Shown here: in pieces, positions 1 through 64,000 of the stretch
How the letters are laid out: the number at the start of each line of letters is the position of its first letter
Position numbering within the stretch: position 1 is the first letter of the stretch
Source of the DNA: a plasmid
DNA length: 64,000 nucleotides
Strand: one strand, 5' to 3'
Sequence record: NZ_CP118109.1
Position numbers and translations under genes: made by a program
The notes under the pieces: model-generated
What the model was told of the DNA's origin: nothing
Seen by the model: the letters and a program-made list of their open reading frames with translations, nothing else
The model's database searches: none

Positions 1-226
1 TCGTCTTCCAGTTCTCAATAACAGAAGCCGGAAGTTCCCCCTCATATAACACTAAAGCTGGCGTCTTACACAACACAGCATGAACGATGTTTTTCATCGT
101 CTCAGGCTTGGTCTCGTCATATGATAATGACCGTGTAGGATTAGCCAGCGTAAGATAAGTGTTAGTGAGGGGATCAAAGTAGCTAGTTTTGCGCGGTGCT
201 AAACCGAACGTCACTTGTACAGCCAT
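1..226 (-). CDS. hypothetical protein, 5' part only (continues past window start); probably head/structural module
   Basis: Minus-strand ATG at 226-224 preceded by GGAGGGA RBS (rc of 233-239). Open frame runs to position 1 without a stop. Lies downstream of the capsid-type gene on the same strand. Confidence 0.4.
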   Translation of the reverse strand, partial: MAVQVTFGLAPRKTSYFDPLTNTYLTLANPTRSLSYDETKPETMKNIVHAVLCKTPALVLYEGELPASVIENWKT

Positions 227-283
227 ATTTGATCCCTCCATTAAAGTTTAGTTTAGTTTCTTATACTATACCCAACCAGCAGA

Positions 284-1369
284 TTAAGAGATAACCCGAA
301 CTGTTTGAGGATTTGGATAACTGCGTTCGAATGCAAGGTTACGAGCTGTTGCTACTGCCTTACCTTCGTTCAATACGCCGATACCATAACGCTCTTTAAC
401 TTTGATCGTTTGGATATCACGCATCGGATCGTCGAACTGTTCTGTAGACAATGGGTCTTTTACGAGTACGATACCGATATTGGATTTGTCCACAACGTAC
501 ATATCGAATTTCTTCTCTTCGTAGTTGAATGGAGCAAACGGCGTAAAGTTGATGTTGATGCTGAATGGAATACGTCCTTGTACGCTGTCTGGGTTGATTT
601 GCAGGTTCGTGATTTGGGAACCGCCCAGTGCTGCATGAGACAGAGATTGCATCAGATCATTTTTGAAGAATACGCTCCAAGTCAGTGGATGCATGATGAT
701 ATCTGTAGGATTGAAGCCGTTAGCCATAACCGCTACGAACATGTCGATCATATCTTCTGTGCTCAGTGTATTATTCAGGTTGCCATCGATATCGCGGCCA
801 GTTGTACCTGCTTCCGTATATTTCGTACGAATATCGTTATCATATACGATGTGACCATGCTTAGAGAATTGGTTGAAGATTTTTTCTTCTTTAAGGCGAG
901 CCATTGCTTCGCCCGCTTTACGAACCAAGATCCCGATTACGTCCCACTGGGAGTCGTTGATCATTTCGTCTGTAACGCGGACCACCATACCAGATTTACC
1001 AACTTTGACTTCTTGCGTGCGGTGCATTTGGAAGTCAACAGTTTCTTCTAGGTACGATTGGCTTTCCCCGATATCATGCGCACGCATTGCGCCGATAGAC
1101 GGGAACTCGATAGAACGTCCTTCTGTTAGACGTACTGTTTGCATCAGGGTGGAGCCCAAATACATAGGCTCAGCTGCTTCACGCATCATACCAGTAATAA
1201 CGCGCGGGATAAGAATGGAAGCATCTTGTGTAGTGAGTGCTTCTTTTACGCCGACAAGGTCACCTTTCGGGATTTGCGTCCAGTCCTCTTCAAGGTTGAG
1301 TTGACGCTGCATTCTCTCGTAGACTTTCACAGCCTCCGGAGACAATTGCATTTCATTTAAGTTCATCAT
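284..1369 (-). CDS. candidate major capsid protein (HK97-fold-like), 361 aa
   Basis: Long ORF at the end of the terminase-portal-scaffold series on the minus strand. Size and position fit a major head protein. Overlapping plus-strand ORFs are antisense shadows. Confidence 0.45.
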   Translation of the reverse strand: MMNLNEMQLSPEAVKVYERMQRQLNLEEDWTQIPKGDLVGVKEALTTQDASILIPRVITGMMREAAEPMYLGSTLMQTVRLTEGRSIEFPSIGAMRAHDIGESQSYLEETVDFQMHRTQEVKVGKSGMVVRVTDEMINDSQWDVIGILVRKAGEAMARLKEEKIFNQFSKHGHIVYDNDIRTKYTEAGTTGRDIDGNLNNTLSTEDMIDMFVAVMANGFNPTDIIMHPLTWSVFFKNDLMQSLSHAALGGSQITNLQINPDSVQGRIPFSININFTPFAPFNYEEKKFDMYVVDKSNIGIVLVKDPLSTEQFDDPMRDIQTIKVKERYGIGVLNEGKAVATARNLAFERSYPNPQTVRVIS

Positions 1370-1400
1370 TAGTGGCTAGGCCCCTTTCTGTGATTACGAA

Positions 1401-2627
1401 TTATTTATGAAGCAGGATACGAACCGCACCGATCGAACCTTTGAAGTCCCAACCTGTTGGGATACCAGGGATTTGACCTGTTGCTTTGTACGTTGCCGTT
1501 ACATTTTTAGGAGTAGCGCCAGCAGTGTTATCAACCGTTACAACAACCAAGCCAAGCTCAGCATTTACGTAATCAGGTTCAATAACTTGTCCATCGAATT
1601 TAACTTCGACAGTTCCGGCTACAGCTGGAAGGTGTTCCAAGCGGAAATCATGACGACCTTTTTGTCCCGGCTGAATTGTACCGATAACTTCATCTTCGTA
1701 TGGCACTTCGATATTGGAACCGTTTGTTAGGCCAGGAATACCTTGTGGCTTGTACTGTCCTTTATCCCAGTTCGCATAAGTTTTTTCGTAAGGGTAGCCA
1801 GGGAAGCCATCTTGAGCACCAATATCTTCTGGACGGAATCCAGAGTTATTAATGTGCTTGTCATCAGAGCGTTGATCTTCTTGGCTCCATCCAACCCATT
1901 TCAACCAGCCTTGTGGAGGCATGTTCGTTTCAACGGACCAGATTTGACCGATAGTTTGATCGCGCATGATACTTTCTTGTTCCATCAAGGCTTTCAATTC
2001 ATCAAGAGTAGTCGCTGCCTTGATTTGCTCACGAATTTGATCAAAGTCGGCTACGATTAGACGTCCGTTTTCATCAGACATTACAAAGTCGCCGTTTTTC
2101 GCAGGACGAGATGGATTCGCATCGTAGAAAGAACCCCAATGGATTTCTTCTGCGTCTGCTTTCACTGGAATGTATGGAAGCTCAATGTAGATTGTATTTT
2201 CAATTGTCGGCTGCATGCCGTTGAAACCATCTACAAATTCTTCATACAAGTTACCGTAAGCTACGCCAATTGCTTTATTGGCTGCACGAGTGTAAGTGGA
2301 GCCGTCTGTTTTATGAACGTCCGTTACATCCTTACCGCCGTTAGCTAGTGTAAGAACTGGAAGCAATGTGCCGCTGTCGAAATCTTTAATTACGCCGTCT
2401 TGTCTTTCGTTAAAGTTATCGGTTGCCGCAGCAACTGCGCGACCTTTAGGAATTACAACCCAGCCATCGCCACCGAAATGATACCGGAATAGACGTTTTA
2501 GACGAGGGTCAATTGCAAATTTCTCGCCGGGACTGTCATGAGTACCTGCTTGAAGCTTGGTATTTGTACGATTGTACTGATCTGGTGTGTCTCTAAGAGG
2601 ACCTGTATTGCCAGAGAATAATGCCAT
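1401..2627 (-). CDS. head protein with C-terminal Ig-like/BIG-like segment (alternative major capsid or decoration protein), 408 aa
   Basis: Sits between the scaffold-like gene and the 361-aa capsid-type gene. C-terminal ...TVEVKFDGQVIEPDYV...VTATYKATGQ resembles Ig-like surface domains. Confidence 0.4.
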   Translation of the reverse strand: MALFSGNTGPLRDTPDQYNRTNTKLQAGTHDSPGEKFAIDPRLKRLFRYHFGGDGWVVIPKGRAVAAATDNFNERQDGVIKDFDSGTLLPVLTLANGGKDVTDVHKTDGSTYTRAANKAIGVAYGNLYEEFVDGFNGMQPTIENTIYIELPYIPVKADAEEIHWGSFYDANPSRPAKNGDFVMSDENGRLIVADFDQIREQIKAATTLDELKALMEQESIMRDQTIGQIWSVETNMPPQGWLKWVGWSQEDQRSDDKHINNSGFRPEDIGAQDGFPGYPYEKTYANWDKGQYKPQGIPGLTNGSNIEVPYEDEVIGTIQPGQKGRHDFRLEHLPAVAGTVEVKFDGQVIEPDYVNAELGLVVVTVDNTAGATPKNVTATYKATGQIPGIPTGWDFKGSIGAVRILLHK

Positions 2628-2661
2628 TGAATAGTCAACTCCTTAAATTGGTATACATATT

Positions 2662-4104
2662 TTAGTGTTTTTTGCTTTTAAACATGCCACTAAATAGATT
2701 TACAGCATCTTGTCCTGTCATCGTCTTCGGTGTCTCGGACTCATCTGTATGAACACCAGGGTTTGTTACACTACCTGGAACCGGCTTAAGAGTTTTAGAT
2801 TCTGCAAGAAGATCACTTCTCGTATTTTCCAATGACTCTTTACTACGTGTTGCATGAGCATCGACTGCTTCTTGGTGATCAACACCTACAACATCAGGTT
2901 TGTTAAGCTGACGCTTCATCTGAACAACACTTTCTGCAAGAGATCGATGAGCTGCCTCATTCAATGTCGCATTCTCTTGTGTCAGTCGAGAAACCTCGGC
3001 TTGTGCTTCAGATAGCTTTGCTCCCATGCGCTGATTTTCCATTACGAGATTTGTAATGGTTTGCTGCATCTCTGTCAGATTAACTGCCGGAGCTGGAGGA
3101 GTTGCAGGAGCAGGTGGATTGCTTTCCGTTGTTTGTGCAACTGGATCAGCATTCGTAGCTGCAGGAGGTGTTTGCTCTCCTTCTTTCGTACCAGCTACTG
3201 GATTTGTGTCTGGCTCAGCTGGAGGTGTCTGCTCTCCTTCTTTGGTTCCTGTAACAACTGTAGTTTCTGGATTTTCCTCATTTGGATTAGGCATTGTTGT
3301 ACTCCCTTCCTCAAATCTAAGCAAGTTTTCAAAGGCTTTCTTTTGTCCTTCGTTTAACTGCTCATATAGGTTAGTACCTGGGCTATCTACGTGCTGTAGC
3401 AACCCTTCGGCTAGTTGAAAGATGTTCATTTGAACGGATTCCTGAGAAGACCCGCTTGAGTTGCTTCCTTCATCCTCGTAAACTGCAGTAACACCTGTGT
3501 TGCCGGCATATTCGTCAGCAGGGACATTAACATATGAAACTTCACGTCCATATGTTGTTCCAATAATGAAATGAGCTGTCTGATCCTCGTATTCTTGTCC
3601 GGGATAGTGCTCACACCACTCTTGAGTGCGGTCTGATCCGCAAATGTTGCAAGTAACTTTATCTGTACTCGCCCCGATAGATACTGTTTGGTATCGACCA
3701 TCAAGCACCTTCTCGATTGCGACCGGATCGGTGATCTCTACGGTGAACATAAGCCCTGGCTTACCCGACATCGTCACATCATGGTACTCTGCCTTGATGA
3801 TCCGTCCGATTGGCTCACCGTCAACATCATTGTGGTGAGTCAGTACCGGCTTCGGCCGTGGTGACGTCCAGCTTTCAAGACCTGCAGACAATCCTTCTTT
3901 GGTGTAATACGTATAGTTACGAGTACGACCAACGTGGATTGCTTCAATGGTAACAATCAGCTTTTTGGGTTTTCCTTTGGCTGATTCATTCAACACCTGG
4001 ACTGATTCTCGTTTGATCTTTCCGATCGTTCCTAAATTCTCGTTAAAGGCTTTAGGCACCAGTGTTTTTTGTTCATGTTCTGTAAGCGTGTATACATTCC
4101 TCAC
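2662..4104 (-). CDS. scaffolding/prohead-maturation protein candidate, 480 aa
   Basis: Immediately downstream of the portal (4-nt overlap). C-terminal roughly 150 aa is heptad-like coiled coil (NLTEMQQTITNLVMENQRMGAKLSEAQAEVSRLTQENATLNEA). Central Pro/Thr/Glu-rich linker. Confidence 0.4.
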   Translation of the reverse strand: MRNVYTLTEHEQKTLVPKAFNENLGTIGKIKRESVQVLNESAKGKPKKLIVTIEAIHVGRTRNYTYYTKEGLSAGLESWTSPRPKPVLTHHNDVDGEPIGRIIKAEYHDVTMSGKPGLMFTVEITDPVAIEKVLDGRYQTVSIGASTDKVTCNICGSDRTQEWCEHYPGQEYEDQTAHFIIGTTYGREVSYVNVPADEYAGNTGVTAVYEDEGSNSSGSSQESVQMNIFQLAEGLLQHVDSPGTNLYEQLNEGQKKAFENLLRFEEGSTTMPNPNEENPETTVVTGTKEGEQTPPAEPDTNPVAGTKEGEQTPPAATNADPVAQTTESNPPAPATPPAPAVNLTEMQQTITNLVMENQRMGAKLSEAQAEVSRLTQENATLNEAAHRSLAESVVQMKRQLNKPDVVGVDHQEAVDAHATRSKESLENTRSDLLAESKTLKPVPGSVTNPGVHTDESETPKTMTGQDAVNLFSGMFKSKKH

Positions 4105-6335
4105 TTAGCTTCACCCCCTTCGTCATGGATTGTTAGATCACATTCGCAGTTCGTGTGAAACGGAGGAATGCGATAGAATATAGCCATCTCATCGTAGGAC
4201 GATAACTCTACCAGTGAGATAATCTCCTGCGATTTTTCATAGCAGGTTGAACAGCTTCCAGGCTCATGAAGAGCTTTTACGCTAGAGACTCCACTTCTGC
4301 CCAGCGCCAGAACATATCCGTAATGATATGTCTTAATCACTGTCGTCTTGGCAATAGCCTTAATGCGATGCCTTACAGATTCAAACACGCTGCGCGTGAT
4401 TAGAATTGCTTTGTTTTCATCATCTACACCTTTGAGCTTTTCATTTAATACGTGATGTATCGTTTCTTCCATCAAATCAAAAGAATCTTGTGTAAATTCA
4501 GATACCAGTCGAAGCGATTGCGATAAGTTAATACCAGGCGATTTAGATAGCTTTAATTGAGTAGCAGCTTTCTTTGCTCCTTCAAGGAGTACGCTTCTTG
4601 CTTCTTTCTGAATAACTTGATCCATTTTGTCTTTGCTGAAATGTATCGCAGAAAGGGCTTCAGATGGTGAAGTCATTGGAAACCTGTTACGGGTCTTCGT
4701 CCGCTGAATCTCACCAATCACATCCTCCTCCATCATAGAGAAGACTTTACTCATCTCTTTATGAAGGGATTGCACAGTCTCAATAGGAAGTTCAAATTCC
4801 GATTGAATCTGGTCGTATTGGTCTTTTTCTTTCAGCGAAATTCCAATCACTTTGTCGTACATTTCCTTCAAGGATTCTGTACTGCTTTTTGGTCCGGATC
4901 GTGTTCCATTTTGATTGGTTGGCTGTTGCTTATTGTTTGTTTCCGCACTGCCGGATGCCGCGACTGCTGCTTGATCAAGAGTCGCTTGATGCTCTGCTTG
5001 CTGCATCCCAATCATTTGGAAGTGTAATCGACCTTCATCGGTTACGGGGTCCATTCCGATATTCTTACGGGTTTCATCCCACGTCTGAACGTTATGCTCA
5101 AATTTAAAGATCTCATGTGTTTCGACCTTGATACGCATTTCTTGTTCAATTTCATTGAAGACGAAGTTAACTCTAAAATCAGGGTTGGCCATAGGATCAT
5201 AGCCGCCTTCAACCAGAAGTTCTTCGATAATGAATTGATCAATGTACATTTGGATCGTTTTCTGCCAACCTTTCACTCGGTCAGCTTTATTTCCACCCAT
5301 AGCGTCCGCTGTATTTCGATTGGCTGTATCTCCCCGACCGAAATCGACTTGAGACATACCAAGCCCCGAGAACACTCGGTTTTCGAAATAATCCAGATAA
5401 GGACGGCCATCAATGGCTGTTATATTTACAGCTTCTACTTTATGGCGTTCTGGAAGGACGATCGCACCATCCGTCGGTAAATCTTCGATAACAGATCGAA
5501 TAGCTTCAAGCTCTTCATCCGTTGCCTCATATCCCGGCTGTGCAACACCTACCGTATAAGCCAGAAGCGGAAAGATGTGTCGATACAGCAGGAGTGCCGC
5601 ATTCTCTTCAACCTTTCGCAAAAGCCTTACATCATCTATAACAGGAGCAAGAAACGGAATACCAAATGCTTCGCCTGCTGGACGATTCACAGGAATGTGA
5701 ATCATATCCTGCACCTGAAAATCTACTGTGTCTCCGCCTGATCCTGAATCCTGCGTATAGCTGGATACATTACCTTGATCATCCCGCGTAATTGAGATCG
5801 TCGCCGGTGGAAGTCTAAAATATCCGGCTACGGGATCTTTGGCTGGAAGGACTGCTGTTGCGGGAAGACCCGGAGGTAAACCCACTCCATTTTTTGCCCT
5901 GGCTTTGACAATGAAAGAGTTGTGAAATCTTACAACATCATCTGCGATTCCATGAAATAGCTCGTCTGTAGGTACTTGTGTAGCAATCGCCATCATATCC
6001 AGCCTTGTCTTGAGATACTGCAGAGCTTCATCACTACGACTCTTAAATGCATAGCCGCCTTTCATGATTAGCTCACTGTATTTCAGGACTGTCTGTGTTA
6101 GATAACTATCACGCTCTATGGCGGTTGCAATGGCTGCAAAGTCCGATTTCGGAGTTTCAGCATCACTACCACCTGAGCTGTTTTTGACTGCATATCCTAC
6201 TCGCTTGACTTGAGTCGCTTTTGGATCACGATTGACAGTGATGCCGCTACTGGAGCTGCCGCCCGTTGGAGTCGTTGCGTTCTTTAGGCCAATACGTGAT
6301 AAGACATTCATAAAAAGCTTAGCCAAGAAACACAT
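4101..6335 (-). CDS. portal protein candidate with C-terminal Cys/His-containing extension (MuF/head-morphogenesis-like)
   Basis: 744-aa ORF two genes downstream of the large terminase. Start taken as ATG 6335-6333 behind GGAAAGGAG RBS; the ORF-track start 6350 is a TTG inside the RBS. Function inferred from size and gene order. Confidence 0.5.
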   Translation of the reverse strand: MCFLAKLFMNVLSRIGLKNATTPTGGSSSSGITVNRDPKATQVKRVGYAVKNSSGGSDAETPKSDFAAIATAIERDSYLTQTVLKYSELIMKGGYAFKSRSDEALQYLKTRLDMMAIATQVPTDELFHGIADDVVRFHNSFIVKARAKNGVGLPPGLPATAVLPAKDPVAGYFRLPPATISITRDDQGNVSSYTQDSGSGGDTVDFQVQDMIHIPVNRPAGEAFGIPFLAPVIDDVRLLRKVEENAALLLYRHIFPLLAYTVGVAQPGYEATDEELEAIRSVIEDLPTDGAIVLPERHKVEAVNITAIDGRPYLDYFENRVFSGLGMSQVDFGRGDTANRNTADAMGGNKADRVKGWQKTIQMYIDQFIIEELLVEGGYDPMANPDFRVNFVFNEIEQEMRIKVETHEIFKFEHNVQTWDETRKNIGMDPVTDEGRLHFQMIGMQQAEHQATLDQAAVAASGSAETNNKQQPTNQNGTRSGPKSSTESLKEMYDKVIGISLKEKDQYDQIQSEFELPIETVQSLHKEMSKVFSMMEEDVIGEIQRTKTRNRFPMTSPSEALSAIHFSKDKMDQVIQKEARSVLLEGAKKAATQLKLSKSPGINLSQSLRLVSEFTQDSFDLMEETIHHVLNEKLKGVDDENKAILITRSVFESVRHRIKAIAKTTVIKTYHYGYVLALGRSGVSSVKALHEPGSCSTCYEKSQEIISLVELSSYDEMAIFYRIPPFHTNCECDLTIHDEGGEAK

Positions 6336-6383
6336 CTCCTTTCCGAGCAAGTCACTTTATCTTAAATAATTATATATTAAAAA

Positions 6384-6397
6384 TGTAAGGCGTTACA
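6384..6397. promoter_or_regulatory. palindrome-family copy 1: TGTAAGGCGTTACA, 34 nt upstream (minus strand) of the portal start, followed in gene direction by TATATAAT
   Basis: Minus-strand reading TGTAACGCCTTACA-tttttaa-TATATAAT. Confidence 0.5.
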
Positions 6398-6403
6398 CTT
6401 GTG

Positions 6404-7672
6404 CTAGACTGCGTATCCATTAGTCTCCAAATAACTAATTGCCCATTCTTCATCGATATTGCTTGCCTCTTGCAAATCCTCTAATATCCTCAAGAATCTT
6501 CTGATTTCCTCTTTTTTCTGAATAAGCTGGTATTGTTGACTATAGAAAATTGCCTCTTGCTGATAGAAACGAGTCATATCTGTAATGGATGAATCGTACT
6601 GATTTTTACTTTGCGATAGAGAACCGACAATGATTTCAGCCAGTGCATTCATGGATTCATTTGTATCCGATTGATTATAGAGCCAGTTCTTAACTCCGAC
6701 ACCGGATTTGGATTCCAGCTGCTGATAGAACCACTGCTGCTTTGAAACAAAGGATTCTTTCTGATCGTCAATCAGTGCATACTGCCCCTTCAATGAAGTC
6801 AGCTTGTCTTTTATGTTGCGGAAGGACAGTAGAACATAAGCAGCGACCGAAGACTTATCAGCAAGGGGTGCTACCTGTAGGATCATCCCTTTAAGATCAT
6901 CCTTCATGACAACAGCTGGATTCGTTATAAGAAACTGCATCTGATCAAGCAATTGAGAATACATTGCATATCGGTTTCGGTGTACATATGAAGTATCCGA
7001 TAGGGATACATGCAATGCTTCCATCTGTTGACGAGTCAGGTCTTGGTCATAAATCTGCCGCTCCAGTGAAGAGATTGTCGAGTTCGTTATGTCTTCCTCA
7101 TGGTTCTCCTCATCCGAATACGCAGACTGAATCTCATCTGTTAGCCGATTAAAGACTTGCTCTGCTTCAATCCATTGATTAATCATATTGGCTTCTGATT
7201 CTTCGACAGCACTAACCTCTGCGTTGCCTGTAATCTGAGTACGGTAGTGTCCGTCCACAAATTCAAACTGCATCGAGCAGGATGCCTTCATTCGGTATAG
7301 GATCGTGTAAATTTCAGCATCACCAGAAGCCCGCGGACCGCACAATATATCTTCTTGCTCAATAATTCTGCTCTGATCTCCTGATTCGAGGATTCCCTTA
7401 TACTCAAAGAAGCTAGGGGTTTGATTTCGATCTTCGATCATCTTCATTAAGACATTCATTCGCTCAACTAATTCTGAATAGCCCTTCAGAACACTTGTAA
7501 TTGTAAAATCCTCTGAACGAATAATCTTTTGCACAGTTGCCGGATTAATTCGAAAGAAGCGATCTTTCTTCGGCATCTTCAGATCCGGCCGATAGTTAAC
7601 CTGATTCCGTTCATAGGATGTATCTATACCACGCTGCCCAAAGATATCTTCCGACATGTTAATGACCTCCAT
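6404..7672 (-). CDS. hypothetical acidic protein, 422 aa, between terminase and portal
   Basis: Uninterrupted ORF in co-orientation. No recognisable motifs. Confidence 0.5.
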   Translation of the reverse strand: MEVINMSEDIFGQRGIDTSYERNQVNYRPDLKMPKKDRFFRINPATVQKIIRSEDFTITSVLKGYSELVERMNVLMKMIEDRNQTPSFFEYKGILESGDQSRIIEQEDILCGPRASGDAEIYTILYRMKASCSMQFEFVDGHYRTQITGNAEVSAVEESEANMINQWIEAEQVFNRLTDEIQSAYSDEENHEEDITNSTISSLERQIYDQDLTRQQMEALHVSLSDTSYVHRNRYAMYSQLLDQMQFLITNPAVVMKDDLKGMILQVAPLADKSSVAAYVLLSFRNIKDKLTSLKGQYALIDDQKESFVSKQQWFYQQLESKSGVGVKNWLYNQSDTNESMNALAEIIVGSLSQSKNQYDSSITDMTRFYQQEAIFYSQQYQLIQKKEEIRRFLRILEDLQEASNIDEEWAISYLETNGYAV

Positions 7673-7821
7673 AAAATATGTAAGGCGCAGAGATTAGTCT
7701 GCGCCCCAGGGAAAGAGAGTTTGATGAGCCTAGCCAGAAAGGATACAGGGGATTTTTGCCTTCCACCAGGCGGCCCAATGGCCACAAGGGACAACGCATT
7801 ACTTCAGGCATTCCAGAGGAT

Positions 7822-9582
7822 TCAAAACTTAGCTCTTGTCGGACGATTCTTCGCATTACCGCGACCCCATATATTCGATCCGCCTCTACTTCTTTTTCCA
7901 CCATATCCAAGTTGAACTTTCTCCCAGTGCCAGTTCGGGTTGTCCCTCGCTTCACGCTCTGGTTTTTTGTTTTGGATATTGAATATATCACGTTGACCGC
8001 CGAATACTTGCTCTGCGATCTTCTCTTCTGATGTGTTATGCGATACGAAAGCACGAGTGGCTACATTGAACTTCTCCAAGACCTTCGCGATCTCAGGAAA
8101 CTCTAATGTAAATCCAAGGATCGTCAGCATGAATGCATCCAGTGCATGCTCATTTTCTGACGTATAGATCGGCTTACCGTTTTGTGAGATACGGATAACT
8201 TGGTAATCCATCATTTGCTTCCACACCATATCATCGAATGGTGAAAGAACGATTCGATCTCGTTCCAATAGGATAGCTGTTTGGTTAACCATGAAGTTTT
8301 TCGCATCTTTCTTATCGACTTCACGAGTCGCTGGATCACGCACTTCAAAGGTTTGTGCGAACTGAATCCGCTTCACCTTTTTATCTAGCTGTGTATATGG
8401 ATTATCTCGGCCGTGAAGACGAAGAGCCTCAACTTGATACTCCCCGCTACCAGCATCTACATAGACAAAGGCAGGGTTATATATGTCATTTAGCTCAATA
8501 ATTCGTTTTACCGCATTATCGAACGTAAAATCGCTCCGAGGTATTTCTGATCTTAGGCAGACTCTGAATTTCTTCAGCTGTTCATCAAACTCCGTAACGA
8601 TAATCTGAGTCGCTGCACCGTATTTATCCCAGTCCACTCCGATGATCCGGAGAGCTTTCGGTGCTGGGTTATTTATAGTATAAGGCCCGTAATAAACAAT
8701 GTCATCTAGGTTGATGCCTTGCTTCTGATACTGCTCACGCTCATACGTATTCAGAGAGCGATAACTATAATGATATTGGCTTTTTGCTCGTTCTACCGCG
8801 TCTTTATTAAATACTCCGACGGTTTCTTCTCCGAACTCTGCCTCAACCTCGTGGATATAACCCTGTTGAGTCATTGTCGCACGCATTTCGCCTTCCATCC
8901 GTTCATCAAAGTCAGGGTTGACGTGAGAAGGGAAGTGATAGGCAATATAACCCGTATCTGGATTCGTACAGATATCATAAAAGAAGTCACGTTTACCTGT
9001 AGGTGTAGAGCTTACCCAAATACCGATACGTTTCGGATCTTCGAGTGCAATGGCGGTTACAGCATCAATACCGTCACGAGACATATAATCAACCTCATCA
9101 AGGAACAACCAGTCTGCCCGCTGACCCCGGACGGATGCACCGGCTTGGCTGCCGGCATTCGCACCAGCTGTAAAGCCCATGATCTTCGATCCATTACCGA
9201 AGGATGCAATAAACGGATTCTTGGTTATGGTGACTGAGGCACTTAGCTCTTCGCAATCTCGAACTAACTCCTGCAGACGCATGAAGATCAAGCGAACCTG
9301 ATGTTCGTAAGGCGTTGCAATAAGTAGACGACTATTCTTATGATGAAACGCGTACCAAAGACAGAATACAACCATGGTCTCTGTCTTGCCAACCCGTCGT
9401 CCCATTCGGGCGGCAACACGCCGGTCGCCATTCATGATCCCTCGGATCATCTTTCGCTGATACCAACGTGCCTTCCAAGCATTCCCCTTCGGGTCTTTCA
9501 GCTTCCAGTACGCCCACTTAATCGGATCAGAGCGAATCTCTCGCTCCATTTCAAATAACTGTCTTTCTTCGACACTTTGCAT
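7822..9582 (-). CDS. terL: terminase large subunit
   Basis: Walker A GRRVGKTE, Walker B/catalytic Glu DWLFLDEVDYM, and a C-terminal RNase-H-like nuclease-type region (IIGVDWDKYGAAT...). Size 586 aa. Confidence 0.8.
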   Translation of the reverse strand: MQSVEERQLFEMEREIRSDPIKWAYWKLKDPKGNAWKARWYQRKMIRGIMNGDRRVAARMGRRVGKTETMVVFCLWYAFHHKNSRLLIATPYEHQVRLIFMRLQELVRDCEELSASVTITKNPFIASFGNGSKIMGFTAGANAGSQAGASVRGQRADWLFLDEVDYMSRDGIDAVTAIALEDPKRIGIWVSSTPTGKRDFFYDICTNPDTGYIAYHFPSHVNPDFDERMEGEMRATMTQQGYIHEVEAEFGEETVGVFNKDAVERAKSQYHYSYRSLNTYEREQYQKQGINLDDIVYYGPYTINNPAPKALRIIGVDWDKYGAATQIIVTEFDEQLKKFRVCLRSEIPRSDFTFDNAVKRIIELNDIYNPAFVYVDAGSGEYQVEALRLHGRDNPYTQLDKKVKRIQFAQTFEVRDPATREVDKKDAKNFMVNQTAILLERDRIVLSPFDDMVWKQMMDYQVIRISQNGKPIYTSENEHALDAFMLTILGFTLEFPEIAKVLEKFNVATRAFVSHNTSEEKIAEQVFGGQRDIFNIQNKKPEREARDNPNWHWEKVQLGYGGKRSRGGSNIWGRGNAKNRPTRAKF

Positions 9583-9591
9583 AATATCACC

Positions 9592-9822
9592 CTAATTTGC
9601 TCGATAGAGGTTGTTTAGGGTGTGGTATCCCTTTTGAGAAAGATTGACTTCAAATCCTCTTTCTCTTTTCCTCATGTGAAGCAACCCTTCGTCAGCTGCT
9701 TGGGTCCAATTCATTTGATCGTGTAGCCCATGCGTCTGCAAATGCTTCAGTGGAACCCATTGATCGTTCCTACGACCATGAAGAAGGATCTTATTTAATG
9801 ATTGATTAGATTTTAAAAACAT
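9592..9822 (-). CDS. small hypothetical protein (76 aa) directly upstream of terL
   Basis: ORF ends 10 nt before the terL start. No motif. Could be a small-terminase remnant or spurious. Confidence 0.3.
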   Translation of the reverse strand: MFLKSNQSLNKILLHGRRNDQWVPLKHLQTHGLHDQMNWTQAADEGLLHMRKRERGFEVNLSQKGYHTLNNLYRAN

Positions 9823-9887
9823 CCTAATTCAGCACCCCTTCACTATTCATGAAGTTTGCATGAGTGCACCTCCTAGGCAGGATGTTC

Positions 9888-10283
9888 TTAATTATTCATT
9901 CCGTCTGCAATTCCGCCAATTAAAGAGCCACCTAAAGCAGCCGCTCCGTAAGTTAAAGCTTTTGATTTTCCACTTCCAAAAGCTTTTCCGTGATAACCTT
10001 TAACTGACTGGCTAAAAGACGATGCTTTTCTCATTGCCGCATCGCCAACAGTAGCTCTGGCTCTTTGTCCGTCTGTTACTGGAACCCCTGATGCATTGCT
10101 ATATCGAATATCATCATGGGCTCTTCTAGTAAACTCTCTCACCGGCTTTTTCATGCCACGCAAAGCAGCTTTTGTTCCGAATTGTGCTCCCGCAGCAAGC
10201 GTACCTCCTACGATAGCCCCACCGACAAGACCCGATCCAATACCATCATCCACGCGGTTATATGGATTGTTTGATTGCATCAT
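9888..10283 (-). CDS. Gly-zipper small protein, paralog 1 (131 aa)
   Basis: N-terminus MMQSNNPYNRV. C-terminus AAALGGSLIGGIADGM (GxxxG-type glycine zipper). Paralogous to 10295..10642. Confidence 0.55.
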   Translation of the reverse strand: MMQSNNPYNRVDDGIGSGLVGGAIVGGTLAAGAQFGTKAALRGMKKPVREFTRRAHDDIRYSNASGVPVTDGQRARATVGDAAMRKASSFSQSVKGYHGKAFGSGKSKALTYGAAALGGSLIGGIADGMNN

Positions 10284-10294
10284 TGTTATTCACC

Positions 10295-10642
10295 TCAATC
10301 ACTCATATAGTCAATTCCTGCCCCAATTCCTCCACCAAGCACAGCAGCACCAGCATAAAACCCTGCTTTCTTCCAGCCACCGCCAAACACCTTGCCATAA
10401 CCTCGCTCTACTTTTCCGCCGACTCCGACTGCTTTAGCAGTCTTCTTGGTGGATCCGTACTCCGGTAATAGAGGTGTGGAATCTTTTTTGGCTGATCTAG
10501 CTGCACTTATAAGTGAAGCTCCTTTTGCTCCTGCATGAACTACACCCATGCTCGCCGCCCCAGCCAAAGCCCCATAGGCTGCGCCATTGTAAACAGGGTC
10601 GTGGTTACTGACTCTCTGATAGGGTTCATTGCTTCTCATCAT
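10295..10642 (-). CDS. Gly-zipper small protein, paralog 2 (115 aa)
   Basis: N-terminus MMRSNEPYQRV and C-terminus GAAVLGGGIGAGIDYM are colinear with paralog 1. Confidence 0.55.
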   Translation of the reverse strand: MMRSNEPYQRVSNHDPVYNGAAYGALAGAASMGVVHAGAKGASLISAARSAKKDSTPLLPEYGSTKKTAKAVGVGGKVERGYGKVFGGGWKKAGFYAGAAVLGGGIGAGIDYMSD

Positions 10643-10659
10643 CTTTACTCACCTCCCTC

Positions 10660-11094
10660 TCAGTAGGCTTTAGATGCCCCGCGCGCATGCCTGTACATAA
10701 TGGCAGAAGCCGTGTTTCTCGCATTGGATGCATTCTGCATACCCGTCTGTTGCATATACATTTGCCCTTCATTCTGCGCGAAGCCGCCTCCAAACATAGA
10801 GGACTTCTGACGAATACCAGCCTTAGCCGCATCGGTCATCCGGATGATCTCAGGCGTCATAGATACGCCTGCCATAACCCCCATTGTAAGGAACCCACCG
10901 GGCATAAGGTTCCACGCGGCGTTAGTCAAAGCTGCTTTACCAATTGCGACAGCTGCATTCTCTCCATCTTTAATCCGAGAAACAGCATCAACTGCAACCA
11001 TCCCGGCACCGAATGCACGGGCTATCTTTCCTTCTTTTCTTATCTGATTGACGCCTTGACCAGGCGGCAACGCTTGTGTTGTCATATTGGACAT
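10660..11094 (-). CDS. Gly/Ala/Met-rich small protein, family member 3 (144 aa)
   Basis: Gly/Ala-rich hydrophobic core AFGAGMVAVDA...MPGGFLTMGVMAGVSM. Same tandem array. Confidence 0.5.
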   Translation of the reverse strand: MSNMTTQALPPGQGVNQIRKEGKIARAFGAGMVAVDAVSRIKDGENAAVAIGKAALTNAAWNLMPGGFLTMGVMAGVSMTPEIIRMTDAAKAGIRQKSSMFGGGFAQNEGQMYMQQTGMQNASNARNTASAIMYRHARGASKAY

Positions 11095-11098
11095 CTAC

Positions 11099-11458
11099 CT
11101 AGCCTCCATGCCTTAAATTGTGCAGGGCAAATACTAGGTCGCCTCTCGCAGCCAGATCTTGATTGCCGGCAGGATCGCCTAGATATCCCATGCCATCCGA
11201 TCTTGTCCCAGGAAGCGACATAATCCCCCGATCATCCATAGCATCCATTGCATTTCGATTACCTGCTTCGGACTGTCCATTTATAACCTGATATCCGCCG
11301 TAAGCTCCCATTCCTGTAAGGGCTACCGCCTTTCCTTTTCTGGATAGTCCAAATCCTGTATACAGGTTATTGATGCTTCGCTGAGTGTTCTTCTCAAACA
11401 TCGAAGGGACTTGTTTCCCTATATATTTGCCCACGTTTACAGCGCCTCTGACATACAT
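11099..11458 (-). CDS. Gly-rich small protein, family member 4 (119 aa)
   Basis: Gly-rich (ALTGMGAYGGYQV...). 4-nt spacing to member 3. Confidence 0.5.
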   Translation of the reverse strand: MYVRGAVNVGKYIGKQVPSMFEKNTQRSINNLYTGFGLSRKGKAVALTGMGAYGGYQVINGQSEAGNRNAMDAMDDRGIMSLPGTRSDGMGYLGDPAGNQDLAARGDLVFALHNLRHGG

Positions 11459-11469
11459 GTTCTCACCTC

Positions 11470-12210
11470 CTATTCGATAGGTTCGACTTCAATTGGCGTG
11501 ATATCGATCGGCTCGTTATTGCCTCTCATCTTCTCGTAATATCTTCGTTCCGCCTCATCCTCATTTTCCATGTGAGCGTCCATATCATCGTTTACCTTGA
11601 CCATCTGTGAAGCTCTCGAAGCCGGATCAAGTTCAACTGTAACCTTCGTCCCTTGCTTATCACGGCGCGTACTGTTCAAGAGCTGCAGTGTCTTGTTCTT
11701 GCTGTTTCTCAGCTTCTCTTTATACTCGACTACGGGATGCAATTCTTTCTTCACTAGCGCATCTCCGTCTTCTGTCATACCCACCACGTTCTCTATGATG
11801 AAGTCCGCATCGATTGCCATCTTGTTATCACATCTAAGCAGGGATACATCAATATCAACGAGTTCTTTAACCATGATGAGATCGACCGTATTTTTCGGAT
11901 CCTCTCGATCAATCTTGAGGTCTGTGCAGTATCGGTCAAAGAGATCTTCAATCGCAGCAATCTCAATAGGACACTTCTCGCCAAAGGGTGCCATTTGCAT
12001 TTGCATGAGAGGGCAAGACTCACGATAAGGGCAGGATTCTGCTTTACAGATGATTGGCACGGATGCATATAGCCCATGCTTTGTACTGCGAAGCCTGCGG
12101 GCGACATCTATCGCCTGTATAGCGGCAGGATTCTGTGTCCAAGCCGTAGGATTCAGGTTTTGAGAGACGACCATCTTCCCGGCTTCGGTACGAGGTCCAG
12201 TATTAGACAT
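11470..12210 (-). CDS. hypothetical protein with Cys cluster and acidic tail (possible small terminase / DNA-binding), 246 aa
   Basis: CKAESCPYRESCP...EKCP Cys cluster and acidic C-terminus. Located upstream of the packaging module. No confident motif. Confidence 0.45.
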   Translation of the reverse strand: MSNTGPRTEAGKMVVSQNLNPTAWTQNPAAIQAIDVARRLRSTKHGLYASVPIICKAESCPYRESCPLMQMQMAPFGEKCPIEIAAIEDLFDRYCTDLKIDREDPKNTVDLIMVKELVDIDVSLLRCDNKMAIDADFIIENVVGMTEDGDALVKKELHPVVEYKEKLRNSKNKTLQLLNSTRRDKQGTKVTVELDPASRASQMVKVNDDMDAHMENEDEAERRYYEKMRGNNEPIDITPIEVEPIE

Positions 12211-12213
12211 AGG

Positions 12214-12579
12214 TCACTCTCCCTCTGGAATGACGCCACAAATCTCCATGACATTCTTCCATTTCTCTTCTGTGCTATGTCCATCCCAGTTAGGCTTGAT
12301 CTCTGGCAGTGTGCCGACATCAAAGCTGTCTGGAATATGGAATGTAATCGATCCGTTGTTGATGGAAATGACACGAAGCCATCCTTCCCAATTATTATCT
12401 GTATCGTAGTACCATCCACATGGATAATAATCAGGTGTAACCTCCGACATTCCCCAAGCATTGCGAACAGTGTCATTCATATAGTTAGCCAGCAATAACG
12501 CCAGCATATTTCTTTCCCAGTAGGCTCCGTCCTTTGTTTCCTCCAGACTCATGCCCTCTTTCCAAACATATGGCTTCAT
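12214..12579 (-). CDS. hypothetical protein, 121 aa
   Basis: ORF with 4-nt gap to the downstream gene. Trp-rich, no motif. Confidence 0.45.
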   Translation of the reverse strand: MKPYVWKEGMSLEETKDGAYWERNMLALLLANYMNDTVRNAWGMSEVTPDYYPCGWYYDTDNNWEGWLRVISINNGSITFHIPDSFDVGTLPEIKPNWDGHSTEEKWKNVMEICGVIPEGE

Positions 12580-12602
12580 AACTTTTCCTCCTTGTAAGTA
12601 CG

Positions 12603-12634
12603 AAAAAAGGGGTAGATCTAATGACCCCTTGACC
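12603..12634 (-). terminator. rho-independent terminator after the par-like operon (minus strand)
   Basis: Minus-strand reading AGGGGTcattagatctACCCCT followed by TTTTTTCG. Confidence 0.55.
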
Positions 12635-12796
12635 CCGATCGGTACTGTTTGGGCAGTCTATCCCCTTAGCTTAATTGTACAGGCTCTGGTATTTTCAGGA
12701 CATTTGCGCCTATGAATGCACAAAAAAATAGAGCCCCATGAAGGGACCCTATCTTGTGTAATTCTATTTGATTTCATTTAATTCCGCTAGAAAGCG

Positions 12797-12973
12797 TTAT
12801 TTTCCTTCGTTTTGCTCCGATTCAATAGCTTTCGATAATAATCGTCTGGCTTCTGTTGCCCAATCACCTGGCTTGATCTTATCGAAATGATCTTTAATAT
12901 CTGTATCGACATCACGAATGATGACTTGGACTTTCGGCACCTTCCGTGCTTTCGTCTCTCTTTCTTCAGCCAT
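12797..12973 (-). CDS. small basic DNA-binding adaptor (ParR-like), 58 aa, not in the ORF track
   Basis: ATG overlaps the actin-like gene stop (TAATG). Translation MAEERETKARKVPKVQVIIRDVDTDIKDHFDKIKPGDWATEARRLLSKAIESEQNEGK. Order matches ParM then ParR. Confidence 0.45.
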   Translation of the reverse strand: MAEERETKARKVPKVQVIIRDVDTDIKDHFDKIKPGDWATEARRLLSKAIESEQNEGK

Positions 12974-14166
12974 TACGCTGCCTCGCTTTCGAATATATCT
13001 TTGATGAATCTTTCATAAACCTGCTCAAAGTTCAGACTGCCATCTTCCTGTTCCTTGACTTGGTTCATTGCCGCACGAATATAGAATCCATATACGTTCG
13101 CCATTTGCGGGTCGTCCACTACGGAGAAGGCTTGTACCTTACGCTTCGCAAACTCTTCTTTCAAGAAGTCTTGGAAGATATGTGCGCCCCCGCCTGAAAG
13201 CAAGATGATCTTCACACGGTTCGCATGCTGACCCCAAGACGTAATAACCTCATTTGCGATGACTGCAGAGATCTCCTTCGCGGCTTCTTCTACAAGATGA
13301 TACAGATTATGAGAAGCGCCATTGAACTCGATTTCTTCTCCACGAACGACTGAATCTAGTTCGTCATCCGTTGGGCTGTAAGCAACCCCAAACTCGTTAT
13401 CAAAGTGAATAGCCATACTCACTTTGAGTCGCTTGTACAGCTCAGCAGTCGCAAGTGTCGATCCATAAGTTCCCTCTTCCTCTACATATACGCCTTCGGA
13501 GAATAATGCATAATCTGTAGTGAGGTGCCCGATATCAACGATAGCAGTCAAAGCTCTGTAGAGCGTAGTCGTCAAAAGACCTTCTTTTGTGAAAGCGAAT
13601 TGTGTAGATGTTACACTTCCCTCTGGCTGTCTCAAGATTTCATATCCAATAACATTAATTTTCTTAGTGATTGTTTTTCCATAACCAAGGTAGATCACAA
13701 TTTCAAAACTTTGGTTTATGTACTCTTCCAACCGTGTGCGAATACCTTTATCGAAATCCTCATTCGGCAGACCAGTTGTTAAGTAGACATTATATTCTCC
13801 ATCTTCATGAGGAACACATAGTGCAAGATTGGTTTCAAACATAACTCTGAATGATGGATCGGATGCACGGTCATGATTGGTTGTCCGACTTGTAACCAGA
13901 AGCTTATTACTCTTCATTGCCTGTTCGCCTACATGATAGAAACCGTCAGTAGTCTTCACCATCAAGCGAGATTCATCGACTTCTGTGTGCTTAAAGGAAT
14001 TAGCGAACTTTTCATTTGTAGGCATGACAGTACTCGGTATGACACCGAACATGCCTAAGCTCGACATGCGCTTGCTTCCATTAAAACCAATATCAATTGC
14101 TGCAAGCTCAAAATCAAATAAGTCTTCTAGCTTTAACTTCAAATCTTTCACTTTTTTCACCGCCAT
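12973..14166 (-). CDS. actin-like ATPase (ParM/Alp-type segregation protein)
   Basis: Actin-fold motifs: phosphate-1 AIDIGFNGSK, phosphate-2 IVDIGHLTTDYALF, adenosine motif ILLSGGGA. 397 aa. GGAGG RBS. Confidence 0.8.
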   Translation of the reverse strand: MAVKKVKDLKLKLEDLFDFELAAIDIGFNGSKRMSSLGMFGVIPSTVMPTNEKFANSFKHTEVDESRLMVKTTDGFYHVGEQAMKSNKLLVTSRTTNHDRASDPSFRVMFETNLALCVPHEDGEYNVYLTTGLPNEDFDKGIRTRLEEYINQSFEIVIYLGYGKTITKKINVIGYEILRQPEGSVTSTQFAFTKEGLLTTTLYRALTAIVDIGHLTTDYALFSEGVYVEEEGTYGSTLATAELYKRLKVSMAIHFDNEFGVAYSPTDDELDSVVRGEEIEFNGASHNLYHLVEEAAKEISAVIANEVITSWGQHANRVKIILLSGGGAHIFQDFLKEEFAKRKVQAFSVVDDPQMANVYGFYIRAAMNQVKEQEDGSLNFEQVYERFIKDIFESEAA

Positions 14167-14187
14167 GATTGTTTTCCTCCTAATTCG

Positions 14188-14213
14188 ACATGTTATATCA
14201 TATTATAACATGT
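14188..14213. promoter_or_regulatory. perfect 10-bp inverted repeat ACATGTTATA-N6-TATAACATGT, 20-50 nt upstream of the actin-like gene start (candidate parC-like operator/centromere)
   Basis: Read directly. Arms are exact reverse complements. Confidence 0.5.
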
Positions 14214-14742
14214 TCTGATGTATTCTCTCGTAAACGATCATAACATATTTAATAGATACCAAGCAACCCTTAATTTGGACAACAAAAAAAGCAGCAGGTG
14301 TGCCGCCCGCCGCTTTTCGAACAAGTGAAGCTGTATGAGGTTGGAGATCTCACGTATCCTTCGCTGAGTTATATTTTAAGCCATTTGGCAAAAAATATCA
14401 AGAACGTATGTTCTCTTTTTGTGATTTCTTTTCACAGAAAAGGCTTCAAGACCGTTGCCAACGTTTCAACATATGATTTCAACACTGGAGGTGTAATTTT
14501 AACAGATAGAGGGTGGCAGTCCTATGACCTGTTGGCTATTTACTTGAAGCCCTTTTCTCTAAAAAGAGTATTGGCATACTCCGGATTATTTTTTTGTAGG
14601 AGGTGTCGTGAGCCCATGCTAAGCATCACGATTAATCCGGAGCAAACCATACTGTGTCCAGTCAGCTATTTTGAGGAGAGCTGCTGCAGTCATCTGCCAA
14701 GTCGGGTCTGTGTTCTCGACTTGAGTTTATTCTATACGATAA

Positions 14743-14756
14743 TGTAATGCATTACA
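14743..14756. promoter_or_regulatory. palindrome TGTAATGCATTACA (family copy 3) with TATA-rich boxes 6-7 nt away on both sides
   Basis: Exact 14-bp palindrome in the 690-bp intergenic region between 14166 and 14855. Confidence 0.5.
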
Positions 14757-14854
14757 ATATGATTATATATTATTTCACGCGTTTTCTCTCTTTTTTTCTT
14801 TGACGCTTTTGATTTTGCTCTATGATGTACGTTTCCTCTTGATGTGTCGCTTTC

Positions 14855-15712
14855 TTATCCGTTATTACCTGGGGTGCTGTTGCCGATGTCACTAGCAGCA
14901 ATAGTATCGCCAAGGAGCATTTGTCTCGCCTCTTCAGTCGTTTGAAAACTCGCATTTAATCTCCGTCCTCTTCCATGTCTTATTCCATTGAATTTCCGCG
15001 CCCTTGCAAGGTCACATTCGATCTGTAAAGCAATTTGCTCTGCATCCATAAATAGCTCTCCATAACTAGATGGAGCTCTTGGAGAAGGCATGATAAAGGT
15101 CTGGACTTCATGATTTCCGATTCGTGGTTTTATTCGATGACCAAAAAACTTCTTAAACGTGTTATCCAGCAATGCTGTATATGTGGACACCATAATAACA
15201 TCAGCATAGATCATAACTTGTTCCAGCCAGCTTGAATGGATCATCATAGAGTCTGCTTCATCGAATATAACCAAGCAATCGTTTAGTTCTTGTGGTGAAT
15301 ATTCCCCGATCTTCATCTCGAAAGATATCGTCCTACCATTTTCCAAGGAGAACCCATTGGATGTATAATCGTATTGGATTCCATCCTGAATAAGGCGTGA
15401 CCTTATCATATCTCTATGGGCTTGTGATGAAGCAACATACCGATCAAATACAACAACGTTCTTGTTTGACCTGATTACCTTTTCACTTAAGGCAGTAGTC
15501 TTCCCTGCTCTCCTGTGAGCAACGACCGCAATATGGCCGTTATCGCACTCATGGAACAGTCTCCAGCGTTCTTGATAGTCAGACTCTTGGACGACGATAG
15601 GTTCTCCTGTTGCCCTTGATACCCTTTGCAAATATTCCATCAATAGCTCCAAGTGTTGTCCCTCCCTTCTCAAGCTCTCTGAAACGAGGAACAACCTCAC
15701 CTTCGTACTCAA
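14855..15712 (-). CDS. P-loop NTPase resembling a terminase-type ATPase domain without nuclease domain, 285 aa
   Basis: Walker A VVAHRRAGKTTA, Walker B LVIFDEAD. No C-terminal nuclease region. Confidence 0.55.
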   Translation of the reverse strand: MSTKVRLFLVSESLRREGQHLELLMEYLQRVSRATGEPIVVQESDYQERWRLFHECDNGHIAVVAHRRAGKTTALSEKVIRSNKNVVVFDRYVASSQAHRDMIRSRLIQDGIQYDYTSNGFSLENGRTISFEMKIGEYSPQELNDCLVIFDEADSMMIHSSWLEQVMIYADVIMVSTYTALLDNTFKKFFGHRIKPRIGNHEVQTFIMPSPRAPSSYGELFMDAEQIALQIECDLARARKFNGIRHGRGRRLNASFQTTEEARQMLLGDTIAASDIGNSTPGNNG

Positions 15713-15887
15713 TAGGATTGTGCCATTCTAACAGTGGGCGATAAAATTTCTGATCAGGCTCGTCCTCACGATAGTACCAGACTGCTTTTCCATCCTCATG
15801 ACGACTTGCATCAATACCTATGTCAGATATGACATATAGTCCACCTTTGTAGTGCTGCCACCTTGATCCGATCTTCGGGGTTCTCAT
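15579..15887 (-). CDS. DUF1653-like small protein
   Basis: Motif WQHYKGGLYVIS...VWYYRED...FYRPLLEW matches the RHYKGGLYEV-type DUF1653 signature. Overlaps the start region of the downstream ATPase gene. Confidence 0.55.
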   Translation of the reverse strand: MRTPKIGSRWQHYKGGLYVISDIGIDASRHEDGKAVWYYREDEPDQKFYRPLLEWHNPIEYEGEVVPRFRELEKGGTTLGAIDGIFAKGIKGNRRTYRRPRV

Positions 15888-16084
15888 ATACTTTCACCTC
15901 CTAGGTCAGACACGTCCAGCTTAGTTTCAAAGGTTATATACTTCATGGGCTGTGCCCTTACAATGTCTAGCTGCCAAGCTCCTGATTCGCAATACATGAT
16001 AATCCTGTCGCCTTCTGCAACTATAGACTCTAAGCCAGGGAAGCTTTCGTCTAAAGCCTTCAGGACTTGATTTGCTATTTTCAT
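15884..16084 (-). CDS. hypothetical protein, 66 aa
   Basis: ATGA-type overlap with neighbours in a co-oriented operon. Confidence 0.4.
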   Translation of the reverse strand: MKIANQVLKALDESFPGLESIVAEGDRIIMYCESGAWQLDIVRAQPMKYITFETKLDVSDLGGESI

Positions 16085-16467
16085 AACTGCAGGTCCTCCC
16101 TAGCCAATTGCCAATCTCTCGCAAGCAAGTCTTCGTCTGTAAGGCTATAGCTTTTCCATCTCTGCAGCTCTTCTTTGAACATCAGGCGACCTTCGATATA
16201 CCTGTACCTTTTTCCAAGCTGTCCGCTTCTCTTTAACTTGTATCCGTTCGTAAGCATACGTATGGCAATACTAGTATCGAATGATTCCATATACTGAATA
16301 TCCACTTCTTCTGGAATAATCATGAGTGGTCTGCCTTGACCGAATCTCATTTTCCATTTGTCCGCCATTTCTTTTGCTTCTTTAAACGGCATCGAACTTG
16401 GTATCTGCATTATATAGATACCGTTAAGAGAATAAACATTATCGATGTACTTCTGCATCAGCTCCAC
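16081..16467 (-). CDS. hypothetical protein, 128 aa
   Basis: Operon member with 4-nt overlaps. Confidence 0.45.
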   Translation of the reverse strand: MELMQKYIDNVYSLNGIYIMQIPSSMPFKEAKEMADKWKMRFGQGRPLMIIPEEVDIQYMESFDTSIAIRMLTNGYKLKRSGQLGKRYRYIEGRLMFKEELQRWKSYSLTDEDLLARDWQLAREDLQL

Positions 16468-16777
16468 TTTCGCGAAACCTCCTTATCTTGTATGAGGCGC
16501 CATAGAAGTCTGGATTAGGAAGCATCATCAATTGGAATGTCCTCATAATGTTTTCCCTGTTGGCTTTCAACGTTTTACAATTTCTTATCTTCTTATCCGT
16601 GAAGTAATAGAATATGTCTCCGCCATCAGTTTCTCTACATCTCACACTGAATAGATGATCACCTGATTCAGCGATCTCTCCGGGTTGAATGTAGTAGACA
16701 ACGTCTGCAAGATTAAGCCACTTGCTTCTCGACAGTTCCTCTTTCCATTTCTCTGAATAGACCTTCATCAATTCCAA
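16439..16777 (-). CDS. hypothetical protein, 112 aa
   Basis: Operon member. Confidence 0.45.
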   Translation of the reverse strand: MELMKVYSEKWKEELSRSKWLNLADVVYYIQPGEIAESGDHLFSVRCRETDGGDIFYYFTDKKIRNCKTLKANRENIMRTFQLMMLPNPDFYGASYKIRRFRESGADAEVHR

Positions 16778-17122
16778 CTAGGCCCCCGCCTTCCTCTTAG
16801 CCTTCATCTTTTGTTTCAAGCGGCAGGAATCACATGCCCTCTTTGTGCTGTTGTTCTCTTTCCCGCATATTGTGCATAGTCCATTTGCTAAACGATATGA
16901 TCGCTTCGCTCTGGCATAGTGCACAACGCATAGTCCTTTTGAGATGGGCTTCTTATGGCACCCTTCTTCGATACACTCCGTATGCTCGTACATCGGTCTC
17001 CCTGTTCCTGCTAACACAATGGTGGGATCGTTATGCCGCTTAATTCTTCTGTAATGCTTCCAGCAGTGCCCTTTTGCGATAACTTCTTTTCCACAACGAG
17101 GAAATTCGCATATGGCTTTCAT
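16778..17122 (-). CDS. Cys-rich putative zinc-binding protein with repeated CxxGC...GLCxxHYxR modules
   Basis: CEFPRCGKEV..GHCWKHYRRIKRHNDPT, CIEEGCHKKPISKGLCVVHYARAKR, CTICGK...CDSC. Confidence 0.5.
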   Translation of the reverse strand: MKAICEFPRCGKEVIAKGHCWKHYRRIKRHNDPTIVLAGTGRPMYEHTECIEEGCHKKPISKGLCVVHYARAKRSYRLANGLCTICGKENNSTKRACDSCRLKQKMKAKRKAGA

Positions 17123-17322
17123 TTCATTACGTCTTCCTGCTGATAGACTATAGATTGTTGCGCTTCTCCCACCGTCTGCAAGCTATCTCCTTGAACATAG
17201 ACCGCATACGTATTTCGATCTATTGAATCCATCTCAATCCCAATGATTGAGATTCCCTCCTTAAGATGAAGCGCTTGCTCGAGCACTTCTTTCGTCACAA
17301 CAATCTTTCCTTGCTTTTTCAT
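17119..17322 (-). CDS. hypothetical protein, 67 aa
   Basis: Operon member with overlapping start/stop. Confidence 0.4.
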   Translation of the reverse strand: MKKQGKIVVTKEVLEQALHLKEGISIIGIEMDSIDRNTYAVYVQGDSLQTVGEAQQSIVYQQEDVMK

Positions 17323-17696
17323 TATTTGCTTGCCTCCAATTTATGTTCGTCTTCTTCTGCGCGCTTTTTAAGATAATGCCTCCTGCATAGCTTTCTTGCT
17401 AGAGCTGGTTTGCTGCACCCCTCTTCAATACATTCGCAATCGTTATTGGACTTGCCACCGATCATGTATTGATTACATCCCATTTCTTTTCTTCGATTCT
17501 TTGCATAGCAATTAGGGCAGAGGCCGAGCGCTTTCACTTTGTTAATACCACATGCTGAGCAAGACTTTGGTCTATCATAATCTTGCTTCTCGTATGTTGG
17601 GTCTCCGTATAGCCATTTCCTCCGATAGTGTTTTGCACAAAGCCCTGTTGATCTAACATGCTCGTTGCATCCTTCAATCGCGCATTCTTTTGACAT
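17322..17696 (-). CDS. Cys-rich putative zinc-binding protein, paralog of 16778..17122
   Basis: CAIEGCNEHVRSTGLCAKHYRRKWLYGDPT, CSACGINKVKALGLCPNCYAKNRR, CIEEGCSKPALARKLCRRHYLKKR. Confidence 0.5.
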   Translation of the reverse strand: MSKECAIEGCNEHVRSTGLCAKHYRRKWLYGDPTYEKQDYDRPKSCSACGINKVKALGLCPNCYAKNRRKEMGCNQYMIGGKSNNDCECIEEGCSKPALARKLCRRHYLKKRAEEDEHKLEASK

Positions 17697-17729
17697 TACA
17701 TAGCTCTCCTCAGTACATGCGTGTTTGTA

Positions 17730-18260
17730 TTATTTTTTGTTTACGAATCCCGTTGCTACGTTTAAACCTATTAGCATATCAGGGTTCACGCCTTCATCAA
17801 ATACAACAGGAGTATCTTGGTCAAACCCTTTCACACTTGCATCGAAAACCGACATAATGCGATCATATTTTGATTGTTCTTTTAATGCCTCTGCAATACT
17901 TCTGTGTCTTACAACAACGATACCTTCGATATCTTTAGCAAACTCAATCAAAGCAGTTGTTTTTCCGACTTGTCTGAGATATTCATCGACATAAATATAA
18001 TTATGATTTTCGGCAGCGTGAAGTAATTTATTCTTGATCGTCATGAGCATCATGGGCCTCAAAGCTTCTCGCAGATCGTCCGACTTCTTCTCTTCTTTTT
18101 TAATTAAATCAAATGACTTTTCAATCGTGCCGCTATCTCCTTCGTGTTTTTCAATAGCTAACATAATCTGCCCATTTGTAGGATACTGTTCGAATGGTCC
18201 TTCTGTTTTGATATAACCGCCGTCTTTTGATATGTGTATTAAGAATGTTTCTTTTAACAT
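17730..18260 (-). CDS. small P-loop ATPase, 176 aa
   Basis: Walker A LRQVGKTTALIEFAKD. First gene of the minus-strand operon, downstream of the palindrome at 18305. Confidence 0.5.
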   Translation of the reverse strand: MLKETFLIHISKDGGYIKTEGPFEQYPTNGQIMLAIEKHEGDSGTIEKSFDLIKKEEKKSDDLREALRPMMLMTIKNKLLHAAENHNYIYVDEYLRQVGKTTALIEFAKDIEGIVVVRHRSIAEALKEQSKYDRIMSVFDASVKGFDQDTPVVFDEGVNPDMLIGLNVATGFVNKK

Positions 18261-18304
18261 GGATAATCATTCCTTTTTTATTTTTTTATTTTCTATACTC
18301 AAAT

Positions 18305-18318
18305 TGTAATGCGTTACA
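18305..18318. promoter_or_regulatory. palindrome TGTAATGCGTTACA (family copy 4) in the divergent control region
   Basis: 46 nt upstream of the minus-strand gene start at 18260, 185 nt upstream of plus-strand 18504. TTGACA at 18326. Confidence 0.5.
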
Positions 18319-18503
18319 TTTTATTTGACAACAATTAAATTTTCTATAGGGGGCAATTTTCTATAAAAAAATTTTTGCGTGGGGTACCTAGTTGTTTATT
18401 GTTGGCTGATGGTAGCGTTCGACGCCCCACCCCCTCAACAATAAGCAACCACATTAGGGTTGGCAGTGATCCCAATCAAACTGCACATCGAAAGGAGTCT
18501 ATC

Positions 18504-18992
18504 ATGACTAACACATTATCAGCTATTGCTAACACTATGGGAGAGGACGCTGTTCTTAAGACTGCATCAGCTTTAGGTATTGCATGGAGAGTAACAAAGA
18601 ATGTAGCAGGCTTCGTATATAAGAACCTTATACATAAGCCTATTGTTAAGGCAGCTAATGTAATACGTAAGCATAAGTGGGAAACAGCTGCTACAGCAGC
18701 CTCTGCTGTAGTAGGTGGTGTAGCCACTACTAGCGTATGTGGTGCAGGGTTGATGGCTGCTGCTGTAGCTATGGTTGCTGTACTCACTATCCATTTCCTT
18801 ATTGCTAAGCGTAAGAAGCAGGCTATGGACTGGCGTAGAGCTATCTTATCAGCCATGGTATGCGGTCTTATAGCAGGGTTCCTGCCTGTAATATCTGTAT
18901 ACCTAACGATGTGGGCATGCATTGGTCTTGACTATGCATGGCTTGCATCTGCATATACGTATCTCTACACTGCTGCTTTGTTCGTGATCTAA
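18504..18992 (+). CDS. membrane protein (3-4 predicted TM helices), 162 aa
   Basis: AAAGGAG RBS then ATG 18504. Hydrophobic stretches VVGGVATTSVCGAGLMAAAVAMVAVLTIHFLI and AMVCGLIAGFLPVISVYLTMWACIGL. Confidence 0.5.
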   Translation: MTNTLSAIANTMGEDAVLKTASALGIAWRVTKNVAGFVYKNLIHKPIVKAANVIRKHKWETAATAASAVVGGVATTSVCGAGLMAAAVAMVAVLTIHFLIAKRKKQAMDWRRAILSAMVCGLIAGFLPVISVYLTMWACIGLDYAWLASAYTYLYTAALFVI

Positions 18993-19359
18993 TAGGTCAT
19001 GGACATGGCATGGTATAGATGCATAGGGAGTACACGATAACGGTGGATGATCCCCTATGTAGGCTATACCCTCTACCCTACCTTATATGGTGGCATGGGT
19101 GGCAGTACTATGGTTAGCCATATTGTGCCTATGTATATGGGCATATGGGTGTGTAGGTGCACTCTATCATATACAGCCCCTGTGTAGTACGCATGGTCCG
19201 GGTCAGCCGCCCCCATGTGTAGTATGCAGGGGTCTTTTTATTTATTTACACATAGCTCCCTGTATAGGTGCCCTATATAGACCCCCCTCTATATGGACCC
19301 CCCTATATAGGGAGCTGTATGTAAGTACAGCACATTTAACCCCAAGGAGGAATCACTCT
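18993..19359. repeat. repeat-dense non-coding block: TGTGTAG-type iterons, tandem (A)CCCCCCTMTATAKG repeats, and AGCTCCC/GGGAGCT inverted repeat
   Basis: cccctgtgtagtacgcatgg (19177-19196) and ccccatgtgtagtatgcagggg (19211-19232). CCCTATATAG at 19271 and 19301, CCTCTATATGG at 19287. AGCTCCC at 19254 and GGGAGCT at 19310. Confidence 0.6.
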
Positions 19360-22300
19360 ATGTCAACTGATTCAAAGAAAGCTATGTCGTCCGTCCCTAT
19401 GTCCAACAAACAAACTAAAACAAACAAAAAGGAGCAATCTACAATGACTAACAACAAACAAGCACAAATCAACAAGCAACTGGCTGAGGTAAACCGTCTT
19501 TTCAACAAAGCTATCAAAGGTAACAAACTAGAGGCGCAAATGTCTGATTACAAGTCTACTTCTGTAGTATTGGATGCTATTGCTGAGTTCCCAGGATTGG
19601 GCGTTAAAACAAAGAATTATGAGGCTATCACAGCTGCTATCGCTAGTGGTAAGGATATCCGTACTGTTATGGAGAACCCGGAGCTTACTGGTGTTCCTAA
19701 GAATCAATATCGCTTCTTCCGTGCATTCATGGAAGAGAAAGGTGCAGAGATTCCTGCTATGGTGATTGCACCTACTCGTAAGCGTGTACGTACTGTATCT
19801 GTCGATCTATTGAAACATTCCCGCAACGAAGCTGGTGAAGTGGTGCTCAACGCGGAAGTCAGCTATCAATCTCAGTCTCAGCTTGCTGATGCATTCGGTA
19901 AATTGGTTCCAGCTACAGATAGCAATGATCTACACTTGGATGCGACTCACATTGTCTATATCGATTTGAATATCGCTGATCAAGAGAATCAAGAAATGAA
20001 AGACTTGCAAATCGAGATCGTCCGTAATGGATTCTATTACACAGTGGAAGGCGTTACACGCAAAGCTAACTTCTTTATTCAGACAGCAAATCAAACTCGT
20101 CAATTGCAAGGTATCTATATTGCAGAGGACTTCATGACGATTCCTCAAGCATTCCGCAAGCTTGGTCATAGCTTCCTGTCTTATTGCAAACTGGATAAGG
20201 CTACTGGTGTCTATACACTGGATATCACGAAGTATCTGAAACGTCCAGGTCTGTCTGGTACAAGCTCTGTGCCATCTAAGGTAGTAACCTTCCCTAATGC
20301 TCATATCGACAAGCTGCCTAACATGAGAACAGGAGAATACTTGGTTAACTCTGATCGTCACTCTATGGCAGTGATTGATGATCGCTTTGCTAAGATCAAG
20401 AATGGTAAGTTCAAAGCATTCTATAACAACCGTGTAGTCACTGTATCTGCGGTTGATGGTACATTCACAGCTACATGGAAAGAAGGACGCATGACTAAAG
20501 AAGAAGTCCTGCCTATGAACTATCTGAAGCTTGGCGTAGGCGATGGCTTGGTTCTAGCTTCCGAGTCGATCTACTGGGCATTGAAGGCTGAGTTTGGCAA
20601 TGATTCCGATGCATGGCAAGTACGTATCACCCCATTCGTTAAAGGCTTGATGGTATTCGTGCCAGGCTTGCGTCAATACTATGATGCAGATATCGTTGCA
20701 TTCAAGTCTGCTGTGAAAGGTGACTTCCGTTTGCTTGCTGATAGCGAAGGTAAGATTGACTTTGGTATTGAGCTGCGTATTGCACGCTTTGCTAAGCGTC
20801 CTGCTATGAAGTCTGAGTATGTAGAGCTTCCATATCAGTTTGCACATGTATCCAGCATTACAGCAGAGCAAATGATTGATGTTGCTCAACCACGCCTGGA
20901 TGAAGCTAAGAGTGTACTTACTAATCCTGCACTGATTCAAAAGTATGCAGGGGTTGCTCACTTGGAGAAGCTGAACAAGCTGACTCTTGCACAAGCTGAG
21001 TTTCTACGTGATCGCTCCCTTGTTTCTGTATTTGCTAACTTCATGCACTATGCTCCATTCACATTCCAAGATGCTTACATGCAAACAAGAGCACTGAGAC
21101 TGATGGGGCAGCAAGTAGACAAATGGGTTGCTGGTACGATTCCTGTAGAAGGCGAGTATCGCTTCATGGTTCAAGATCCATATGCATTGCTTCAAGCTGT
21201 GGAAGATGAGAATGGAGATATGATTGTCCCTGATCACGTTGGTCTTAAGCCACACCAAACATTCATGACAGCACGCGATAACCAACACTTTGTAGAGGGC
21301 CCTGTTGCATCCTTCCGTAACCCTGCTATTGCTAAAGGTGAAGGACGTATCTTGAATGGTGTAGCTCCACAAAACTATGTGACTGCTTCTGCTAAAGGCG
21401 CATTCAACTCTGTATGTGTAATGAGCTGCCATGACTTGGATACATTCGCTGAAGGCGGAGCTGATAACGATGGTGATGAAACATTCATTACACAAGTACG
21501 TGCTATCGTTAATGGCATCATGGGTAAAGATGGTCAATCTAAGTTCTTGGCTATGCTTGACCTGCATGTAGATAAAGATGGTGAGTGGTCTTCTGGATGC
21601 CCGTTCCCTATGGAATCTGATGAGAAGCTTGCATTTGATGCTCCTTGCGTATCACACGATGGACAATTCAAAGTGAAGTTCACTGCCGATCAATATAATG
21701 ATGCATTCATTCAAGCTGTACATGAGCTAAGCAAAGAGTATGTCATTCGTACACTGACTCCTAACAAGATCGGTCAACTGACTAACATTGCTACTCGTCT
21801 TGCTGATGCTGTACGTAAAGTAGGATATATGTATGCAGAGAATACCAATGAGTTTGGTCAAAAGACTGAACGTTCAGATGCTGAGAAACAAGAGCTGATT
21901 AGAGAGATCGCTCGTATGGAAGATATGATCGACTTGATTCGTCTGGCTCAAGGATGGGAGATTGACCGTGCTAAGCATGGTGGTGCATATGAGGAAGCAT
22001 TGGCTGCTGAATTGGAGTTCATCAACAATCCTCCAAGATATGCAGGATTCCAAGAGTCACCTAAATCCAAGCGTCAATGGATCAAGCAAGCATGGCTCGC
22101 ACATCACAAAGGTGCTGAGGGTGGAGTAGACACAGGTTCTGTAATGTCCCGTGTGCATAACCACATGAAAGCATTCGTACAAGAGAATGTAATCGACAAG
22201 TCCGAAGAGATCATGAACGATGTAGAGAACAACAACCTGATTCATATCCTGAGAGCTGAGTATGTTATTGATCCAGTTATCTATGACAGAATCGCTAACT

Positions 22301-22992
22301 CTATTCGTTCCATTCGCTCTATCTATACAAACGACATCAAGAACGCTCGTCAGAAGCATGAAGAGTTCATCAAGCTTGCTGAGCTGAAATATGGTGAGGC
22401 TGATCCTGCACTGGCGATGGCTAAAGAGAAGATCGAGCGTATCTATAGAGATGATTGCGATGCGATCACCTATAAGAGTCAAATGACACTTGGCGCTTTG
22501 GAGTTCTCTTTCTCTGCGACTGATATCGGCTATGTTGCATACATGGTGACATACACTGAGAGAGGTCAAGATAACAATCGTTCGATCAGCTTCCCTTGGG
22601 TCGTGGCTAAGAAGCAATTCTTGGAGCTGTGTGCTGCTATCTCTAATCGTGAGATTGTGAAGAACCCTTATGTTGTCCCTGCATCTGATATCAAGGCAAA
22701 CTTCCGTATTGGGGCTGATTCAACTGGTCGTGTGTTTGATGGAGAGAGAATGGCACCTGTCATTGCGAATGCAGGTATGGTAACAGTGGAGTATATGTAT
22801 AACGAAGTTACTGAAAGCTACATGTATGTTGTTTATGTTCCAGTAGGCAGCAGAAATGTATATGTAGGCGACTTCTACCAAGATCAAGTTGGATTCTTGA
22901 CTGGTGCAACACGTTTCAATCTTACAGTGTCCAATGCTGAAGCTAAAGGCAGAACTATGAGTCTGACGATCTCCAGCATCGAACGCATGTAA
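19360..22992 (+). CDS. giant protein (1210 aa); candidate single-chain two-barrel RNA polymerase (YonO/QDE-1-like)
   Basis: AAGGAGG RBS plus ATG 19360. Internal FRNPAIAKGEG ...(about 45 aa)... GADNDGDETF resembles the beta-prime NRxPxLH...NADFDGD double-psi-barrel signature. Candidate beta-like K-G segment PFVKGLMVF...KSAVKGDF. Confidence 0.4.
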   Translation: MSTDSKKAMSSVPMSNKQTKTNKKEQSTMTNNKQAQINKQLAEVNRLFNKAIKGNKLEAQMSDYKSTSVVLDAIAEFPGLGVKTKNYEAITAAIASGKDIRTVMENPELTGVPKNQYRFFRAFMEEKGAEIPAMVIAPTRKRVRTVSVDLLKHSRNEAGEVVLNAEVSYQSQSQLADAFGKLVPATDSNDLHLDATHIVYIDLNIADQENQEMKDLQIEIVRNGFYYTVEGVTRKANFFIQTANQTRQLQGIYIAEDFMTIPQAFRKLGHSFLSYCKLDKATGVYTLDITKYLKRPGLSGTSSVPSKVVTFPNAHIDKLPNMRTGEYLVNSDRHSMAVIDDRFAKIKNGKFKAFYNNRVVTVSAVDGTFTATWKEGRMTKEEVLPMNYLKLGVGDGLVLASESIYWALKAEFGNDSDAWQVRITPFVKGLMVFVPGLRQYYDADIVAFKSAVKGDFRLLADSEGKIDFGIELRIARFAKRPAMKSEYVELPYQFAHVSSITAEQMIDVAQPRLDEAKSVLTNPALIQKYAGVAHLEKLNKLTLAQAEFLRDRSLVSVFANFMHYAPFTFQDAYMQTRALRLMGQQVDKWVAGTIPVEGEYRFMVQDPYALLQAVEDENGDMIVPDHVGLKPHQTFMTARDNQHFVEGPVASFRNPAIAKGEGRILNGVAPQNYVTASAKGAFNSVCVMSCHDLDTFAEGGADNDGDETFITQVRAIVNGIMGKDGQSKFLAMLDLHVDKDGEWSSGCPFPMESDEKLAFDAPCVSHDGQFKVKFTADQYNDAFIQAVHELSKEYVIRTLTPNKIGQLTNIATRLADAVRKVGYMYAENTNEFGQKTERSDAEKQELIREIARMEDMIDLIRLAQGWEIDRAKHGGAYEEALAAELEFINNPPRYAGFQESPKSKRQWIKQAWLAHHKGAEGGVDTGSVMSRVHNHMKAFVQENVIDKSEEIMNDVENNNLIHILRAEYVIDPVIYDRIANSIRSIRSIYTNDIKNARQKHEEFIKLAELKYGEADPALAMAKEKIERIYRDDCDAITYKSQMTLGALEFSFSATDIGYVAYMVTYTERGQDNNRSISFPWVVAKKQFLELCAAISNREIVKNPYVVPASDIKANFRIGADSTGRVFDGERMAPVIANAGMVTVEYMYNEVTESYMYVVYVPVGSRNVYVGDFYQDQVGFLTGATRFNLTVSNAEAKGRTMSLTISSIERM

Positions 22993-23571
22993 TAGGCGAG
23001 CCACCTATATCTGTAGTCGGCATGTTCCTAGGCATGTCGGCTACTCCTTTATTATAGCACACCCTTCGGGTAGGTGCTAACGCCATCGACAGCTCCACGC
23101 TTCCACCCTAAGACGCCCTGCCCTTTGCAGATGACGAATCATACTACTTGTAGGATGCTTTCGTTAGACGCGAAGGCAGGATGCTTATATGGGACATGCA
23201 TGGACGGCAACTTACGGCAATACAGCTAGACAGCTGAATCATATGAATATAACGTCCGGTGGGGGAGGAAGCTGCTTCGCAACGTGGACGCTGATCTATA
23301 TGAGCAAGCTCTTTCCCTATGTTGTCGATGGCTGTTATCACCTATCCGAATCGTGTGTAATCTCAAGTGTGACGCTACTTTATGTACGATGACTTATATC
23401 ACAGAGAGCTACATCCTGCTGTATATCATACTTCGGATGCTATATTCCCTATTTCGTATATCATATGCTACTGAAAGTGGTGAACCCTCATCCGAAAATT
23501 TTCTTCATCCTGCGTATGATTATCTTATGTGCTCTATAGTGTATGACGATGTAATAGATAGTGCAGACGAT

Positions 23572-23601
23572 GGTCGCTAACGCTCCTGTGGCATTGTGAA
23601 T
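23572..23601 (+). repeat. conserved junction element A: GGTCGCTAACGCTCC-TGTGGCATTGTGAAT
   Basis: Shares CTAACG-N8-GGC-TT-T-GAA spacing with the copies at 36216 and 46715 and with the hairpin copies. Confidence 0.5.
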
Positions 23602-23629
23602 GTTTAACTTGAACGAGGAGGTTATCTAT

Positions 23630-23968
23630 ATGAGTAACAAATTGCTAACTGAAGGACGTAGCTTATTCGACCATAGTTTATCTAAGGAGGAAGTACGTAA
23701 TCGCAACCTAGACGTATTTGCCTTTATGATGGATATGCTTAGACTATATACAGAAAGAAGTATCTCTGGTAGTCAGCTCTGCATGCTACATGCTAGTTAC
23801 CATAGTGTGAATATGAAGTATACTATGGGCAAGAAAGAGTTCCAGTATCGTCTTGTCGTGTTGATCAATGCTGGCTTTATAGATAGAGAGACTATAGAGA
23901 AAGATGATGTGCTCTCTCCTACTGAGCTTGGTATGAATAGATATGATGCTGTATGTACTGTAGCTTAA
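23630..23968 (+). CDS. hypothetical protein, 112 aa
   Basis: GAGGAGG RBS plus ATG. Confidence 0.5.
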   Translation: MSNKLLTEGRSLFDHSLSKEEVRNRNLDVFAFMMDMLRLYTERSISGSQLCMLHASYHSVNMKYTMGKKEFQYRLVVLINAGFIDRETIEKDDVLSPTELGMNRYDAVCTVA

Positions 23969-23988
23969 CTATATAGGAGGTTAATCAT

Positions 23989-24279
23989 ATGAATCGCTAT
24001 GATGAAGACTATAGTAGAATGGAGATACGCCTTCGCAATATGGAGGCGTTCTCTGCTGTAAAGAAGATGATTGAGCATGGAGATGTAGATGAAGCACCGT
24101 TGAATACTATAGTGTCTATGTATCCTTTGTTTGAGATGGATATAGATATGCCTCTTCATGAGCTTGAGTATCGTATTCGTCTTCTGCATAATGCTGATTA
24201 TGTTTATATACGTAATGGAGCTTATGGTTCTGAGATGGTATCCATAACTGAGTTAGGATTAAGGAGATATACTTCTTAG
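23989..24279 (+). CDS. hypothetical protein, 96 aa
   Basis: TAGGAGG RBS plus ATG. Confidence 0.5.
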   Translation: MNRYDEDYSRMEIRLRNMEAFSAVKKMIEHGDVDEAPLNTIVSMYPLFEMDIDMPLHELEYRIRLLHNADYVYIRNGAYGSEMVSITELGLRRYTS

Positions 24280-24364
24280 GTATCTATAGTCTTATCTTCT
24301 ATGTGTTCTTATACTGTATATTGTTTATATAGTGAGCTATAGTATTAATGGTATGCGTCTTGGA

Positions 24365-24397
24365 TTTTTTTCTTTTTGCCGATCCTTGCGGAACGGC
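24365..24397 (+). repeat. U-rich tract plus hairpin GCCGATCC-TTGC-GGAACGGC (copy 1 of 2)
   Basis: Near-identical copy at 26560..26588. Both lie 30-45 nt upstream of gene starts. Confidence 0.45.
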
Positions 24398-24439
24398 ACT
24401 AAAACCTTTTTAAAACCCTATACATTGGAGTGGTATTCT

Positions 24440-24649
24440 ATGAAGTTTGATGTCAAATTTAAAGAACGCATTACAGGTGTTCCATTACAGCTAATTGACG
24501 CTTTTATGATATCTTCCCGCTCTGAACCTTGTATGATCTGCAAAGAACCAACTGTTTTCATTGATTACTGTTCCGAAGGACGGCTTTGTTCTGATGAATG
24601 CGATTCTGTATTCTATTCTAAGGTTGAAGAATCTGGGGGTGTCTTATGA
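24440..24649 (+). CDS. small Cys-rich protein (CxxC ... CxxxC), 69 aa
   Basis: GGAGTGG RBS plus ATG. CMICKEP...CSDECDS. Confidence 0.45.
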   Translation: MKFDVKFKERITGVPLQLIDAFMISSRSEPCMICKEPTVFIDYCSEGRLCSDECDSVFYSKVEESGGVL

Positions 24650-24825
24650 GTCCTATACTCTGGACTTCGATAGTTATCTCTTTAGCATCTATTGTCATTA
24701 ATGTATTTAACATTCTTGCCATACGCCGATCACATAAGCGTATGGATGAAGCTTACAACAGAGAGGGTCAAGCTCTTGATAATCTAAGTAGAGAGCTTGA
24801 TAAGCTTATTAAGAAAGGAAGATAG
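24646..24825 (+). CDS. small membrane-anchored protein, 59 aa (below ORF-track cutoff)
   Basis: ATGA overlap with the previous stop. N-terminal TM ILWTSIVISLASIVINVFNILAI then a charged tail. Confidence 0.4.
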   Translation: MSPILWTSIVISLASIVINVFNILAIRRSHKRMDEAYNREGQALDNLSRELDKLIKKGR

Positions 24826-24826
24826 T

Positions 24827-25024
24827 ATGAGTCAAGAGATTACCCATGAGTATGTATCAGCTGAGATAACTAGGCTGATTGGTGAATATGATTTCCCGCT
24901 GGTTGCCCTGCAAGATGTAAAGAATAGGCTTAGCGATAGTGATGATCCACACTATGCAGCACAGCAGCTACGTTATCTTAATAATCTCATTAATGCTGGT
25001 CATGCTATAAGAAAGCATCAATAG
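24827..25024 (+). CDS. hypothetical protein, 65 aa
   Basis: AAAGGAAG RBS plus ATG. Confidence 0.4.
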   Translation: MSQEITHEYVSAEITRLIGEYDFPLVALQDVKNRLSDSDDPHYAAQQLRYLNNLINAGHAIRKHQ

Positions 25025-25035
25025 GAGGTATTGTT

Positions 25036-25296
25036 ATGGGTGCTAAGCCTATAAAGCGCCATACTCTTACTAAAGACAACGTTAAACACTTCTCGCGTAT
25101 TCAGAGGACTGGCAATGTTTTGCCTCAGCCGGCTCGTATTGTTGTCGATAAAGAATACTGGGAAGATGTTGGTGGCTGGCGAGGATGGGAAACCACTCCT
25201 ATATATGATAAAGTGTTTCATGACTGGGAATATGCATACGCTGTCTATGATGAGATCCTGCGCAGAGCGGATCCTGGTAGTGTAAAAGAGCGTTAA
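25036..25296 (+). CDS. hypothetical protein, 86 aa
   Basis: TAGGAGG RBS plus ATG. Confidence 0.5.
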   Translation: MGAKPIKRHTLTKDNVKHFSRIQRTGNVLPQPARIVVDKEYWEDVGGWRGWETTPIYDKVFHDWEYAYAVYDEILRRADPGSVKER

Positions 25297-25309
25297 TGAG
25301 GTGTATATA

Positions 25310-25549
25310 ATGGAGCTTATGTCTCCTTACTTTGAACGAACTATTATTACTGCAGATCGACTGATCCGTGGCCAATTTTATTCTTTCTATTACCAAGAAC
25401 AATATTACATTGCTGTTTTCCTTAGCTCTAGACATGAAAATCAAGTTTTAACCTTTAACGCATACACTATCGATAACAAGTATTGCAGAATATCGATGAT
25501 GTTTGCGCCAGAAGAGATAGATCGATTAAGTATTTACTATAGGGAGTGA
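25310..25549 (+). CDS. MELM-N-terminus family protein 1
   Basis: Starts MELMSPYFE behind GAGGTG. Confidence 0.45.
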   Translation: MELMSPYFERTIITADRLIRGQFYSFYYQEQYYIAVFLSSRHENQVLTFNAYTIDNKYCRISMMFAPEEIDRLSIYYRE

Positions 25550-25555
25550 TATATC

Positions 25556-25792
25556 ATGGAGCTTGTTACTCCTTACCTTAGAGCTATGTTTGAATATGCT
25601 ATAGGTGATGAATATGTATTTGTCACCTTAACTAATGATTATTATCTTGGTATGATCGCGGCTGCCACCGAAGAAGGTGTCACTCTTACATTTGCCCATG
25701 TCTCCTATGGTGGTCGTGATCACATGCTTCATGAAGTTAATTCTTGCTCTATTCCACTATCTAACATAAAGGAGTACTGGGAATGGAATTAA
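25556..25792 (+). CDS. MELM-N-terminus family protein 2
   Basis: Starts MELVTPYLRAMFEYA. Confidence 0.45.
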   Translation: MELVTPYLRAMFEYAIGDEYVFVTLTNDYYLGMIAAATEEGVTLTFAHVSYGGRDHMLHEVNSCSIPLSNIKEYWEWN

Positions 25793-26091
25793 TGAATGCT
25801 TATTTAGAGAATACCGGTCCTACCTTTTCTCCGCCAATAATGAATCGCATTACATTTCAGGATGCCGACTTCTATGTAGGTGATTTTGTACGTGTGATAC
25901 ATTATCATGACATAGATTTAGAAAACAAGACTTTATCCAGGTCCTATACAACTGGAGTTATTCAAGAGATCAACGAAGATTTACTTTCTAAATACGTTGT
26001 GATTCACGATGAAAGTACTTCTAATCAACACTATATTCGAGAGTTTGACATAGTAGGTATTATGTATCCCCCATTTTGGAGTGGACCATGA
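25783..26091 (+). CDS. MELM-N-terminus family protein 3
   Basis: Starts MELMNAYLEN. Confidence 0.45.
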   Translation: MELMNAYLENTGPTFSPPIMNRITFQDADFYVGDFVRVIHYHDIDLENKTLSRSYTTGVIQEINEDLLSKYVVIHDESTSNQHYIREFDIVGIMYPPFWSGP

Positions 26092-26318
26092 TGGAGCTAA
26101 TGTCTGCCTATAAAGAGAATACTGATAAGTATTTTAATGGTGTAGTCGATGCCTATAACTATTGCTATGGTTATGTCTCCCTCTACCCTAGTGTGTATAC
26201 TGATGATCCTCAGTATAAGCTTGGTTATGAGTATGGTGAGAAGCTATATCATAGCGATAAAGAGTTAGGTATTCTATATAGTGATGATCGCTTATTTGAA
26301 TTACATGGAGGCCTATAA
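26091..26318 (+). CDS. MELM-N-terminus family protein 4
   Basis: Starts MELMSAYKEN behind TGGAGTGG. Confidence 0.45.
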   Translation: MELMSAYKENTDKYFNGVVDAYNYCYGYVSLYPSVYTDDPQYKLGYEYGEKLYHSDKELGILYSDDRLFELHGGL

Positions 26319-26557
26319 TGATCAATCAAACTAAATTCACAGTTAATGATGTTCCGCTTAAGACTAAGAAGGAGGCTGTACGTGCTTTATGTGCCACAGC
26401 CAACTTCAATTGTTTGCATATAGAAGAATTATGGTGTTACAAAGAAGTTTGTGAATTATTTAGCATTACTCCTGATGATTATTGGAATGACGAAGCAGAG
26501 CTTGATGAAGAACATCTTATGCATGCTGGTAATGATAATTGGAAGCCTCGTATTTAA
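26318..26557 (+). CDS. hypothetical protein, 79 aa
   Basis: TAATG overlap with the previous gene. Confidence 0.45.
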   Translation: MINQTKFTVNDVPLKTKKEAVRALCATANFNCLHIEELWCYKEVCELFSITPDDYWNDEAELDEEHLMHAGNDNWKPRI

Positions 26558-26559
26558 TT

Positions 26560-26588
26560 TTTTTCTTTTGCCGATCCTTCGGAACGGC
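26560..26588 (+). repeat. U-rich tract plus hairpin GCCGATCC-TTC-GGAACGGC (copy 2 of 2)
   Basis: See 24365..24397. Confidence 0.45.
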
Positions 26589-26619
26589 GCTACATACTAC
26601 ATTTTAGGAGGATACATAC

Positions 26620-26853
26620 ATGCCTGAGAAAACATACATTCCATGTGTATTAAAAAACAATAGAGATGGTCGCATTATCAACCAGTCTTTTACACCACGC
26701 CAGCTGTTAACAGATTTTTATGACGAGAACGAGCTTGCTGAAGCTATGGTTGCATCTGCTTGCAATTGTCAGCCTATTGGTGAGACTTATGATACAGACT
26801 GCAACTGTTTTGAGGAATGGGAGAATTACAGTATTGTTATAGGAATTGAGTAA
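26620..26853 (+). CDS. hypothetical Cys-containing protein, 77 aa
   Basis: AGGAGG RBS plus ATG. Confidence 0.5.
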   Translation: MPEKTYIPCVLKNNRDGRIINQSFTPRQLLTDFYDENELAEAMVASACNCQPIGETYDTDCNCFEEWENYSIVIGIE

Positions 26854-26866
26854 CTTATCGCTCTCG

Positions 26867-26896
26867 GGAGCCTAACGGCTCCGGGGGCTTTTTGAA
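26867..26896 (+). terminator. TAAC-loop hairpin element T1: GGAGCC-TAAC-GGCTCC-GGGGGC-TTTTTGAA
   Basis: 6-bp stem and conserved downstream block. Also functions plausibly as a terminator. Confidence 0.5.
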
Positions 26897-26921
26897 TTTA
26901 TACATATGGAGGTTATTTATA

Positions 26922-27365
26922 ATGCGTATACATAACGAAAACTTTGAACATGTGATTTCTATGATGTTTTATGGCTACAAAGCATCTTCACACAATCCTG
27001 AGTGCTTCAGCTCTTCTGATCTTCGTATTGAGATGTGGGCAGAAGCATGCTGTAATGACATCATCAACAAGATGCGTGATCAAGGCTATGATCCTGCTCT
27101 TATCGTACCGGTTATCAGCAAGCCTGAAATTGATTTGAAATACTATCCAGATGCTAATCCTGCTTTAAAACAAGAGCTTGATGATGAGTTTGGCGGCTTT
27201 GTGGTTAATAACGATTTATACATGCTTGGTCTTCGCGCTTGGTATGCTGATGGTCATGAATATATCTCTCAGTTTGGCACACCATGCGATGATGAGAATG
27301 ACGGTCCATTTGGTGGCGCCTTTGCTTCTGAAGGCGATTACTACAACTATGTCGGTGCCTTGTAG
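26922..27365 (+). CDS. hypothetical protein, 147 aa
   Basis: GGAGG RBS plus ATG 26922. Confidence 0.5.
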   Translation: MRIHNENFEHVISMMFYGYKASSHNPECFSSSDLRIEMWAEACCNDIINKMRDQGYDPALIVPVISKPEIDLKYYPDANPALKQELDDEFGGFVVNNDLYMLGLRAWYADGHEYISQFGTPCDDENDGPFGGAFASEGDYYNYVGAL

Positions 27366-27394
27366 GAGCCTAACGGCTCCGAGGTCTTTATGAT
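27365..27394 (+). terminator. TAAC-loop hairpin element T2: GGAGCC-TAAC-GGCTCC-GAGGTC-TTTATGAT
   Basis: Same stem as T1. Downstream block degenerate. Confidence 0.45.
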
Positions 27395-27418
27395 ATTATT
27401 ATGTTATCCGATATATAA

Positions 27419-27432
27419 TTTAACGCATTACA
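27419..27432. promoter_or_regulatory. palindrome-family copy 5: TTTAACGCATTACA
   Basis: One mismatch to consensus. 27 nt upstream of ATG 27459, followed at +7 by TAGATT. Confidence 0.4.
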
Positions 27433-27458
27433 TTTTAACTAGATTGGAGACTATACAT

Positions 27459-27863
27459 ATGAATACTATGCAAGTTGTAGAACTTTTAGATTCTATTTTA
27501 CCTCTCTACCCTGCCGCTCAGAATATCTCCCGCAGTCTTTTGATGGACATACTTGAATCAGAAGGCATCTTTATTTATGAGCCTGACTATTCAGTTACTA
27601 AAGCTAAATCTTTACTGTTTGAATACTTAGATAATACATACCGTTACAACTTTGATGCTTATGGCAATCTCGTCTCCCCTGAAAAGATTATGCATTCAGC
27701 CGCAGGTTATTATATTGGCTATGACTCTTATGATTTTGAACTTGATGTCTGCCTTCACCACGATCGTATATCTGGATACTATAAGGATATAGATAAAGCT
27801 AAGATGGCTTTACGTGTAGGAGTCCATTATATGATGCCACCTAGGTTATCTTTTTCTATGTAA
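27459..27863 (+). CDS. hypothetical protein, 134 aa
   Basis: GGAGA RBS plus ATG. Confidence 0.5.
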   Translation: MNTMQVVELLDSILPLYPAAQNISRSLLMDILESEGIFIYEPDYSVTKAKSLLFEYLDNTYRYNFDAYGNLVSPEKIMHSAAGYYIGYDSYDFELDVCLHHDRISGYYKDIDKAKMALRVGVHYMMPPRLSFSM

Positions 27864-28026
27864 TGTCTTTCATTGCCGCTCGTTATTGGGCGGCTTTTAT
27901 TATGTTCATTATTTATTTCATTACATTAATAATTTAATTAGTGAAATAAATCATTAAGCGTATTTATTATGCTAATATGATCAATGAACCGCATTTTCCG
28001 CTTATGAAAGGAGTTCTTTTAGCAAA

Positions 28027-28497
28027 ATGATTCTACATAGAAATGGTGAAGAATATCCCGTATCCTTCCTTCCTTTAACCAAAGCAGATGTCAAATTTAT
28101 GAATAAAACTGGATGGGAGCCTTCTTTTGACTGGAATATTTATTTTAACGCTCCTAAAGTAGAAGTGTATAAAATGGTTGTTACAGGTGATCCTAGTGGT
28201 ACAATACAAGGCGCCATTGCACTGGAAAAGAAAGAAGATCATGTTTTTATGCTTTTAATCGAAAGCTCACCCCGTAATAGGGATCCGATTAATAAACAGT
28301 TTTCTCATATTGGAGCTCATTTATTTGCATTTTGCTGTAAACGAAGCATGGAACTAGGTCACGAAGGTTTTATTGGCCTGAAAGCTAAGACTAAACTGGT
28401 CAATTATTTCTCATCTTTAGGTGCGGTTCCTATAAGTGGCCAAGATATGATTGTATCTGAGACTACCGCTCAGCATTTGGTTAATGTATACTTATAA
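28027..28497 (+). CDS. possible GNAT-fold acetyltransferase, 156 aa
   Basis: Pattern GAIALEKKEDHVFMLLIESSP ... HIGAHLFAFCCKRSMELGHEGFIGLKA ... LVNYFSSLGA resembles a GNAT beta4-alphaC core. Confidence 0.35.
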   Translation: MILHRNGEEYPVSFLPLTKADVKFMNKTGWEPSFDWNIYFNAPKVEVYKMVVTGDPSGTIQGAIALEKKEDHVFMLLIESSPRNRDPINKQFSHIGAHLFAFCCKRSMELGHEGFIGLKAKTKLVNYFSSLGAVPISGQDMIVSETTAQHLVNVYL

Positions 28498-28511
28498 GAG
28501 AGGTGATTAAC

Positions 28512-28694
28512 ATGGACAAAGAAATACTTGATCGACGCTTCAAAGAATTAGAAAAAGCCGCTGATCGACACACTAACGGTCATTATGTTGAACAAACATT
28601 GCCTGGAGTTGACACTTCTAATGTCAGTGCCTTTATCAGAAATAGAAAAGAAATTAATAAACGAATACAAGCAACGATTAAAGCTCGCCAATAG
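28512..28694 (+). CDS. hypothetical small protein
   Basis: ATG 28512 after AGGTGA. GTG 28503 is an alternative start. Confidence 0.4.
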   Translation: MDKEILDRRFKELEKAADRHTNGHYVEQTLPGVDTSNVSAFIRNRKEINKRIQATIKARQ

Positions 28695-28729
28695 GTGAGC
28701 TTTTTTATTTCATACAAGGACGTGGTCGA

Positions 28730-28984
28730 ATGGATTTAATGTTTGGTTATGATCGCCGCTATGATAGTCTTCTCTCCCCTGGCAAGATCAACACGGTTAC
28801 TGTTATCAATGGAACTCAATATACTGGTGAATGTTTTATCGACCCTAACCTCCCTTATGTTGTCCGCATGAATAATGCTGAAAAGCGTACTGCTGAAGGT
28901 GAGATTACTTTCGATGTGAATTGCCAGTTTTCTTATGAATCAATCATTCGTGTGGACTCTGCGCTTATCAGCGCTGCCGTATAG
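28730..28984 (+). CDS. hypothetical protein, N-terminus MDLMFGY (MELM-like)
   Basis: ORF 84 aa. Confidence 0.4.
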   Translation: MDLMFGYDRRYDSLLSPGKINTVTVINGTQYTGECFIDPNLPYVVRMNNAEKRTAEGEITFDVNCQFSYESIIRVDSALISAAV

Positions 28985-28995
28985 TAAAGGAGCAT

Positions 28996-29427
28996 ATGAT
29001 ATTGGAAATACGAAATGGGAATCCAATTATAGGACAGCGTGTTGACGTTTATGTGAATCTGAATAAGAAAGGTGTATTCAGTATTCTTGATCGTCAGCCT
29101 AAGAGTCCTACATATAATAAAGTATTGGCTTATGCAGAGCGAGTCACCATTAGGTCGGCTCGTTCTCGTATTATTCAGAGCAAATATGATTCTATTCAAG
29201 AGAAGAAACAACGAGCTGTTTGTGCTGTCTTCTCCGGAACTCTTGTTGCTATTGATTCAGACAAGTCTGCAGATCTTAATGTTCAAGTAAGATATAATCC
29301 TTACCGTTCTCGAGAATTTCATACTCTTGATGGATCCGTAATTGATCAAGCTGAGCTTATTCATTTTGAGGATCAATGCGGTTGGATTAGCACTGCCAAT
29401 CAGAATGATTCTATGCTATTGTTTTAA
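28996..29427 (+). CDS. hypothetical protein, 143 aa
   Basis: GGAGCATATG context. Confidence 0.5.
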   Translation: MILEIRNGNPIIGQRVDVYVNLNKKGVFSILDRQPKSPTYNKVLAYAERVTIRSARSRIIQSKYDSIQEKKQRAVCAVFSGTLVAIDSDKSADLNVQVRYNPYRSREFHTLDGSVIDQAELIHFEDQCGWISTANQNDSMLLF

Positions 29428-29462
29428 AGGTAAATTATTCTATTTTGAGGGGACGGATTCTT

Positions 29463-29828
29463 TTGACAGTAAGCAATTTAGATTTAGATTATTTCCTGCA
29501 TGACTTGATTGATGAATACCTAAATCATGGTCTAACTTCCCACGATGGAGCTACTGTAATAACTGTTGATCCAATTCATAAGTATTTCGAAGAAGTTGTA
29601 AATAAGCTCATTCCATTCATAGAATATGACATCATAGATCGCCTGGATTATATTGTTTTGACCAGAAAAGATAATGGTGATGATGAGATTGTTATTTTCG
29701 AGAAGCGCAATATGTTCAGAGCATTTCCAGACTCGCCTGCCAAATTTAATTATAAATTATTAAGCGTTCCAATATATCGATATGAGATATCAACAGTAAC
29801 TGTCGATATTGGCGAGATGGATGAATAG
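29463..29828 (+). CDS. hypothetical protein (start uncertain: TTG 29445 or TTG 29463)
   Basis: No in-frame ATG. GAGGGGA precedes 29463. Confidence 0.35.
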   Translation: MTVSNLDLDYFLHDLIDEYLNHGLTSHDGATVITVDPIHKYFEEVVNKLIPFIEYDIIDRLDYIVLTRKDNGDDEIVIFEKRNMFRAFPDSPAKFNYKLLSVPIYRYEISTVTVDIGEMDE

Positions 29829-29838
29829 TTTTACCTTC

Positions 29839-29866
29839 GGCTGCCACTTAGGCAGTCTTTTTTTAT
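29839..29866 (+). terminator. rho-independent terminator
   Basis: GGCTGCC-actta-GGCAGTC followed by TTTTTTT. Confidence 0.55.
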
Positions 29867-29891
29867 TTCTAATTCAAAGGAGATTTTCTAC

Positions 29892-30125
29892 ATGCAACCA
29901 CCTATTCTACACCCAGTAAACAAAGTTCTCATGATTCCAGGACGACTATACAACATCAAGGACACCAAAGAAAGAAACATTCAGGCGTCTTTTTCTAAAC
30001 GAGAAGGTGAAAACTTTCACTTTGATTATGCTATCTCTTTCGATTTAGCTTCTGGGACTACTCTTCTCATTGATCTTCTTCTTCATGAGGATGAAATTAT
30101 CTCTTGTGAGCAATATCATTTCTAG
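29892..30125 (+). CDS. hypothetical protein, 77 aa
   Basis: AAAGGAG RBS plus ATG. Confidence 0.45.
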   Translation: MQPPILHPVNKVLMIPGRLYNIKDTKERNIQASFSKREGENFHFDYAISFDLASGTTLLIDLLLHEDEIISCEQYHF

Positions 30126-30155
30126 GCTATCTAACGATAGCAAGGGCTTTATGAG
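30126..30155 (+). terminator. TAAC-loop hairpin element T5: GCTATC-TAAC-GATAGC-AAGGGC-TTTATGAG, followed by a second plain terminator hairpin 30155..30181
   Basis: Perfect 6-bp stem, TAAC loop, GGGCTTTATGA block. Then GGACTG-tctatata-CAGTCC-TTTTT. Confidence 0.5.
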
Positions 30156-30211
30156 GACTGTCTATATAGCAGTCCTTTTTCTTATTCAATCATAAACTGG
30201 AGGTTTTACCT

Positions 30212-30466
30212 ATGAAAACTAAATCACTTGCTATCGCATTCTTTATCACTCTCTGTACTACTATTGGCATTATTGCATGGCAGCCTGATCCTGCATATGT
30301 TGACTATGTTGTTGATTCTGGCGATACACTTTGGAGTATTGCTGAGCAAAGTGACATTGATACAGATAAACGTGCCATCGTCGCCTATATGATTGATAAA
30401 AGCAACTTACATAATCCAGGTGATCTTAAGCCAGGTATGATCGTTCGTATACCAATGCAAAAATAA
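30212..30466 (+). CDS. LysM-domain protein with N-terminal signal/anchor
   Basis: YVVDSGDTLWSIAEQ...LKPGMIVRIP is a LysM signature. N-terminal hydrophobic segment LAIAFFITLCTTIGIIAW. Confidence 0.7.
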   Translation: MKTKSLAIAFFITLCTTIGIIAWQPDPAYVDYVVDSGDTLWSIAEQSDIDTDKRAIVAYMIDKSNLHNPGDLKPGMIVRIPMQK

Positions 30467-30543
30467 GGGGGGCCTCTCCCCTATTCTGTCTGCGGTAATC
30501 AAACCGTACTGATGAGCTGTACTAGCAGCGAAACAGAATATGA

Positions 30544-30762
30544 TTGGAGGTTATAATCATAGATATAAACCAGACGTATAATACAATTGCTGTTATCATA
30601 TTCGAGCTGTTTCTTTTCCTATGCTTTATCATCGCTATTCCCGCTCTCAGAAATCCTAAAATCCCGCTAAAGCGCAAGTTTGAGGTTATAGGAGCAATTA
30701 TACTTATGATGTTCTTTATTTATTCGGCTTATCTAATGGAGCTATCTGAATCCGCTCAATAG
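30544..30762 (+). CDS. small membrane protein (start uncertain)
   Basis: Two hydrophobic helices. Only a TTG start at 30544. Confidence 0.3.
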   Translation: MEVIIIDINQTYNTIAVIIFELFLFLCFIIAIPALRNPKIPLKRKFEVIGAIILMMFFIYSAYLMELSESAQ

Positions 30763-30870
30763 TATTTCATATGATTTATAAGATATTTCATATGATTTAA
30801 GTCTTATATCATATGCGATAACAGTTATATCGTATGATATATTATATAATTCCTATTTCATATGATATAT
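30760..30870. repeat. array of ATTTCATATGAT / TATCATATG direct repeats (5 or more copies)
   Basis: Copies at 30765, 30785, 30855. Variants at 30806 and 30826. Palindromic CATATG core. Confidence 0.5.
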
Positions 30871-31016
30871 TAAATACTTATACGATGCGATTAGGTAATT
30901 AAGCTTGGCTCTTTCATTTATCAGGACGTGTTTTCGTACTATTGATTAGTACTATTAATATGCTTAACACAATTGTATAATTCTAGCAAACTACTAGAAG
31001 GAGGAATTATATGTAG

Positions 31017-31253
31017 ATGCCAAAAGATCCTAAGATTCAGAAGGAAATTGAAAGAATAAATAACGCCTACGATTTAATACTTGGTATGATAGGTGGCGAG
31101 CTTTATCAGCGAGGACTCGATTTTGAAATTCGCGAGTATCTTCTCGGAGTTCCTATGCTAGTTGTTTTTAATGAAGAAGGCACAGTAATAGATCGAAAGT
31201 TTGAATACGAGTTTGATGAATACTATAACGAGTTAGAATCAACCACAAATTAA
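31017..31253 (+). CDS. hypothetical protein, 78 aa
   Basis: GGAGG RBS plus ATG. Confidence 0.5.
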   Translation: MPKDPKIQKEIERINNAYDLILGMIGGELYQRGLDFEIREYLLGVPMLVVFNEEGTVIDRKFEYEFDEYYNELESTTN

Positions 31254-31303
31254 ACCTAAGCCTGTTCCTTAATGGAGCGGGCTTTTTTATTAGGAGGAAG
31301 ACT

Positions 31304-31450
31304 TATGAAAAATGTATTTATTTTCGACGATCCGGAGTTCCAGCAGATGCACTGGGATTTCGATCCGACTGGCTATGAGCAAGACATTCATACATACAAA
31401 CCATGTGGATGCATAGATGACCATTTCTGTTTAGAATGCGTCCCTTTCTA
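31304..31450 (+). CDS. small Cys-rich peptide, 48 aa (not in ORF track)
   Basis: AGGAGG RBS 6 nt upstream. Translation MKNVFIFDDPEFQQMHWDFDPTGYEQDIHTYKPCGCIDDHFCLECVPF. Confidence 0.4.
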
Positions 31451-31462
31451 AGGAGACTAATT

Positions 31463-31735
31463 ATGTTTAATTACACTAGCTTAGATGATCACATCTATTG
31501 TTTACAGCGCACCCCTCTCCCCGCCCAGCTCAGTATTGATTTAATCAGAGCTGATACATTCTATCTTCAAGATAAGGATGACGAATGCCGTCAAATCCTA
31601 GGTGAGATCGAACAAAAGTGTGCTGAACTAAACATCAAGATTTATCGTCCGATGCCGATCAGCTTTAAAGCAGCCGACTGGTATCGACAACAAGCTTTAG
31701 AAGCATATCAAACTCAAATAGATTGGAGCGAATAA
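31463..31735 (+). CDS. hypothetical protein
   Basis: TAAGGAG RBS plus ATG (MFNYTSLDD). Confidence 0.45.
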   Translation: MFNYTSLDDHIYCLQRTPLPAQLSIDLIRADTFYLQDKDDECRQILGEIEQKCAELNIKIYRPMPISFKAADWYRQQALEAYQTQIDWSE

Positions 31736-31736
31736 A

Positions 31737-31988
31737 ATGTTAACTGCTGTCGCACAAGAGAAAATGACCGATGATCAAGCCAAACAATACCTTGATAATA
31801 TGTCCGCTTATATCGAGAATGCTTCATTTGATATCGAAACTGAAAGTAATTTGCTTACTCATTGGGTGTCCGAACAGATCAAAGATATTCCTGAAAGCGC
31901 ACTCAAATTAATGCTCGTTGACTTATTTGTCAAAAATCAGCATCTCAAACAAGAATGCATCAGACAATCAGCATCCCTCTTTTTCTAA
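31737..31988 (+). CDS. hypothetical protein, 83 aa
   Basis: Adjacent ORF with 1-nt gap. Confidence 0.45.
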   Translation: MLTAVAQEKMTDDQAKQYLDNMSAYIENASFDIETESNLLTHWVSEQIKDIPESALKLMLVDLFVKNQHLKQECIRQSASLFF

Positions 31989-32084
31989 GTCGGCTTGGCG
32001 ACTATAAATAGGCTTTTGGCCAAGCGCGGGCTCCCAACTCGGGAGTATAGCAGTACCATACTATATTTAAAGGAGTGTCATATC

Positions 32085-32294
32085 ATGGATAATAAACAGA
32101 TCATCAGATATTTTATGAAGCCTATTCAGAATAACTTTGCTTTGGTTGTCGCTACTCGGAGTAAAGGAGATATCATTATCGAGGAAGGCCCTAAGCCTTT
32201 CGTGAAAGGGAAGTATACTTTCTATTCCCGTGATCGCCAGGCTCTCGAAAATAAAGTAGAGGAGGTGCTGTCATTAGAGACTGCTCACTCCTAA
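32085..32294 (+). CDS. hypothetical protein
   Basis: AAAGGAG RBS plus ATG (MDNKQIIRYF). The upstream 90 nt carries two hairpins (GCTTGGC/GCCAAGC and CTCCC/GGGAG). Confidence 0.45.
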   Translation: MDNKQIIRYFMKPIQNNFALVVATRSKGDIIIEEGPKPFVKGKYTFYSRDRQALENKVEEVLSLETAHS

Positions 32295-32691
32295 AGATTC
32301 GTTTCCCTATATGGGATAACTAAACCATTGCATAGGGTTTTAAAGGTTTTATGCTCTGCCTCATTTGGACAGACCTCTCCCAAAGGCCGATTATTTATGT
32401 ATCTTACTAATGAATGTTACTCTCAATAGAATGAACTGACGATTCTATACGATAGCTCATTCTATTAAAGGTAGCTGCCGTTTTTGCTCCACCTTTTTAT
32501 TTTTCTATCTACATCAGAAGTAAGCTAACTCTTGAATTGAATGTAATCTATCTATTCTTAAGTAAGCTTGCTTCTATATATAAAGAATTACCGGAAAACA
32601 TAGGGTATATACACCCAATCCTAAAACGTTCACAAATTGTACACATACTGTTCGTGTAATGTTCTATTCCAGTGGAGGGAGGCTAACTAAA

Positions 32692-32811
32692 TTGACTGTT
32701 TTCGGTATCGTGCTTGGTATCTATGTAGCATGCCATTTAATCGGTGACTATCGCAAAATCCGTCGTTTTGTACTAAAATGTAAGGCAATACAACAAAAAT
32801 ATATGAATTGA
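32692..32811 (+). CDS. 39-aa hydrophobic/basic peptide (type I toxin-like) with TTG start
   Basis: GGAGGGAGG RBS 9 nt before TTG. Translation LTVFGIVLGIYVACHLIGDYRKIRRFVLKCKAIQQKYMN. Preceded by a 400-bp non-coding region. Confidence 0.35.
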   Translation: MTVFGIVLGIYVACHLIGDYRKIRRFVLKCKAIQQKYMN

Positions 32812-32825
32812 GGAGACATTTTTCG

Positions 32826-33353
32826 ATGTATCTTGTACAATACAGAGACGACACCAACTATAGCGAACTTAAAGTGCAGTACTGCAAGGATCCATTAGAC
32901 GTAGAGAAGATGTGGAATCTGGATGATTCGGCCATATCTATCGTGGATGTTATTGAAGTGGATGAATACTTCAGACTTGTTGTAGCCGGGTCACGCGACT
33001 TCGATGATTACGCACTGCTTAGCAGACATTTGGATCATCTCTTGCAACACAAGAAGAACATCGTGATTGTTTCAGGAAATGCTATAGGTGCAGACATGCT
33101 AGGAGAGCGATATGCCAATGAAAGAGGATACTTTATAGATACATACATCCCTAATTGGCGCCCTAGGGGTCCGAGAGGTCCTGTTGATCGTTCTGCTGGA
33201 CATAGGCGAAATGCTGATATGGCCGATAATGGCGATGCTCTTGTGGCCTTCTGGGATAGCATTAGCAAAGGAACAGCAGGCATGATTAATATCGCTAAGA
33301 ATAAAGGATTACAGGTTCGTGTAATACATTACAATAAAGAAGGTGTCGTATGA
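32826..33353 (+). CDS. DUF2493-like / SLOG-superfamily Rossmann protein
   Basis: LVVAGSRDFDDY and IVIVSGNAIGADMLGERYA motifs. GAGGAGA RBS plus ATG 32826. Confidence 0.5.
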   Translation: MYLVQYRDDTNYSELKVQYCKDPLDVEKMWNLDDSAISIVDVIEVDEYFRLVVAGSRDFDDYALLSRHLDHLLQHKKNIVIVSGNAIGADMLGERYANERGYFIDTYIPNWRPRGPRGPVDRSAGHRRNADMADNGDALVAFWDSISKGTAGMINIAKNKGLQVRVIHYNKEGVV

Positions 33354-33835
33354 ATAACAACCTTAAAGAATGGCTGAGATCACGCCCTTCGGGCTATCCT
33401 GAACTTTCTCATGATTTCCACGTTAAATTCCAAGCTGGTCTTGGAATATTCGCTACATATGTATCAGAAGATTTCTTTGATATTCAAGAGCAGCCAATGG
33501 ATCGAATGGATGTTTCTAATCAAGATGGATATTATTATTCTATCCCTTACTTTCATGGTGATTCGTTTTCTTCACACAGTGGCGAAATACCTCTACTTTA
33601 TGTACTTAGAGTCAAAGATCGTGGGTTTTTCTACCCGCTTCGATTCGACTTTAATGCGACAGTAGTCGAGCGTGATCGTGTCGATTTTTGGATCAAGGTC
33701 TATGATCAGACAGGTTCTCGTACTACGAGTCGAGAACTGGCGTATCATGAGAAGGGTGTAAATTATACGATGATACCCGACCATGACAAAATGAAGCTTT
33801 CTGACTTTATTAAGGAGGTGGAGCCTGGTGGATGA
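33350..33835 (+). CDS. hypothetical protein, 161 aa
   Basis: ATGA overlap with the previous gene. Confidence 0.5.
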   Translation: MNNNLKEWLRSRPSGYPELSHDFHVKFQAGLGIFATYVSEDFFDIQEQPMDRMDVSNQDGYYYSIPYFHGDSFSSHSGEIPLLYVLRVKDRGFFYPLRFDFNATVVERDRVDFWIKVYDQTGSRTTSRELAYHEKGVNYTMIPDHDKMKLSDFIKEVEPGG

Positions 33836-34052
33836 GAATCTTTATCTTATTGATTCCCTGGCTTATCAAATTAACGGTAAGAGTGGATTGCTTCTTGGAC
33901 ATATGATGGCCACACATCAGCATATTGCAAGATCTGAAGCTGTTCATCAAGCGAATAAGAGGGAAGCCAAGGATCCCAAGCTTAACCGTGCCAACTATAG
34001 AAATGCCGTTCGTAATGTACTTGAGGATCGTCGCACTAGACGTTTCAAATAA
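33828..34052 (+). CDS. hypothetical protein, 74 aa
   Basis: Overlapping start. Confidence 0.45.
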   Translation: MDENLYLIDSLAYQINGKSGLLLGHMMATHQHIARSEAVHQANKREAKDPKLNRANYRNAVRNVLEDRRTRRFK

Positions 34053-34082
34053 GCAGTCTAACGACTGCGGGGGCTTTTTGAA
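34053..34082 (+). terminator. TAAC-loop hairpin element T3: GCAGTC-TAAC-GACTGC-GGGGGC-TTTTTGAAG
   Basis: Stop codon sits in the loop region. Covarying stem. Confidence 0.5.
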
Positions 34083-34118
34083 GTTAAATAATAAAACATA
34101 CTTTGGAGGAATTTAATC

Positions 34119-34481
34119 ATGCAAGCTAACATCACAATCAAAGGTCTATCTATCCATGTCGTTAACCCAGTAGAGGGTTCAGATAAAGAGAGTCAATTTA
34201 ATCTTAAAACCGATGAAATCTCTGTATCTCTGAAAGAAGCAACGGTCGAAAACATTGGCGATACTTTCAAATCAGTTATCCAAGAGCAAATTAAAGAAGC
34301 TAAGAAAGCTAAGCTTCAAGAGCTTAAAGAAATGATGTTGCATTCTCACAAAGAGGAGAGCTTTGATCCATTCAAAATACCTGGTTTAAATGGGCATATC
34401 ATTGTTGGCGGAAACATTGATGATATACCCAAGGAAATCTTTGACCAGCTTCCAGATTTCATCAAAAATAGCTTTAAGTAA
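34119..34481 (+). CDS. hypothetical Lys/Glu-rich protein, 120 aa
   Basis: GGAGGAA RBS plus ATG. Confidence 0.5.
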   Translation: MQANITIKGLSIHVVNPVEGSDKESQFNLKTDEISVSLKEATVENIGDTFKSVIQEQIKEAKKAKLQELKEMMLHSHKEESFDPFKIPGLNGHIIVGGNIDDIPKEIFDQLPDFIKNSFK

Positions 34482-34587
34482 TTCGTCTTGCCGGGGAAGC
34501 AACCCCTGGCTCCATGCCGTGATGGACTCTAAATAAGACACGGGTAAGAGATTCTAGTTGCTACTAAATACTATATATGAAATACGA

Positions 34588-34620
34588 TTTAGACCCATAT
34601 CATATGATGTGGGTCTTTTT
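34588..34620 (+). terminator. rho-independent terminator
   Basis: AGACCCAtatcatatgatgTGGGTCT followed by TTTTT. Confidence 0.55.
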
Positions 34621-34774
34621 CTATTTCTTGAATGCTTAAATCATATGTAGTATGGAATATGTCGTATTAAGTATGTAAAATCAAAAAATTTGTTGATAGA
34701 TTTGGTGATCCAAATATTTTGAGTTATCAAATGTTTCAGCAAATATCATTATTTTATATAGGAGGTCGCTTAAG

Positions 34775-35290
34775 ATGAGTGGCACAAAAGGAAAGAAAGA
34801 ATTTGACAGTTTGCGCATTGAAATGTGGGTATCCGGCACTGCTAACACCAACAAGGATGGAGGCTATTGTGTCATGCTTCATTCTGCTATGGGTGGCCAG
34901 CATTATAAAAAAACTCTTGGTGGATATGGCAAGGATACAACTGTAACTCGAATGACGCTTAAAGCAGTTCTTGAGGGACTTAAAGAAATAAAGAAAAAAG
35001 CCTTTGTCCATATCTATACCGGCATTCCACAAGTCAGTGCGGGTCTAAATAAGCTGATTCATCAATGGGCTAAGAATGATTTCAAGAAAGCTAATGGCGA
35101 TCAGCTCAAACATGAGGATTTATGGCGTCAAATTCATGCTCTTTTGGAGTCAAAGACTATAAGCTATAAAGTCCATTATATGGCCGATAGCCCAGCTCCA
35201 GAGAATAATATCGAAGCTATTCATATCTCAAGTGAATATGCAATGAAAGCAAAACAAACGATATATGAAACAGCAATCGCTGTGTCATAA
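34775..35290 (+). CDS. ribonuclease H-like protein
   Basis: RNase HI-type pattern: GTANTNKDGGYCV...E...TLKAVLEGLKE...VHIYTG...LIHQW...N...D. TAGGAGG RBS. Confidence 0.55.
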   Translation: MSGTKGKKEFDSLRIEMWVSGTANTNKDGGYCVMLHSAMGGQHYKKTLGGYGKDTTVTRMTLKAVLEGLKEIKKKAFVHIYTGIPQVSAGLNKLIHQWAKNDFKKANGDQLKHEDLWRQIHALLESKTISYKVHYMADSPAPENNIEAIHISSEYAMKAKQTIYETAIAVS

Positions 35291-35303
35291 GAAGGAGGAT
35301 ATC

Positions 35304-35525
35304 ATGCTACCGCAAGATAAGAATCGCCCAGGTTGGGCAAGAATCGATGCTCGTGTTGAGTTTGTTTATTTAGGCAAAAAGTATTTAGGTGTAGTGGAAG
35401 ATACCAGTTATACATTCTGCACATTCAAGAACATTATTGATCTTAGAAAGAACAAACCTGCAACTATTCCAAATACGATTGCGTTTGCTTATATTCAGAA
35501 TCCAATTGTCAGGACGGTGATCTGA
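35304..35525 (+). CDS. hypothetical protein
   Basis: AGAAGGAGG RBS plus ATG (MLPQDKNRPGWAR). Confidence 0.45.
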   Translation: MLPQDKNRPGWARIDARVEFVYLGKKYLGVVEDTSYTFCTFKNIIDLRKNKPATIPNTIAFAYIQNPIVRTVI

Positions 35526-35782
35526 TGAAAAGATCATTCATGGATATTATCGGACCTGGCTTGGATTTTATTGCAGATCGTTTCATGCTTTGCTTATTAA
35601 CGGCTGCCATTCTGGCTTCACTAGCTATTTTATTAGAACCCTTCGGCATTTTTATTATTCTTGCTGCCGCTGCTTTGTTTACATTTTATATTAGATGGGA
35701 TCTCCGAAGACAAAGTATTGAAGAGATCATTATTGAGGAGGAAGAGATTCAATGGGAAGACAAATCAAAACGACATGCTTAA
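35525..35782 (+). CDS. small membrane protein, 85 aa
   Basis: Hydrophobic LCLLTAAILASLAILLEPFGIFIILAAAALFTF. Confidence 0.45.
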   Translation: MKRSFMDIIGPGLDFIADRFMLCLLTAAILASLAILLEPFGIFIILAAAALFTFYIRWDLRRQSIEEIIIEEEEIQWEDKSKRHA

Positions 35783-36213
35783 AATGTAACGAGACTGTAA
35801 CACTAGACTTTGGTGATGCAAACTATTCTCAAGCTTTAAAGATGGCAGAAAAGCTAGATAGGCGTGCTATGGAATGCCCTGGCTTTCATGTGGAAATCGG
35901 TGGCTGGAATAAATATTGGCAACTAAATCGCATTATTGAGGAAGCATATACTGAGGAAGAAAAGGATATATGTCGTGATATTGTAAGGCGTATCACAATT
36001 CAAATACTCGATGGCAAATATTTAGAGAAGGAACATGAGTTTGGAACTGAGAAAGAGACCGGATTATTCCTTCAAGGCCTTATAGATGGCGGACTAAAAG
36101 AAGATTCCCGCGTTCATGTAAGGCATTACAATTACTTTAAAGAAGAACTCGGAGATTATGAGGCTCCAGCGAAAACAGCACTCACTTATTTAAGCGGAAG
36201 CCATCTGTGTTGA
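35752..36213 (+). CDS. hypothetical protein with N-terminal CxxC, 153 aa
   Basis: GAGGAGGAAGAG RBS plus ATG. Overlaps the previous gene by about 30 nt. Confidence 0.45.
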   Translation: MGRQIKTTCLKCNETVTLDFGDANYSQALKMAEKLDRRAMECPGFHVEIGGWNKYWQLNRIIEEAYTEEEKDICRDIVRRITIQILDGKYLEKEHEFGTEKETGLFLQGLIDGGLKEDSRVHVRHYNYFKEELGDYEAPAKTALTYLSGSHLC

Positions 36214-36215
36214 TC

Positions 36216-36246
36216 GTCGCTAACGCTCCCATGGCCTTATAGAATT
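36216..36246 (+). repeat. conserved junction element B: GTCGCTAACGCTCC-CATGGCCTTATAGAAT
   Basis: Identical 14-mer to copies A and C. Confidence 0.5.
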
Positions 36247-36267
36247 AACATTACGGAGGGAATACTT

Positions 36268-36549
36268 ATGCTTATGAATATTGTAAATAAAATCGTTAAT
36301 GCAGGCACTATGAATACTATAACAGAGGCGATTAAGCCTCTTACATCCATGCAGAGGTATGAAGCACTGCGCGCAGCTTCTGAGGCACTTTCTGATGAAG
36401 TAGAATCTCAACTTACTTCTAAGAATACGCTTCTTGCTATGTGGACTATGTCAAAGCTTGCTATTATTGATGATCTGGCACTTCAGGAAGAACGTAAAGC
36501 ACATAACGTTTTGCAATATGAGCGTATCAAGGAAGAAGTAGCATTATGA
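36268..36549 (+). CDS. hypothetical protein, 93 aa
   Basis: ACGGAGGGA RBS plus ATG. Confidence 0.5.
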   Translation: MLMNIVNKIVNAGTMNTITEAIKPLTSMQRYEALRAASEALSDEVESQLTSKNTLLAMWTMSKLAIIDDLALQEERKAHNVLQYERIKEEVAL

Positions 36550-36691
36550 TTTGGTATTTTATATTCGGATTCTTTGTTCTGATAGGGCAGTTTTGGCTAC
36601 TGCCCGCTGTTGTTTTATTCGCATTGATCAATCACTTTTGGAATACTCAAGTAAAGCTACCTAAATCTAAAAATAATTGGAGGAAATTATA

Positions 36692-37699
36692 ATGTTAGAT
36701 AAAATTAAAAGCGATATTCAAAACGCAATCTCTGTTGAAGTAGGCATGATGACTGGTAATGGTACTTATCCTGTTATCGTTCAAGATATTTCTGAGGGAT
36801 CCATTACAAAAGGATGGTCGTTAACTTATTACCCTCGGTTGCTCAATACTAATGGCCCAGAGCGCTTATATGACGGAAGAGAAGCTTTCTCTACACTCCG
36901 AATTGCTAATTTCAGCTCCCTTTATCAAGCCATTATGGGCATTGACCAGCGATTTCTGAATGGCGATTCTGTTGAGATTGGCGCAAATAATCGTAAGCGT
37001 GCCACTTATGAACTCAATGGAGCTCGTTTCTCTGCTGTTGAGTATGAAAATAGTGTATCCATTTCACTCACAATTACTCATGATAAATCTCCTCTACATA
37101 TGCTTAACATCAATTTTCGAGTAGTGGATAGCAACAAAGCACCAGGTAGTCGCTATTTAATCGGCATGGAGGACCATTGGGATCGCAATACAGATGTATT
37201 TACTGAAGAAAATGCTTCACTCACACCGAAAAAACGACGCATGCTTCAGGTTCACCAAGATAGGGCTAATGGACAAGTAACGCCTTACATTAAGACGATA
37301 GCACAACAAGGAAATCTTCCGAATACTTCGTTTGTTCATCCGGATGTGTCCCCATTCGAATACGTGCAGGATGTTCGAAATAAGTACAAGGCACTTGCCT
37401 ACATTCAAGAGCAAACCATTATAGAAATTGCAATGGAAAAAGCTCTTCAAATTGTGAATCAGCAATCGAATCAGCGGTCTCAGCATCAATCTTTTGGCTT
37501 TGGATCCCAAACATTCGGCTCTCAGCCTCCTGCTTTTAGCGCTCAGCATCCTTTTGCAGCTCAACCACTCTTTGGTCAGCAGTCGTCTTCGCAAGCGCCA
37601 CAGGCTCAACCACAAGGCTCTGCATCCCCAAATAGCTTTCAGGCGCAGTCTATGCAGTGGGGTGCTCCGGTTGATTCTGCAGGAAAGCAAATTTTCTAA
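36692..37699 (+). CDS. hypothetical protein with Q/S/FG-rich low-complexity C-terminal tail
   Basis: TTGGAGGAAA RBS plus ATG 36692. C-terminus QHQSFGFGSQTFGSQPPAFSAQHPFAAQPLFGQQSSSQAPQAQPQG. Confidence 0.5.
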   Translation: MLDKIKSDIQNAISVEVGMMTGNGTYPVIVQDISEGSITKGWSLTYYPRLLNTNGPERLYDGREAFSTLRIANFSSLYQAIMGIDQRFLNGDSVEIGANNRKRATYELNGARFSAVEYENSVSISLTITHDKSPLHMLNINFRVVDSNKAPGSRYLIGMEDHWDRNTDVFTEENASLTPKKRRMLQVHQDRANGQVTPYIKTIAQQGNLPNTSFVHPDVSPFEYVQDVRNKYKALAYIQEQTIIEIAMEKALQIVNQQSNQRSQHQSFGFGSQTFGSQPPAFSAQHPFAAQPLFGQQSSSQAPQAQPQGSASPNSFQAQSMQWGAPVDSAGKQIF

Positions 37700-37828
37700 C
37701 TAGACATTGCAACTCAGGGTTCCGATGATTATTTAAAATCGGGCCTTGCATGCAGTGCCTAATTGTTTAAAATAGTATTGAACAATGGGTTAACGTGATA
37801 TAATGTAGGATAGAAGGGAGGTTTCCTC

Positions 37829-39703
37829 TTGATACAAGTGCGCAGCCAATACGATAACGTATATATTAAAATATTGGATAACATAGATACATTCGAATAT
37901 ACTTTGTCCAGAGTTCGATCTTTGCCTGGACGTGCGTTCAACATGGAAACTGGCGAGTGGATGATCTCCCGTGACAATGTTGGTGCTCTTTTGTTTAATT
38001 TTAACAATCAGATTATCTGGATGACCCCGCTTAACGAAATCGTTGCTGGATTAGACATCTATGACGAGATTGTACAGAAGCACTTACAATGGGAATCCGA
38101 AACAGAGTTCAAGAAATTTAAGCTGTTGCTATATCCATATCAAAAAGTGGGTGCAAACTTTCTTCTTGATCGAGGATCCGCTGCCGTTTTTGATGGTTGC
38201 GGTCTTGGCAAGACTCCGCAATTGATCGGCGCTTTTGAGAAAATTTTTGAACGTGGTGGCAAGCGCGGACTGATCGTCACACTTAATTCTCTTAAGAGGC
38301 AATGGGCTAAGGAAATTGAGAAGTTTACGGGTAAGCCAGCTATTCCAGTAACAGGCACATCCAAGCAGAGAGAGAAGCTCATACGTGGCTTCGCTTCACA
38401 TAAGAAGACACAATATTTGGTGATCAACTATGAAATCCTGCGGGATGAAAAACTTCGCAAACTTATTACTAGTATTCCTTTTGATGCCGTTGGATTAGAT
38501 GAGGCTCAAAAAATAAAGAATGGTGTAACAGATACCTTTTTGGATCTCAAGCCAAGCCAGATAGCTTCCGCCACTTATGAGCTAAAATATATTCCTCATC
38601 GGTTTATTGCTACTGCTACACCTATGCAGGGTAAAGCAGAAGAGGTGTGGAGTCTGTTCTACTTCGTTAATGAACATATACTCGGTGATTGGTATGCTTT
38701 TCGTGAAAGATACTGCGAGTATAGCAAGCGATATGGGATTACAGGCTACAAAGAGCTTGGAGAACTTTATTATCGCATTGCGCCTTACTTTATACGGAGA
38801 ACGAAAGAGAACCCAGAAGTACAACAGCAATTGCCTAAAGTTACAGATGATCCAATCTTCCTTGATATGACCGATAAGCAAGCACAACTTCATGATTATC
38901 TTCTGGATAAGTACATGGAAGTTAAAGAGACAGCTAAGAAGATTTCCTCTAGCCCGGATCAGTATCATTTTATCGCCGGCAAAAGCATGTCTAAAGAGGA
39001 GGCGAAGGAATATTACGATGCATTAGCTCAAGGCTATCAAATATTTATGCTGAGTGCTTGTGATTCTCCGCAGCTTCTTACAATGTCCGATTCATCCATG
39101 GCGCAAGGCATACTGAAGGATATCTCTTTGTCCGAGAAAGACCTTAAATCACCAAAGGTGGATCATATTGTTCAGTTCTATGAGCAAATGCTTTATGATG
39201 AGCCAAAGTCTAAGGTTGTTATATTCACTCAGTTTGCCCGTATGGCTGAGCTTATTCATAGCAAGCTCAAGCAATCGGTGGTATTCCATGGAAAGATGAA
39301 TGACAACGCGAAGGAATTTGCTAAAGAGCAATTCGTTAATAATCCGAACATTAAGGCCATTGTGTGTACCGATGCTGGAAGCACTGGACTGAATTTGCAG
39401 GTTGCCAACTATATGATTCATGCTGACTTGCCTTGGGATCCTACTTTAGTTGAGCAGCGGAATGGCCGCATTGATCGCACAGGCAATAAGTTTAGCAACA
39501 TCAACATCTATTATTTGATCATGAATAACGGATACGACGAGCATCTGCTGAATATTCTCGAGCGTAAATCATCGATGGCCAATACAGTTATTGATGGCGG
39601 CAAGTCAACCGCCTCATCAAAGAACATAAGCAAGCTTGCAATGGAAAACATGATCAAGGAAAGAAAAAAATCTTCTCAGGGTCTTGTAACTGTTGGAGGT
39701 TAG
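37829..39703 (+). CDS. SNF2-family helicase/translocase
   Basis: Motif I DGCGLGKTPQ, motif II LDEAQKIKN, motif V GSTGLNLQ, motif VI QRNGRIDRTGNK. AAGGGAGG RBS plus TTG start. Confidence 0.8.
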   Translation: MIQVRSQYDNVYIKILDNIDTFEYTLSRVRSLPGRAFNMETGEWMISRDNVGALLFNFNNQIIWMTPLNEIVAGLDIYDEIVQKHLQWESETEFKKFKLLLYPYQKVGANFLLDRGSAAVFDGCGLGKTPQLIGAFEKIFERGGKRGLIVTLNSLKRQWAKEIEKFTGKPAIPVTGTSKQREKLIRGFASHKKTQYLVINYEILRDEKLRKLITSIPFDAVGLDEAQKIKNGVTDTFLDLKPSQIASATYELKYIPHRFIATATPMQGKAEEVWSLFYFVNEHILGDWYAFRERYCEYSKRYGITGYKELGELYYRIAPYFIRRTKENPEVQQQLPKVTDDPIFLDMTDKQAQLHDYLLDKYMEVKETAKKISSSPDQYHFIAGKSMSKEEAKEYYDALAQGYQIFMLSACDSPQLLTMSDSSMAQGILKDISLSEKDLKSPKVDHIVQFYEQMLYDEPKSKVVIFTQFARMAELIHSKLKQSVVFHGKMNDNAKEFAKEQFVNNPNIKAIVCTDAGSTGLNLQVANYMIHADLPWDPTLVEQRNGRIDRTGNKFSNINIYYLIMNNGYDEHLLNILERKSSMANTVIDGGKSTASSKNISKLAMENMIKERKKSSQGLVTVGG

Positions 39704-39714
39704 GAGGAATCTTT

Positions 39715-40530
39715 ATGAAAGGAATGCCGGTTGTTGTAAAGAAGGTCCCATATTTATATGGGCCTGAAAAAGAGAAGGTTTACTTCGCTCACCAATTGAT
39801 TCACTTAGAAGCAATGGGCAGGTCAGATTATTGGGGTGAAGAATTTATTCCTGATGGAAACTATAGCTTTAAGGTCGAGCCCGATACTTTTTATAACTTG
39901 TATAATTACACCGGTCGTCTTGATCATAAGCGGGTTCACTACTATGATAAGCGCCAGAAGCGTAGAGTCTGGCGCTCTCTTTATGACCTGCATCTACAGT
40001 TTAATCAGCATGGCCAAGTGCATGTGCTTTGCAAAACAAGTGGTGTTACTAAGCAGCAGGCTAGAAAGATAATTGTCCGTGAAGTTATTAAATTTGAGAA
40101 GACTAGCTATGTTCGCAAACATATATGGCCAAAGGTTATCCATAAGCACCGATTAACTCATATATTTAAGAATTTTGGGGATCGAGGTCATTTATGGGTC
40201 TCATCTACCTGGGGAGAACCTATTGATACCATATGTGAAAAAAGGTTCGGGCGGATTACAAAATCGCCTCTTGGCATCGGCAAATTCTATACATATAAGC
40301 CGAAGTTCAAAGTAAATTTTAGTTCTTGGATAAATTCCAGCTCAAGTGATTTGAAAGGTGAGTATCAGAACCCAGACATTTCTTATATTAATTACAGTGG
40401 AGGATCATATTCGAGATCAAGTTGTCATGACAATGATTTGCTTTTAGAAATTGAAGCCCAGCTTGATCTTAATAACTTGATGAAGAAGTACCACGATCAG
40501 CAACGATACGAATCTATATTCAACACATAA
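39715..40530 (+). CDS. hypothetical basic protein, 271 aa
   Basis: GGAGGAA RBS plus ATG. Confidence 0.5.
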   Translation: MKGMPVVVKKVPYLYGPEKEKVYFAHQLIHLEAMGRSDYWGEEFIPDGNYSFKVEPDTFYNLYNYTGRLDHKRVHYYDKRQKRRVWRSLYDLHLQFNQHGQVHVLCKTSGVTKQQARKIIVREVIKFEKTSYVRKHIWPKVIHKHRLTHIFKNFGDRGHLWVSSTWGEPIDTICEKRFGRITKSPLGIGKFYTYKPKFKVNFSSWINSSSSDLKGEYQNPDISYINYSGGSYSRSSCHDNDLLLEIEAQLDLNNLMKKYHDQQRYESIFNT

Positions 40531-40573
40531 AAATTATCTCTTTTGAAATTAATGTTTATTGGGGTGAACATTC

Positions 40574-40921
40574 ATGGAATTAATGACAGCCTATCATTAT
40601 CGAGACCCCGGTGAGTTTCAGGCTTCAATCAATTTGCAGAAGGCTAAAAATGGGGATTTCATTGGCTTCTGGACTACAGAAAAGGGGTTAGTTATTCGGC
40701 CTGCCAATATGACAGATAGTCATCTTTTAAATTGTATTCGCCTAACTGAAAGAAGAGTGCAGGATATTGATCTTCGCGAGCTTGCTTCTCAAATTATGAG
40801 TAAAAAATACAGGCGCAATAAAGCTAAAAATATAAGGATGGATGTTATTGCTGAATATCTTCGCAAATCCAAAACTTATTTATTGATGATTGAAGAAGCA
40901 AAAAACAGGGGGTTGATCTAA
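40574..40921 (+). CDS. MELM-N-terminus family protein (MELMTAYHY), 115 aa
   Basis: N-terminus matches the 25310-26318 family. Confidence 0.45.
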   Translation: MELMTAYHYRDPGEFQASINLQKAKNGDFIGFWTTEKGLVIRPANMTDSHLLNCIRLTERRVQDIDLRELASQIMSKKYRRNKAKNIRMDVIAEYLRKSKTYLLMIEEAKNRGLI

Positions 40922-41262
40922 TGCCTAAAGAACAATTTTTTAATTATAGTAGTGTACTAGAAATCGCATTATCTACTCAGTCAATTAATAGCAATAATAT
41001 CCAGTATCAAGAAGAAGAATTGAAAGTTGCAAATGTCATTTTTAATAACAACTCAGTATCTGATGAGCAGCTTGATAACATTAGCTTTGAAGGCATTAAA
41101 CGACTATTCGAAGAGATTAATTATACTGCCACCCTTGAAGATGGGGAGGAGTATACTCCCAATATGCTGAGAGACAGTATTTATCAACATGTATATATGC
41201 GCGAATTTATATTTGAGCTAAAAAAGATGCAGCGAGTTCGACAACCAGTAAAATTTTTTTAA
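40921..41262 (+). CDS. hypothetical protein, 113 aa
   Basis: TAATG overlap. Confidence 0.45.
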   Translation: MPKEQFFNYSSVLEIALSTQSINSNNIQYQEEELKVANVIFNNNSVSDEQLDNISFEGIKRLFEEINYTATLEDGEEYTPNMLRDSIYQHVYMREFIFELKKMQRVRQPVKFF

Positions 41263-41276
41263 TAGAGGTGTGATCC

Positions 41277-41804
41277 ATGCACGAAGTTACCCCTTTGTTC
41301 GGAGCTGAAGAACGTGATTATTGGCTTAATCAATTAGATATTCTTGCACTCTTGAAAATTCGAAGGATTAATAATTTTGAAACTTCATCGGAATTTAATA
41401 ACTTAACAACTCAGCCTGGTGATGGATTAGTTCAAACATTATTTCGCCTAACTCTTCACGATCTTATATTTCCCTACGGAGCAGTATTTGGCTATTCCGA
41501 TGATGATCATGAAGATACAATTGCGAGAATCGAGTTTTATTTTCGTGAAGATTTAACAGAAACAGAATTAAAAATACTAGCTCCCATCAAAAAGAAGTTT
41601 GAAGATATTCTTGATGATATTTCAGGTTTTGATTTTGATGCCTCGTGGGAAATCGAACAAGAAGATATATTGCATATTAAATATTATTATTTTGTTGGTG
41701 TGGGGTTGGGTGCTATAAATTTTATGAACTTACTTAAAGAAATAAAGCCATATTTAACAGAAGGAGGCAATGGAAATGTCAGTCAAGATCGAGCTTCATC
41801 CTGA
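41277..41804 (+). CDS. hypothetical acidic protein, 175 aa, directly upstream of the E2-like gene
   Basis: GAGGTG RBS plus ATG. No JAB/MPN HxH motif seen. Confidence 0.45.
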   Translation: MHEVTPLFGAEERDYWLNQLDILALLKIRRINNFETSSEFNNLTTQPGDGLVQTLFRLTLHDLIFPYGAVFGYSDDDHEDTIARIEFYFREDLTETELKILAPIKKKFEDILDDISGFDFDASWEIEQEDILHIKYYYFVGVGLGAINFMNLLKEIKPYLTEGGNGNVSQDRASS

Positions 41805-42447
41805 AAAGATGCCGCTTTTAATTATTGAAGATAATGGAGTTAAAACGACGAAATATGTTTATGCGGATCAAATTATTGATATGCTTCAATCATCAACAGG
41901 AGGGAAAGAATTTACATCTGATAGAGTGGTTCTTACTTCTCCTGCGCTTCCACAAAACACAGCCAAATATGCTCAATCTGAAAAAGGAACAAACTATTTA
42001 TTTATTACAGTAGAAGAAACTACCCATGATGTTAAATATCATGATTTTAGTTTCGAATCGATACCATATCCAAAAATGGTTTTTGCTTTTGCTGTTGCTG
42101 GTAAAACACTCATATCGGCATATGTTGCAGCTTATAAAGACTTAAGCCTTAGAGACACGTCTGAGCTATACCGATTCCCTTATTCTAATGTTTACGATAG
42201 TGGAAAGCTCTGCTACTGGACTAATGAGTTGGTTCATGATCTTGTGCAGTTGCAGACATTCCCTTATCAATGGCGTGAAGTGCCTAATAATGATCATATT
42301 TATTTTTCCGGAGAAACCAACAAAATTAAAGACACCTTGTATAATGTCTTTGACATGTTTAAAAACAAGCCATTTGATTACGATATCCTAACACCAATGA
42401 ATACGACATTTGGTGATTGGTCTAGATTATTTATTAATAACAACTAG
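41770..42447 (+). CDS. E2-like ubiquitin-conjugating (UBC-fold) protein candidate
   Basis: FPYSNVYDSGKLCYWTNEL aligns to the E2 active-site block HPNIYxDGKICLDIL (Pro-Asn ... Gly-Lys-Leu-Cys). Confidence 0.55.
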   Translation: MEMSVKIELHPEKMPLLIIEDNGVKTTKYVYADQIIDMLQSSTGGKEFTSDRVVLTSPALPQNTAKYAQSEKGTNYLFITVEETTHDVKYHDFSFESIPYPKMVFAFAVAGKTLISAYVAAYKDLSLRDTSELYRFPYSNVYDSGKLCYWTNELVHDLVQLQTFPYQWREVPNNDHIYFSGETNKIKDTLYNVFDMFKNKPFDYDILTPMNTTFGDWSRLFINNN

Positions 42448-42458
42448 GAGGAATTATC

Positions 42459-42884
42459 ATGGATTTTATTCAAGAGCAAGAAAACAATGAGGAATTAGAA
42501 AAACAAAAGCAGCTCGATTATATGATGAAATCAGTGGAGCCAGAAGAACCAGAAGACGAGGCAGAAAGCAAAGACGCTAATGTTGAGTATGATCTCTTTG
42601 GTGAGCCTATTGCTGCAGCAACTCCAAAATCAAAATCTTCAAAGCCTAAAGTCAATGCTACAAAGCCATCACCGACTGATCCTGTCAAATATGATACGAA
42701 TTGGGTATGTCTCGTTTACGATAAGCGCATTCCCGTTCCAGAAGACGGATTAACATTGGAAAAAGTGCGACAGTACTTGGAAATGGAGTATCCTCAATTT
42801 TCTAAAGACCGCACTGAAATGATGATTGATAAGGAGCAGAAATATATCATTCCAAATGTAACCAAAGCACCGAAAAAGGGGTGA
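42459..42884 (+). CDS. ubiquitin-like protein candidate with terminal Gly (ends ...KAPKKG-stop)
   Basis: C-terminal roughly 75 aa has a beta-grasp-like pattern (WVCLVYDKRIPV...LTLEKVRQYL...KYIIPNV) ending in Gly. N-terminal Lys/acidic disordered half. Lies immediately 5' of the E1. Confidence 0.5.
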   Translation: MDFIQEQENNEELEKQKQLDYMMKSVEPEEPEDEAESKDANVEYDLFGEPIAAATPKSKSSKPKVNATKPSPTDPVKYDTNWVCLVYDKRIPVPEDGLTLEKVRQYLEMEYPQFSKDRTEMMIDKEQKYIIPNVTKAPKKG

Positions 42885-42891
42885 TTATATT

Positions 42892-43707
42892 ATGATCAAG
42901 GAAATCAATGTAGCTGATTCTTTATCAGGATTTTCTATTGTTCAGATTGGCGTCGGAGGTAATGGAGGATATTTAACCCAGCGTCTTTCAAAAATGCTTA
43001 AATCTTTCCTGCAGACGAATCCAGTTTTTCGCTTTACTTATACGCTTATTGATGGGGATCGATTTGAAGAGAAGAATCTCCTGCGGCAACCATGCATCGA
43101 AGAAGATATTGGTTTTGTAAAGTCTCAAGTGTTAGCTGATCGTTATGGGAATGTTTATGACTTTCCGATTCATTATAAGGATGAGTACATTGAATCTATT
43201 CAAAGTATTGAAGAAGCATTTAGCATTGGGGGTCATCGGGTAAAGATTCTTATCGGCTGTGTTGATAATCATGCAACACGCAAGATCATGCATGAATACT
43301 TTCATAGCTGCACAGGCGATATTATCTACATTGATAGTGGAATTGATCCTTACGATGAAGATGATCCAGCTTCAGGATATTCTGGACAGATTGTTTGCGG
43401 TCTTAAATTAAGCGGAAAAGTAGTGCTACAGCCGGTTGGAGATCTATATGAAGATATCTTAACAGATACGGAATCAAAGCTCCCTACAGAGTCATGCGGG
43501 GATATTGTGGCTAATCAACCGCAGCGCATGATGACAAATGAAATGGCAGCTCTCGTTATGGCTGGCTATCTAAATAACATATTAGGCTCACGCACTCTTA
43601 TCAGTCATGTAACAAATTTCAACGCAAGACTATTATCAACACGCTCTGAATATATTACTGCAGGACAATTCGCTTTAGCAGAAAATGTCCGTTTAGTTAC
43701 AGCATAA
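42892..43707 (+). CDS. E1-like ThiF/MoeB-family adenylyltransferase
   Basis: VQIGVGGNGG P-loop, LIDGDRFEEKNLLRQP (E1 D.D...NL.RQ block), DIGFVKSQV, IGCVDNHATRKIM, candidate catalytic Cys in ESCGD. Confidence 0.75.
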   Translation: MIKEINVADSLSGFSIVQIGVGGNGGYLTQRLSKMLKSFLQTNPVFRFTYTLIDGDRFEEKNLLRQPCIEEDIGFVKSQVLADRYGNVYDFPIHYKDEYIESIQSIEEAFSIGGHRVKILIGCVDNHATRKIMHEYFHSCTGDIIYIDSGIDPYDEDDPASGYSGQIVCGLKLSGKVVLQPVGDLYEDILTDTESKLPTESCGDIVANQPQRMMTNEMAALVMAGYLNNILGSRTLISHVTNFNARLLSTRSEYITAGQFALAENVRLVTA

Positions 43708-43718
43708 TACACAATAAA

Positions 43719-43760
43719 AGCCGGTGGCTCTCATTTTGAGGGCTGCCGGCTTTTTTATTT
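43719..43760. terminator. bidirectional rho-independent terminator
   Basis: AAAAGCCGGTGGCTCTC-attttga-GGGCTGCCGGC-TTTTTTATTT, imperfect 13-bp stem. Confidence 0.55.
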
Positions 43761-43791
43761 CTCAATTCTTATAACAACGGAGGTTAGTTCA

Positions 43792-45009
43792 TTGAAGACT
43801 TTTTTCGAAGTGATGCAGATTGTCATTTTCCTTTGGTTAAGCTATTGGTTTGTCATTGGTCTATTCGGCTTCGGCAAAGCAAAGAAGTTAGCGAATCATG
43901 CGCCTGAAAACCGATTTTTGCTTCTAATTCCTGCGAATAACGAGGCGGCTGTCATATCTGACATCTTGGAAAATCTTAAGCAAATAGACTATCCTGATCA
44001 TCTATATGATATCTGCTTAATTGCTGACAACTGTCAAGACAACACAGCAGAGATAGGTAGATCCAAGGATGTAATGGTCCTTGAGCATTTTTATCTCCCA
44101 GGGGAGAAAAAAGGAAAGCCCTATGCTATTCGTTATGCGATTGAAACAGTCGATCTGAATCAGTATGATGCAATCTGTGTATTTGATGCAGACAATCTTG
44201 TTTCGAGAAATTATCTTGAACAAATGAACAATCACCTTTGTGCTGGAGAGAAAATCGTTCAATGCTACATAGACACGAAAAATCCTACAGACAACTTTGT
44301 AACGATCGCATTCGATACAAGCTTTCGTGTAATGAACAGATCATGGCAATTGGCCAAATCACGTCTTGGACTCAGTAACGTGATCGGCGGCACTGGATTC
44401 TGTGTAGAGATGAACGTATTTCGTGAAGTAGGCTGGACAGCTAAGAGCTTGACTGAAGACCTAGAATTTACAATGCAGGCTCTCCTTAGAGGCGTGAAAA
44501 CAACGTGGTGCCACCATGCTAAAGTATACGACGAGAAGCCTACTGGCTTTAAAGACAGCTGTATTCAGCGTCTTCGCTGGTCGAGAGGGCATTGGGATGT
44601 ATGCTTTAAATATACTGCCCCCCTGCTTAAAAGAGCATTCATAAAGGGAGACCTATCTGCATTTGACAGCGTTCTTTATCTGCTTAATCCAGGAAGAATT
44701 GCTGCCGCTTTTATCATGTCTTCATTTTTCTATATAGCTTTGGTTTTTGGCCACACTTTATACGATACGATTATTCCTATGTGGGTTTACACATTTATGC
44801 TTCTTTCTAATTTTATGTATATCCATATCTCATTAAAGGATGCAAAACATAAGGTGAATACCTTTAAGGCTTACTTCTATTTAAACCTAATTAGCCTATC
44901 TAATATTCCGCTTTATTTTTGGTCATTCTTGACTTTTTCTAAGAAAGTTTGGGTGACAACAAAACACACAAAGTCCTCAAGCCTTCAGCAAGTGGAGGAT
45001 CTTGTTTAA
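43792..45009 (+). CDS. membrane GT2 processive beta-glycosyltransferase (IcaA/PgaC/NodC-like, QxxRW)
   Basis: N-terminal TM, DxD (CVFDADN), QRLRWSRGHW (QxxRW), C-terminal multi-TM region. 405 aa. Confidence 0.7.
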   Translation: MKTFFEVMQIVIFLWLSYWFVIGLFGFGKAKKLANHAPENRFLLLIPANNEAAVISDILENLKQIDYPDHLYDICLIADNCQDNTAEIGRSKDVMVLEHFYLPGEKKGKPYAIRYAIETVDLNQYDAICVFDADNLVSRNYLEQMNNHLCAGEKIVQCYIDTKNPTDNFVTIAFDTSFRVMNRSWQLAKSRLGLSNVIGGTGFCVEMNVFREVGWTAKSLTEDLEFTMQALLRGVKTTWCHHAKVYDEKPTGFKDSCIQRLRWSRGHWDVCFKYTAPLLKRAFIKGDLSAFDSVLYLLNPGRIAAAFIMSSFFYIALVFGHTLYDTIIPMWVYTFMLLSNFMYIHISLKDAKHKVNTFKAYFYLNLISLSNIPLYFWSFLTFSKKVWVTTKHTKSSSLQQVEDLV

Positions 45010-45093
45010 ATCTGTAATATTAATTCGTATAACAGAGCATTTTTGACCTATTCTAATATCACAACCTAATATCTCCAAGATTATCGCCTATAT

Positions 45094-45107
45094 TGTAACG
45101 CATTACA
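45094..45107. promoter_or_regulatory. palindrome TGTAACGCATTACA (family copy 6a)
   Basis: Exact consensus. 97 nt upstream of ATG 45204. Confidence 0.5.
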
Positions 45108-45128
45108 TTATATGTAGTACTTTTATTT

Positions 45129-45158
45129 TGTAATGCATTGCAAAACATGGGGTATAAT
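45129..45158 (+). promoter_or_regulatory. palindrome-family copy 6b (TGTAATGCATTGCA) overlapping a TTGTAA -35, then TATAAT at 45153
   Basis: TTGTAA...GGTATAAT. Palindrome occupies the -35/spacer of a sigma-A-like promoter. Confidence 0.5.
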
Positions 45159-45203
45159 GCTATGATATCTTACGACAACCGAACAAAGCGAGGTGGAAAC
45201 AGA

Positions 45204-45926
45204 ATGAAACATCGTAATTTTTATACGATGGGCGTCATTAATGTCCTACTTGCTGCCGCACTTGTTACTAGCGTTCAAAGAGCGGATAGTAGCTTGCAAG
45301 AAAAGAGAAACACGATACATGACTTAAACCAGACTGTAGCTAACCAGAAGCTTCTGATCGACACTCAGCAGGAGGTGCTGAACGATCAGGAAATTTTGAA
45401 AAAGCAGAACAATGAATTGGCCTATCAGCTCAATACCGTTAAGGAAAAAAGAGCAGAAGAAAATGAGCAGTTCAAGGAGCAGCTGGAAGTGCAAAATCGT
45501 TTGTTCACTCAGAAAATTGAGAAGCTTTCGAGCGAAAAAGAACAAGCAAAGCAAAGTGCTAATTCCCAGACCAGGCAACTGAATTGGGATGAAGGCACCG
45601 GTTCGTCTTACATTGCCACGTACTATGATGCAAACGAGGCATCTACAGGTAAGGGACCCGGCCATCCGGCTTATGGAGTGACATTCTCCGGTCGGAAAGT
45701 AGAGGCTGGTGTTACGATTGCAGTAGACCCGAGATTGATCCCAATTGGATCGTGGGTCGAAGTCATGTATCCAGACGGCAGAGTAGAGAAGCGGCGCGCT
45801 GACGATACTGGTGGGGCTATTAAAGGCCACAAAATTGATATCTATGTGCCCGATGCTTCTGACCGTACTAGATACGGAAAGCACGAAGTCAAGGTGAGGA
45901 TTATCTCTACACCAGAGAAATTATAA
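45204..45926 (+). CDS. 3D-domain (YuiC/MltA-like) cell-wall protein with signal-anchor and coiled coil
   Basis: GAGGTGG RBS plus ATG. TM FYTMGVINVLLAAALV. C-terminal 3D-type Asp pattern (YGVTFSGRKVEAGVTIAVDPRLIPIGSWVEV...DDTGGAIKGHKIDIYV). Confidence 0.6.
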   Translation: MKHRNFYTMGVINVLLAAALVTSVQRADSSLQEKRNTIHDLNQTVANQKLLIDTQQEVLNDQEILKKQNNELAYQLNTVKEKRAEENEQFKEQLEVQNRLFTQKIEKLSSEKEQAKQSANSQTRQLNWDEGTGSSYIATYYDANEASTGKGPGHPAYGVTFSGRKVEAGVTIAVDPRLIPIGSWVEVMYPDGRVEKRRADDTGGAIKGHKIDIYVPDASDRTRYGKHEVKVRIISTPEKL

Positions 45927-45974
45927 TCACTGCAAATTATGAGGAGAGGGCGATCTGCCCGAGGAGGAACTAAC

Positions 45975-46211
45975 ATGCCTATAGATGGACAGGGTGATTT
46001 GTTTGACAATCTTATACCTGCATCAAGAGAAGAGAAACCTTTCGTATCTCTTAGAAGAGAAGATCTGCTTCAATCTTCTTATGTAATCAGCAATGTATTA
46101 CTCAACGTTCTCATTAAACGAGGAATCATTCGCGAAGATGAATTGAATGATCTGCTTGACGAAGCATGGAAAACATACAACGAGCAGGTGAGATTGCATG
46201 GCAACAATTAA
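45975..46211 (+). CDS. hypothetical protein
   Basis: GAGGAGG RBS plus ATG (MPIDGQGDLF). Confidence 0.45.
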   Translation: MPIDGQGDLFDNLIPASREEKPFVSLRREDLLQSSYVISNVLLNVLIKRGIIREDELNDLLDEAWKTYNEQVRLHGNN

Positions 46212-46539
46212 TAAGATACAGTCTGTGGTTACGCATTTTTCTGAACAATTAAAAGACGGTGAGTACCTCAGTGAAGTTAAGATTGCTGGCAAAATTACTT
46301 CTGTCAGTTTGACGCCTTTATTACCTATTTTCGATAATGAATCTTCGATTCGATCATTTGTTATTGACGACTACATAGGTGAGATCCGAGTGATTATCGC
46401 TGATGATGTATATCAGAATTTCAAAGATATCATCGAAGTTGGCAGCTACCTGTGTATTGACGGAATTTTAAACGTAATCGATAAGCTGCCTAAAAAAGAG
46501 TTTTCAGTTGTTGCCTATGATATGGAGCTACTGGTATGA
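46198..46539 (+). CDS. hypothetical protein, 113 aa
   Basis: Overlapping start. Confidence 0.45.
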   Translation: MATINKIQSVVTHFSEQLKDGEYLSEVKIAGKITSVSLTPLLPIFDNESSIRSFVIDDYIGEIRVIIADDVYQNFKDIIEVGSYLCIDGILNVIDKLPKKEFSVVAYDMELLV

Positions 46540-46715
46540 GAAATGTGTTTGTTTTGCCAGACGGCACCGAACAGCACTTCATGTATCCTGTTGAACGAGA
46601 TATAGAAATTGGTGATCGCTTCGCTGCACATTTTAGCGATAATTCAGATCACATACTTACTTTAACTTCTATTGTTCATGAGGAAAAACGTATTCTCTAC
46701 AAGCTTTCGTATTAG
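46536..46715 (+). CDS. hypothetical protein, 59 aa (not in ORF track)
   Basis: ATGA overlap. Translation MRNVFVLPDGTEQHFMYPVERDIEIGDRFAAHFSDNSDHILTLTSIVHEEKRILYKLSY. Confidence 0.35.
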   Translation: MRNVFVLPDGTEQHFMYPVERDIEIGDRFAAHFSDNSDHILTLTSIVHEEKRILYKLSY

Positions 46716-46743
46716 GTCGCTAACGCTCCATAGGCTTTTTGAA
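46715..46743 (+). repeat. conserved junction element C: GGTCGCTAACGCTCC-ATAGGCTTTTTGAA
   Basis: Closest of the stem-less copies to the hairpin-type downstream block. Confidence 0.5.
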
Positions 46744-46779
46744 ATTATAAATTAAATTACTCTTGAGGAGGACTTTCAC

Positions 46780-47544
46780 ATGTCTAACTATCAAAATAAT
46801 GGTCAAGGTCAACAAGGAAATAACAATCAGGGGAACAGCATGCCTTCCCACGCAGAAATCGAGCTCATCGTTAATTTGGCTACTGTAAAGGATCCAAACA
46901 ATCAAAACGGCGATCGCGTACATGCTTATGCAAGAGCTGTTGGAGATTCTAAAGTTGCTAATGCAAGTGTAGCTGTTAATCACCAAGGTCAATCTGAACC
47001 GGATTATTGGAATCTTGAAGTTTGGGCGAACGGCGACCGTGACGGTAACTTTAAATTTCTGATGGAACACTGCTATAAGGGTCGCCAACTCTTCATCAAA
47101 GGTATTCCAATGCTGAAGAAAAACACAGATGGCCGTATGTTTCCGACCATCAAAGTTAGCAAAATCCAAGGTCTGGGTTCTAGCAATAACAATCAATCTG
47201 GTAATGGATCTAATCAACAACAAGGCGGCTTTGGTCAACAACAGCAACAAGGCGGAGGATTCCAGCAACAGGGTTATCAGCAACAGCCGCAACAAGGGTT
47301 TGGCCAGCAACAAGCTGGAGGCTTCCAACAGCAACAGCCTCAGCAAGGTGGGTTCCAACAGCAACCGCAACAGCCTCAACAAGGCGCTCCTGCTTGGGGT
47401 AATCAACAAGGATTTAACCAGCAACAAAATGGATTTGGTCAGCAACAACCTGCAGGATTTGGCGCCCCACAACAAGGAGGCATGCCTCAAAACCAGCCGC
47501 CACAAGGTAATTTCCAACCACCATTCGGCGCACCGCAACGCTAA
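46780..47544 (+). CDS. SSB-like OB-fold protein with long Gln/Gly-rich tail
   Basis: GAGGAGG RBS. N-terminal roughly 120 aa OB-like. Roughly 110-aa QQGGFGQQQ repeat tail. Tail ends FGAPQR rather than an acidic DDDIPF tip. Confidence 0.45.
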   Translation: MSNYQNNGQGQQGNNNQGNSMPSHAEIELIVNLATVKDPNNQNGDRVHAYARAVGDSKVANASVAVNHQGQSEPDYWNLEVWANGDRDGNFKFLMEHCYKGRQLFIKGIPMLKKNTDGRMFPTIKVSKIQGLGSSNNNQSGNGSNQQQGGFGQQQQQGGGFQQQGYQQQPQQGFGQQQAGGFQQQQPQQGGFQQQPQQPQQGAPAWGNQQGFNQQQNGFGQQQPAGFGAPQQGGMPQNQPPQGNFQPPFGAPQR

Positions 47545-47567
47545 TCCTTTTAAGCAGGTGATGCATT

Positions 47568-47954
47568 ATGTCTCAGCATAAACCTGCAGAAGCCATTTCA
47601 CGCTTCCTGCACGGCATCTTCTCATTCTATCGGGATAAGGGGATGAACGTGCAGGGAGCGAAAGGGCGCATGTATGAAGAATCTTTAACCAAGATTCACA
47701 ACATGATCAAAGATGATAAGGATATTCCGGATCATGCCCAGGTGATTTCTGCACAGTTCTTTTCCAGAACGCTTCAGGCCCGAGGCCGAGCGTTAACAAC
47801 AGAATTAGAGTCAGCCGTAGCGGCTGGAGACGAACATTTGATTGCAACACTCCGCGCCGCTATTGGCGACCTGCACAAGATAAAAGTAGGGGTTGATGAT
47901 TTTATCGTCAACTATAAAGGAGTGTACAATCATGGCAGCAACAACGAAGGCTAA
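47568..47954 (+). CDS. hypothetical protein, 128 aa
   Basis: ORF between the SSB-like gene and the RecA-like gene. Confidence 0.45.
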   Translation: MSQHKPAEAISRFLHGIFSFYRDKGMNVQGAKGRMYEESLTKIHNMIKDDKDIPDHAQVISAQFFSRTLQARGRALTTELESAVAAGDEHLIATLRAAIGDLHKIKVGVDDFIVNYKGVYNHGSNNEG

Positions 47955-49122
47955 AAAAAACGATGAGAAAGAATCGGCTAAGCCTAAAAATCCGGTTATG
48001 ATGGATAATAAAGCAATCCAAGCCGATTTTAATAAGCGCTTTGGCGAAGGCACTTTCTTTACACTTGAAGGAAATGAGCGCACTCAAGTTACTCCTATTC
48101 CTTCTGGTATACCGGCATTCGATTTTGCAACAGGCATTGGAGGGGTTCCTTCTGGTCGTATAATCGAGATTTACGGTCCAGAGTCATCCGGTAAAACAAG
48201 TTTGTGCTTAATGCTTGCAGGAAAATTTCAGGAGTTAGCAAAGCTTCCAGGACCCTTCTTCGGAAAGAAGGTAGGGTTTATAGATGCTGAACATGCTTTA
48301 GACCCTTATCATGTCTCTAACTTGGGCGTAGACACTTCGGCAAATGGGATGTTGATCAACCAACCAGAGACAGGGGAAGGAGCCTTTGATCTAATGGAGG
48401 CTATGTGCTTATCTGAGCAGTTCGGTCTTGTAATAGTCGATTCAGCAGCAGCGTTGGTGCCTCTTGCAGAAGTTGAAAATGATATGGAGTATAATCCGAT
48501 CGGACTTCAAGCTCGAATGTTAGGAAAAGGGCTGCGTAAATTGAAAGGTCCTGCTCAAAAAACGGGAACTACTTTTATTTTTATTAATCAACTTCGTCAA
48601 AAGCCAGGCTTAAAAGGAGCAGTAGTAAATACAACTCCTGGCGGTCTTGCTCTTAGATTTTATGCATCAATGCGTATCGAAGTAAAAGCTACAAAGATCG
48701 AAAAAGGCGGATCTGAGGTTGGCCTGGCAACTACTCTTCATTTCAAGAAGAATAAGGTCGCCGTTCCGTTTACAACCGCTGAGTATGATTACTATTGGGT
48801 CGGTGGCGTTGATCGTGTGAAGAATATTATGGATGTCGCTTGTGATTTAGATATCATTCATCGTAAAGGAGCTTATTATTTTTATGGTGCCGACCCTGAT
48901 GATTCAAAGAATCCTTTCACAGATGGATCTGGTAATGAACTCAAGTGGCAAGGGAAAGAGCAATTGCTTCAAGCTTTAAGAGTTAGCCCAGCACTGTATG
49001 AATATACAAATAATCTTGTTCTTGGAAATATTCCAAGCGATACTGTTTTTGTAGATGAATCTGATTCAGATGAGGAGCCCGATGATTTGGAAGGCGCAAC
49101 TGAAGAAGAAGTATTACTCTAA
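47932..49122 (+). CDS. RecA-like recombinase
   Basis: GRIIEIYGPESSGKTSL matches the RecA Walker A block. LVIVDSAAAL Walker B. AAGGAG RBS. Confidence 0.8.
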   Translation: MAATTKAKKNDEKESAKPKNPVMMDNKAIQADFNKRFGEGTFFTLEGNERTQVTPIPSGIPAFDFATGIGGVPSGRIIEIYGPESSGKTSLCLMLAGKFQELAKLPGPFFGKKVGFIDAEHALDPYHVSNLGVDTSANGMLINQPETGEGAFDLMEAMCLSEQFGLVIVDSAAALVPLAEVENDMEYNPIGLQARMLGKGLRKLKGPAQKTGTTFIFINQLRQKPGLKGAVVNTTPGGLALRFYASMRIEVKATKIEKGGSEVGLATTLHFKKNKVAVPFTTAEYDYYWVGGVDRVKNIMDVACDLDIIHRKGAYYFYGADPDDSKNPFTDGSGNELKWQGKEQLLQALRVSPALYEYTNNLVLGNIPSDTVFVDESDSDEEPDDLEGATEEEVLL

Positions 49123-49138
49123 ATAAGGAGTGGTTGAT

Positions 49139-49708
49139 ATGGCAGCGGCCGAAAAACCAGTTTACTATAATGAATTGCTTAATGATATGCCGCAGGAGTG
49201 TATGCTGCAACAATCTCATGACATGTTGCGTCAAGATATACAAAACTGCAGATTATGTCCGTTTGCTAAACTTACCAAGCCGCTGCCTCTCAACAATTTT
49301 GATGCTTCAATTATGATCGTCGGGGAGACTCCCGACGATGTTTTGTATGATGGCAAGCGAGGCGGAAAACTTGGTAAATTATTGGTTGAAATGGGTATTG
49401 ATCTTAAAGACGTCTATTTAACTTCCCTTACAAAATGCTCAGAGTCCCAAGACTCCGCCAAATGTGCCCATCATCTTACCGGTGAGATTTTAACAGTTCG
49501 CCCCTCTATTATAGTTTGTTTAGGATACAAGACTTCTAGTACAATTATGCAACAACCTCAGTTTGGTCAGTATGTTCAGATAGCGCCATATACACATGCA
49601 TTAGCAACATATTCATTTGCTGATGCAGAAGAGGCGATTGTTTTAGACACGCTTCGGGGGCAGTTTAACTATATTTTAAATGTTTTACAGGGGATGAGGA
49701 CAGCATGA
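49139..49708 (+). CDS. uracil-DNA glycosylase, family 4-like (Fe-S)
   Basis: CRLCPF..., IMIVGETPD, later C/H residues (KCSES...CAHH). AAGGAG RBS. Confidence 0.55.
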   Translation: MAAAEKPVYYNELLNDMPQECMLQQSHDMLRQDIQNCRLCPFAKLTKPLPLNNFDASIMIVGETPDDVLYDGKRGGKLGKLLVEMGIDLKDVYLTSLTKCSESQDSAKCAHHLTGEILTVRPSIIVCLGYKTSSTIMQQPQFGQYVQIAPYTHALATYSFADAEEAIVLDTLRGQFNYILNVLQGMRTA

Positions 49709-49947
49709 GCAAGGACTACACTATCAACGAAGCAGCCAAGATCCTTGGCGTTCATAAGGATACGATCAAGTACTGGGAGGAAAGAAATCTAATTCCCAGA
49801 GCTAGACGTTCTATTAAAAACAGTCCACGCCATAGTTATCGCATCTACAATGTGGATGAGATCAGGGCTATCGCTAAAATACGAGGCATTTACGATGTTG
49901 AATTGGACGCCGCGATACACAACTTTCATATTTGGGAAAGAAAGTAA
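49705..49947 (+). CDS. MerR/excisionase-type HTH DNA-binding protein, 80 aa
   Basis: YTINEAAKILGVHKDTIKYWEERNLIP is a classic MerR-family HTH-plus-wing N-terminus. Confidence 0.6.
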   Translation: MSKDYTINEAAKILGVHKDTIKYWEERNLIPRARRSIKNSPRHSYRIYNVDEIRAIAKIRGIYDVELDAAIHNFHIWERK

Positions 49948-49986
49948 GCCTCGTTATAAATTTTTCATGGAATTTCCAATATTTCG

Positions 49987-50015
49987 TTGACACTATACGA
50001 CAAAGTATTTATAAT
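49987..50015 (+). promoter_or_regulatory. consensus sigma-A/sigma-70 promoter TTGACA-17-TATAAT
   Basis: ttgacactatacgacaaagtatttataat, perfect hexamers with 17-nt spacer. Confidence 0.65.
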
Positions 50016-50074
50016 CAAAAAAGTAATCGATAATCGCAGGAAACAAGAGGATTCTTGCGGGATCGAGCAGGAGC

Positions 50075-50500
50075 GTGGTTTTAGCAATGGAAATAAGACA
50101 GCTAGAGAAGAATCTTGCTATGGAATCCGCCAGAATCGGAAAGAAAGTCATTGGGCGGGGTCCTACAGAATGCAGAGTTCGCATTATAGATTCCATGATT
50201 GTAATTCGTTGCAGGCTAGAAATGACGCAGTTAGAAAAGCTAATGTACAAGCATCTTGAAATATCAAATGTAACGCATGCCATGATTGAAGACTATAAAA
50301 AAATTCTTCTCCCTATGATTAGCGTCACACTTGCTTCGATTCACTCAGATCTTGAAGTTACAGACTCTTATCTGAAACTTAATACAGAAGGCGGATTCTC
50401 TGTTTTTATTTTGAATATGAATATGGACATTGAAAAATTAATAGCACAAGAAAGAGTGACCGGCTCTAAGTCGGTCACTCGAAAGATAGCAATTAACTGA
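50075..50500 (+). CDS. hypothetical protein (GTG 50075 or ATG 50087 start)
   Basis: First ORF downstream of the consensus promoter. GRGPTECRVRII motif of unknown significance. Confidence 0.4.
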   Translation: MVLAMEIRQLEKNLAMESARIGKKVIGRGPTECRVRIIDSMIVIRCRLEMTQLEKLMYKHLEISNVTHAMIEDYKKILLPMISVTLASIHSDLEVTDSYLKLNTEGGFSVFILNMNMDIEKLIAQERVTGSKSVTRKIAIN

Positions 50501-50651
50501 AAATAAATGTTCAGTTGAGGCTGGTCAGTTTACTCCTTTCTTTCGGGATACTGTCCAGCCTTTTTTTAACCTTGCTTTTTCCTTTGTATCGCGCAAAATC
50601 CCTAGGTATACAGAGTAAAATGCCTCTTTCGCGAGATAGCCGTTGCAAAAA

Positions 50652-50690
50652 TGTAACGCATTATATCTTTTCACTTTGTAACGTGTTATA
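50652..50690. promoter_or_regulatory. two degenerate palindrome-family copies (7a TGTAACGCATTATA, 7b TGTAACGTGTTATA) plus a third weak copy at about 50711
   Basis: Tandem operator-like arrangement about 80-115 nt upstream of GTG 50768. Confidence 0.45.
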
Positions 50691-50767
50691 CTTTATCGTA
50701 ACAAGTGAAATTGTATTGCGTTGCTTTGTGCCAAAAGGCGATGCAAAATTGCGAGGAGGATGAAGTC

Positions 50768-51406
50768 GTGTCTGAAAATTATCTGGAAAGTCGCCTGACG
50801 AAGAATGAAATGTTAGTTTATGAGTATATAAAGCTTAAAACAGAAGAACAGGGATCCGTACAAGAATCTATGATTCAAATGGCTGAAAGCATTAGCGAAA
50901 TGTTTAAGGATCGCATCTCTGTCCGAAAAGTTCATTCCGTGGGCGGCGCAAGTTCCAAAAGCAAAAAAGGTTCTGCCATTAGCACCGCAACGATTTCACG
51001 CGCGGTTAATCGTTTGAAAGCTGAAGGCATAATTGATATTAGACAGTCGCCTGATAGCACGACACCACACGAGTATGTCTTCTTAGGCTTGCCTAATGAA
51101 GAAGAACAAGTGTCTGAAATACTCAATCTGGCTGACAAATTGAACAGTCATTTACAGCGGTTTGAAAAGCTTCTAGTGAATCGTGATAAGGAGATTCATC
51201 AGTTGAAAACGGAGAAGAAGCAGCTGTATGTTCAGCTCGATGCAAAGAATGAGGAGATCCGCGCTTTGAACGAATCATTAGCTTCGCTGCAGAATGAGTT
51301 GAAACAAATCAACACAGATGGAGTGAATCCGTTTAATGACGGTCAATTCGTAGGAATCACGGACATTGGTGATGGCGTTCGAGCCTATCTCGTAAAGACA
51401 CACTAA
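50768..51406 (+). CDS. putative DNA-binding regulator (winged-helix N-terminus plus coiled coil)
   Basis: GAGGAGGA RBS plus GTG 50768 (alternative ATG 50741). EMLVYEYIKLKTEE...ISRAVNRLKAEGIIDI is wHTH-like. C-terminal heptad coiled coil. Confidence 0.45.
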   Translation: MSENYLESRLTKNEMLVYEYIKLKTEEQGSVQESMIQMAESISEMFKDRISVRKVHSVGGASSKSKKGSAISTATISRAVNRLKAEGIIDIRQSPDSTTPHEYVFLGLPNEEEQVSEILNLADKLNSHLQRFEKLLVNRDKEIHQLKTEKKQLYVQLDAKNEEIRALNESLASLQNELKQINTDGVNPFNDGQFVGITDIGDGVRAYLVKTH

Positions 51407-51428
51407 GTTCGAGGGGGAACACGTCCAC

Positions 51429-52034
51429 ATGCTTAATCTTTTGACCAAATCAAATCGCACATCCGATACTTTTGCAAGATGGGTTGCAAGTGCCGTTATG
51501 AGCGGAAAAAGCAGCACGATTGAGAATTTTAAGGAGCAATTAATGGTTCAATTTTCAAGCAATCCATCCTTTAGCGGTTTAGTGAAGGAGCGGATTGAGG
51601 ATGAATTTTGCGATAACCTTTCTATGATGCTGGATAATTATGAGAGACCTTGTTTGGATGAATCATATTACCGCATCGCTATGGTCAAAGGTAAGTTATT
51701 ACATGTTGAAGTGGACTGCGAATTTTGTTGCAGAGTTGGAGTGACTTCGCATCAATTCCTTGGCAGGGAGCTTTCAAAAGAGTTTATGCCTTTAGATAAC
51801 CTGGAACATGTGCGGGATTGCTATTTCCGCGCATGGAACGGGGAAACAGTAGACTTTATCAGTCGCGGCAACACGGGAGAGTCTTATACAGTTAAGCTGA
51901 GCCCGGTCTATGATGATAATGGTGCTCTTTGCTTTGTCGAAGCTATTTGCCGTTTCACGAACCCGATCCCTATTGATCAGAGTGTTCGTGATGAAATGGG
52001 AGAGTTTCAGCCTACTCAATATGTATTATGGTAA
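51429..52034 (+). CDS. PAS-like sensor-fold protein candidate, 201 aa
   Basis: C-terminal half HVEVDCEFCCRVGVTSHQFLGRELSKEF...RDCYFRAWNGETVDFIS...GESYTVKLSPVYDDNGAL.FVEAICRFT resembles a PAS core. Confidence 0.35.
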   Translation: MLNLLTKSNRTSDTFARWVASAVMSGKSSTIENFKEQLMVQFSSNPSFSGLVKERIEDEFCDNLSMMLDNYERPCLDESYYRIAMVKGKLLHVEVDCEFCCRVGVTSHQFLGRELSKEFMPLDNLEHVRDCYFRAWNGETVDFISRGNTGESYTVKLSPVYDDNGALCFVEAICRFTNPIPIDQSVRDEMGEFQPTQYVLW

Positions 52035-52055
52035 TGTAGTTAGGAGTGATTACAT

Positions 52056-52520
52056 TTGGCTATTATCGACATCATATTGCGTGAAAATTTCATGGCATGG
52101 AATCGTTTAACCTTTGAGTATGAACAGGAAACAAAAAACTTAAGGGTACCGTCTGAAAATACAGCAGAGACACTGCTTGATTTTAACGTCAGACTGGATG
52201 AACTTAACACAAGAGCGGTCTATGACTTCGGCAGAATCCGTAAATTAAAAGATATTATGGATAGTCTGCTCGAAAGTGTTTTGAAAGATTTGTATGCCGG
52301 TCCGAATGACGCTGCAAGGAAAGCTGGCGGAATCCAACATGCCAGGGCGTTTCCAGTAACTGGATATCCTTTTGAAGCCGTAAATCTTTATGAGCTTCAA
52401 GACAATATCTTAAGCAATTATTACTCAATGCAATCTACAGTTAGAGCTCTTGAAGGCAAGATGGGCGCAAAGATTACAAACAATGCGCTGCTTAAAAATG
52501 AACTGGCCTCAGCAATGTAG
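52056..52520 (+). CDS. hypothetical protein, 154 aa
   Basis: AGGAG RBS plus ATG. Confidence 0.5.
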   Translation: MAIIDIILRENFMAWNRLTFEYEQETKNLRVPSENTAETLLDFNVRLDELNTRAVYDFGRIRKLKDIMDSLLESVLKDLYAGPNDAARKAGGIQHARAFPVTGYPFEAVNLYELQDNILSNYYSMQSTVRALEGKMGAKITNNALLKNELASAM

Positions 52521-52583
52521 ACTCGAAAAGAAAGCGGTCTGGTCCTCCAGTCCGCTATTTTGATATATGCAAGGAGGAGCAAT

Positions 52584-53135
52584 ATGTCTGAATGTGAGCA
52601 CGCCTCTGAGTGTGAAAACGTGGACAAGTCCTGCCGCCGATGTTTCAACTACAACATGTTTCGTCCTAAGAAAGAAGTACGGCGGCTTGGGCAGCGCTCC
52701 GGTGCCAAAAAGAGCGATAAAGAAGGAATGGCATTTGAAGAGCGCGGTACGAAGAAATACAACCAGGCGATAAGACAAGCAAAAGACGTAGCGCGTCGTC
52801 AGTTCGCATCAGGCGCTCTGTATCACTCTCTAGGAGACATGATTACCGAAGAGGATCTTACAGCTGCTCTGGCCGAATTTAAAGAGCGTGGAACGCTAAG
52901 CAAGTCCGGAGAGAAGCAAATTACGATCAAGAAAGAGTGGCTTGATAAGCTGGAAGAAGAAGCGCGACTAATGAATCGTGACTTCTACTTCCTTCCGTTC
53001 ACATTCAAAGGTCAAAATACCGATTATGTCGTTATGACATATGATCGTATGCTTGCATATATTCAGACGATTCAAATACTGAATCAGAATTTGCGTCATC
53101 TTCAGGATCAACTTAATGCAGCGCAGGCCGACTAA
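52584..53135 (+). CDS. hypothetical protein with N-terminal C-x5-C-x6-C-x2-C zinc finger
   Basis: AAGGAGGAG RBS plus ATG 52584. MSECEHASECENVDKSCRRC. Confidence 0.5.
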   Translation: MSECEHASECENVDKSCRRCFNYNMFRPKKEVRRLGQRSGAKKSDKEGMAFEERGTKKYNQAIRQAKDVARRQFASGALYHSLGDMITEEDLTAALAEFKERGTLSKSGEKQITIKKEWLDKLEEEARLMNRDFYFLPFTFKGQNTDYVVMTYDRMLAYIQTIQILNQNLRHLQDQLNAAQAD

Positions 53136-53156
53136 CGCCGGCGGGGGCTTTTTGAT
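53127..53156 (+). terminator. TAAC-loop hairpin element T4: GCCGAC-TAAC-GCCGGC-GGGGGC-TTTTTGAT
   Basis: Stop codon TAA lies in the loop. One mismatch in the stem. Confidence 0.5.
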
Positions 53157-53206
53157 AGTCTTTTTTAATTACATCATAAAATCAAAACACAGGAAGGATG
53201 TTAATA

Positions 53207-53932
53207 ATGAATACACTATTAGATTCAGCTTATATGTTTGAGCATGATGATATCATGAATGCAGTCGATGAAATGCTGGAAGCCGCTAAAGAGAACGGCG
53301 GGGTTACTCGTGAACTGAACGACATGGATATTCGTCGCATGATCATTCGTCGAAAATACTTGCTCCAGGAAAAAGAAAAGACTAAGCAAATGGCAGATAT
53401 AGTAGCATCTGAATGGAAACAAAGAATCAATCGTAAAGATGAACAGATCGAACAGATCAATCAAACGATTGAGAGTTATGTCAAAAATCGAGGCGAGAGT
53501 CTTGCTCTTGATGTGGCCACCGTTGGGACGCGCACCGTTAAGCACAAGATCGAGATTGCTGATATTGATGAGCTTACTCAAATGCTTGAAAAGCAAAACA
53601 TGAAGGAGCAGTTCTTAAAAGCTCCTGTTCTGGATGAAACAGCTATTAAAAATTACTTCATAAAGACGCTCGATGAGGCAATTGAAAAGCTAGAAGAAGA
53701 TCGTAAGAAAAAGTTAGACGATCTGGATCAGCAATATTCAGACGAAACAAAGGATATTAAGAAGGCTGCTGACAAGAAGCCGATCCAATCTAAGTATGCC
53801 GATCTGAAGAAAGAAGTAAGAAATCAGCATGATGCGAAAGTTGCCGAAACGATTAAGCAATTTCAAGAATGGATTCCAGGCTGCGTAAACTATGTGCCTG
53901 CAGATAAATCCTTATATGTAAAAATGAATTAG
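53207..53932 (+). CDS. hypothetical coiled-coil protein, 241 aa
   Basis: GGAAGGA RBS plus ATG 53207. Confidence 0.5.
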   Translation: MNTLLDSAYMFEHDDIMNAVDEMLEAAKENGGVTRELNDMDIRRMIIRRKYLLQEKEKTKQMADIVASEWKQRINRKDEQIEQINQTIESYVKNRGESLALDVATVGTRTVKHKIEIADIDELTQMLEKQNMKEQFLKAPVLDETAIKNYFIKTLDEAIEKLEEDRKKKLDDLDQQYSDETKDIKKAADKKPIQSKYADLKKEVRNQHDAKVAETIKQFQEWIPGCVNYVPADKSLYVKMN

Positions 53933-54090
53933 TGTTGTGGCGCTGCCTTACGGTGGCGCCTTTTTTAATGCATTAGCGTATCAGAAGACGCATGATCATA
54001 AATTCGTGCTTCTTCTAATGCAATAATTCATTTTTCTTTGAAATACTGCAGATTTTTCTTGTTTTTCCCTATGTTATAGTTTATATTGAA

Positions 54091-54104
54091 TGTAACGCAT
54101 TACA
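54091..54104. promoter_or_regulatory. palindrome TGTAACGCATTACA (family copy 8), 17 nt upstream of ATG 54122
   Basis: Exact consensus. Candidate TTGTTT (54059) -18- TATATT (54083) upstream would put the transcript start inside the palindrome. Confidence 0.5.
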
Positions 54105-54121
54105 ATTGTAGGAGTGAGGTA

Positions 54122-54970
54122 ATGATTAACTCAAGTTACATACGCCATTTGGCAGGCGTTCATGAGGTAGATATGAAACGTCAAGAAATGCGTTTTATTG
54201 GTGTGACCAAAGATGCAACTACAGCAGGTCCAGGAAAGCGCTTGGAACTGTTTTTAAAAGGATGTATACGAGGAATAGTTAACCCTTGCGAAGGCTGCTT
54301 CAATCCAGCTACATGGGAATTTGGAGGGCTAAGGAGAGATATGAAAGTCGATGAAGTGGTATACATGCTTGAGCGAGATGCATGGAATCTACAGATTACT
54401 TTCTGCGGGGGAGAGCCACTTCTACAAACACGGAATCTTATTAAAGTCTGCACCGAATTAAAACGCAGGAATCCTAGATTTCATATTGTGGTTTACACTG
54501 CTTATGTTCTCGAAAATTTGCTCAAAAACGGCATCACTTATCGTATCCGAAATGTAGATGAAGAACCTGTTAAAGAAACGCTTCTTGCCTATAGTGAAGA
54601 TTGGAACGATGAGCAAGACCGTTTTACTATAGCTACGCCTGATCAAATCAAAGAATTAATGTCTGTAATTGATCTGCTTGTTGATGGAGATTACCAAGCT
54701 AAGCATCGTATTCCTACTGAGAAGTATATGAACGAGGGTATGTTTGTTGGCTCTAGTAATCAGCGCGTATTTGATACGCAAGCGACTCTGAAAGAAAACT
54801 CTTTTATCTTTCTGCATGCAGACGAATGGATGGAAGAGCACCTTCGCCTGAAACATTGCAAATGCTGCGGTCATGGGCTCGAAGATCAACGAAGAACATT
54901 CTGTGATTCAACATGCTCAAAATTATATCGCAAGCGTGATAAGGCAATGGCCAAAATGGGCGGTGCTTAA
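54122..54970 (+). CDS. radical-SAM-like protein of NrdG (anaerobic RNR activase) type with non-canonical Cx7Cx2C
   Basis: GPGKRLELFLKGCIRGIVNPCEGCFNPATWEF vs NrdG GPG.R..LF..GC...C.GC.N..TW. ITFCGGEPLL SAM-binding Gly motif. C-terminal CKCCGH...CDSTC zinc-ribbon. Confidence 0.5.
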   Translation: MINSSYIRHLAGVHEVDMKRQEMRFIGVTKDATTAGPGKRLELFLKGCIRGIVNPCEGCFNPATWEFGGLRRDMKVDEVVYMLERDAWNLQITFCGGEPLLQTRNLIKVCTELKRRNPRFHIVVYTAYVLENLLKNGITYRIRNVDEEPVKETLLAYSEDWNDEQDRFTIATPDQIKELMSVIDLLVDGDYQAKHRIPTEKYMNEGMFVGSSNQRVFDTQATLKENSFIFLHADEWMEEHLRLKHCKCCGHGLEDQRRTFCDSTCSKLYRKRDKAMAKMGGA

Positions 54971-56151
54971 TGGGTGATGATCTCGACTTATCCGAATTAC
55001 TTGTGACACTAAGTGATGGCAATCGTTCTGTTGATATTACTCCGGGTCTTGAAGCGCATGCTGAGGCAGTGTCGCGATCTGATCCGAATAGCGCGTTTAA
55101 GGCGCTTCAATCGATCGCATTAAATAATACCGAGCTTGCAGAGAATCTGCCTGCAGCATTTCGTATTCCAAGCGATCAGCTGTTAATGAGTTATGCTGTA
55201 GAGCTATCTGGACTTTTATCAATTCAACAACATTACAAAGAAATATTGGAGGTACTTCACATGCCAATTCCGAATCCTCATAATCCGAATGAAATGGATT
55301 ACATTGACTATTCGATTGTTAACAAGACTGTTATGAACCCTGACTATTTATTCTCTTGCGAAACAATGAGGCTCCAGAAGATGGATCTTTCTCTGGAAAT
55401 TGAGCCTAATGATGAAGAGAATATTTATTTTGTGGCTAAGCTTTCTGATACTAAAATCAAAGCGAAAACTTCTAGAGAGCAGTTTGAGCAACTAATGTCT
55501 GATCTGGCGCATAAAACTGAGAACAAGAACAAACGTATCGAGCAAACAGACTTATTCCGAAACACCCTCGGTGAGGCGATTGATCTTCATATTGAGGGCC
55601 AAAAGCAAGTTGGCAATCTGTATTTCAAGATTGGCAATAAAGCATTCGTTGGAGGACTAGGCATTATTTGGGACAGAGAAAAGAACGAAGATATCGGTAT
55701 TTTTGAGTCCTTGGAAATTGAAGTTAAGGACAGCGGATCAAATCGATATATTGTCCATGATTTAACGCTCCCTATCGGAAATGATAAAACTATCCTATCT
55801 AATTTGGAACGATATGAATTTATTTTTTATAACCTTGATGAAAAGTTGCTATACACTCTCAGCGCCAGCGCACAAGGTTCCACTTCTTTCCCTTCAGAGC
55901 TTGCATCACATTCATTGCAATTGAATGCAGCTTCTCTTTATCTTGATAAGATTGTTGACTTGTCAGAGGTGGATCTTATAGCAAAGGCTGTAGAATCTCG
56001 TAACAACCTTAAGTCTGTGGAATCCAATGATCCTTTCTATGCGGACTACAAGGATACTTTTGCTTCCGATCGACATGCCATTTTGAGATTAAGCAAGCAA
56101 AAAGCAGAGCAAGAGAAAGTTCAAAGCATCTTTTCTGATATCGAATTTTAA
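54970..56151 (+). CDS. hypothetical protein, 393 aa
   Basis: TAATG overlap with the previous gene. Confidence 0.5.
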   Translation: MGDDLDLSELLVTLSDGNRSVDITPGLEAHAEAVSRSDPNSAFKALQSIALNNTELAENLPAAFRIPSDQLLMSYAVELSGLLSIQQHYKEILEVLHMPIPNPHNPNEMDYIDYSIVNKTVMNPDYLFSCETMRLQKMDLSLEIEPNDEENIYFVAKLSDTKIKAKTSREQFEQLMSDLAHKTENKNKRIEQTDLFRNTLGEAIDLHIEGQKQVGNLYFKIGNKAFVGGLGIIWDREKNEDIGIFESLEIEVKDSGSNRYIVHDLTLPIGNDKTILSNLERYEFIFYNLDEKLLYTLSASAQGSTSFPSELASHSLQLNAASLYLDKIVDLSEVDLIAKAVESRNNLKSVESNDPFYADYKDTFASDRHAILRLSKQKAEQEKVQSIFSDIEF

Positions 56152-56179
56152 TTTATCTAGTCTTGAGGAGGACTAATTC

Positions 56180-57829
56180 ATGTCAACTGCTATTCAACAA
56201 TCATCTGTGGATCAACTTACTGTGCTTCTCAACTCCAGGCACAGAGCTATTCTTGTTAAAACTTTTGAAGAGCAACGCTTCATAGAAAATTTGCAACATA
56301 TTGCTCAGCAAAAAGGTTATGCGAACATGTATTATTGGTCAATTACTTCTGGTCTTGTAGATGGTATTACCGGGAAACCAGCCGAGGGACCAAAGGCTGA
56401 TAATCCTATGAAGCTTTTTGATATTATTGCTGAAGCCAGGGAGCAAAACATTTATGTAATTCGTGATTTTCATGATATTTGGACCAATGCTCAAGCAAAG
56501 CGTAAATTACGGGATTATCTCGAATCGAAAACTGAATTTTATAAACCAATTATCTTAACTTCTCCCGAAGCATCTATCCCACTGGAACTTGAAAAGCTTA
56601 TAACGCTAATTAACTTTGATTTACCTGATCGGGATCGTGTTAAGTTTCTGCTGGATGGCAACATCAAGTTTTTGGAGAGCAAAGACCTTCCCACACCTAA
56701 AGGTCGAGAGTATGAAGCAATTATCCATGCCTTAGTTGGCATGACCGAGCATGAGATTTCAAATATTCTGCGCAAGACAACCTCTAAACATAAGGCGATC
56801 GTCCTTGCAGAGATTGTAGCTGAAAAAGAGCAAGTTATCAGAAAGACAGGCTTGCTCGAATACATCACGAAGCTTGGCGATATGGATAATGTAGGCGCGA
56901 TGGATCGTTTTAAAGAGTGGACGGAAGATGCCTACTACGCATTCCATCCTGATGCGCAGCAGTATAATGTTGATCCGGTACGTGGTGTAGTCCTTGCTGG
57001 CGTGCCGGGTACTGGTAAATCCTTGGCGGCTAAATCTATTGCTCATCAATGGAATCTTCCGCTGCTTAAGATGAACATGTCGGACATCATGGATTCCAAA
57101 GTTGGCCAGTCCGAGAAAAATATATCTCGTGCTCTAAAACTGTCTGAACAAGTATCGCCTTGCGTTCTCTGGATGGATGAGTTTGAGAAAGGTTTGTCGG
57201 GCATGTCGAGTTCAGACAAATCAGACTCTGGTACGCTATCCCGCGTTGTTCAAGAGATTTTGACTTGGCTCTCTGAAAAAGAGAAACCGGTATTTGTTAT
57301 TGCTACTGCGAATGATATTACAAAGCTGCCACCAGAGCTTACTCGTGCGGGTCGGTTTGACGAAATTATGTTTGTTAGTCTCCCACACACGGAAGAGCGT
57401 GCCGAGATTTTGGCTATCCATCTAAAGAAACGCGGGTATTCAATCACGAACGATGACTTTGAACATCCCAGCACACTTAATAAGCTAGATATTCTTAACC
57501 TTGCCGAGAAGATGAAAGATTTCACTGGTGCCGAGATCGAACAGGCAGTCTCTGAGGCTGGTCGCCGTGCGTACGCTGCTTTTAGAAAAGGACAACGTGA
57601 GAAGCACTACATCACTGTTCCTGATCTTGAAGAACAGGCAAACAAAATTGTTCCAATAGCGAAGCGAAATCCTCAGTTGATTAATGATCTGAGAGAATGG
57701 GCTAAACATTCAGCAGTCTGTGTGTCCAGCACCGAACATGATTTTCTTCATAGCGGTGGAAAAACAGAAGAAAACAAATCTGGTTCAACATTCCGCGTCT
57801 TTGGAACAGATCTTGAATTTTCTCAATAA
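56180..57829 (+). CDS. classic-clade AAA ATPase with roughly 250-aa N-terminal domain
   Basis: Walker A GVPGTGKSLAAKSIA, Walker B VLWMDEFEKG, SRH-like ATANDITKLPPELTRAGRFDEIMFV. Confidence 0.75.
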   Translation: MSTAIQQSSVDQLTVLLNSRHRAILVKTFEEQRFIENLQHIAQQKGYANMYYWSITSGLVDGITGKPAEGPKADNPMKLFDIIAEAREQNIYVIRDFHDIWTNAQAKRKLRDYLESKTEFYKPIILTSPEASIPLELEKLITLINFDLPDRDRVKFLLDGNIKFLESKDLPTPKGREYEAIIHALVGMTEHEISNILRKTTSKHKAIVLAEIVAEKEQVIRKTGLLEYITKLGDMDNVGAMDRFKEWTEDAYYAFHPDAQQYNVDPVRGVVLAGVPGTGKSLAAKSIAHQWNLPLLKMNMSDIMDSKVGQSEKNISRALKLSEQVSPCVLWMDEFEKGLSGMSSSDKSDSGTLSRVVQEILTWLSEKEKPVFVIATANDITKLPPELTRAGRFDEIMFVSLPHTEERAEILAIHLKKRGYSITNDDFEHPSTLNKLDILNLAEKMKDFTGAEIEQAVSEAGRRAYAAFRKGQREKHYITVPDLEEQANKIVPIAKRNPQLINDLREWAKHSAVCVSSTEHDFLHSGGKTEENKSGSTFRVFGTDLEFSQ

Positions 57830-57841
57830 GGATGTGAATCT

Positions 57842-58204
57842 ATGCCCTATGATCGCGAAGAGCAACGCAAAAAGGCAATGGAGCTTGCAAAACCGCTTCA
57901 TGTGGATCCTAGAACAAAGATCGATAAGACTATCGAATATGCGTTAAACGAGCTAAAAGAATACGAGCAGCATGTGAGAAAAGCCCACAGTGAAATGAAT
58001 GGCAATGTAATTCAAGCTCATGCAGGTGAAAGTTTTATAAAAACACTGGATAACTTCGTGTCTTCTGCTACGTTTTTAATTCAGAAAGATTATTCTGAAG
58101 AGGAGTTAAATCAAATGCCAGCATCTGTTCATAAAGATGTGATCGCCTCTCAGGAAGTCAGAGCCAAATTACTGCGAAATATCGCAAATAAATACAATCT
58201 TTAA
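57842..58204 (+). CDS. hypothetical protein, 120 aa
   Basis: ORF following the AAA gene. Confidence 0.45.
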   Translation: MPYDREEQRKKAMELAKPLHVDPRTKIDKTIEYALNELKEYEQHVRKAHSEMNGNVIQAHAGESFIKTLDNFVSSATFLIQKDYSEEELNQMPASVHKDVIASQEVRAKLLRNIANKYNL

Positions 58205-58304
58205 TTTCTTGGGGAACCATACGGCGCGAATTGGGTGCCGCAACGGCAAGCGCATGACGGAGGGGTTAGGGCGCACTTAATATATCCTAGGAGGAATTAT
58301 CAAT

Positions 58305-58703
58305 ATGTCTCACTTTCAAGCTTACAAATGTGAAGTAAATAATGTCGAGTTCGTAAAGAAGGCTCTTACTGAAATGGGTCTTGGATACAAAGAAAACACG
58401 ACAATCATCGACTACTACAAGCAGTCCCGCAATGTTGTTCTGGCTGTTATCGATAGTAACGGAAAGCTGCAACCAATCGGGTTCCAAGAGAACGTTGTTG
58501 ATGGCAAAACTAAACTCGAATGCGTAGCTGACTGGTTTATGACTGGCTTCTCTGAAAAGTCCTTTACAAATCAAGTGGCACAGCTGCACGACAAGTACAT
58601 GGTTATTGACATGTGCGAATCTAATGGCTTCTCTATCGATTTTGACAGCATTGCTCATAATGATGCCGGCGAATTGGAGCTAGTCGCTTCTACTTGGTCC
58701 TAA
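58305..58703 (+). CDS. hypothetical protein, 132 aa
   Basis: TAGGAGGAA RBS plus ATG. Confidence 0.5.
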   Translation: MSHFQAYKCEVNNVEFVKKALTEMGLGYKENTTIIDYYKQSRNVVLAVIDSNGKLQPIGFQENVVDGKTKLECVADWFMTGFSEKSFTNQVAQLHDKYMVIDMCESNGFSIDFDSIAHNDAGELELVASTWS

Positions 58704-58739
58704 TAAATTTAACTACTCATTAAATCGGAGGTATTTGAC

Positions 58740-58946
58740 ATGCAAGAGAGAAAAGTAAAGTTCACTATTGGTAAAGAAGGCGGCGTGGCATTTGAAGTTT
58801 TGAATGGTGAAGGTGCAGATTGCACGAAGATCACCAAGGATATCGAAGTTCATTTGTCCCAAAACGGCACAATGGTTGATGAGGGCAAGAAACCTGAGTA
58901 CTACGATGGCGGCGGCCTCACTGATGTGTTTAACAGCCTAGACTAA
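58740..58946 (+). CDS. hypothetical protein, 68 aa
   Basis: GGAGG RBS plus ATG. Confidence 0.45.
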   Translation: MQERKVKFTIGKEGGVAFEVLNGEGADCTKITKDIEVHLSQNGTMVDEGKKPEYYDGGGLTDVFNSLD

Positions 58947-59269
58947 TGGGCGACAGCATATTTTGGACTTATGTCTCTTTATCTTTTACCGTAAGCATAC
59001 TGATTGGGCTTTCGAAGGTTCTGCCTCGGAAGCCTGGATCAGAGCGAACGCGAGATAGAGGAGCCTTTCTAACTGTATCTATGTTCATAGTCAATATTAT
59101 GTACACTGCCGCCTTTGGCTGGAACATGAGAGCAGCATCAACAGCAGAAATGGTATTAGACATAATTAACGGTATATTAATGGGTCTTGGATTCATGATG
59201 ATGTACAAGGACGTAACTTTTATTAAAAAAGCAAAGGAGACCGACCGTGACCGAACAGAAAAGAACTAG
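58946..59269 (+). CDS. small membrane protein, 107 aa
   Basis: Three hydrophobic helices. TAATG overlap. Confidence 0.45.
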   Translation: MGDSIFWTYVSLSFTVSILIGLSKVLPRKPGSERTRDRGAFLTVSMFIVNIMYTAAFGWNMRAASTAEMVLDIINGILMGLGFMMMYKDVTFIKKAKETDRDRTEKN

Positions 59270-60833
59270 ACGCACTACAAAGAGTCAGCCGGTTGCTAAA
59301 GAACAAAATCTTGATCTGACAGCACTACCGGATATTACTCCATTTGTGACGAATCCGGATGGAAATGTATATGCGGTAACGAATCTCACAGAGGAGTTTA
59401 TAGCTGTCTTGTTTGCCTGGGTGAGCCGATCACCGAAGTCATTCAAGGAACATCTACTGAAAGCTATTCAAGATGGGCTCATCAATGCAAGCGATTATCA
59501 AGGAAAGGATTCCTTTGAGAAGCTTTCGAAGAAGGCCCAAGACTTCCATGAGAAATGGACGGTTTCTTATGGACACAGCAGCGTTGCGGAGCATGCGAAT
59601 GCTCACGTAGGCATCGAGAAAGTCTCCAGATTAGCTTCTGCTGAGCTGGAGCTGTCCAACACTTTCTATTCCATTACTGAGTATTCTCAGCGCTATCAGA
59701 AGCCTCAGAGAGGGGACTGGCATAATCCAGTGCCTAAATCGATGCCTAATCCAAACGGAATCACCAGAGACATGGTGCCTAATCCGCTTTGGCAAGAGTT
59801 CGAAGATTTTATGAACGAATGTTACGATGTATTCGAACAATTAATTGATGGCGTATATAAGCATCTAAAAGAAGCTGATGATAAATTGTTCCATCCATCA
59901 TCTGGAACCGCAAATATAAAACGCGATAATGAGATTATGAAACTGGCGTTCGAAGATGCACGGTACGCGTTGCCACTTGCTATGCATACTCAACTGGGCA
60001 TGACAGCAAACGGACGTACTTGGCGGGACGGCATTGCTACTCTCTACTCAAGCTCCTATCCGGAGGTCATTAAGCTTGCTGGTGATCTGAAAACAGAGAT
60101 CACTAAAGTACTCCCAACATTGCTGAAGCATGCTGTGCCTTCTCAATATAAGGTGAATAGCAAGCAGCGTATTAAGCATCGTTTTGCTGATCAGCCTAGC
60201 GCAACAAAGGTGAGTAATCTTGCAACCCTAATCAAAGGCCCTTCACCTAAGAAGGCAATCGAAACAATTATTGCTGAAGCCATTGTGCAAGAGAATGGTA
60301 TTCCTTATGAGGAAGCTATGCGCCGGGCAGAGAACATCTCTAATCCGACCGAAATCATCAAAGAGATGCTTTTCGAAATTGGGAAGCATGACACCCCGCC
60401 AGAATCTTTCCGCGGGATTGATTTTTCTTTCGAACTACTTGTTTCTGAAGCCAACTGGCACCAGCTGCTTCGCCATAACCGTAAGACTGACTTTATTTAT
60501 AACCAGCCTTCTCCTTATAATGGCGTTACAATTCCGCCTCGTATTGCTGAAGCAGGTTTGCAGGGTCTGCTCTTTGATCTAGCAGAGAAAGCAGAAACTC
60601 TTTATGAGAAGCTGCTTGGCACAGTAGGACATGAATATACAGCACCATATATTGTCTTGAATACTCACCGCCGCCGCATTGTAGCTCACTTTGATCTGTG
60701 GGAGGCTTACCACTTGATCAATCTGAGAACATCGGAAGAAGCACAGTGGGATATTCGCGAGACATTTGAAGAAGTCTATCGCCAGCTTCATTTGCTTTAT
60801 CCTGATCTGATTGATCAAGCAAAAAGAAGATAG
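59247..60833 (+). CDS. tandem-duplicated ThyX-like (flavin-dependent thymidylate synthase fold) protein with non-canonical RHR motifs
   Basis: Half 1 YGHSSVAEH...VSRLASAELELS...EYSQRY. Half 2 NWHQLLRHNRKTDF...LRTSEEAQWDIRE. Compare ThyX HGHETPFEH, RHRxxxxxxxS, AQWEI. AAAGGAG RBS plus GTG start. Confidence 0.5.
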   Translation: MTEQKRTRRTTKSQPVAKEQNLDLTALPDITPFVTNPDGNVYAVTNLTEEFIAVLFAWVSRSPKSFKEHLLKAIQDGLINASDYQGKDSFEKLSKKAQDFHEKWTVSYGHSSVAEHANAHVGIEKVSRLASAELELSNTFYSITEYSQRYQKPQRGDWHNPVPKSMPNPNGITRDMVPNPLWQEFEDFMNECYDVFEQLIDGVYKHLKEADDKLFHPSSGTANIKRDNEIMKLAFEDARYALPLAMHTQLGMTANGRTWRDGIATLYSSSYPEVIKLAGDLKTEITKVLPTLLKHAVPSQYKVNSKQRIKHRFADQPSATKVSNLATLIKGPSPKKAIETIIAEAIVQENGIPYEEAMRRAENISNPTEIIKEMLFEIGKHDTPPESFRGIDFSFELLVSEANWHQLLRHNRKTDFIYNQPSPYNGVTIPPRIAEAGLQGLLFDLAEKAETLYEKLLGTVGHEYTAPYIVLNTHRRRIVAHFDLWEAYHLINLRTSEEAQWDIRETFEEVYRQLHLLYPDLIDQAKRR

Positions 60834-60841
60834 CACCACAG

Positions 60842-60890
60842 CATCCTTTATGCTAAAATAGTAATGCATTACATTTAGACATAAAGGATG
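60842..60890. promoter_or_regulatory. 11-bp inverted repeat CATCCTTTATG/CATAAAGGATG enclosing palindrome-family copy 9 (AGTAATGCATTACA, 60860-60873)
   Basis: Read directly. Lies between the ThyX-like stop and the next start (60899). Confidence 0.5.
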
Positions 60891-60898
60891 TGAAACGA

Positions 60899-61114
60899 AT
60901 GGCAAACATCGAAAAAATGGAAGCAGTTTTCGAGGATGTTCTTAAACGCTATGTTGGCGCAGAGAAGAGTTACGTAGGTACTCTTGCTGGCGGCGGCACC
61001 GATTATAAACGTAACCTTGAAATTACTGATCAGCATGCAAATGCATTCCGTAAACGGTTCAAAGAAGCAATGCAAGAAGAGGCTGCCGAGCCTACAGAGC
61101 CGGTTGCTCCTTAA
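60899..61114 (+). CDS. hypothetical protein, 71 aa
   Basis: AAGGATG context plus ATG 60899 (GTG 60890 alternative). Confidence 0.45.
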   Translation: MANIEKMEAVFEDVLKRYVGAEKSYVGTLAGGGTDYKRNLEITDQHANAFRKRFKEAMQEEAAEPTEPVAP

Positions 61115-61202
61115 CAGATGATGAATATGAACATAAAAGCCGCCTAACCGCGGCTTTTCTACATAAAGGAAGCTTTATGATTTATTTTAGGAGGGAACAT
61201 GA

Positions 61203-63191
61203 ATGGCTACTGAGGAGAGAGAGCTCAACAATGTTGTATCGATGGAGAAGGTCAAAGAATTACTGGATGAATTAAATCCAGAGCAACGCATAGCAGCTGA
61301 GGCAATTTATGGACCCGTATTGGTTCTTGCGGGAGCCGGGAGCGGTAAAACCAAAACACTAACCTATCGGATTGCTAACATGCTTGCACATGGCGAGAAA
61401 GCATCCAGTATATTTGTAGCCACATTTACTAATAAGGCAGCCAAGGAAATGAAAGAACGTATCGCTAAAGCTGTTGGTGAAGAGACGGTGCGTGATTTAT
61501 GGATGGGAACCTTTCATTCCCTTTGTGTGCGCATCTTGCGCAAGCATGGACACTTGCTTGGGTATGAGAGCAACTTTACGATCATGGATACAGGTGACTC
61601 TCTTGATCTGATCAAACGTATTTATAAGAAGTTAAATGTTGATGAGAATACAAAACCAGGTTTGGCTTTGCACTATATTGACCAAGCTAAGAATAACCTG
61701 TTTACTCCTGAGTATTGCCTTCATGAGCAGGCCGAAAGCGCAAATGATCAAATGTGCGCCCTTGTTTATCAAGACTTTCAACTCCTGGCTAAAGAAATGA
61801 ACGCTATGGACTTTGGCGACTTGATCATGAACGTAGTAAAGCTTCTTGAGGAATTTCCAGATGCCTGCAATTACTGGCAGAACCGTTTTAAATTTGTTCT
61901 TTCTGATGAGTATCAGGACGCAAATCATGCGCAGTACCATTTGCTTCGGCTACTTGCATTCCCACATAACAACATCTTTGTCGTCGGGGATCCACAGCAG
62001 TCGATCTATAAATTCAGAGGAGCCGCTGTTAACCTGATTCTCTCTTTCGAGTCTCAGTATTTCCCTTGCACAACAGTAAGACTGTCAACAAACTATCGCT
62101 CGAACCATGTTATTGTCCGTGCTGGCAATGAATTAATGAAACAGAATAGTCACATGAGGCTTGAACTAGTAGCTAACAATCCAGAATTAAATGTTCATCC
62201 TATTCTTATTATGAAAACTCAGAATGAACATGCTGAAGCAGCTTTTGTTTCTTTTCAGATTCAGAAGATGGTTAAAGCTGGAACTCATGCGTATGGTGAT
62301 TTTGCAATCCTATACAGAACAAATGATCAGTCCGCACCATTCGAGCAAATGTTTATGCACAATATGATTCCTTATAAAGTCGTGGGCGGCACCGGCTTCT
62401 TTCAACGCGAAGAAATCAAAGACATTGTTGCTTACTTGAAGTCGATCGTTAACCGCAAGGATGATGGTGCCTTAATACGGATCATGAATAAACCTTCTCG
62501 TGGCATTGGAGATACGACTATCAATCATATTGTTGACTATGCTAATGAACATAAAGTAAGTGTTTCTCGAGCGATGAAGAATATTGATGATATTTCTGTG
62601 ATCAAAAAAGGGCCTAGAGGAAAAGTAAGAGACTTCCTCGGTATGCTTGATCATTTCGATTCAATGAAGCACATGGACATTAGAAGATATGTGCACTATG
62701 TGCTTGAACAAAGCGGATACATGGCAATGTGGACTTCAAAAAACAACAAAGAGGCAGAAGAAAAGGTCGATAATATTAATGAGTTTCTTCGACTGGTCGA
62801 ACGTTATAAAGATGAAAATTTAGACAAATCCCTTACTGATTTTATGCAAGAGATATCCCTACTCATGGATTTTGATAATAAAGAGAAGGATAATGCTGTT
62901 CGTATGATGTCTATTCACGGGAGCAAAGGCTTGGAGTTTCCTGTTGTCTTTGGTGTAGGAATGAACGAGGGCATCTTCCCATCATTCCGCAGTTACTCTC
63001 CAGAAGACTTGGAGGAAGAAAGACGATTGGCATATGTTCTCGTTACAAGAGCTGAAAATCAGATTATGCTAACATCTACACGAGAACGCACAAACTATCG
63101 AGGGGGCAAAACTTCTCAGGATTCTTCCCGATTTTTAGATGAACTCCCCGAGGATCTTGTGGTTCGGCATGAGCTTAAACCAAATAATTAG
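61203..63191 (+). CDS. UvrD/PcrA/Rep-family superfamily 1 DNA helicase
   Basis: Walker A LVLAGAGSGKTKTLTYRIA, motif II VLSDEYQDAN, later GSKGLEFPVVF and VLVTRA blocks. 662 aa. Confidence 0.8.
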   Translation: MATEERELNNVVSMEKVKELLDELNPEQRIAAEAIYGPVLVLAGAGSGKTKTLTYRIANMLAHGEKASSIFVATFTNKAAKEMKERIAKAVGEETVRDLWMGTFHSLCVRILRKHGHLLGYESNFTIMDTGDSLDLIKRIYKKLNVDENTKPGLALHYIDQAKNNLFTPEYCLHEQAESANDQMCALVYQDFQLLAKEMNAMDFGDLIMNVVKLLEEFPDACNYWQNRFKFVLSDEYQDANHAQYHLLRLLAFPHNNIFVVGDPQQSIYKFRGAAVNLILSFESQYFPCTTVRLSTNYRSNHVIVRAGNELMKQNSHMRLELVANNPELNVHPILIMKTQNEHAEAAFVSFQIQKMVKAGTHAYGDFAILYRTNDQSAPFEQMFMHNMIPYKVVGGTGFFQREEIKDIVAYLKSIVNRKDDGALIRIMNKPSRGIGDTTINHIVDYANEHKVSVSRAMKNIDDISVIKKGPRGKVRDFLGMLDHFDSMKHMDIRRYVHYVLEQSGYMAMWTSKNNKEAEEKVDNINEFLRLVERYKDENLDKSLTDFMQEISLLMDFDNKEKDNAVRMMSIHGSKGLEFPVVFGVGMNEGIFPSFRSYSPEDLEEERRLAYVLVTRAENQIMLTSTRERTNYRGGKTSQDSSRFLDELPEDLVVRHELKPNN

Positions 63192-63266
63192 CATAATTTA
63201 ATCTTAATGGTTATAATCGAGTGGGGAATTAAAAATAATTAAAGATATGGGAAGGAAGGCCTTAGA

Positions 63267-64000
63267 ATGAGTGCTGCGCCACAAAAAAAAGTGGATAGGG
63301 ATACCCTACTCGAACATTTAAAAACCATGGCTGATGATGTTGGAGATATTCATGTATCTCCAACAGTTCTTGGTCAAGAATTTGAGGTTTCAACTGCTTC
63401 AATTACACATCATTTACGTGTACTTTCGGATGAGGGAAAGATAGTAGATACAGGACGAACAGGTCCACATAAGAAAAAAATATATCGCTTATCATCTAGC
63501 TTAATGAGGGAATCAAAAGTGCCTCAATCTAAATTAATCTATCCTACGATTAATGATGAAAGCTTTATGCAAAAAATTAAAGATAGTGTTAAACATCTTA
63601 ATATACCAAAATCCATAATCTCTTCGGAGAGTCAAATAAAAACAAATGAACATATAGATGAAAACACAATTAATCAGGAAAATTATAAAAATATTGAACA
63701 GGATGCCCCAGGCGAGGAGGAAATAATTTCCAAAAACGATTTTTCTATTAGCGAAATATCTTCAAATAATAAAGCTGAGGACTCTTCTGATAATCATGAT
63801 GAAGATGACTCTTTTAATCGATCAATTATTGAGAGAGAGAAGTCTTTAGATGATCAAATTAGAGAATTTCAGGCTAAATCTAGATCTTCATCTGCACAAA
63901 TAATGTTAGAAAAAGATGATCGAGAAATCTTATCTGTTGCTGTTGAAAGTTTAAATCAAATTCAAATGTTCTTTAAAGATTTAACAGATCAATTATCTAC
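63267..64000 (+). CDS. putative winged-helix DNA-binding protein, partial (continues past window end)
   Basis: GGAAGGAAGG RBS plus ATG 63267. VSPTVLGQEFEVSTASITHHLRVLSDEGKIV is HTH/wHTH-like. Acidic Ser-rich tail. No stop before 64000. Confidence 0.5.
   Translation, partial: MSAAPQKKVDRDTLLEHLKTMADDVGDIHVSPTVLGQEFEVSTASITHHLRVLSDEGKIVDTGRTGPHKKKIYRLSSSLMRESKVPQSKLIYPTINDESFMQKIKDSVKHLNIPKSIISSESQIKTNEHIDENTINQENYKNIEQDAPGEEEIISKNDFSISEISSNNKAEDSSDNHDEDDSFNRSIIEREKSLDDQIREFQAKSRSSSAQIMLEKDDREILSVAVESLNQIQMFFKDLTDQLS

Follow-up and report, generated by a model that had tools for sequence, protein, structure and literature searches.

What is the function of a short sequence that recurs between the genes of an uncultured ~190-kb phage? 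In the 64,000-nucleotide stretch of DNA analysed here (the window), a 30-base signal consisting of a small fixed-loop hairpin and a conserved T-rich box is located just 5' of eight genes. The eight copies, here called E1 to E8 in order of position, had been reported in a first-pass annotation and were confirmed by reading the sequence directly. A covariance model was built from the copies and both strands of the window were searched with filters off, as the annotation had suggested, and exactly eight copies were recovered, all on the plus strand and at gene junctions, with scores of 32.8-43.3 bits and a next-best match of 10.4 bits.

Five copies have a hairpin with the loop TAAC. E2 (GGAGCC-TAAC-GGCTCC GGGGGC TTTTTGAA, 26867..26896, 39.9 bits) and E3 (GGAGCC-TAAC-GGCTCC GAGGTC TTTATGAT, 27365..27394, 37.6 bits) are perfect hairpins with the same stem, E4 (GCTATC-TAAC-GATAGC AAGGGC TTTATGAG, 30126..30155, 36.3 bits) and E5 (GCAGTC-TAAC-GACTGC GGGGGC TTTTTGAA, 34053..34082, 41.8 bits) have stems of their own, and the stem of E8 (GCCGAC-TAAC-GCCGGC GGGGGC TTTTTGAT, 53127..53156, 39.5 bits) contains one A.C mismatch. 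The other three, previously described as stemless, turned out to have a six-position stem after all, which is interrupted: a C-G and a G-C pair beside the loop are followed by a tandem C.T/T.C mismatch and then by one or two G-C pairs, and the spacer is shorter by one base. These are E1 (GGTCGC-TAAC-GCTCCT GTGGC ATTGTGAA, 23572..23600, 39.6 bits), E6 (CGTCGC-TAAC-GCTCCC ATGGC CTTATAGAA, 36215..36244, 32.8 bits) and E7 (GGTCGC-TAAC-GCTCCA TAGGC TTTTTGAA, 46715..46743, 43.3 bits). The 14-mer GTCGCTAACGCTCC that they had been reported to share does occur three times, with 0.14 occurrences expected by chance, and this second form of the element, GGTCGCTAACGCTCC with its tandem pyrimidine mismatch, is kept in five phages. 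The conserved downstream block was significant in combination with the hairpin only, given that GGGGGCTTTTTGAA alone was found at chance frequency (6 matches versus 5.8 expected with 3 mismatches).

About 23 further copies were found across five related uncultured phages of ~200 kb. Overall, 12 different perfect stems had T-N-A-Y as their loop and C-TTT(A/T)YGA(A/T) as their 3' box in common, and the 3' edge of the element was sharp, with conservation stopping abruptly at Y-G-A-(A/T). When 23 copies from the window and the relatives were tested, changes on both sides were found in four of the six stem pairs (26 cells), and this covariation was reached by none of 500 shuffles and was far lower in slid-register controls. 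The earlier claim of stem covariation was thus upheld, and this indicated that a folded single strand, of either DNA or RNA, is under selection. At the inner five stem positions the 22 distinct arm pairs contained 89 Watson-Crick pairs and not a single G.T or G.U pair. The exceptions on the plus strand were 19 pyrimidine.pyrimidine, one A.C and one purine.purine combination, and the Y.Y and A.C exceptions read as G.A/A.G and G.T on the template strand. The GGTCGCTAACGCTCC form, which is the best conserved, folds weakly on either strand (-1 to -3 kcal/mol from nearest-neighbour energies).

The position of the element is set by the following gene. In the window six to seven of the eight copies abut the upstream stop codon, as had been claimed for all; E2 lies 13 nt past the stop, the "ORF" preceding E1 appears to be non-coding, and the abutment is not conserved in the relatives, where the end of the upstream ORF varies from +8 to -199 nt and is commonly 40-200 nt away. 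The abutment is a side effect of the tight gene packing in this phage. The distance from the hairpin start to the next start codon is about 48-66 nt for most copies in the relatives and ~53-94 nt in the window, so the 30-60 nt given previously does not apply to every copy; downstream of E2, for example, a Shine-Dalgarno GGAGG is located at 26908 and the ATG at 26922. Orthologous sites carry the element even between phages whose proteins are just 43-80% identical. The E1 ortholog in phage L001 (14679) is identical over 30 nt despite diverged flanks, and E7 and its ortholog in L002 (8780, loop TGAC) are both upstream of orthologous SSB genes. The gene upstream of E8 ends with the TAA of the E8 loop, and in the L002 ortholog of E8 (15259) the A.C mismatch is retained and the loop TGAC again doubles as a stop codon. 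Before the same gene as E3, the 80% relative L001 (18053) has the interrupted form, showing that the two forms swap in place. Because the stems differ between copies, simple duplication is excluded, and given also the conserved orthologous sites, the spreading of a duplicated moron boundary, which the annotation had named as an alternative, fails as an explanation.

With respect to transcription units, an element heads the first gene cluster past the polymerase gene and its terminator in the window (E1) and in L001, L008, L015 and L138. These operon-head elements are preceded by 0.5-1 kb of non-coding DNA, in the window by a ~530-nt stretch that runs from terminator 23013 to E1, and no good sigma-A-like promoter was found there when the window, L001, L008 and L015 were scanned. 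Good host-type promoters exist elsewhere (e.g. a 12/12 match at 49987), and the possibility that the element is itself a sigma-A promoter was rejected. About 12 canonical intrinsic terminators were identified on the plus strand at 23-54 kb, and units composed of an element, one short gene and a strong terminator recur. In the window these are E3, closed by a terminator at 27875..27894 on the plus strand (8-bp stem with 6 G-C pairs, then TTTTATTAT), E5 (gene 34119-34481, terminator 34591), E6 (gene 36268-36549, terminator-like site 36585) and E8 (terminator 53939). Such units were also found in L009 (14410, 15565 and 17646) and L008 (15883; 14234 and 16470 have two short genes before the terminator). 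Two L009 copies, 17646 and 21788, directly abut the U-tract of the upstream terminator.

The explanation that we favour, with a probability of roughly 0.4, is a hairpin-type promoter for a phage polymerase, analogous to those of N4, in which a hairpin whose stem bases vary while those of the loop are conserved can serve as a promoter (PMC4496689). The phage RNA polymerase that had been proposed as a candidate is present: a gene at 19360..22992 on the plus strand encodes a 1210-aa RdRP-like two-barrel polymerase with DNDGD at residue 793 of the long ORF. The motif GGADxDGD is invariant in 13 homologs, Pfam PF05183 RdRP is carried by the homologs, and the homolog profile matches plant RDR2 structures (E = 0.005). 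All five element-bearing relatives encode the 1210-aa enzyme (two-barrel, DxDGD); the element is found where the RdRP-like protein of the phage has 43% identity or more, and at 31-36% identity it went undetected. Two relatives of the enzyme, gp66 of phage phi14:2 and QDE-1, are much better at transcribing single-stranded DNA than duplex DNA, and gp66 has no known promoter motif (bioRxiv 10.1101/2020.03.07.982082). We infer that the element acts in DNA, as a start site, and that the RdRP-like polymerase is its candidate reader. A short hairpin extruded from the DNA and the box C-TTT(A/T)Y-GA(A/T) would position the enzyme, with a template-strand loop 5'-R-T-N-A-3' (usually GTTA), and the transcript would begin with the conserved G of Y-G-A, some 11-12 nt beyond the stem foot, giving a leader of 25-40 nt that would bear the Shine-Dalgarno sequence. 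This would be the logic of the N4 virion-polymerase promoters used by an unrelated polymerase family.

The promoter explanation is favoured because the element in most copies of the relatives keeps a similar distance to the next start codon while the upstream ORF end is variable, heads the first operon where no good sigma-A-like promoter was found, recurs in units with a short gene and a terminator, and in two L009 copies directly follows a terminator U-tract. It is further favoured by the strictly Watson-Crick pairing without G.T, by the abrupt end of conservation at Y-G-A-(A/T), which resembles a +1/+2 position, by the co-occurrence with the polymerase and by the preference of its relatives for single-stranded DNA. 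As in N4, the hairpin is short (5-7 bp in N4, 5-6 bp here), some stem bases vary if paired while loop and flanking bases are conserved, a T-run lies between hairpin and start on the non-template strand, a purine.A pair can close the loop on the template strand, and several copies head early-type genes of a phage with a single-chain polymerase of its own (PMC4496689). The two systems differ in that N4 has a 3-nt loop with its centre at -11 and the foot of the stem at -5/-4, whereas the element has a loop of 4 nt and its stem would end ~11-12 nt short of the proposed start. In N4 the polymerase is a T7-like domain in a 3500-aa virion protein, in contrast to the 1210-aa RdRP-like candidate; one end of the N4 genome carries three promoters, and the element has at least 8 copies over 30 kb, with a frequent and conserved interrupted-stem form.

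Several observations speak against a promoter. E4 and the L009 copy 20073 immediately precede strong terminators (30153-30177 in the window, 20105 in L009), and this layout of element, terminator and LysM gene is the same in both phages. The weak folding of the GGTCGCTAACGCTCC form would make extrusion from duplex DNA hard. At least the L009 copy 14410 could sit in a host-made leader, since an extended -10-like TGATATATT was seen by eye just upstream. By analogy to YonO, the polymerase might serve late genes instead (PMC5467207); the late genes in the window carry no elements. Finally, self-cleaving ribozymes, which certainly act in RNA, share the junction type, so the context alone is compatible with an RNA-level role. 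Two such ribozymes lie at equivalent junctions in the window, one of the pistol type (31988-32052, 47 bits) and one hammerhead-like (30483-30539, E = 1e-6), the latter directly after a terminator in the order terminator, ribozyme, SD and gene, and ribozymes were also found in the relatives.

The ribozymes are the reason why the main rival explanation, somewhat less probable, is an RNA-level processing or leader site in polycistronic transcripts made by the host polymerase. The C(UNAY)G hairpin and the single-stranded box would be the target of an endoribonuclease, from phage or host, or of some other RNA-binding protein, and a cut near Y-G-A would give the downstream cistron its own 5' end, with the hairpin protecting the upstream 3' end. 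Such trimming to monocistronic mRNAs would fit the element-gene-terminator layout and the fact that the element is always on the strand of its genes. Moreover, there is no room for a promoter behind terminators 28680, 29839, 30153 and 43716, and therefore read-through transcripts must matter. The element occupies the niche of ribozymes (hammerhead, pistol) and T7 RNase III sites at phage gene junctions, and the two ribozymes of this genome likewise follow a stop codon or terminator and precede a ribosome-binding site, but as a single 6-bp hairpin it is too small for a known ribozyme, its helix is too short for RNase III, and it matched no Rfam family. A sense-strand RNA hairpin is also made less likely by the absence of G.U among the stem pairs and by the tolerated Y.Y and A.C mismatches, which would weaken such a hairpin, and the operon heads have no recognisable upstream promoter to transcribe the element. 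Among 77 ORFs compared with Pfam, RNase H was the only RNase found, and proteins of no assigned function were abundant.

A nut/rrn-type site for processive antitermination, at which a boxB-like hairpin and a boxA-like box would load factors on the host RNA polymerase for terminator read-through, appears unlikely. Like lambdoid nut and rrn sites, the element has a small specific-loop hairpin and, within a few bases of it, a linear box that is U-rich and conserved, and it occurs upstream of intrinsic terminators, and the hairpin-then-box order is that of rrn sites (PMC8632103). A Priestia megaterium 16S-23S spacer likewise shows a hairpin followed by TGTTCTTTGAAAACT. Elements alternate with terminators, many of which have no promoter behind them, five of the eight window copies are within one junction of a terminator, and the copies just before terminators, E4 and L009 20073, are at a conserved locus. 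The association is only marginal, however (p about 0.03-0.1 by a rough count), and two copies come directly after terminators. When the box was compared with verified Firmicutes boxA, matches in the window were at chance (117 versus 107 expected with at most 3 mismatches) and included a single element, E7. Nor does antitermination require anchoring to start codons. A density of at least 8 sites per 30 kb is far above that of known systems, and the 77 ORFs included no detected N-, Q- or NusG-like protein.

An unusual intrinsic terminator or attenuator that was spread by duplication is a very improbable explanation. The G+C-rich hairpin followed by a T-run at gene junctions in the best window copies has this appearance, and a terminator scan detected weak versions at 26877 and L009 23448. 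A plain terminator is contradicted by the 5-6 nt non-U, G-rich spacer after the stem, as the annotation had argued; in addition, genuine terminators adjoin some copies, the "U-tract" position reads TTTACGA, ATGTCGA or ATGGTGA in the relatives, and it is the next gene, not the previous stop, to which the element is tied. Equally improbable is a mobile or selfish palindromic repeat (REP/MITE-like) without a role in gene expression, which would account for a short repeated palindrome-containing intergenic sequence but not for the single orientation, the varying stems with conserved loop and box, or the orthologous junctions kept at 43-80% protein identity with two forms exchanging in place, and no transposase was seen among the 77 ORFs.

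With regard to the two suggestions made initially, a hairpin promoter or an RNA-processing site, the genomic context favours a signal that generates 5' ends, and the data do not choose between the two. The element is thus most likely a new phage-specific transcript start signal that works as a promoter or as a site of RNA cutting. If it is a promoter, E4 and its L009 counterpart would make sense only with a polymerase that ignores terminators or with the production of a tiny RNA.

All eight sites of the hairpin family listed in the first-pass annotation (E1 to E8, at 23572, 26867, 27365, 30126, 34053, 36215, 46715 and 53127) were re-found in place by inspection of the sequence. A covariance model trained on these eight copies and three from one relative, when run with filters off against both strands of the entire window, returned exactly the same eight sites, all on the plus strand, with scores of 32.8-43.3 bits against 10.4 bits for the next-best match. 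In the window copies the element spans about 30 nt and consists of a six-position stem, a TAAC loop always closed by C-G, a spacer of 5-6 nt ending in GGC (GTC in E3) and a box of the form TT(T)N(T/A)GA(A/T); with relatives included, the box consensus is (G/T)(G/T)C-NT(T/G)N(C/T)GA(A/T). The 14-mer GTCGCTAACGCTCC occurs three times in the window compared with 0.14 expected by chance. The frequency of GGGGGCTTTTTGAA by itself, with mismatches allowed, was not above chance in the window, and the signal therefore resides in its combination with the hairpin. The loop follows T-N-A-Y (TAAC in 23 copies, TGAC in three, TGAT, TCAT, TAAT and TTAT in one each, and TAC in one further copy) and is 4 nt long in all copies but the one at 21703 in L001, a locus of the closest relative, where it has 3 nt. 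A conserved Y-G-A lies 11-12 nt past the stem foot, and conservation halts sharply at this pyrimidine-G-A. The element is a real, conserved, structured and previously undescribed cis-element.

Twelve distinct perfect stems were found, and the stems added by relatives include GCAGCC/GGCTGC, GGCGC/GCGCC, GTGGGC/GCCCAC, GTAGAC/GTCTAC, ATTTGC/GCAAAT, GCTCCC/GGGAGC, GCATGC/GCATGC and GCATAC/GTATGC. Among 23 copies, both sides had changed in 4/6 stem pairs (26 cells); the covariation score observed was attained by none of 500 shuffles and dropped to one fifth in slid-register controls. At the inner five positions of 22 distinct arm pairs there were 89 Watson-Crick pairs, no sense-strand G.T, and mismatches comprising 19 pyrimidine.pyrimidine, one A.C and one purine.purine. 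The earlier description of some copies as stemless was not borne out, given that GGTCGC-TAAC-GCTCC retains two loop-proximal pairs, a tandem C.T/T.C mismatch and one or two G-C pairs. This interrupted form, exact or as the core TCGCTAACGCT, was found in five phages. The window and the relative with 80% polymerase identity differ at the junction ahead of the ortholog of gene 27457-27863, the former having a perfect hairpin (E3) and the latter the interrupted form, which indicates that the two forms can functionally replace each other. Read on the template strand, the mismatch of the interrupted form is a tandem 5'-GA-3'/3'-AG-5' and that of E8 (A.C) is a G.T. The lack of sense-strand G.T and the G.A or G.T character of the mismatches on the template strand are indirect hints toward a hairpin formed by that strand; nearest-neighbour energies prefer it only slightly, and predict a weak fold of the interrupted form on both strands.

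The window belongs to an uncultured phage. Head, portal and terminase genes occupy the minus strand over its first 18 kb (1-18 kb), and from 18.4 kb the plus strand holds many small genes and then genes of replication, recombination and nucleotide metabolism. The product of the first large plus-strand gene (19360-22992) is a 1210-aa RdRP-like two-barrel polymerase with a DNDGD motif. Its homologs are 31-80% identical, several of them match Pfam PF05183 (the eukaryotic-type RdRP family), GGADxDGD is invariant among them (n = 13), and a profile of the homologs weakly matched plant RDR2 structures, including the RNPxxxxGE motif. These matches indicated that the polymerase is of the two-barrel single-chain type, like YonO and crAss gp66. 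The 270 nt that the ORF list places before the gene (19087-19359) look non-coding, and repeated CCCTATATAGG-type palindromes lie just 5' of it at 19263-19312; TATAGG arrays resembling these palindromes occur near elements in L001 and in another related locus, L015. Pfam matches of other plus-strand ORFs include ThiF and prokaryotic E2 (ubiquitin-like conjugation), a Tad2-like anti-defence domain, a MerR regulator, a YAcAr/SLOG domain, RNase H, UDG and a LysM/3D cell-wall protein; the SSB (46780-47544) carries a long tail rich in Q and G.

A megablast search of 50,697 phage records with a 21-kb query gave zero matches, and tblastn with the polymerase against the phage database gave only partial matches of 21-27% identity to Enterocloster phages; in these database searches no isolated and studied phage closely related to the window phage was found. 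The related contigs are 190-213 kb in size. The hosts of the clade are likely Bacillales, one relative being a 198-kb contig within a Virgibacillus salexigens assembly, in which the motif was not detected. A metagenome scan with the polymerase profile gave, among the matches listed, one useful new genome (L138), and exact-protein look-up, aimed at sequence beyond the window, gave only a 3.3-kb contig.

Searching the polymerase neighbourhoods of relatives with the covariance model revealed five copies in a 117-kb IMG/VR contig (L001, L002; polymerase identity 80%), five in L008 (45%), six in L009 (44%), two in L015 (47%) and five in L138 (43%), all on the gene strand. In the 80% relative, 3/5 copies were orthologous in place to E1, E7 and E8. 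Convincing copies were not detected in six relatives with polymerase identities of 31-36% (L010, L012, L013 and L139-L141), in which only two TATC-loop hairpins were seen. As an exact pattern, the hairpin plus GGGGGC had zero matches in viral contigs, and GGTCGCTAACGCTCC matched only the 117-kb relative and, by chance, one coding sequence (in L005). No similar motif was found in the SPbeta YonO region, and the genes after E2 and E3 showed no paralogy.

The abutment of the element on the upstream stop codon, which had been reported as general, holds in the tightly packed window phage but not in L008, L009 and L015, where the upstream ORF is 40-200 nt away. In E8 and several copies from relatives the upstream gene takes its stop codon, TAA or TGA, from the loop itself. 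The distance from hairpin start to next start codon in L008, L009 and L015 is mostly 48-66 nt, and given that this distance is steady while that to the upstream ORF is variable, the element belongs to the downstream gene. Several elements of the 44-45% relatives have C-rich boxes (CACRTATCCCCTT, CTCCCCGCCCC) on their upstream side, at variable distances of 20-55 nt (L008 14185-14200 and 15835-15850; L009 at about 14350, 15530 and 19925).

Units of one element, one short gene and a strong terminator recur. The window has four (E3, E5, E6 and E8) and L009 three, and L008 has one single-gene unit (15883) as well as two that hold two short genes each (14234 and 16470). An element, preceded by 0.5-1 kb of non-coding DNA, heads the gene cluster that comes first after the polymerase gene in the window, L001, L008, L015 and L138, and no good sigma-A-like promoter was found in this non-coding stretch in the four scanned (window, L001, L008 and L015). 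The stretch of about 530 nt from the polymerase terminator to E1 (23045-23570; 14100-14678 in L001) holds blocks kept in the 80% relative, e.g. TTCGTATATCATATGCTA...GGTGAACCC.CATCCGAAAATTT, and may be a non-coding RNA gene or a regulatory region. A terminator lies within one junction downstream of 5/8 window copies, and canonical terminators were located directly before two copies (L009 17646 and 21788).

These rules of position and unit structure suggest that the element is a signal creating a transcript 5' end. Our favoured reading is that it is a promoter, to which we assign a probability of roughly 0.4. This reading is favoured because operon-head copies lack a host-type promoter, because of the terminator-then-element arrangements, because the stems are strictly Watson-Crick and the mismatches they do have are benign on the template strand alone, and because conservation ends abruptly at the pyrimidine-G-A in the manner of a start site. 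If so, transcription would start at the conserved pyrimidine-G-A edge and the RdRP-like polymerase would be the natural reader, since its relatives gp66 and QDE-1 favour single-stranded templates. No promoter motif is known for gp66 (bioRxiv 10.1101/2020.03.07.982082, where the preference of gp66 and QDE-1 for single-stranded templates is also described), and the promoter of YonO was left undefined (PMC5467207). It is possible, if speculative, that the element represents the first promoter class defined for RdRP-like (QDE-1/YonO/gp66-type) single-chain two-barrel phage polymerases, in the form of an extruded template-strand DNA hairpin with a GTTA loop, an optional tandem G.A and a start box.

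Hairpin promoters have a precedent in phage N4 (PMC4496689), where supercoiling and SSB extrude the hairpin and initiation occurs on the template-strand hairpin. The likeness consists of a short hairpin whose stem is free to vary as long as it pairs and whose loop and flank are conserved. The N4 promoter has a 3-nt loop centred at -11, a stem foot at -5/-4 and a start 8 nt after -8, whereas the element has a 4-nt loop (3 nt in one copy) and its Y-G-A 11-12 nt past the stem foot, which departs from the N4 geometry. The N4 reader is a T7-like virion RNA polymerase, in contrast to the RdRP-like candidate here, and no T7-like polymerase was found in the window among the ORFs scanned against Pfam and PHROGs. 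Given these differences in geometry and enzyme family, N4 is an analogy and the element is not a member of that system.

The main rival is that the element works in the RNA, as a processing or leader site, which we consider a serious though rather doubtful alternative. In its favour, self-cleaving ribozymes occupy equivalent junctions, in the window and also in relatives. A pistol ribozyme (Rfam RF02679; 31988-32052, plus strand; 47.3 bits, above the gathering score) is located at a gene junction and has an ortholog in the 80% relative (L001 23978-24045). A hammerhead type III-like ribozyme (30483-30539, plus strand; 42.7 bits, below the gathering score of 48.5; E = 1e-6) with both cores, CUGAUGAG and CGAAAC, lies directly between the terminator at 30466 and the next gene's ribosome-binding site, and L009 has a hammerhead above the gathering score (8612-8666). 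Several terminators also have no promoter room behind them: after the strong intrinsic terminators at 28680, 29839, 30153 and 43716 (plus strand) the next ribosome-binding site follows within 25-40 nt, so that the genes behind them need read-through or a terminator-insensitive polymerase. Together with the ribozymes, this indicated that read-through and cleavage are clearly part of the expression of this phage. Hairpin promoter and RNA processing site, the two readings offered in the first-pass annotation, are still the best two. At least three TATTTCATATGAT direct repeats lie within a 250-nt non-coding stretch (30762-30880); they are iteron-like and may mark an origin or operator array, and a sequence resembling them lies after the orthologous gene in L001.

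Antitermination of the nut or rrn type appears improbable. It fits the two copies directly followed by a canonical terminator (terminators at window 30153 and L009 20105), an arrangement of which one case stands at a locus common to both phages, but it accounts poorly for the anchoring to the start codon and for the two copies directly after terminators, and scans upstream of operon-head copies detected no promoter. The widespread Firmicutes boxA, TGTTCTTTGAAAACT, was verified to sit after a hairpin in a 16S-23S spacer. The box of the element differs from it at 3-4/12 positions, a level of similarity reached 117 times in the window versus 107 expected, and a likeness at this chance level does not support mimicry of boxA; judged by its sequence, the element is not demonstrably nut-like.

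The first-pass annotation was right to reject a plain terminator, given the spacer after the stem, the missing T-run in relatives and the separate canonical terminators adjoining some copies. An intrinsic terminator requires 0-2 nt between stem and T-run, compared with 5-6 nt of non-U spacer here, and relatives have TTTACGA, ATGTCGA or ATGGTGA and no U-tract; extension of the stem through the G-rich spacer works for E2 alone (GCTCTC with GGGGGC). A sigma-A promoter was also rejected, as no consistent -35/-10 pair with 16-18 nt spacing is present in or around the element and TATAAT is rightly placed only at E3; similarly, the box as a host -35 fits E3 alone (ATGATA-18-TATAAT) and was dropped as a general rule. 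Host-type promoters are present elsewhere in the window, e.g. a perfect one at 49987. The 14-bp palindrome TGTAAYGCRTTACA occurs at 14743, 18305, 45094 and 54091, at L010 19017 and at L012 9533, with degenerate window copies near 6351, 27420 and 60861; these palindromes are intergenic, lie beside host-type -10 boxes on both strands, are kept even in distant relatives without the hairpin element, and probably are an operator of a phage regulator. Membership of an Rfam family was rejected, the sole match in the whole window at gathering threshold being the pistol ribozyme and the only matches in 23400-36400 at E <= 1 being the pistol and hammerhead, neither overlapping an element. A REP- or MITE-like mobile palindrome was dismissed since the stems vary, the orientation is single and copies are kept at orthologous sites.

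YonO and crAss gp66 are phage polymerases related to the eukaryotic RdRPs of RNA interference and are known to transcribe DNA. The element is compact (about 30 nt) and conserved, shows clear structural covariation and accompanies an RdRP-like polymerase across a clade of uncultured phages of about 200 kb. If it is a promoter, it would represent a second, independent invention of hairpin promoters, apart from the T7-like system of N4, and a hairpin on the template strand would explain why this polymerase family prefers single strands. Should it be a processing site, it would be a new protein-dependent RNA cleavage signal beside the ribozymes. In both cases the motif is of use for marking transcription units when genomes of this phage group are annotated.

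Follow-up and report, generated by a model that had tools for sequence, protein, structure and literature searches.

What does a ubiquitin-like (Ubl) conjugation cassette do on a phage-related element of Paenibacillus, and on what does it act? That bacteria really carry out Ubl conjugation is a recent finding, made each time in a defence or stress setting. The first-pass annotation of the 64-kb window (the whole stretch of DNA analysed here) had read three of its genes as an E2-like, Ubl and E1-like conjugation cassette, and our analysis supports this reading, as all three components were identified and their closest kind is PRTRC/operon type 6d. PRTRC denotes the ParB-related, ThiF-related cassette (NCBIfam TIGR03734-03742), which we equate with operon type 6d; cassettes of this class are widespread among plasmids, integrative elements and phages, and are usually credited with a role in partition. 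The kind was proposed from in silico work in 2006; according to PMC13366799 its function 'has not been studied', and we found no experimental work on any PRTRC-type system in the literature. We propose, with a probability of roughly 0.6, that the window holds a five-gene Ubl conjugation module of the PRTRC/type-6d kind, which lies in a replication operon and acts at the sliding clamp. From gene content, folds, catalytic residues, the mature glycine end, motif conservation and genomic context, all computed here, we infer the enzymology, clamp binding and target.

Results

The element and the replication operon

The cassette is carried by a phage-plasmid of Paenibacillus sp. TCA20 of ~215 kb that is related to Bacillus phage 0305phi8-36. 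The window contains genes for a major head protein, a portal and a large terminase, the portal is 34–40% identical to those of the jumbo Bacillus phages 0305phi8-36, WH1, Edson and KLEB27-3, and relatives in IMG/VR are viral contigs of 100–216 kb, which bears out the earlier view of the cassette as phage-borne. Other relatives were deposited as plasmids of 200–350 kb, and a gene for a ParM-like partition protein (PHROG match) is located at 12973-14166 on the minus strand, its counterpart in the syntenic relative pSCDB14 being ParM/StbA. Since these plasmid features join the phage genes, 'phage-plasmid' is a better label for the element than 'phage'. Besides ParM, pSCDB14 has ParB/Srx as well as a dnaN and a Pol III alpha gene of its own; in the gene string of the window ParB is absent, and the sole partition gene is the ParM-like one.

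A Snf2-family helicase (37829..39703, plus strand; Pfam SNF2-rel_dom 5.6e-31, Helicase_C 1.8e-20) heads the co-directional gene string and is also found upstream of the cassette at loci L003, L004 and L006. Together with Snf2, the cassette's neighbours comprise an SSB-like protein, RecA and a UDG-like protein, the names of the last two being taken from syntenic loci. This replication/recombination operon is syntenic throughout the phage lineage, whose proteins are 37–67% identical.

Layout of the cassette

Three open reading frames at 41770-42447, 42459-42884 and 42892-43707, all on the plus strand and each preceded by a Shine-Dalgarno sequence, encode E2, Ubl and E1. Their coordinates and strand are as annotated in the first pass, yet a unit of three is too small, since two further genes, p113 and X, accompany the cassette in every relative. 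The real unit is thus of five genes, p113-X-E2-Ubl-E1, a set common to 9 independent loci, with the gene order permuted in 3 of them (HMM map). The conserved adjacency is that of E2 followed by Ubl; a Ubl gene directly 5' of E1, formerly taken as the classic arrangement, is not conserved, as E1 lies upstream at L009, L015 and L016.

The small conserved protein p113 (40921..41262, plus strand; HMM map and alignment) ends in a hydrophobic pair (VKFF), conserved in the alignment as FF, FI or FL, and in the HMM map its gene immediately precedes that of X in every relative of the jumbo-phage type. It has no significant match in Pfam, PHROG or PADLOC and a weak, chance-level one in NCBIfam. The poorly conserved X (41277..41804, plus strand) overlaps the start of E2 with its 3' end, and in relatives its gene is likewise always directly upstream of, and overlapping, that of E2. 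X has no family match, lacks the HxH JAB motif and shows no similarity to the same-position gene of a canonical cassette (Trichormus); its position is that of the alpha-helical protein, marked by conserved polar residues, in operon type 6d. An intrinsic-terminator-like hairpin with a T-run (43716..43754, plus strand; stem of 18 bp with 9 G-C pairs, followed by TTATTT) begins 9 nt past the E1 stop codon and likely marks the end of the operon. Neither tblastn nor an HMM built from six JAB sequences detected a JAB peptidase in the 64-kb window of the ~215-kb element, which extends to the whole window what had been noted for the flanking reading frames, namely that they carry no JAB/MPN motif; no deconjugating peptidase of the element's own thus came to light in the window. 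Likewise, no E3 (RING or other) or substrate-recognition component was identified at the cassette.

The E2-like and E1-like enzymes

The E2-like enzyme (41770..42447, plus strand; true start likely 41776) belongs, by Pfam and alignment, to prokaryotic E2 family D and is related to PRTRC protein B. It scores 28 bits against Pfam Prok-E2_D (PF14460; gathering threshold 25, E 2.2e-6) over residues 96-162, the same match is precomputed for 6 of 8 homologues, and hhalign also links it to a family-D E2. Against NCBIfam TIGR03737 (PRTRC protein B) it reaches 21 bits (E 1.8e-4), below the cut-off of 131.45; the identical protein is named 'putative PRTRC system protein B' at NCBI. Alignment of homologues locates the active-site block, FPYSNVYDSGKLCYW, at 42175..42219 (plus strand), which includes the candidate catalytic Cys148 (42211-42213, plus strand). 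Across 8 homologues, 41–67% identical, residues F136-V141, L147 and C148 do not vary. The E2 assignment of the first-pass annotation stands with a family-D match above the Pfam threshold and an invariant Cys148, whereas the histidine of the HPN block to which it had aligned the protein is missing, F136 being in its place. Such an arrangement has been described for the E2s of operon type 6d, in which the cysteine is conserved, the HPN histidine is missing and a downstream histidine is absolutely conserved (Iyer et al. 2006, PMC1779556). By alignment, the corresponding residue here would be His176 (42295..42297, plus strand), which is invariant within an invariant NNDH motif and, as in these E2s, is predicted to replace the HPN histidine; the structure model has low confidence at this residue.

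The E1-like adenylating enzyme (42892..43707, plus strand; 271 aa) consists of the ThiF fold alone, as assigned by Pfam, NCBIfam and alignment: Pfam ThiF (31.5 bits, cut-off 28.1, 1.3e-7) is its sole Pfam match, and rhodanese and ubiquitin-fold domains are absent. It matches NCBIfam PRTRC_ThiF (TIGR03736) over residues 14-236 with 65.2 bits (E 5.4e-18), short of the cut-off of 144.75, and is a homologue rather than an equivalog of PRTRC ThiF. In the alignment GxGGxG, D56, N62, Q66, D125, R130 and Cys202 are invariant and R65 nearly so, which bears out the ThiF signatures and the later cysteine seen before. The nucleotide-binding loop GVGGNGG, with G20, G22, G23 and G25 invariant, is located at 42949..42969 (plus strand). 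Cys202 (43495..43497, plus strand), in LPTESCGD, is the candidate thioester cysteine and is invariant across 10 E1s, among them a canonical PRTRC ThiF and gp216 of jumbo phage WH1.

The ubiquitin-like modifier

The third component (42459..42884, plus strand; 141 aa), hitherto annotated as hypothetical only (TCA2_4458), comprises an acidic N-terminal helix, a clamp-binding-like motif, a Lys-rich linker and a beta-grasp domain that ends in glycine. Neither Pfam nor NCBIfam has a model that matches it directly; profile-profile comparison (hhalign) with the PF14454 (Prok_Ub) set gives a probability of 84% (E 7.8e-6) over 38 columns. According to sequence and predicted model, residues 50-79 (42606..42695, plus strand) form a disordered linker rich in Lys, Pro and Ser, with pLDDT <50 at residues 55-71 and 6 Lys within residues 49-80. 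The beta-grasp domain (42696..42881, plus strand) ends in K-K-G directly before the stop codon, Gly141 being the last codon (42879-42881, plus strand). A beta-grasp half ending at a mature glycine, as had been proposed, is thus borne out by the predicted model, by the KKG-stop conserved in relatives and by a C-terminal Gly in 61 of 75 representative single-domain relatives. Because the gene stops right after this glycine, no maturation protease is needed.

A JAB domain follows the terminal K-G of the Ubl within one fusion protein in Alicyclobacillus sp. TC p1, B. toyonensis, P. rhizovicinus and Lysinibacillus, with no residue between the two and with KKG at the junction in 3 of 4 proteins; other relatives have 2-3 extra residues after the Gly end, or a separate JAB gene follows. 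The fusion point after KKG is predicted to mark the cleavage site, and Gly141 is the putative reactive end of the Ubl, as judged from the conserved KKG-stop, the Gly ends and the JAB fusions after K-G. Altogether, the Ubl family is large (249 clusters at 50% identity) and previously unannotated, and combines a short motif, a Lys-rich linker, a beta-grasp domain and sometimes a JAB domain.

A clamp-binding-like motif on the modifier

Ubl residues 43-47, EYDLF (42585..42599, plus strand), are a degenerate copy of the family's N-terminal motif, the consensus of which is QLDLF. This motif forms the one conserved island of the Ubl's disordered region (residues 32-71), the remainder of which is unconserved; L46, F47 and G48 are the sole invariant residues within residues 32-63. 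The clamp-binding motif is Q-phi-x-[L/M]-[F/L], with QLDLF as its optimum (review PMC11139829). Among 144 Ubl representatives at <=50% identity, which are kin by descent so that motif counts are not independent events, the N-terminal regions contain the strict pattern in 36 cases (shuffles 1.9 +/- 1.4, maximum 7 in 200) and the relaxed pattern in 57, compared with 7.2 +/- 2.2 in shuffles. The position-wise consensus reads Q-L-D-L-F-(G/D), with a median start at residue 7. The window's own copy has Glu for Gln and Tyr for Leu, that is, no Gln and no aliphatic residue at position 2, and in work on E. coli peptides the Gln-to-Glu change strongly cuts clamp affinity (PMC11139829).

In canonical cassettes, PRTRC protein E or its positional equivalent, encoded just upstream of the Ubl, closes with a C-terminal tail that resembles the clamp motif and reads QLSLF-stop in Trichormus, AELF in Azospira, GLDLPI in Ralstonia phage Dina and AVDMY in BgVeeders33. 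Moreover, Azospira pAZI09, Alicyclobacillus TC p1, Trichormus plasmid C, Lysinibacillus pHJ.T1 and C. argentinense pRSJ17_1 each have dnaN, dnaX, holA or holB no farther than ~7 kb from the cassette. Linkage to dnaN is not universal, as none is present within 10 kb at the P0015 locus or on the 6-7 kb P0018 contigs, and the 64-kb window likewise has none. Since the operon context and the clamp-binding-like motif on the Ubl point to the replisome, we infer a replisome-directed conjugation system; the motif could instead bind E1, E2, X, p113 or JAB.

Discussion

By homology, E1 would adenylate Gly141 of the Ubl and take it over as a thioester on Cys202, the Ubl would then be handed on to Cys148 of the family-D E2, and the latter would couple it to a target protein at one of that protein's lysines. 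The system may work at the sliding clamp, be it the element's own or the host's, and the motif could serve in either of two ways: it might guide conjugation towards the clamp or the proteins bound to it, or conjugation might give the target a portable clamp-binding tag and so recruit it to the replisome. A wider and more specific proposal, which we put forward tentatively and at rather less than even odds, is that in PRTRC-type cassettes, including the jumbo-phage version, a QLDLF-type motif on the modifier (here) or on protein E (canonical systems) docks into the cleft of DnaN, and that E1 and E2 covalently mark the clamp or clamp-bound replisome proteins, or make the target a client of the clamp.

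Other roles have to be weighed against action at the replisome. It seems fairly unlikely to us that the cassette serves phage counter-defence or host takeover, with the Ubl placed on host or virion proteins or acting as a decoy against Bil/CBASS-type defence, and with no role at the clamp. The element is phage-like, bacterial Ubl pathways are so far known chiefly from phage-bacterium conflict, and the five-repeat poly-Ubl of jumbo phage WH1, which belongs to the same family, carries the annotation 'virion structural protein'; however, the cassette lies inside a syntenic replication/recombination operon and not in a variable accessory island, PADLOC and PHROG give no matches apart from weak E1 similarity, the family also occurs on non-viral plasmids and integrative elements, and the conserved QLDLF-type motif would be left unexplained. 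Nothing found here supports virion-protein modification or the countering of host Ubl defence, the purposes suggested in the first-pass annotation, and operon and motif point to the replisome instead. A prophage-carried anti-phage defence similar to Bil or type II CBASS Cap2, which would protect the lysogen, is very unlikely. Its E1 matches in PADLOC, to CBASS E1-E2 models (best 2.7e-4) and to the 6A-MBL cap2_3 model, are weak and confined to the generic ThiF fold, and although defence genes are frequent on mobile elements, this cassette has no effector, cyclase or metallo-beta-lactamase partner, occupies a fixed syntenic site in the core replication operon across the phage lineage and is also present in the isolated, lytic-capable jumbo phages WH1, Edson and KLEB27-3.

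The classical PRTRC reading, a plasmid-maintenance or partition accessory whose Ubl motif would bind a partition or segregation factor, is unlikely as well: no ParB gene lies within or beside the window cassette, 27 kb separate it from the partition gene, which is on the opposite strand, the cassette's neighbours are genes of DNA metabolism, and the motif fits the clamp consensus but no known ParA/ParB peptide. For it speak the family name and the customary assumption of genome papers, the ParM-type gene on the element and ParM with ParB/Srx on pSCDB14, a ParB_N near the L029 cassette, and the large, non-mobilizable plasmids that make up most matches. Replisome and segregation are linked, and this reading overlaps with the main explanation. 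A sulfur-carrier system, in which an adenylyltransferase of the ThiF/MoeB type and a carrier of the ThiS/MoaD type would serve to make a cofactor or thionucleoside, is hardly credible. The Ubl does have a C-terminal Gly, as in ThiS and MoaD, and E1 matches ThiF and MoeB models weakly (19-27 bits against equivalog cut-offs of 150-275), yet an E2 with an invariant Cys is always there, no genes for a rhodanese domain, ThiG/ThiH/MoaE or a cysteine desulfurase are nearby, the Ubl ends in K-K-G and not G-G and carries a long disordered N-terminal extension, and relatives have JAB fusions. The counter-case raised in the first-pass annotation, a sulfur-carrier enzyme with ThiS/MoaD and rhodanese partners, finds no such partner in the gene string and faces an E2.

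Action at the replisome, if true, would mean that in bacteria and phages, as already in eukaryotes, DNA replication and Ubl signalling are connected: a clamp-directed PRTRC system would be a bacterial or viral counterpart of PCNA ubiquitination and SUMOylation, and a widespread mobile-element cassette that has been without a function since 2006 would gain one. The minimal, peptidase-free cassette, with its Ubl made ready to use, is suited to in vitro reconstitution. Even if the clamp hypothesis is wrong, the locus is a clean case of a phage-borne E1/E2/Ubl system within a replication operon.

Comparison with known systems

To our knowledge, experimental proof of conjugation among the bacterial relatives is confined to Bil, Bub and CBASS Cap2/Cap3, and we know of none of these pathways with a clamp-binding motif. 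Bil (BilABCD), Bub and type II CBASS Cap2/Cap3 likewise proceed through adenylation by E1 and thioesters on E1 and E2, and join a C-terminal Gly to lysine, but have other E2 and Ubl families and lie in chromosomal defence or stress operons, in which a peptidase is always present. The window proteins have no significant HMM match to their models past the generic ThiF fold. A Bil, Bub or CBASS identity was ruled out, as PADLOC matches are weak and for E1 alone, with nothing for E2 or Ubl, and no peptidase or effector is present.

Eukaryotic ubiquitination and SUMOylation of PCNA (Rad6-Rad18, Ubc13-Mms2-Rad5, Ubc9-Siz1) may be likened to the proposed system as a functional analogy, a Ubl pathway at a sliding clamp, and the helicase of the Snf2 family, to which Rad5 belongs, in the window's gene string may recall it further. 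There is no homology past the fold level, however, and in the PCNA pathways the clamp-binding motif is on ligases and readers, not on the modifier; no RING or other E3 was found here.

Closer relatives are found among phages and plasmids. The jumbo phages vB_BceM_WH1, Edson and KLEB27-3 share the same lineage of virion genes (portal 34–37% identical) and have E1s 28–30% identical to that of the window and PRTRC_C-like Ubl domains; their Ubl polyprotein strings together five tandem repeats that each close with AGTKG, and lacks the N-terminal motif, they have a 465-aa JAB protein, and the genes for poly-Ubl, E2, JAB and E1 are spread across ~6 kb. The Ubl-JAB cassettes of large Bacillota plasmids (B. 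cereus group, Alicyclobacillus sp. TC p1, P. rhizovicinus, Lysinibacillus) have the same X-E2-Ubl-E1 order, E1s 36–41% identical, and in common an N-terminal (Q/E)xD(L/I)F motif, a Lys-rich linker and KKG closing the beta-grasp. They differ in a JAB domain of ~200 residues right after KKG, which implies self-processing and probably deconjugation, and which was lost in the window lineage.

Judged by its sequences, the cassette is best placed as a divergent, distant relative of PRTRC/operon type 6d (Iyer et al. 2006). Unlike in PRTRC, all three proteins are far under the NCBIfam equivalog cut-offs or have no match, JAB (protein A), ParB and separate proteins E and F are missing from the window cassette, and lineage-specific p113 and X stand in for the canonical accessory genes; the Azospira protein E and the 339-aa protein upstream have no tblastn match in the window. 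The Ubl is encoded in mature form with an N-terminal extension of ~75 residues, and the motif is located there, whereas canonical systems have it at the C-terminus of protein E. Of the features by which operon type 6d is recognised, the JAB protein with a JAB-N domain is absent from the window, while the beta-grasp protein with C-terminal Gly, the Cys/downstream-His E2 and the rhodanese-free E1 are present. As in PRTRC, E1 is a stand-alone, ThiF-only enzyme with a conserved Cys, the E2 is of family D and has a Cys together with a His that lies downstream and replaces HPN, the small beta-grasp Ubl has a (T/K)KG end, the carriers are plasmids, integrative elements and phages, and a clamp-motif-like peptide is present somewhere within a cassette that frequently has dnaN or dnaX as neighbours.

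The cassette and its carrier

The first-pass annotation had correctly read an E1/E2/Ubl conjugation cassette on a phage-like element. Its three open reading frames lie exactly where it had placed them on the plus strand, E2 at 41770–42447 (225 aa), Ubl at 42459–42884 (141 aa) and E1 at 42892–43707 (271 aa), each preceded by a Shine-Dalgarno sequence. The gaps between them measure 11 and 7 nt, and E2 overlaps the preceding ORF, X, by 35 nt. The first ATG of E2 (41770) is only 2 nt from GGAGG; the third codon, ATG 41776, has a spacing of 8 nt and yields the same 223-aa product as the NCBI annotation, hence the NCBI start is probably right. A strong hairpin with a T-run at 43716–43754, 3' of the E1 stop codon, indicates that the cassette closes its transcription unit.

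With HMMs built in this analysis, the five-gene set p113-X-E2-Ubl-E1 (40921–43707 in the window) was mapped in nine independent loci, in three of which E1 has moved to the front. The Ubl immediately 5' of the E1, previously taken as the classic arrangement, is thus not the conserved adjacency, which is E2 followed by Ubl. Neither p113 nor X matched a known family, PHROGs gave no match for the five cassette proteins or two upstream ORFs, and nothing matched when the nucleotide sequence of the cassette was compared with 50,697 phage records. The idea that X is a degenerate JAB protein was dropped, as the HxH...S..D motif is missing from it and no HMM matched; hhalign of the X family against the same-position gene of the Trichormus cassette revealed no similarity. 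The C-terminus of p113 (40921–41262) and of its homologues in the related loci L003, L004, L006, L010, L015 and L018 is always a hydrophobic dipeptide (VKFF, VAFF, IKFF, VTFF, EFF, NFI, VFL), which may be a second short docking motif. In L003, two paralogous genes (11103–11582 and 11543–11992) are inserted between Ubl and E1; one matches PF14192 (DUF4314) and the other contains DLFGEI, resembling the Ubl N-terminal motif. An assignment of DUF4314 to the Ubl was dropped, since it belongs to these two paralogues.

The carrier is a 214,846-bp element of Paenibacillus sp. TCA20. Its relatives, contigs of 198–216 kb, either are listed as viral by IMG/VR or were submitted as plasmids. Genes for a major head protein, a portal, a large terminase and a homologue of a partition protein (PHROG) are present in the window, and the portal is 34–40% identical to those of the jumbo Bacillus phages 0305phi8-36, WH1, Edson and KLEB27-3 and of Moorella phage MTATph1. 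Virion and partition genes, portal kinship and the listing of relatives as viral or plasmid together make the element a jumbo phage-plasmid. The partition gene (12973–14166, minus strand) stands beside the head, portal and terminase genes (284–9582, minus strand), and its counterpart in pSCDB14, a syntenic plasmid of B. licheniformis SCDB14, encodes a ParM/StbA protein; relatives of the element have also been deposited as 'non-mobilizable plasmids' of 200–350 kb. The partition gene and these deposits support a phage-plasmid lifestyle for the 0305phi8-36-like group.

The cassette is part of a long co-directional gene string, syntenic in relatives, with a Snf2 helicase upstream and, downstream, genes for a 3D-domain protein, an SSB-like protein, RecA, a UDG-like protein and a MerR-like regulator, followed by a radical-SAM protein, an AAA ATPase, ThyX and a UvrD-type helicase. 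Between the terminator and the 3D-domain gene, 43792–45009 encodes a membrane GT2 glycosyltransferase (EpsU/PgaC-like, Pfam 3e-22), which looks like an inserted accessory because it is absent at this position in L003, L004 and L006. The AAA ATPase (56180–57829, 549 aa), 12.5 kb downstream of the cassette in the same string and conserved in pSCDB14, is a classical one of the Cdc48/FtsH type (PF00004, 3.7e-30, with AAA_lid_3). At the SSB position of relatives, the 254-aa product of 46780–47544 (plus strand) carries a long tail rich in Gln and Gly and has no Pfam match; the opposite-strand 272-aa ORF at 46720–47538 (minus strand) is probably an artefact of repetitive codons. A 1301-aa ORF at 19087–22992 has no PHROG or Pfam match, and pSCDB14 encodes a hypothetical protein of comparable size at 10425–14204. 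Furthermore, pSCDB14 encodes flagellin (hag), a CsrA-like regulator and an LXG polymorphic toxin with its immunity gene (25223–26395 and 29191–31719), a cargo unusual for a phage-like replicon.

The E2 and E1 enzymes

In the profile search suggested by the first-pass annotation, the E2 passes Pfam Prok-E2_D (28 bits, cut-off 25), and it matches NCBIfam PRTRC_B weakly. It has only eight relatives in 5.8 billion clustered proteins, and FPYSNV...LC(148), QLQTFP..W and NNDH(176) are invariant across all eight. Of the E2 active-site block first proposed, the candidate catalytic Cys148 stands, while the HPN histidine does not and is replaced by the downstream His176. In the E2 of operon type 6d as described by Iyer et al. 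(PMC1779556), a cysteine is conserved, the HPN histidine is missing and a histidine at a more distal, downstream position is absolutely conserved; judged by its sequence, the window E2 is of this type. In addition, the active-site block of the E2 family profile aligns to that of a cyanobacterial 'prokaryotic E2 ligase family D protein' (probability 89.5%, E 2e-6). Sequence searches of the PDB with the E2 profile and with E1 found nothing, and when the E2 model was compared with PDB structures by Foldseek, no E-value was better than 0.5.

E1 has a ThiF fold (Pfam 1.3e-7; PRTRC_ThiF 5.4e-18, below cut-off). The E1/ThiF signatures recognized earlier are confirmed by an alignment of ten sequences, including canonical PRTRC ThiF and gp216 of jumbo phage WH1, in which the GxGGxG loop, D56, N62, Q66, K77, R84, D125, R130 and Cys202 are invariant and R65 is nearly so.

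The Ubl and its glycine end

No model in any library searched matched the Ubl. AlphaFold predicts an N-terminal helix and a disordered stretch, followed by a confident strand-strand-helix-strand-strand domain (residues 83–134, pLDDT 86–91), in agreement with the β-grasp-like C-terminal half anticipated from the sequence, and the family profile aligns to Prok_Ub/PRTRC protein C sequences (probability 84%, E 7.8e-6). An HMM run exhaustively over 1.84 billion representatives yielded 249 Ubl clusters (E 1e-3 or better). Among single-domain Ubls that end at the domain (n = 75), 61 end in Gly and 44 in KKG.

All close homologues end in K-K-G and a stop codon. In some relatives, on plasmids of Alicyclobacillus sp. 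TC (p1), B. toyonensis, P. rhizovicinus and Lysinibacillus, the terminal K-G of the Ubl (KKG in three of the four) is followed without a break by a JAB/MPN domain that has kept HxH...S..D intact; others have two to three extra residues, or a separate Prok-JAB gene, after the Ubl end, and in canonical PRTRC phages the Ubl extends C-terminally past GxKG. A JAB domain or extension directly after the glycine is a classic hallmark of processing at this point and marks Gly141 as the mature reactive end, as had been supposed. Neither tblastn nor HMM searches found a JAB gene in the 64-kb window, which extends the absence noted earlier for the flanking ORFs.

A clamp-binding-like motif in the Ubl N-terminus

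Between the N-terminal helix and the β-grasp domain, the Ubl is unconserved except for one island, DLFG in close relatives (NVEYDLFGEPI in the window element, EDQQLDLFGDIQ in L015). Across loci the island reads QLDLF (L015), QLALF (L009), QFSLF (L016), QFDLF (L003), QLSFF, QMSFF and QLNIF (P0014, P0015 and P0018), ELDIF (B. toyonensis) and QSSLF (Alicyclobacillus TC). The β-clamp-binding motif is Q-phi-x-[L/M]-[F/L], with QLDLF as the highest-affinity consensus and disordered termini as its typical site (PMC11139829). A strict pattern of this motif occurs in 36 of 144 Ubl N-terminal regions, as compared to 1.9 ± 1.4 (maximum 7 in 200) in composition-preserving shuffles, and a relaxed pattern in 57 of 144, as compared to 7.2 ± 2.2, where the representatives share 50% identity or less and common ancestry makes the counts non-independent. 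Taken position by position, the 130 sequences whose core fits x-x-[polar]-[LMIF]-F give the consensus Q-L-D-L-F-(G/D)-x-(L/F), at a median start of residue 7; the window copy, EYDLF (residues 43–47), has neither the Gln nor the aliphatic second residue. An FtsZ C-terminal peptide and an SSB tail were dropped as identities of the motif, as their patterns do not fit.

Canonical cassettes lend the clamp reading independent support: their protein E, or whichever protein is encoded in its place directly 5' of the Ubl, has a clamp-motif-like C-terminal tail, e.g. ...PAPNNQLSLF-stop in Trichormus plasmid C, ...TAELF in Azospira, ...GLDLPI in Ralstonia phage Dina and ...AVDMY in BgVeeders33. A tblastn search of plasmids with Azospira protein E returned two records only, the low-complexity filter having removed the rest. 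Of about eleven loci sampled, five have a gene for the clamp or its loader no more than about 7 kb from the cassette (dnaN in Azospira and in Alicyclobacillus TC; dnaN and dnaX in Trichormus; in Lysinibacillus, dnaX and a Pol III subunit immediately following ThiF; holA and dnaX in C. argentinense). Linkage to dnaN is not universal. The 205-kb pSCDB14, which is syntenic with the window, has a DnaN of its own (446 aa, WP_080623785.1) as well as Pol III alpha; a scan of viral contigs with this DnaN found only a near-identical copy. When canonical PRTRC A, B and E, a 339-aa protein and two DnaN proteins were compared to the window by tblastn, only E2 and Ubl matched, via closer Alicyclobacillus proteins. 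Our literature search found no prior link of PRTRC or type 6d to DnaN.

From gene content, folds, conserved residues, motif statistics and context, we infer an enzymology, a docking site and a target. E1 would adenylate Gly141 of the Ubl and then hold it as a thioester on Cys202; the Ubl would be handed to Cys148 of E2 and, with His176 assisting, joined by an isopeptide bond to a target lysine. The N-terminal motif may dock on the β clamp, the element's own or the host's, in which case the clamp or replisome could be the target, or else a conjugated target could gain a clamp-binding handle. As the window yielded no JAB gene, the mark could prove irreversible, barring a host enzyme or a peptidase from the other ~150 kb of the element.

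Relation to known systems

A sulfur-carrier system, with E1 as a stand-alone MoeB/ThiF enzyme, would fit the ThiF fold, yet it is rejected: an E2 is present, and rhodanese and cofactor genes are absent from the gene string. Bil, Bub or Cap2 identity is likewise rejected, as PADLOC returned weak E1 matches only.

By sequence, the nearest kind is PRTRC, or operon type 6d, predicted in 2006 (PMC1779556) and still uncharacterised (PMC13366799); our literature search found no experimental work on either. The cassette class is already known, since the E2 goes by the name PRTRC protein B and a 2026 paper noted that phages carry PRTRC cassettes (PMC13366799). The part worth following up is the unannotated Ubl family with its clamp-motif-like N-terminus.

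In jumbo phage WH1, gp211 (L001, 775–1674; also in Edson and KLEB27-3), annotated as a 'virion structural protein', is built of five PRTRC_C-like Ubl repeats in tandem, each of which ends in AGTKG, and on its sequence is a polyubiquitin-like precursor. Its gene lies 2–4 kb upstream of those for the E2-like gp214, the 465-aa JAB protein gp215 and the ThiF gp216, and the five-repeat Ubl is confined to the three jumbo phages in which E1 is present as well.

Canonical PRTRC, as in Azospira pAZI09, has the gene order dnaN-E-C-x-x-B-A-ThiF. In contrast, the window cassette scores below the NCBIfam cut-offs, has no A (JAB), ParB, E or F, and carries the lineage-specific p113 and X. On these grounds, we regard it as a divergent variant of PRTRC rather than a member.
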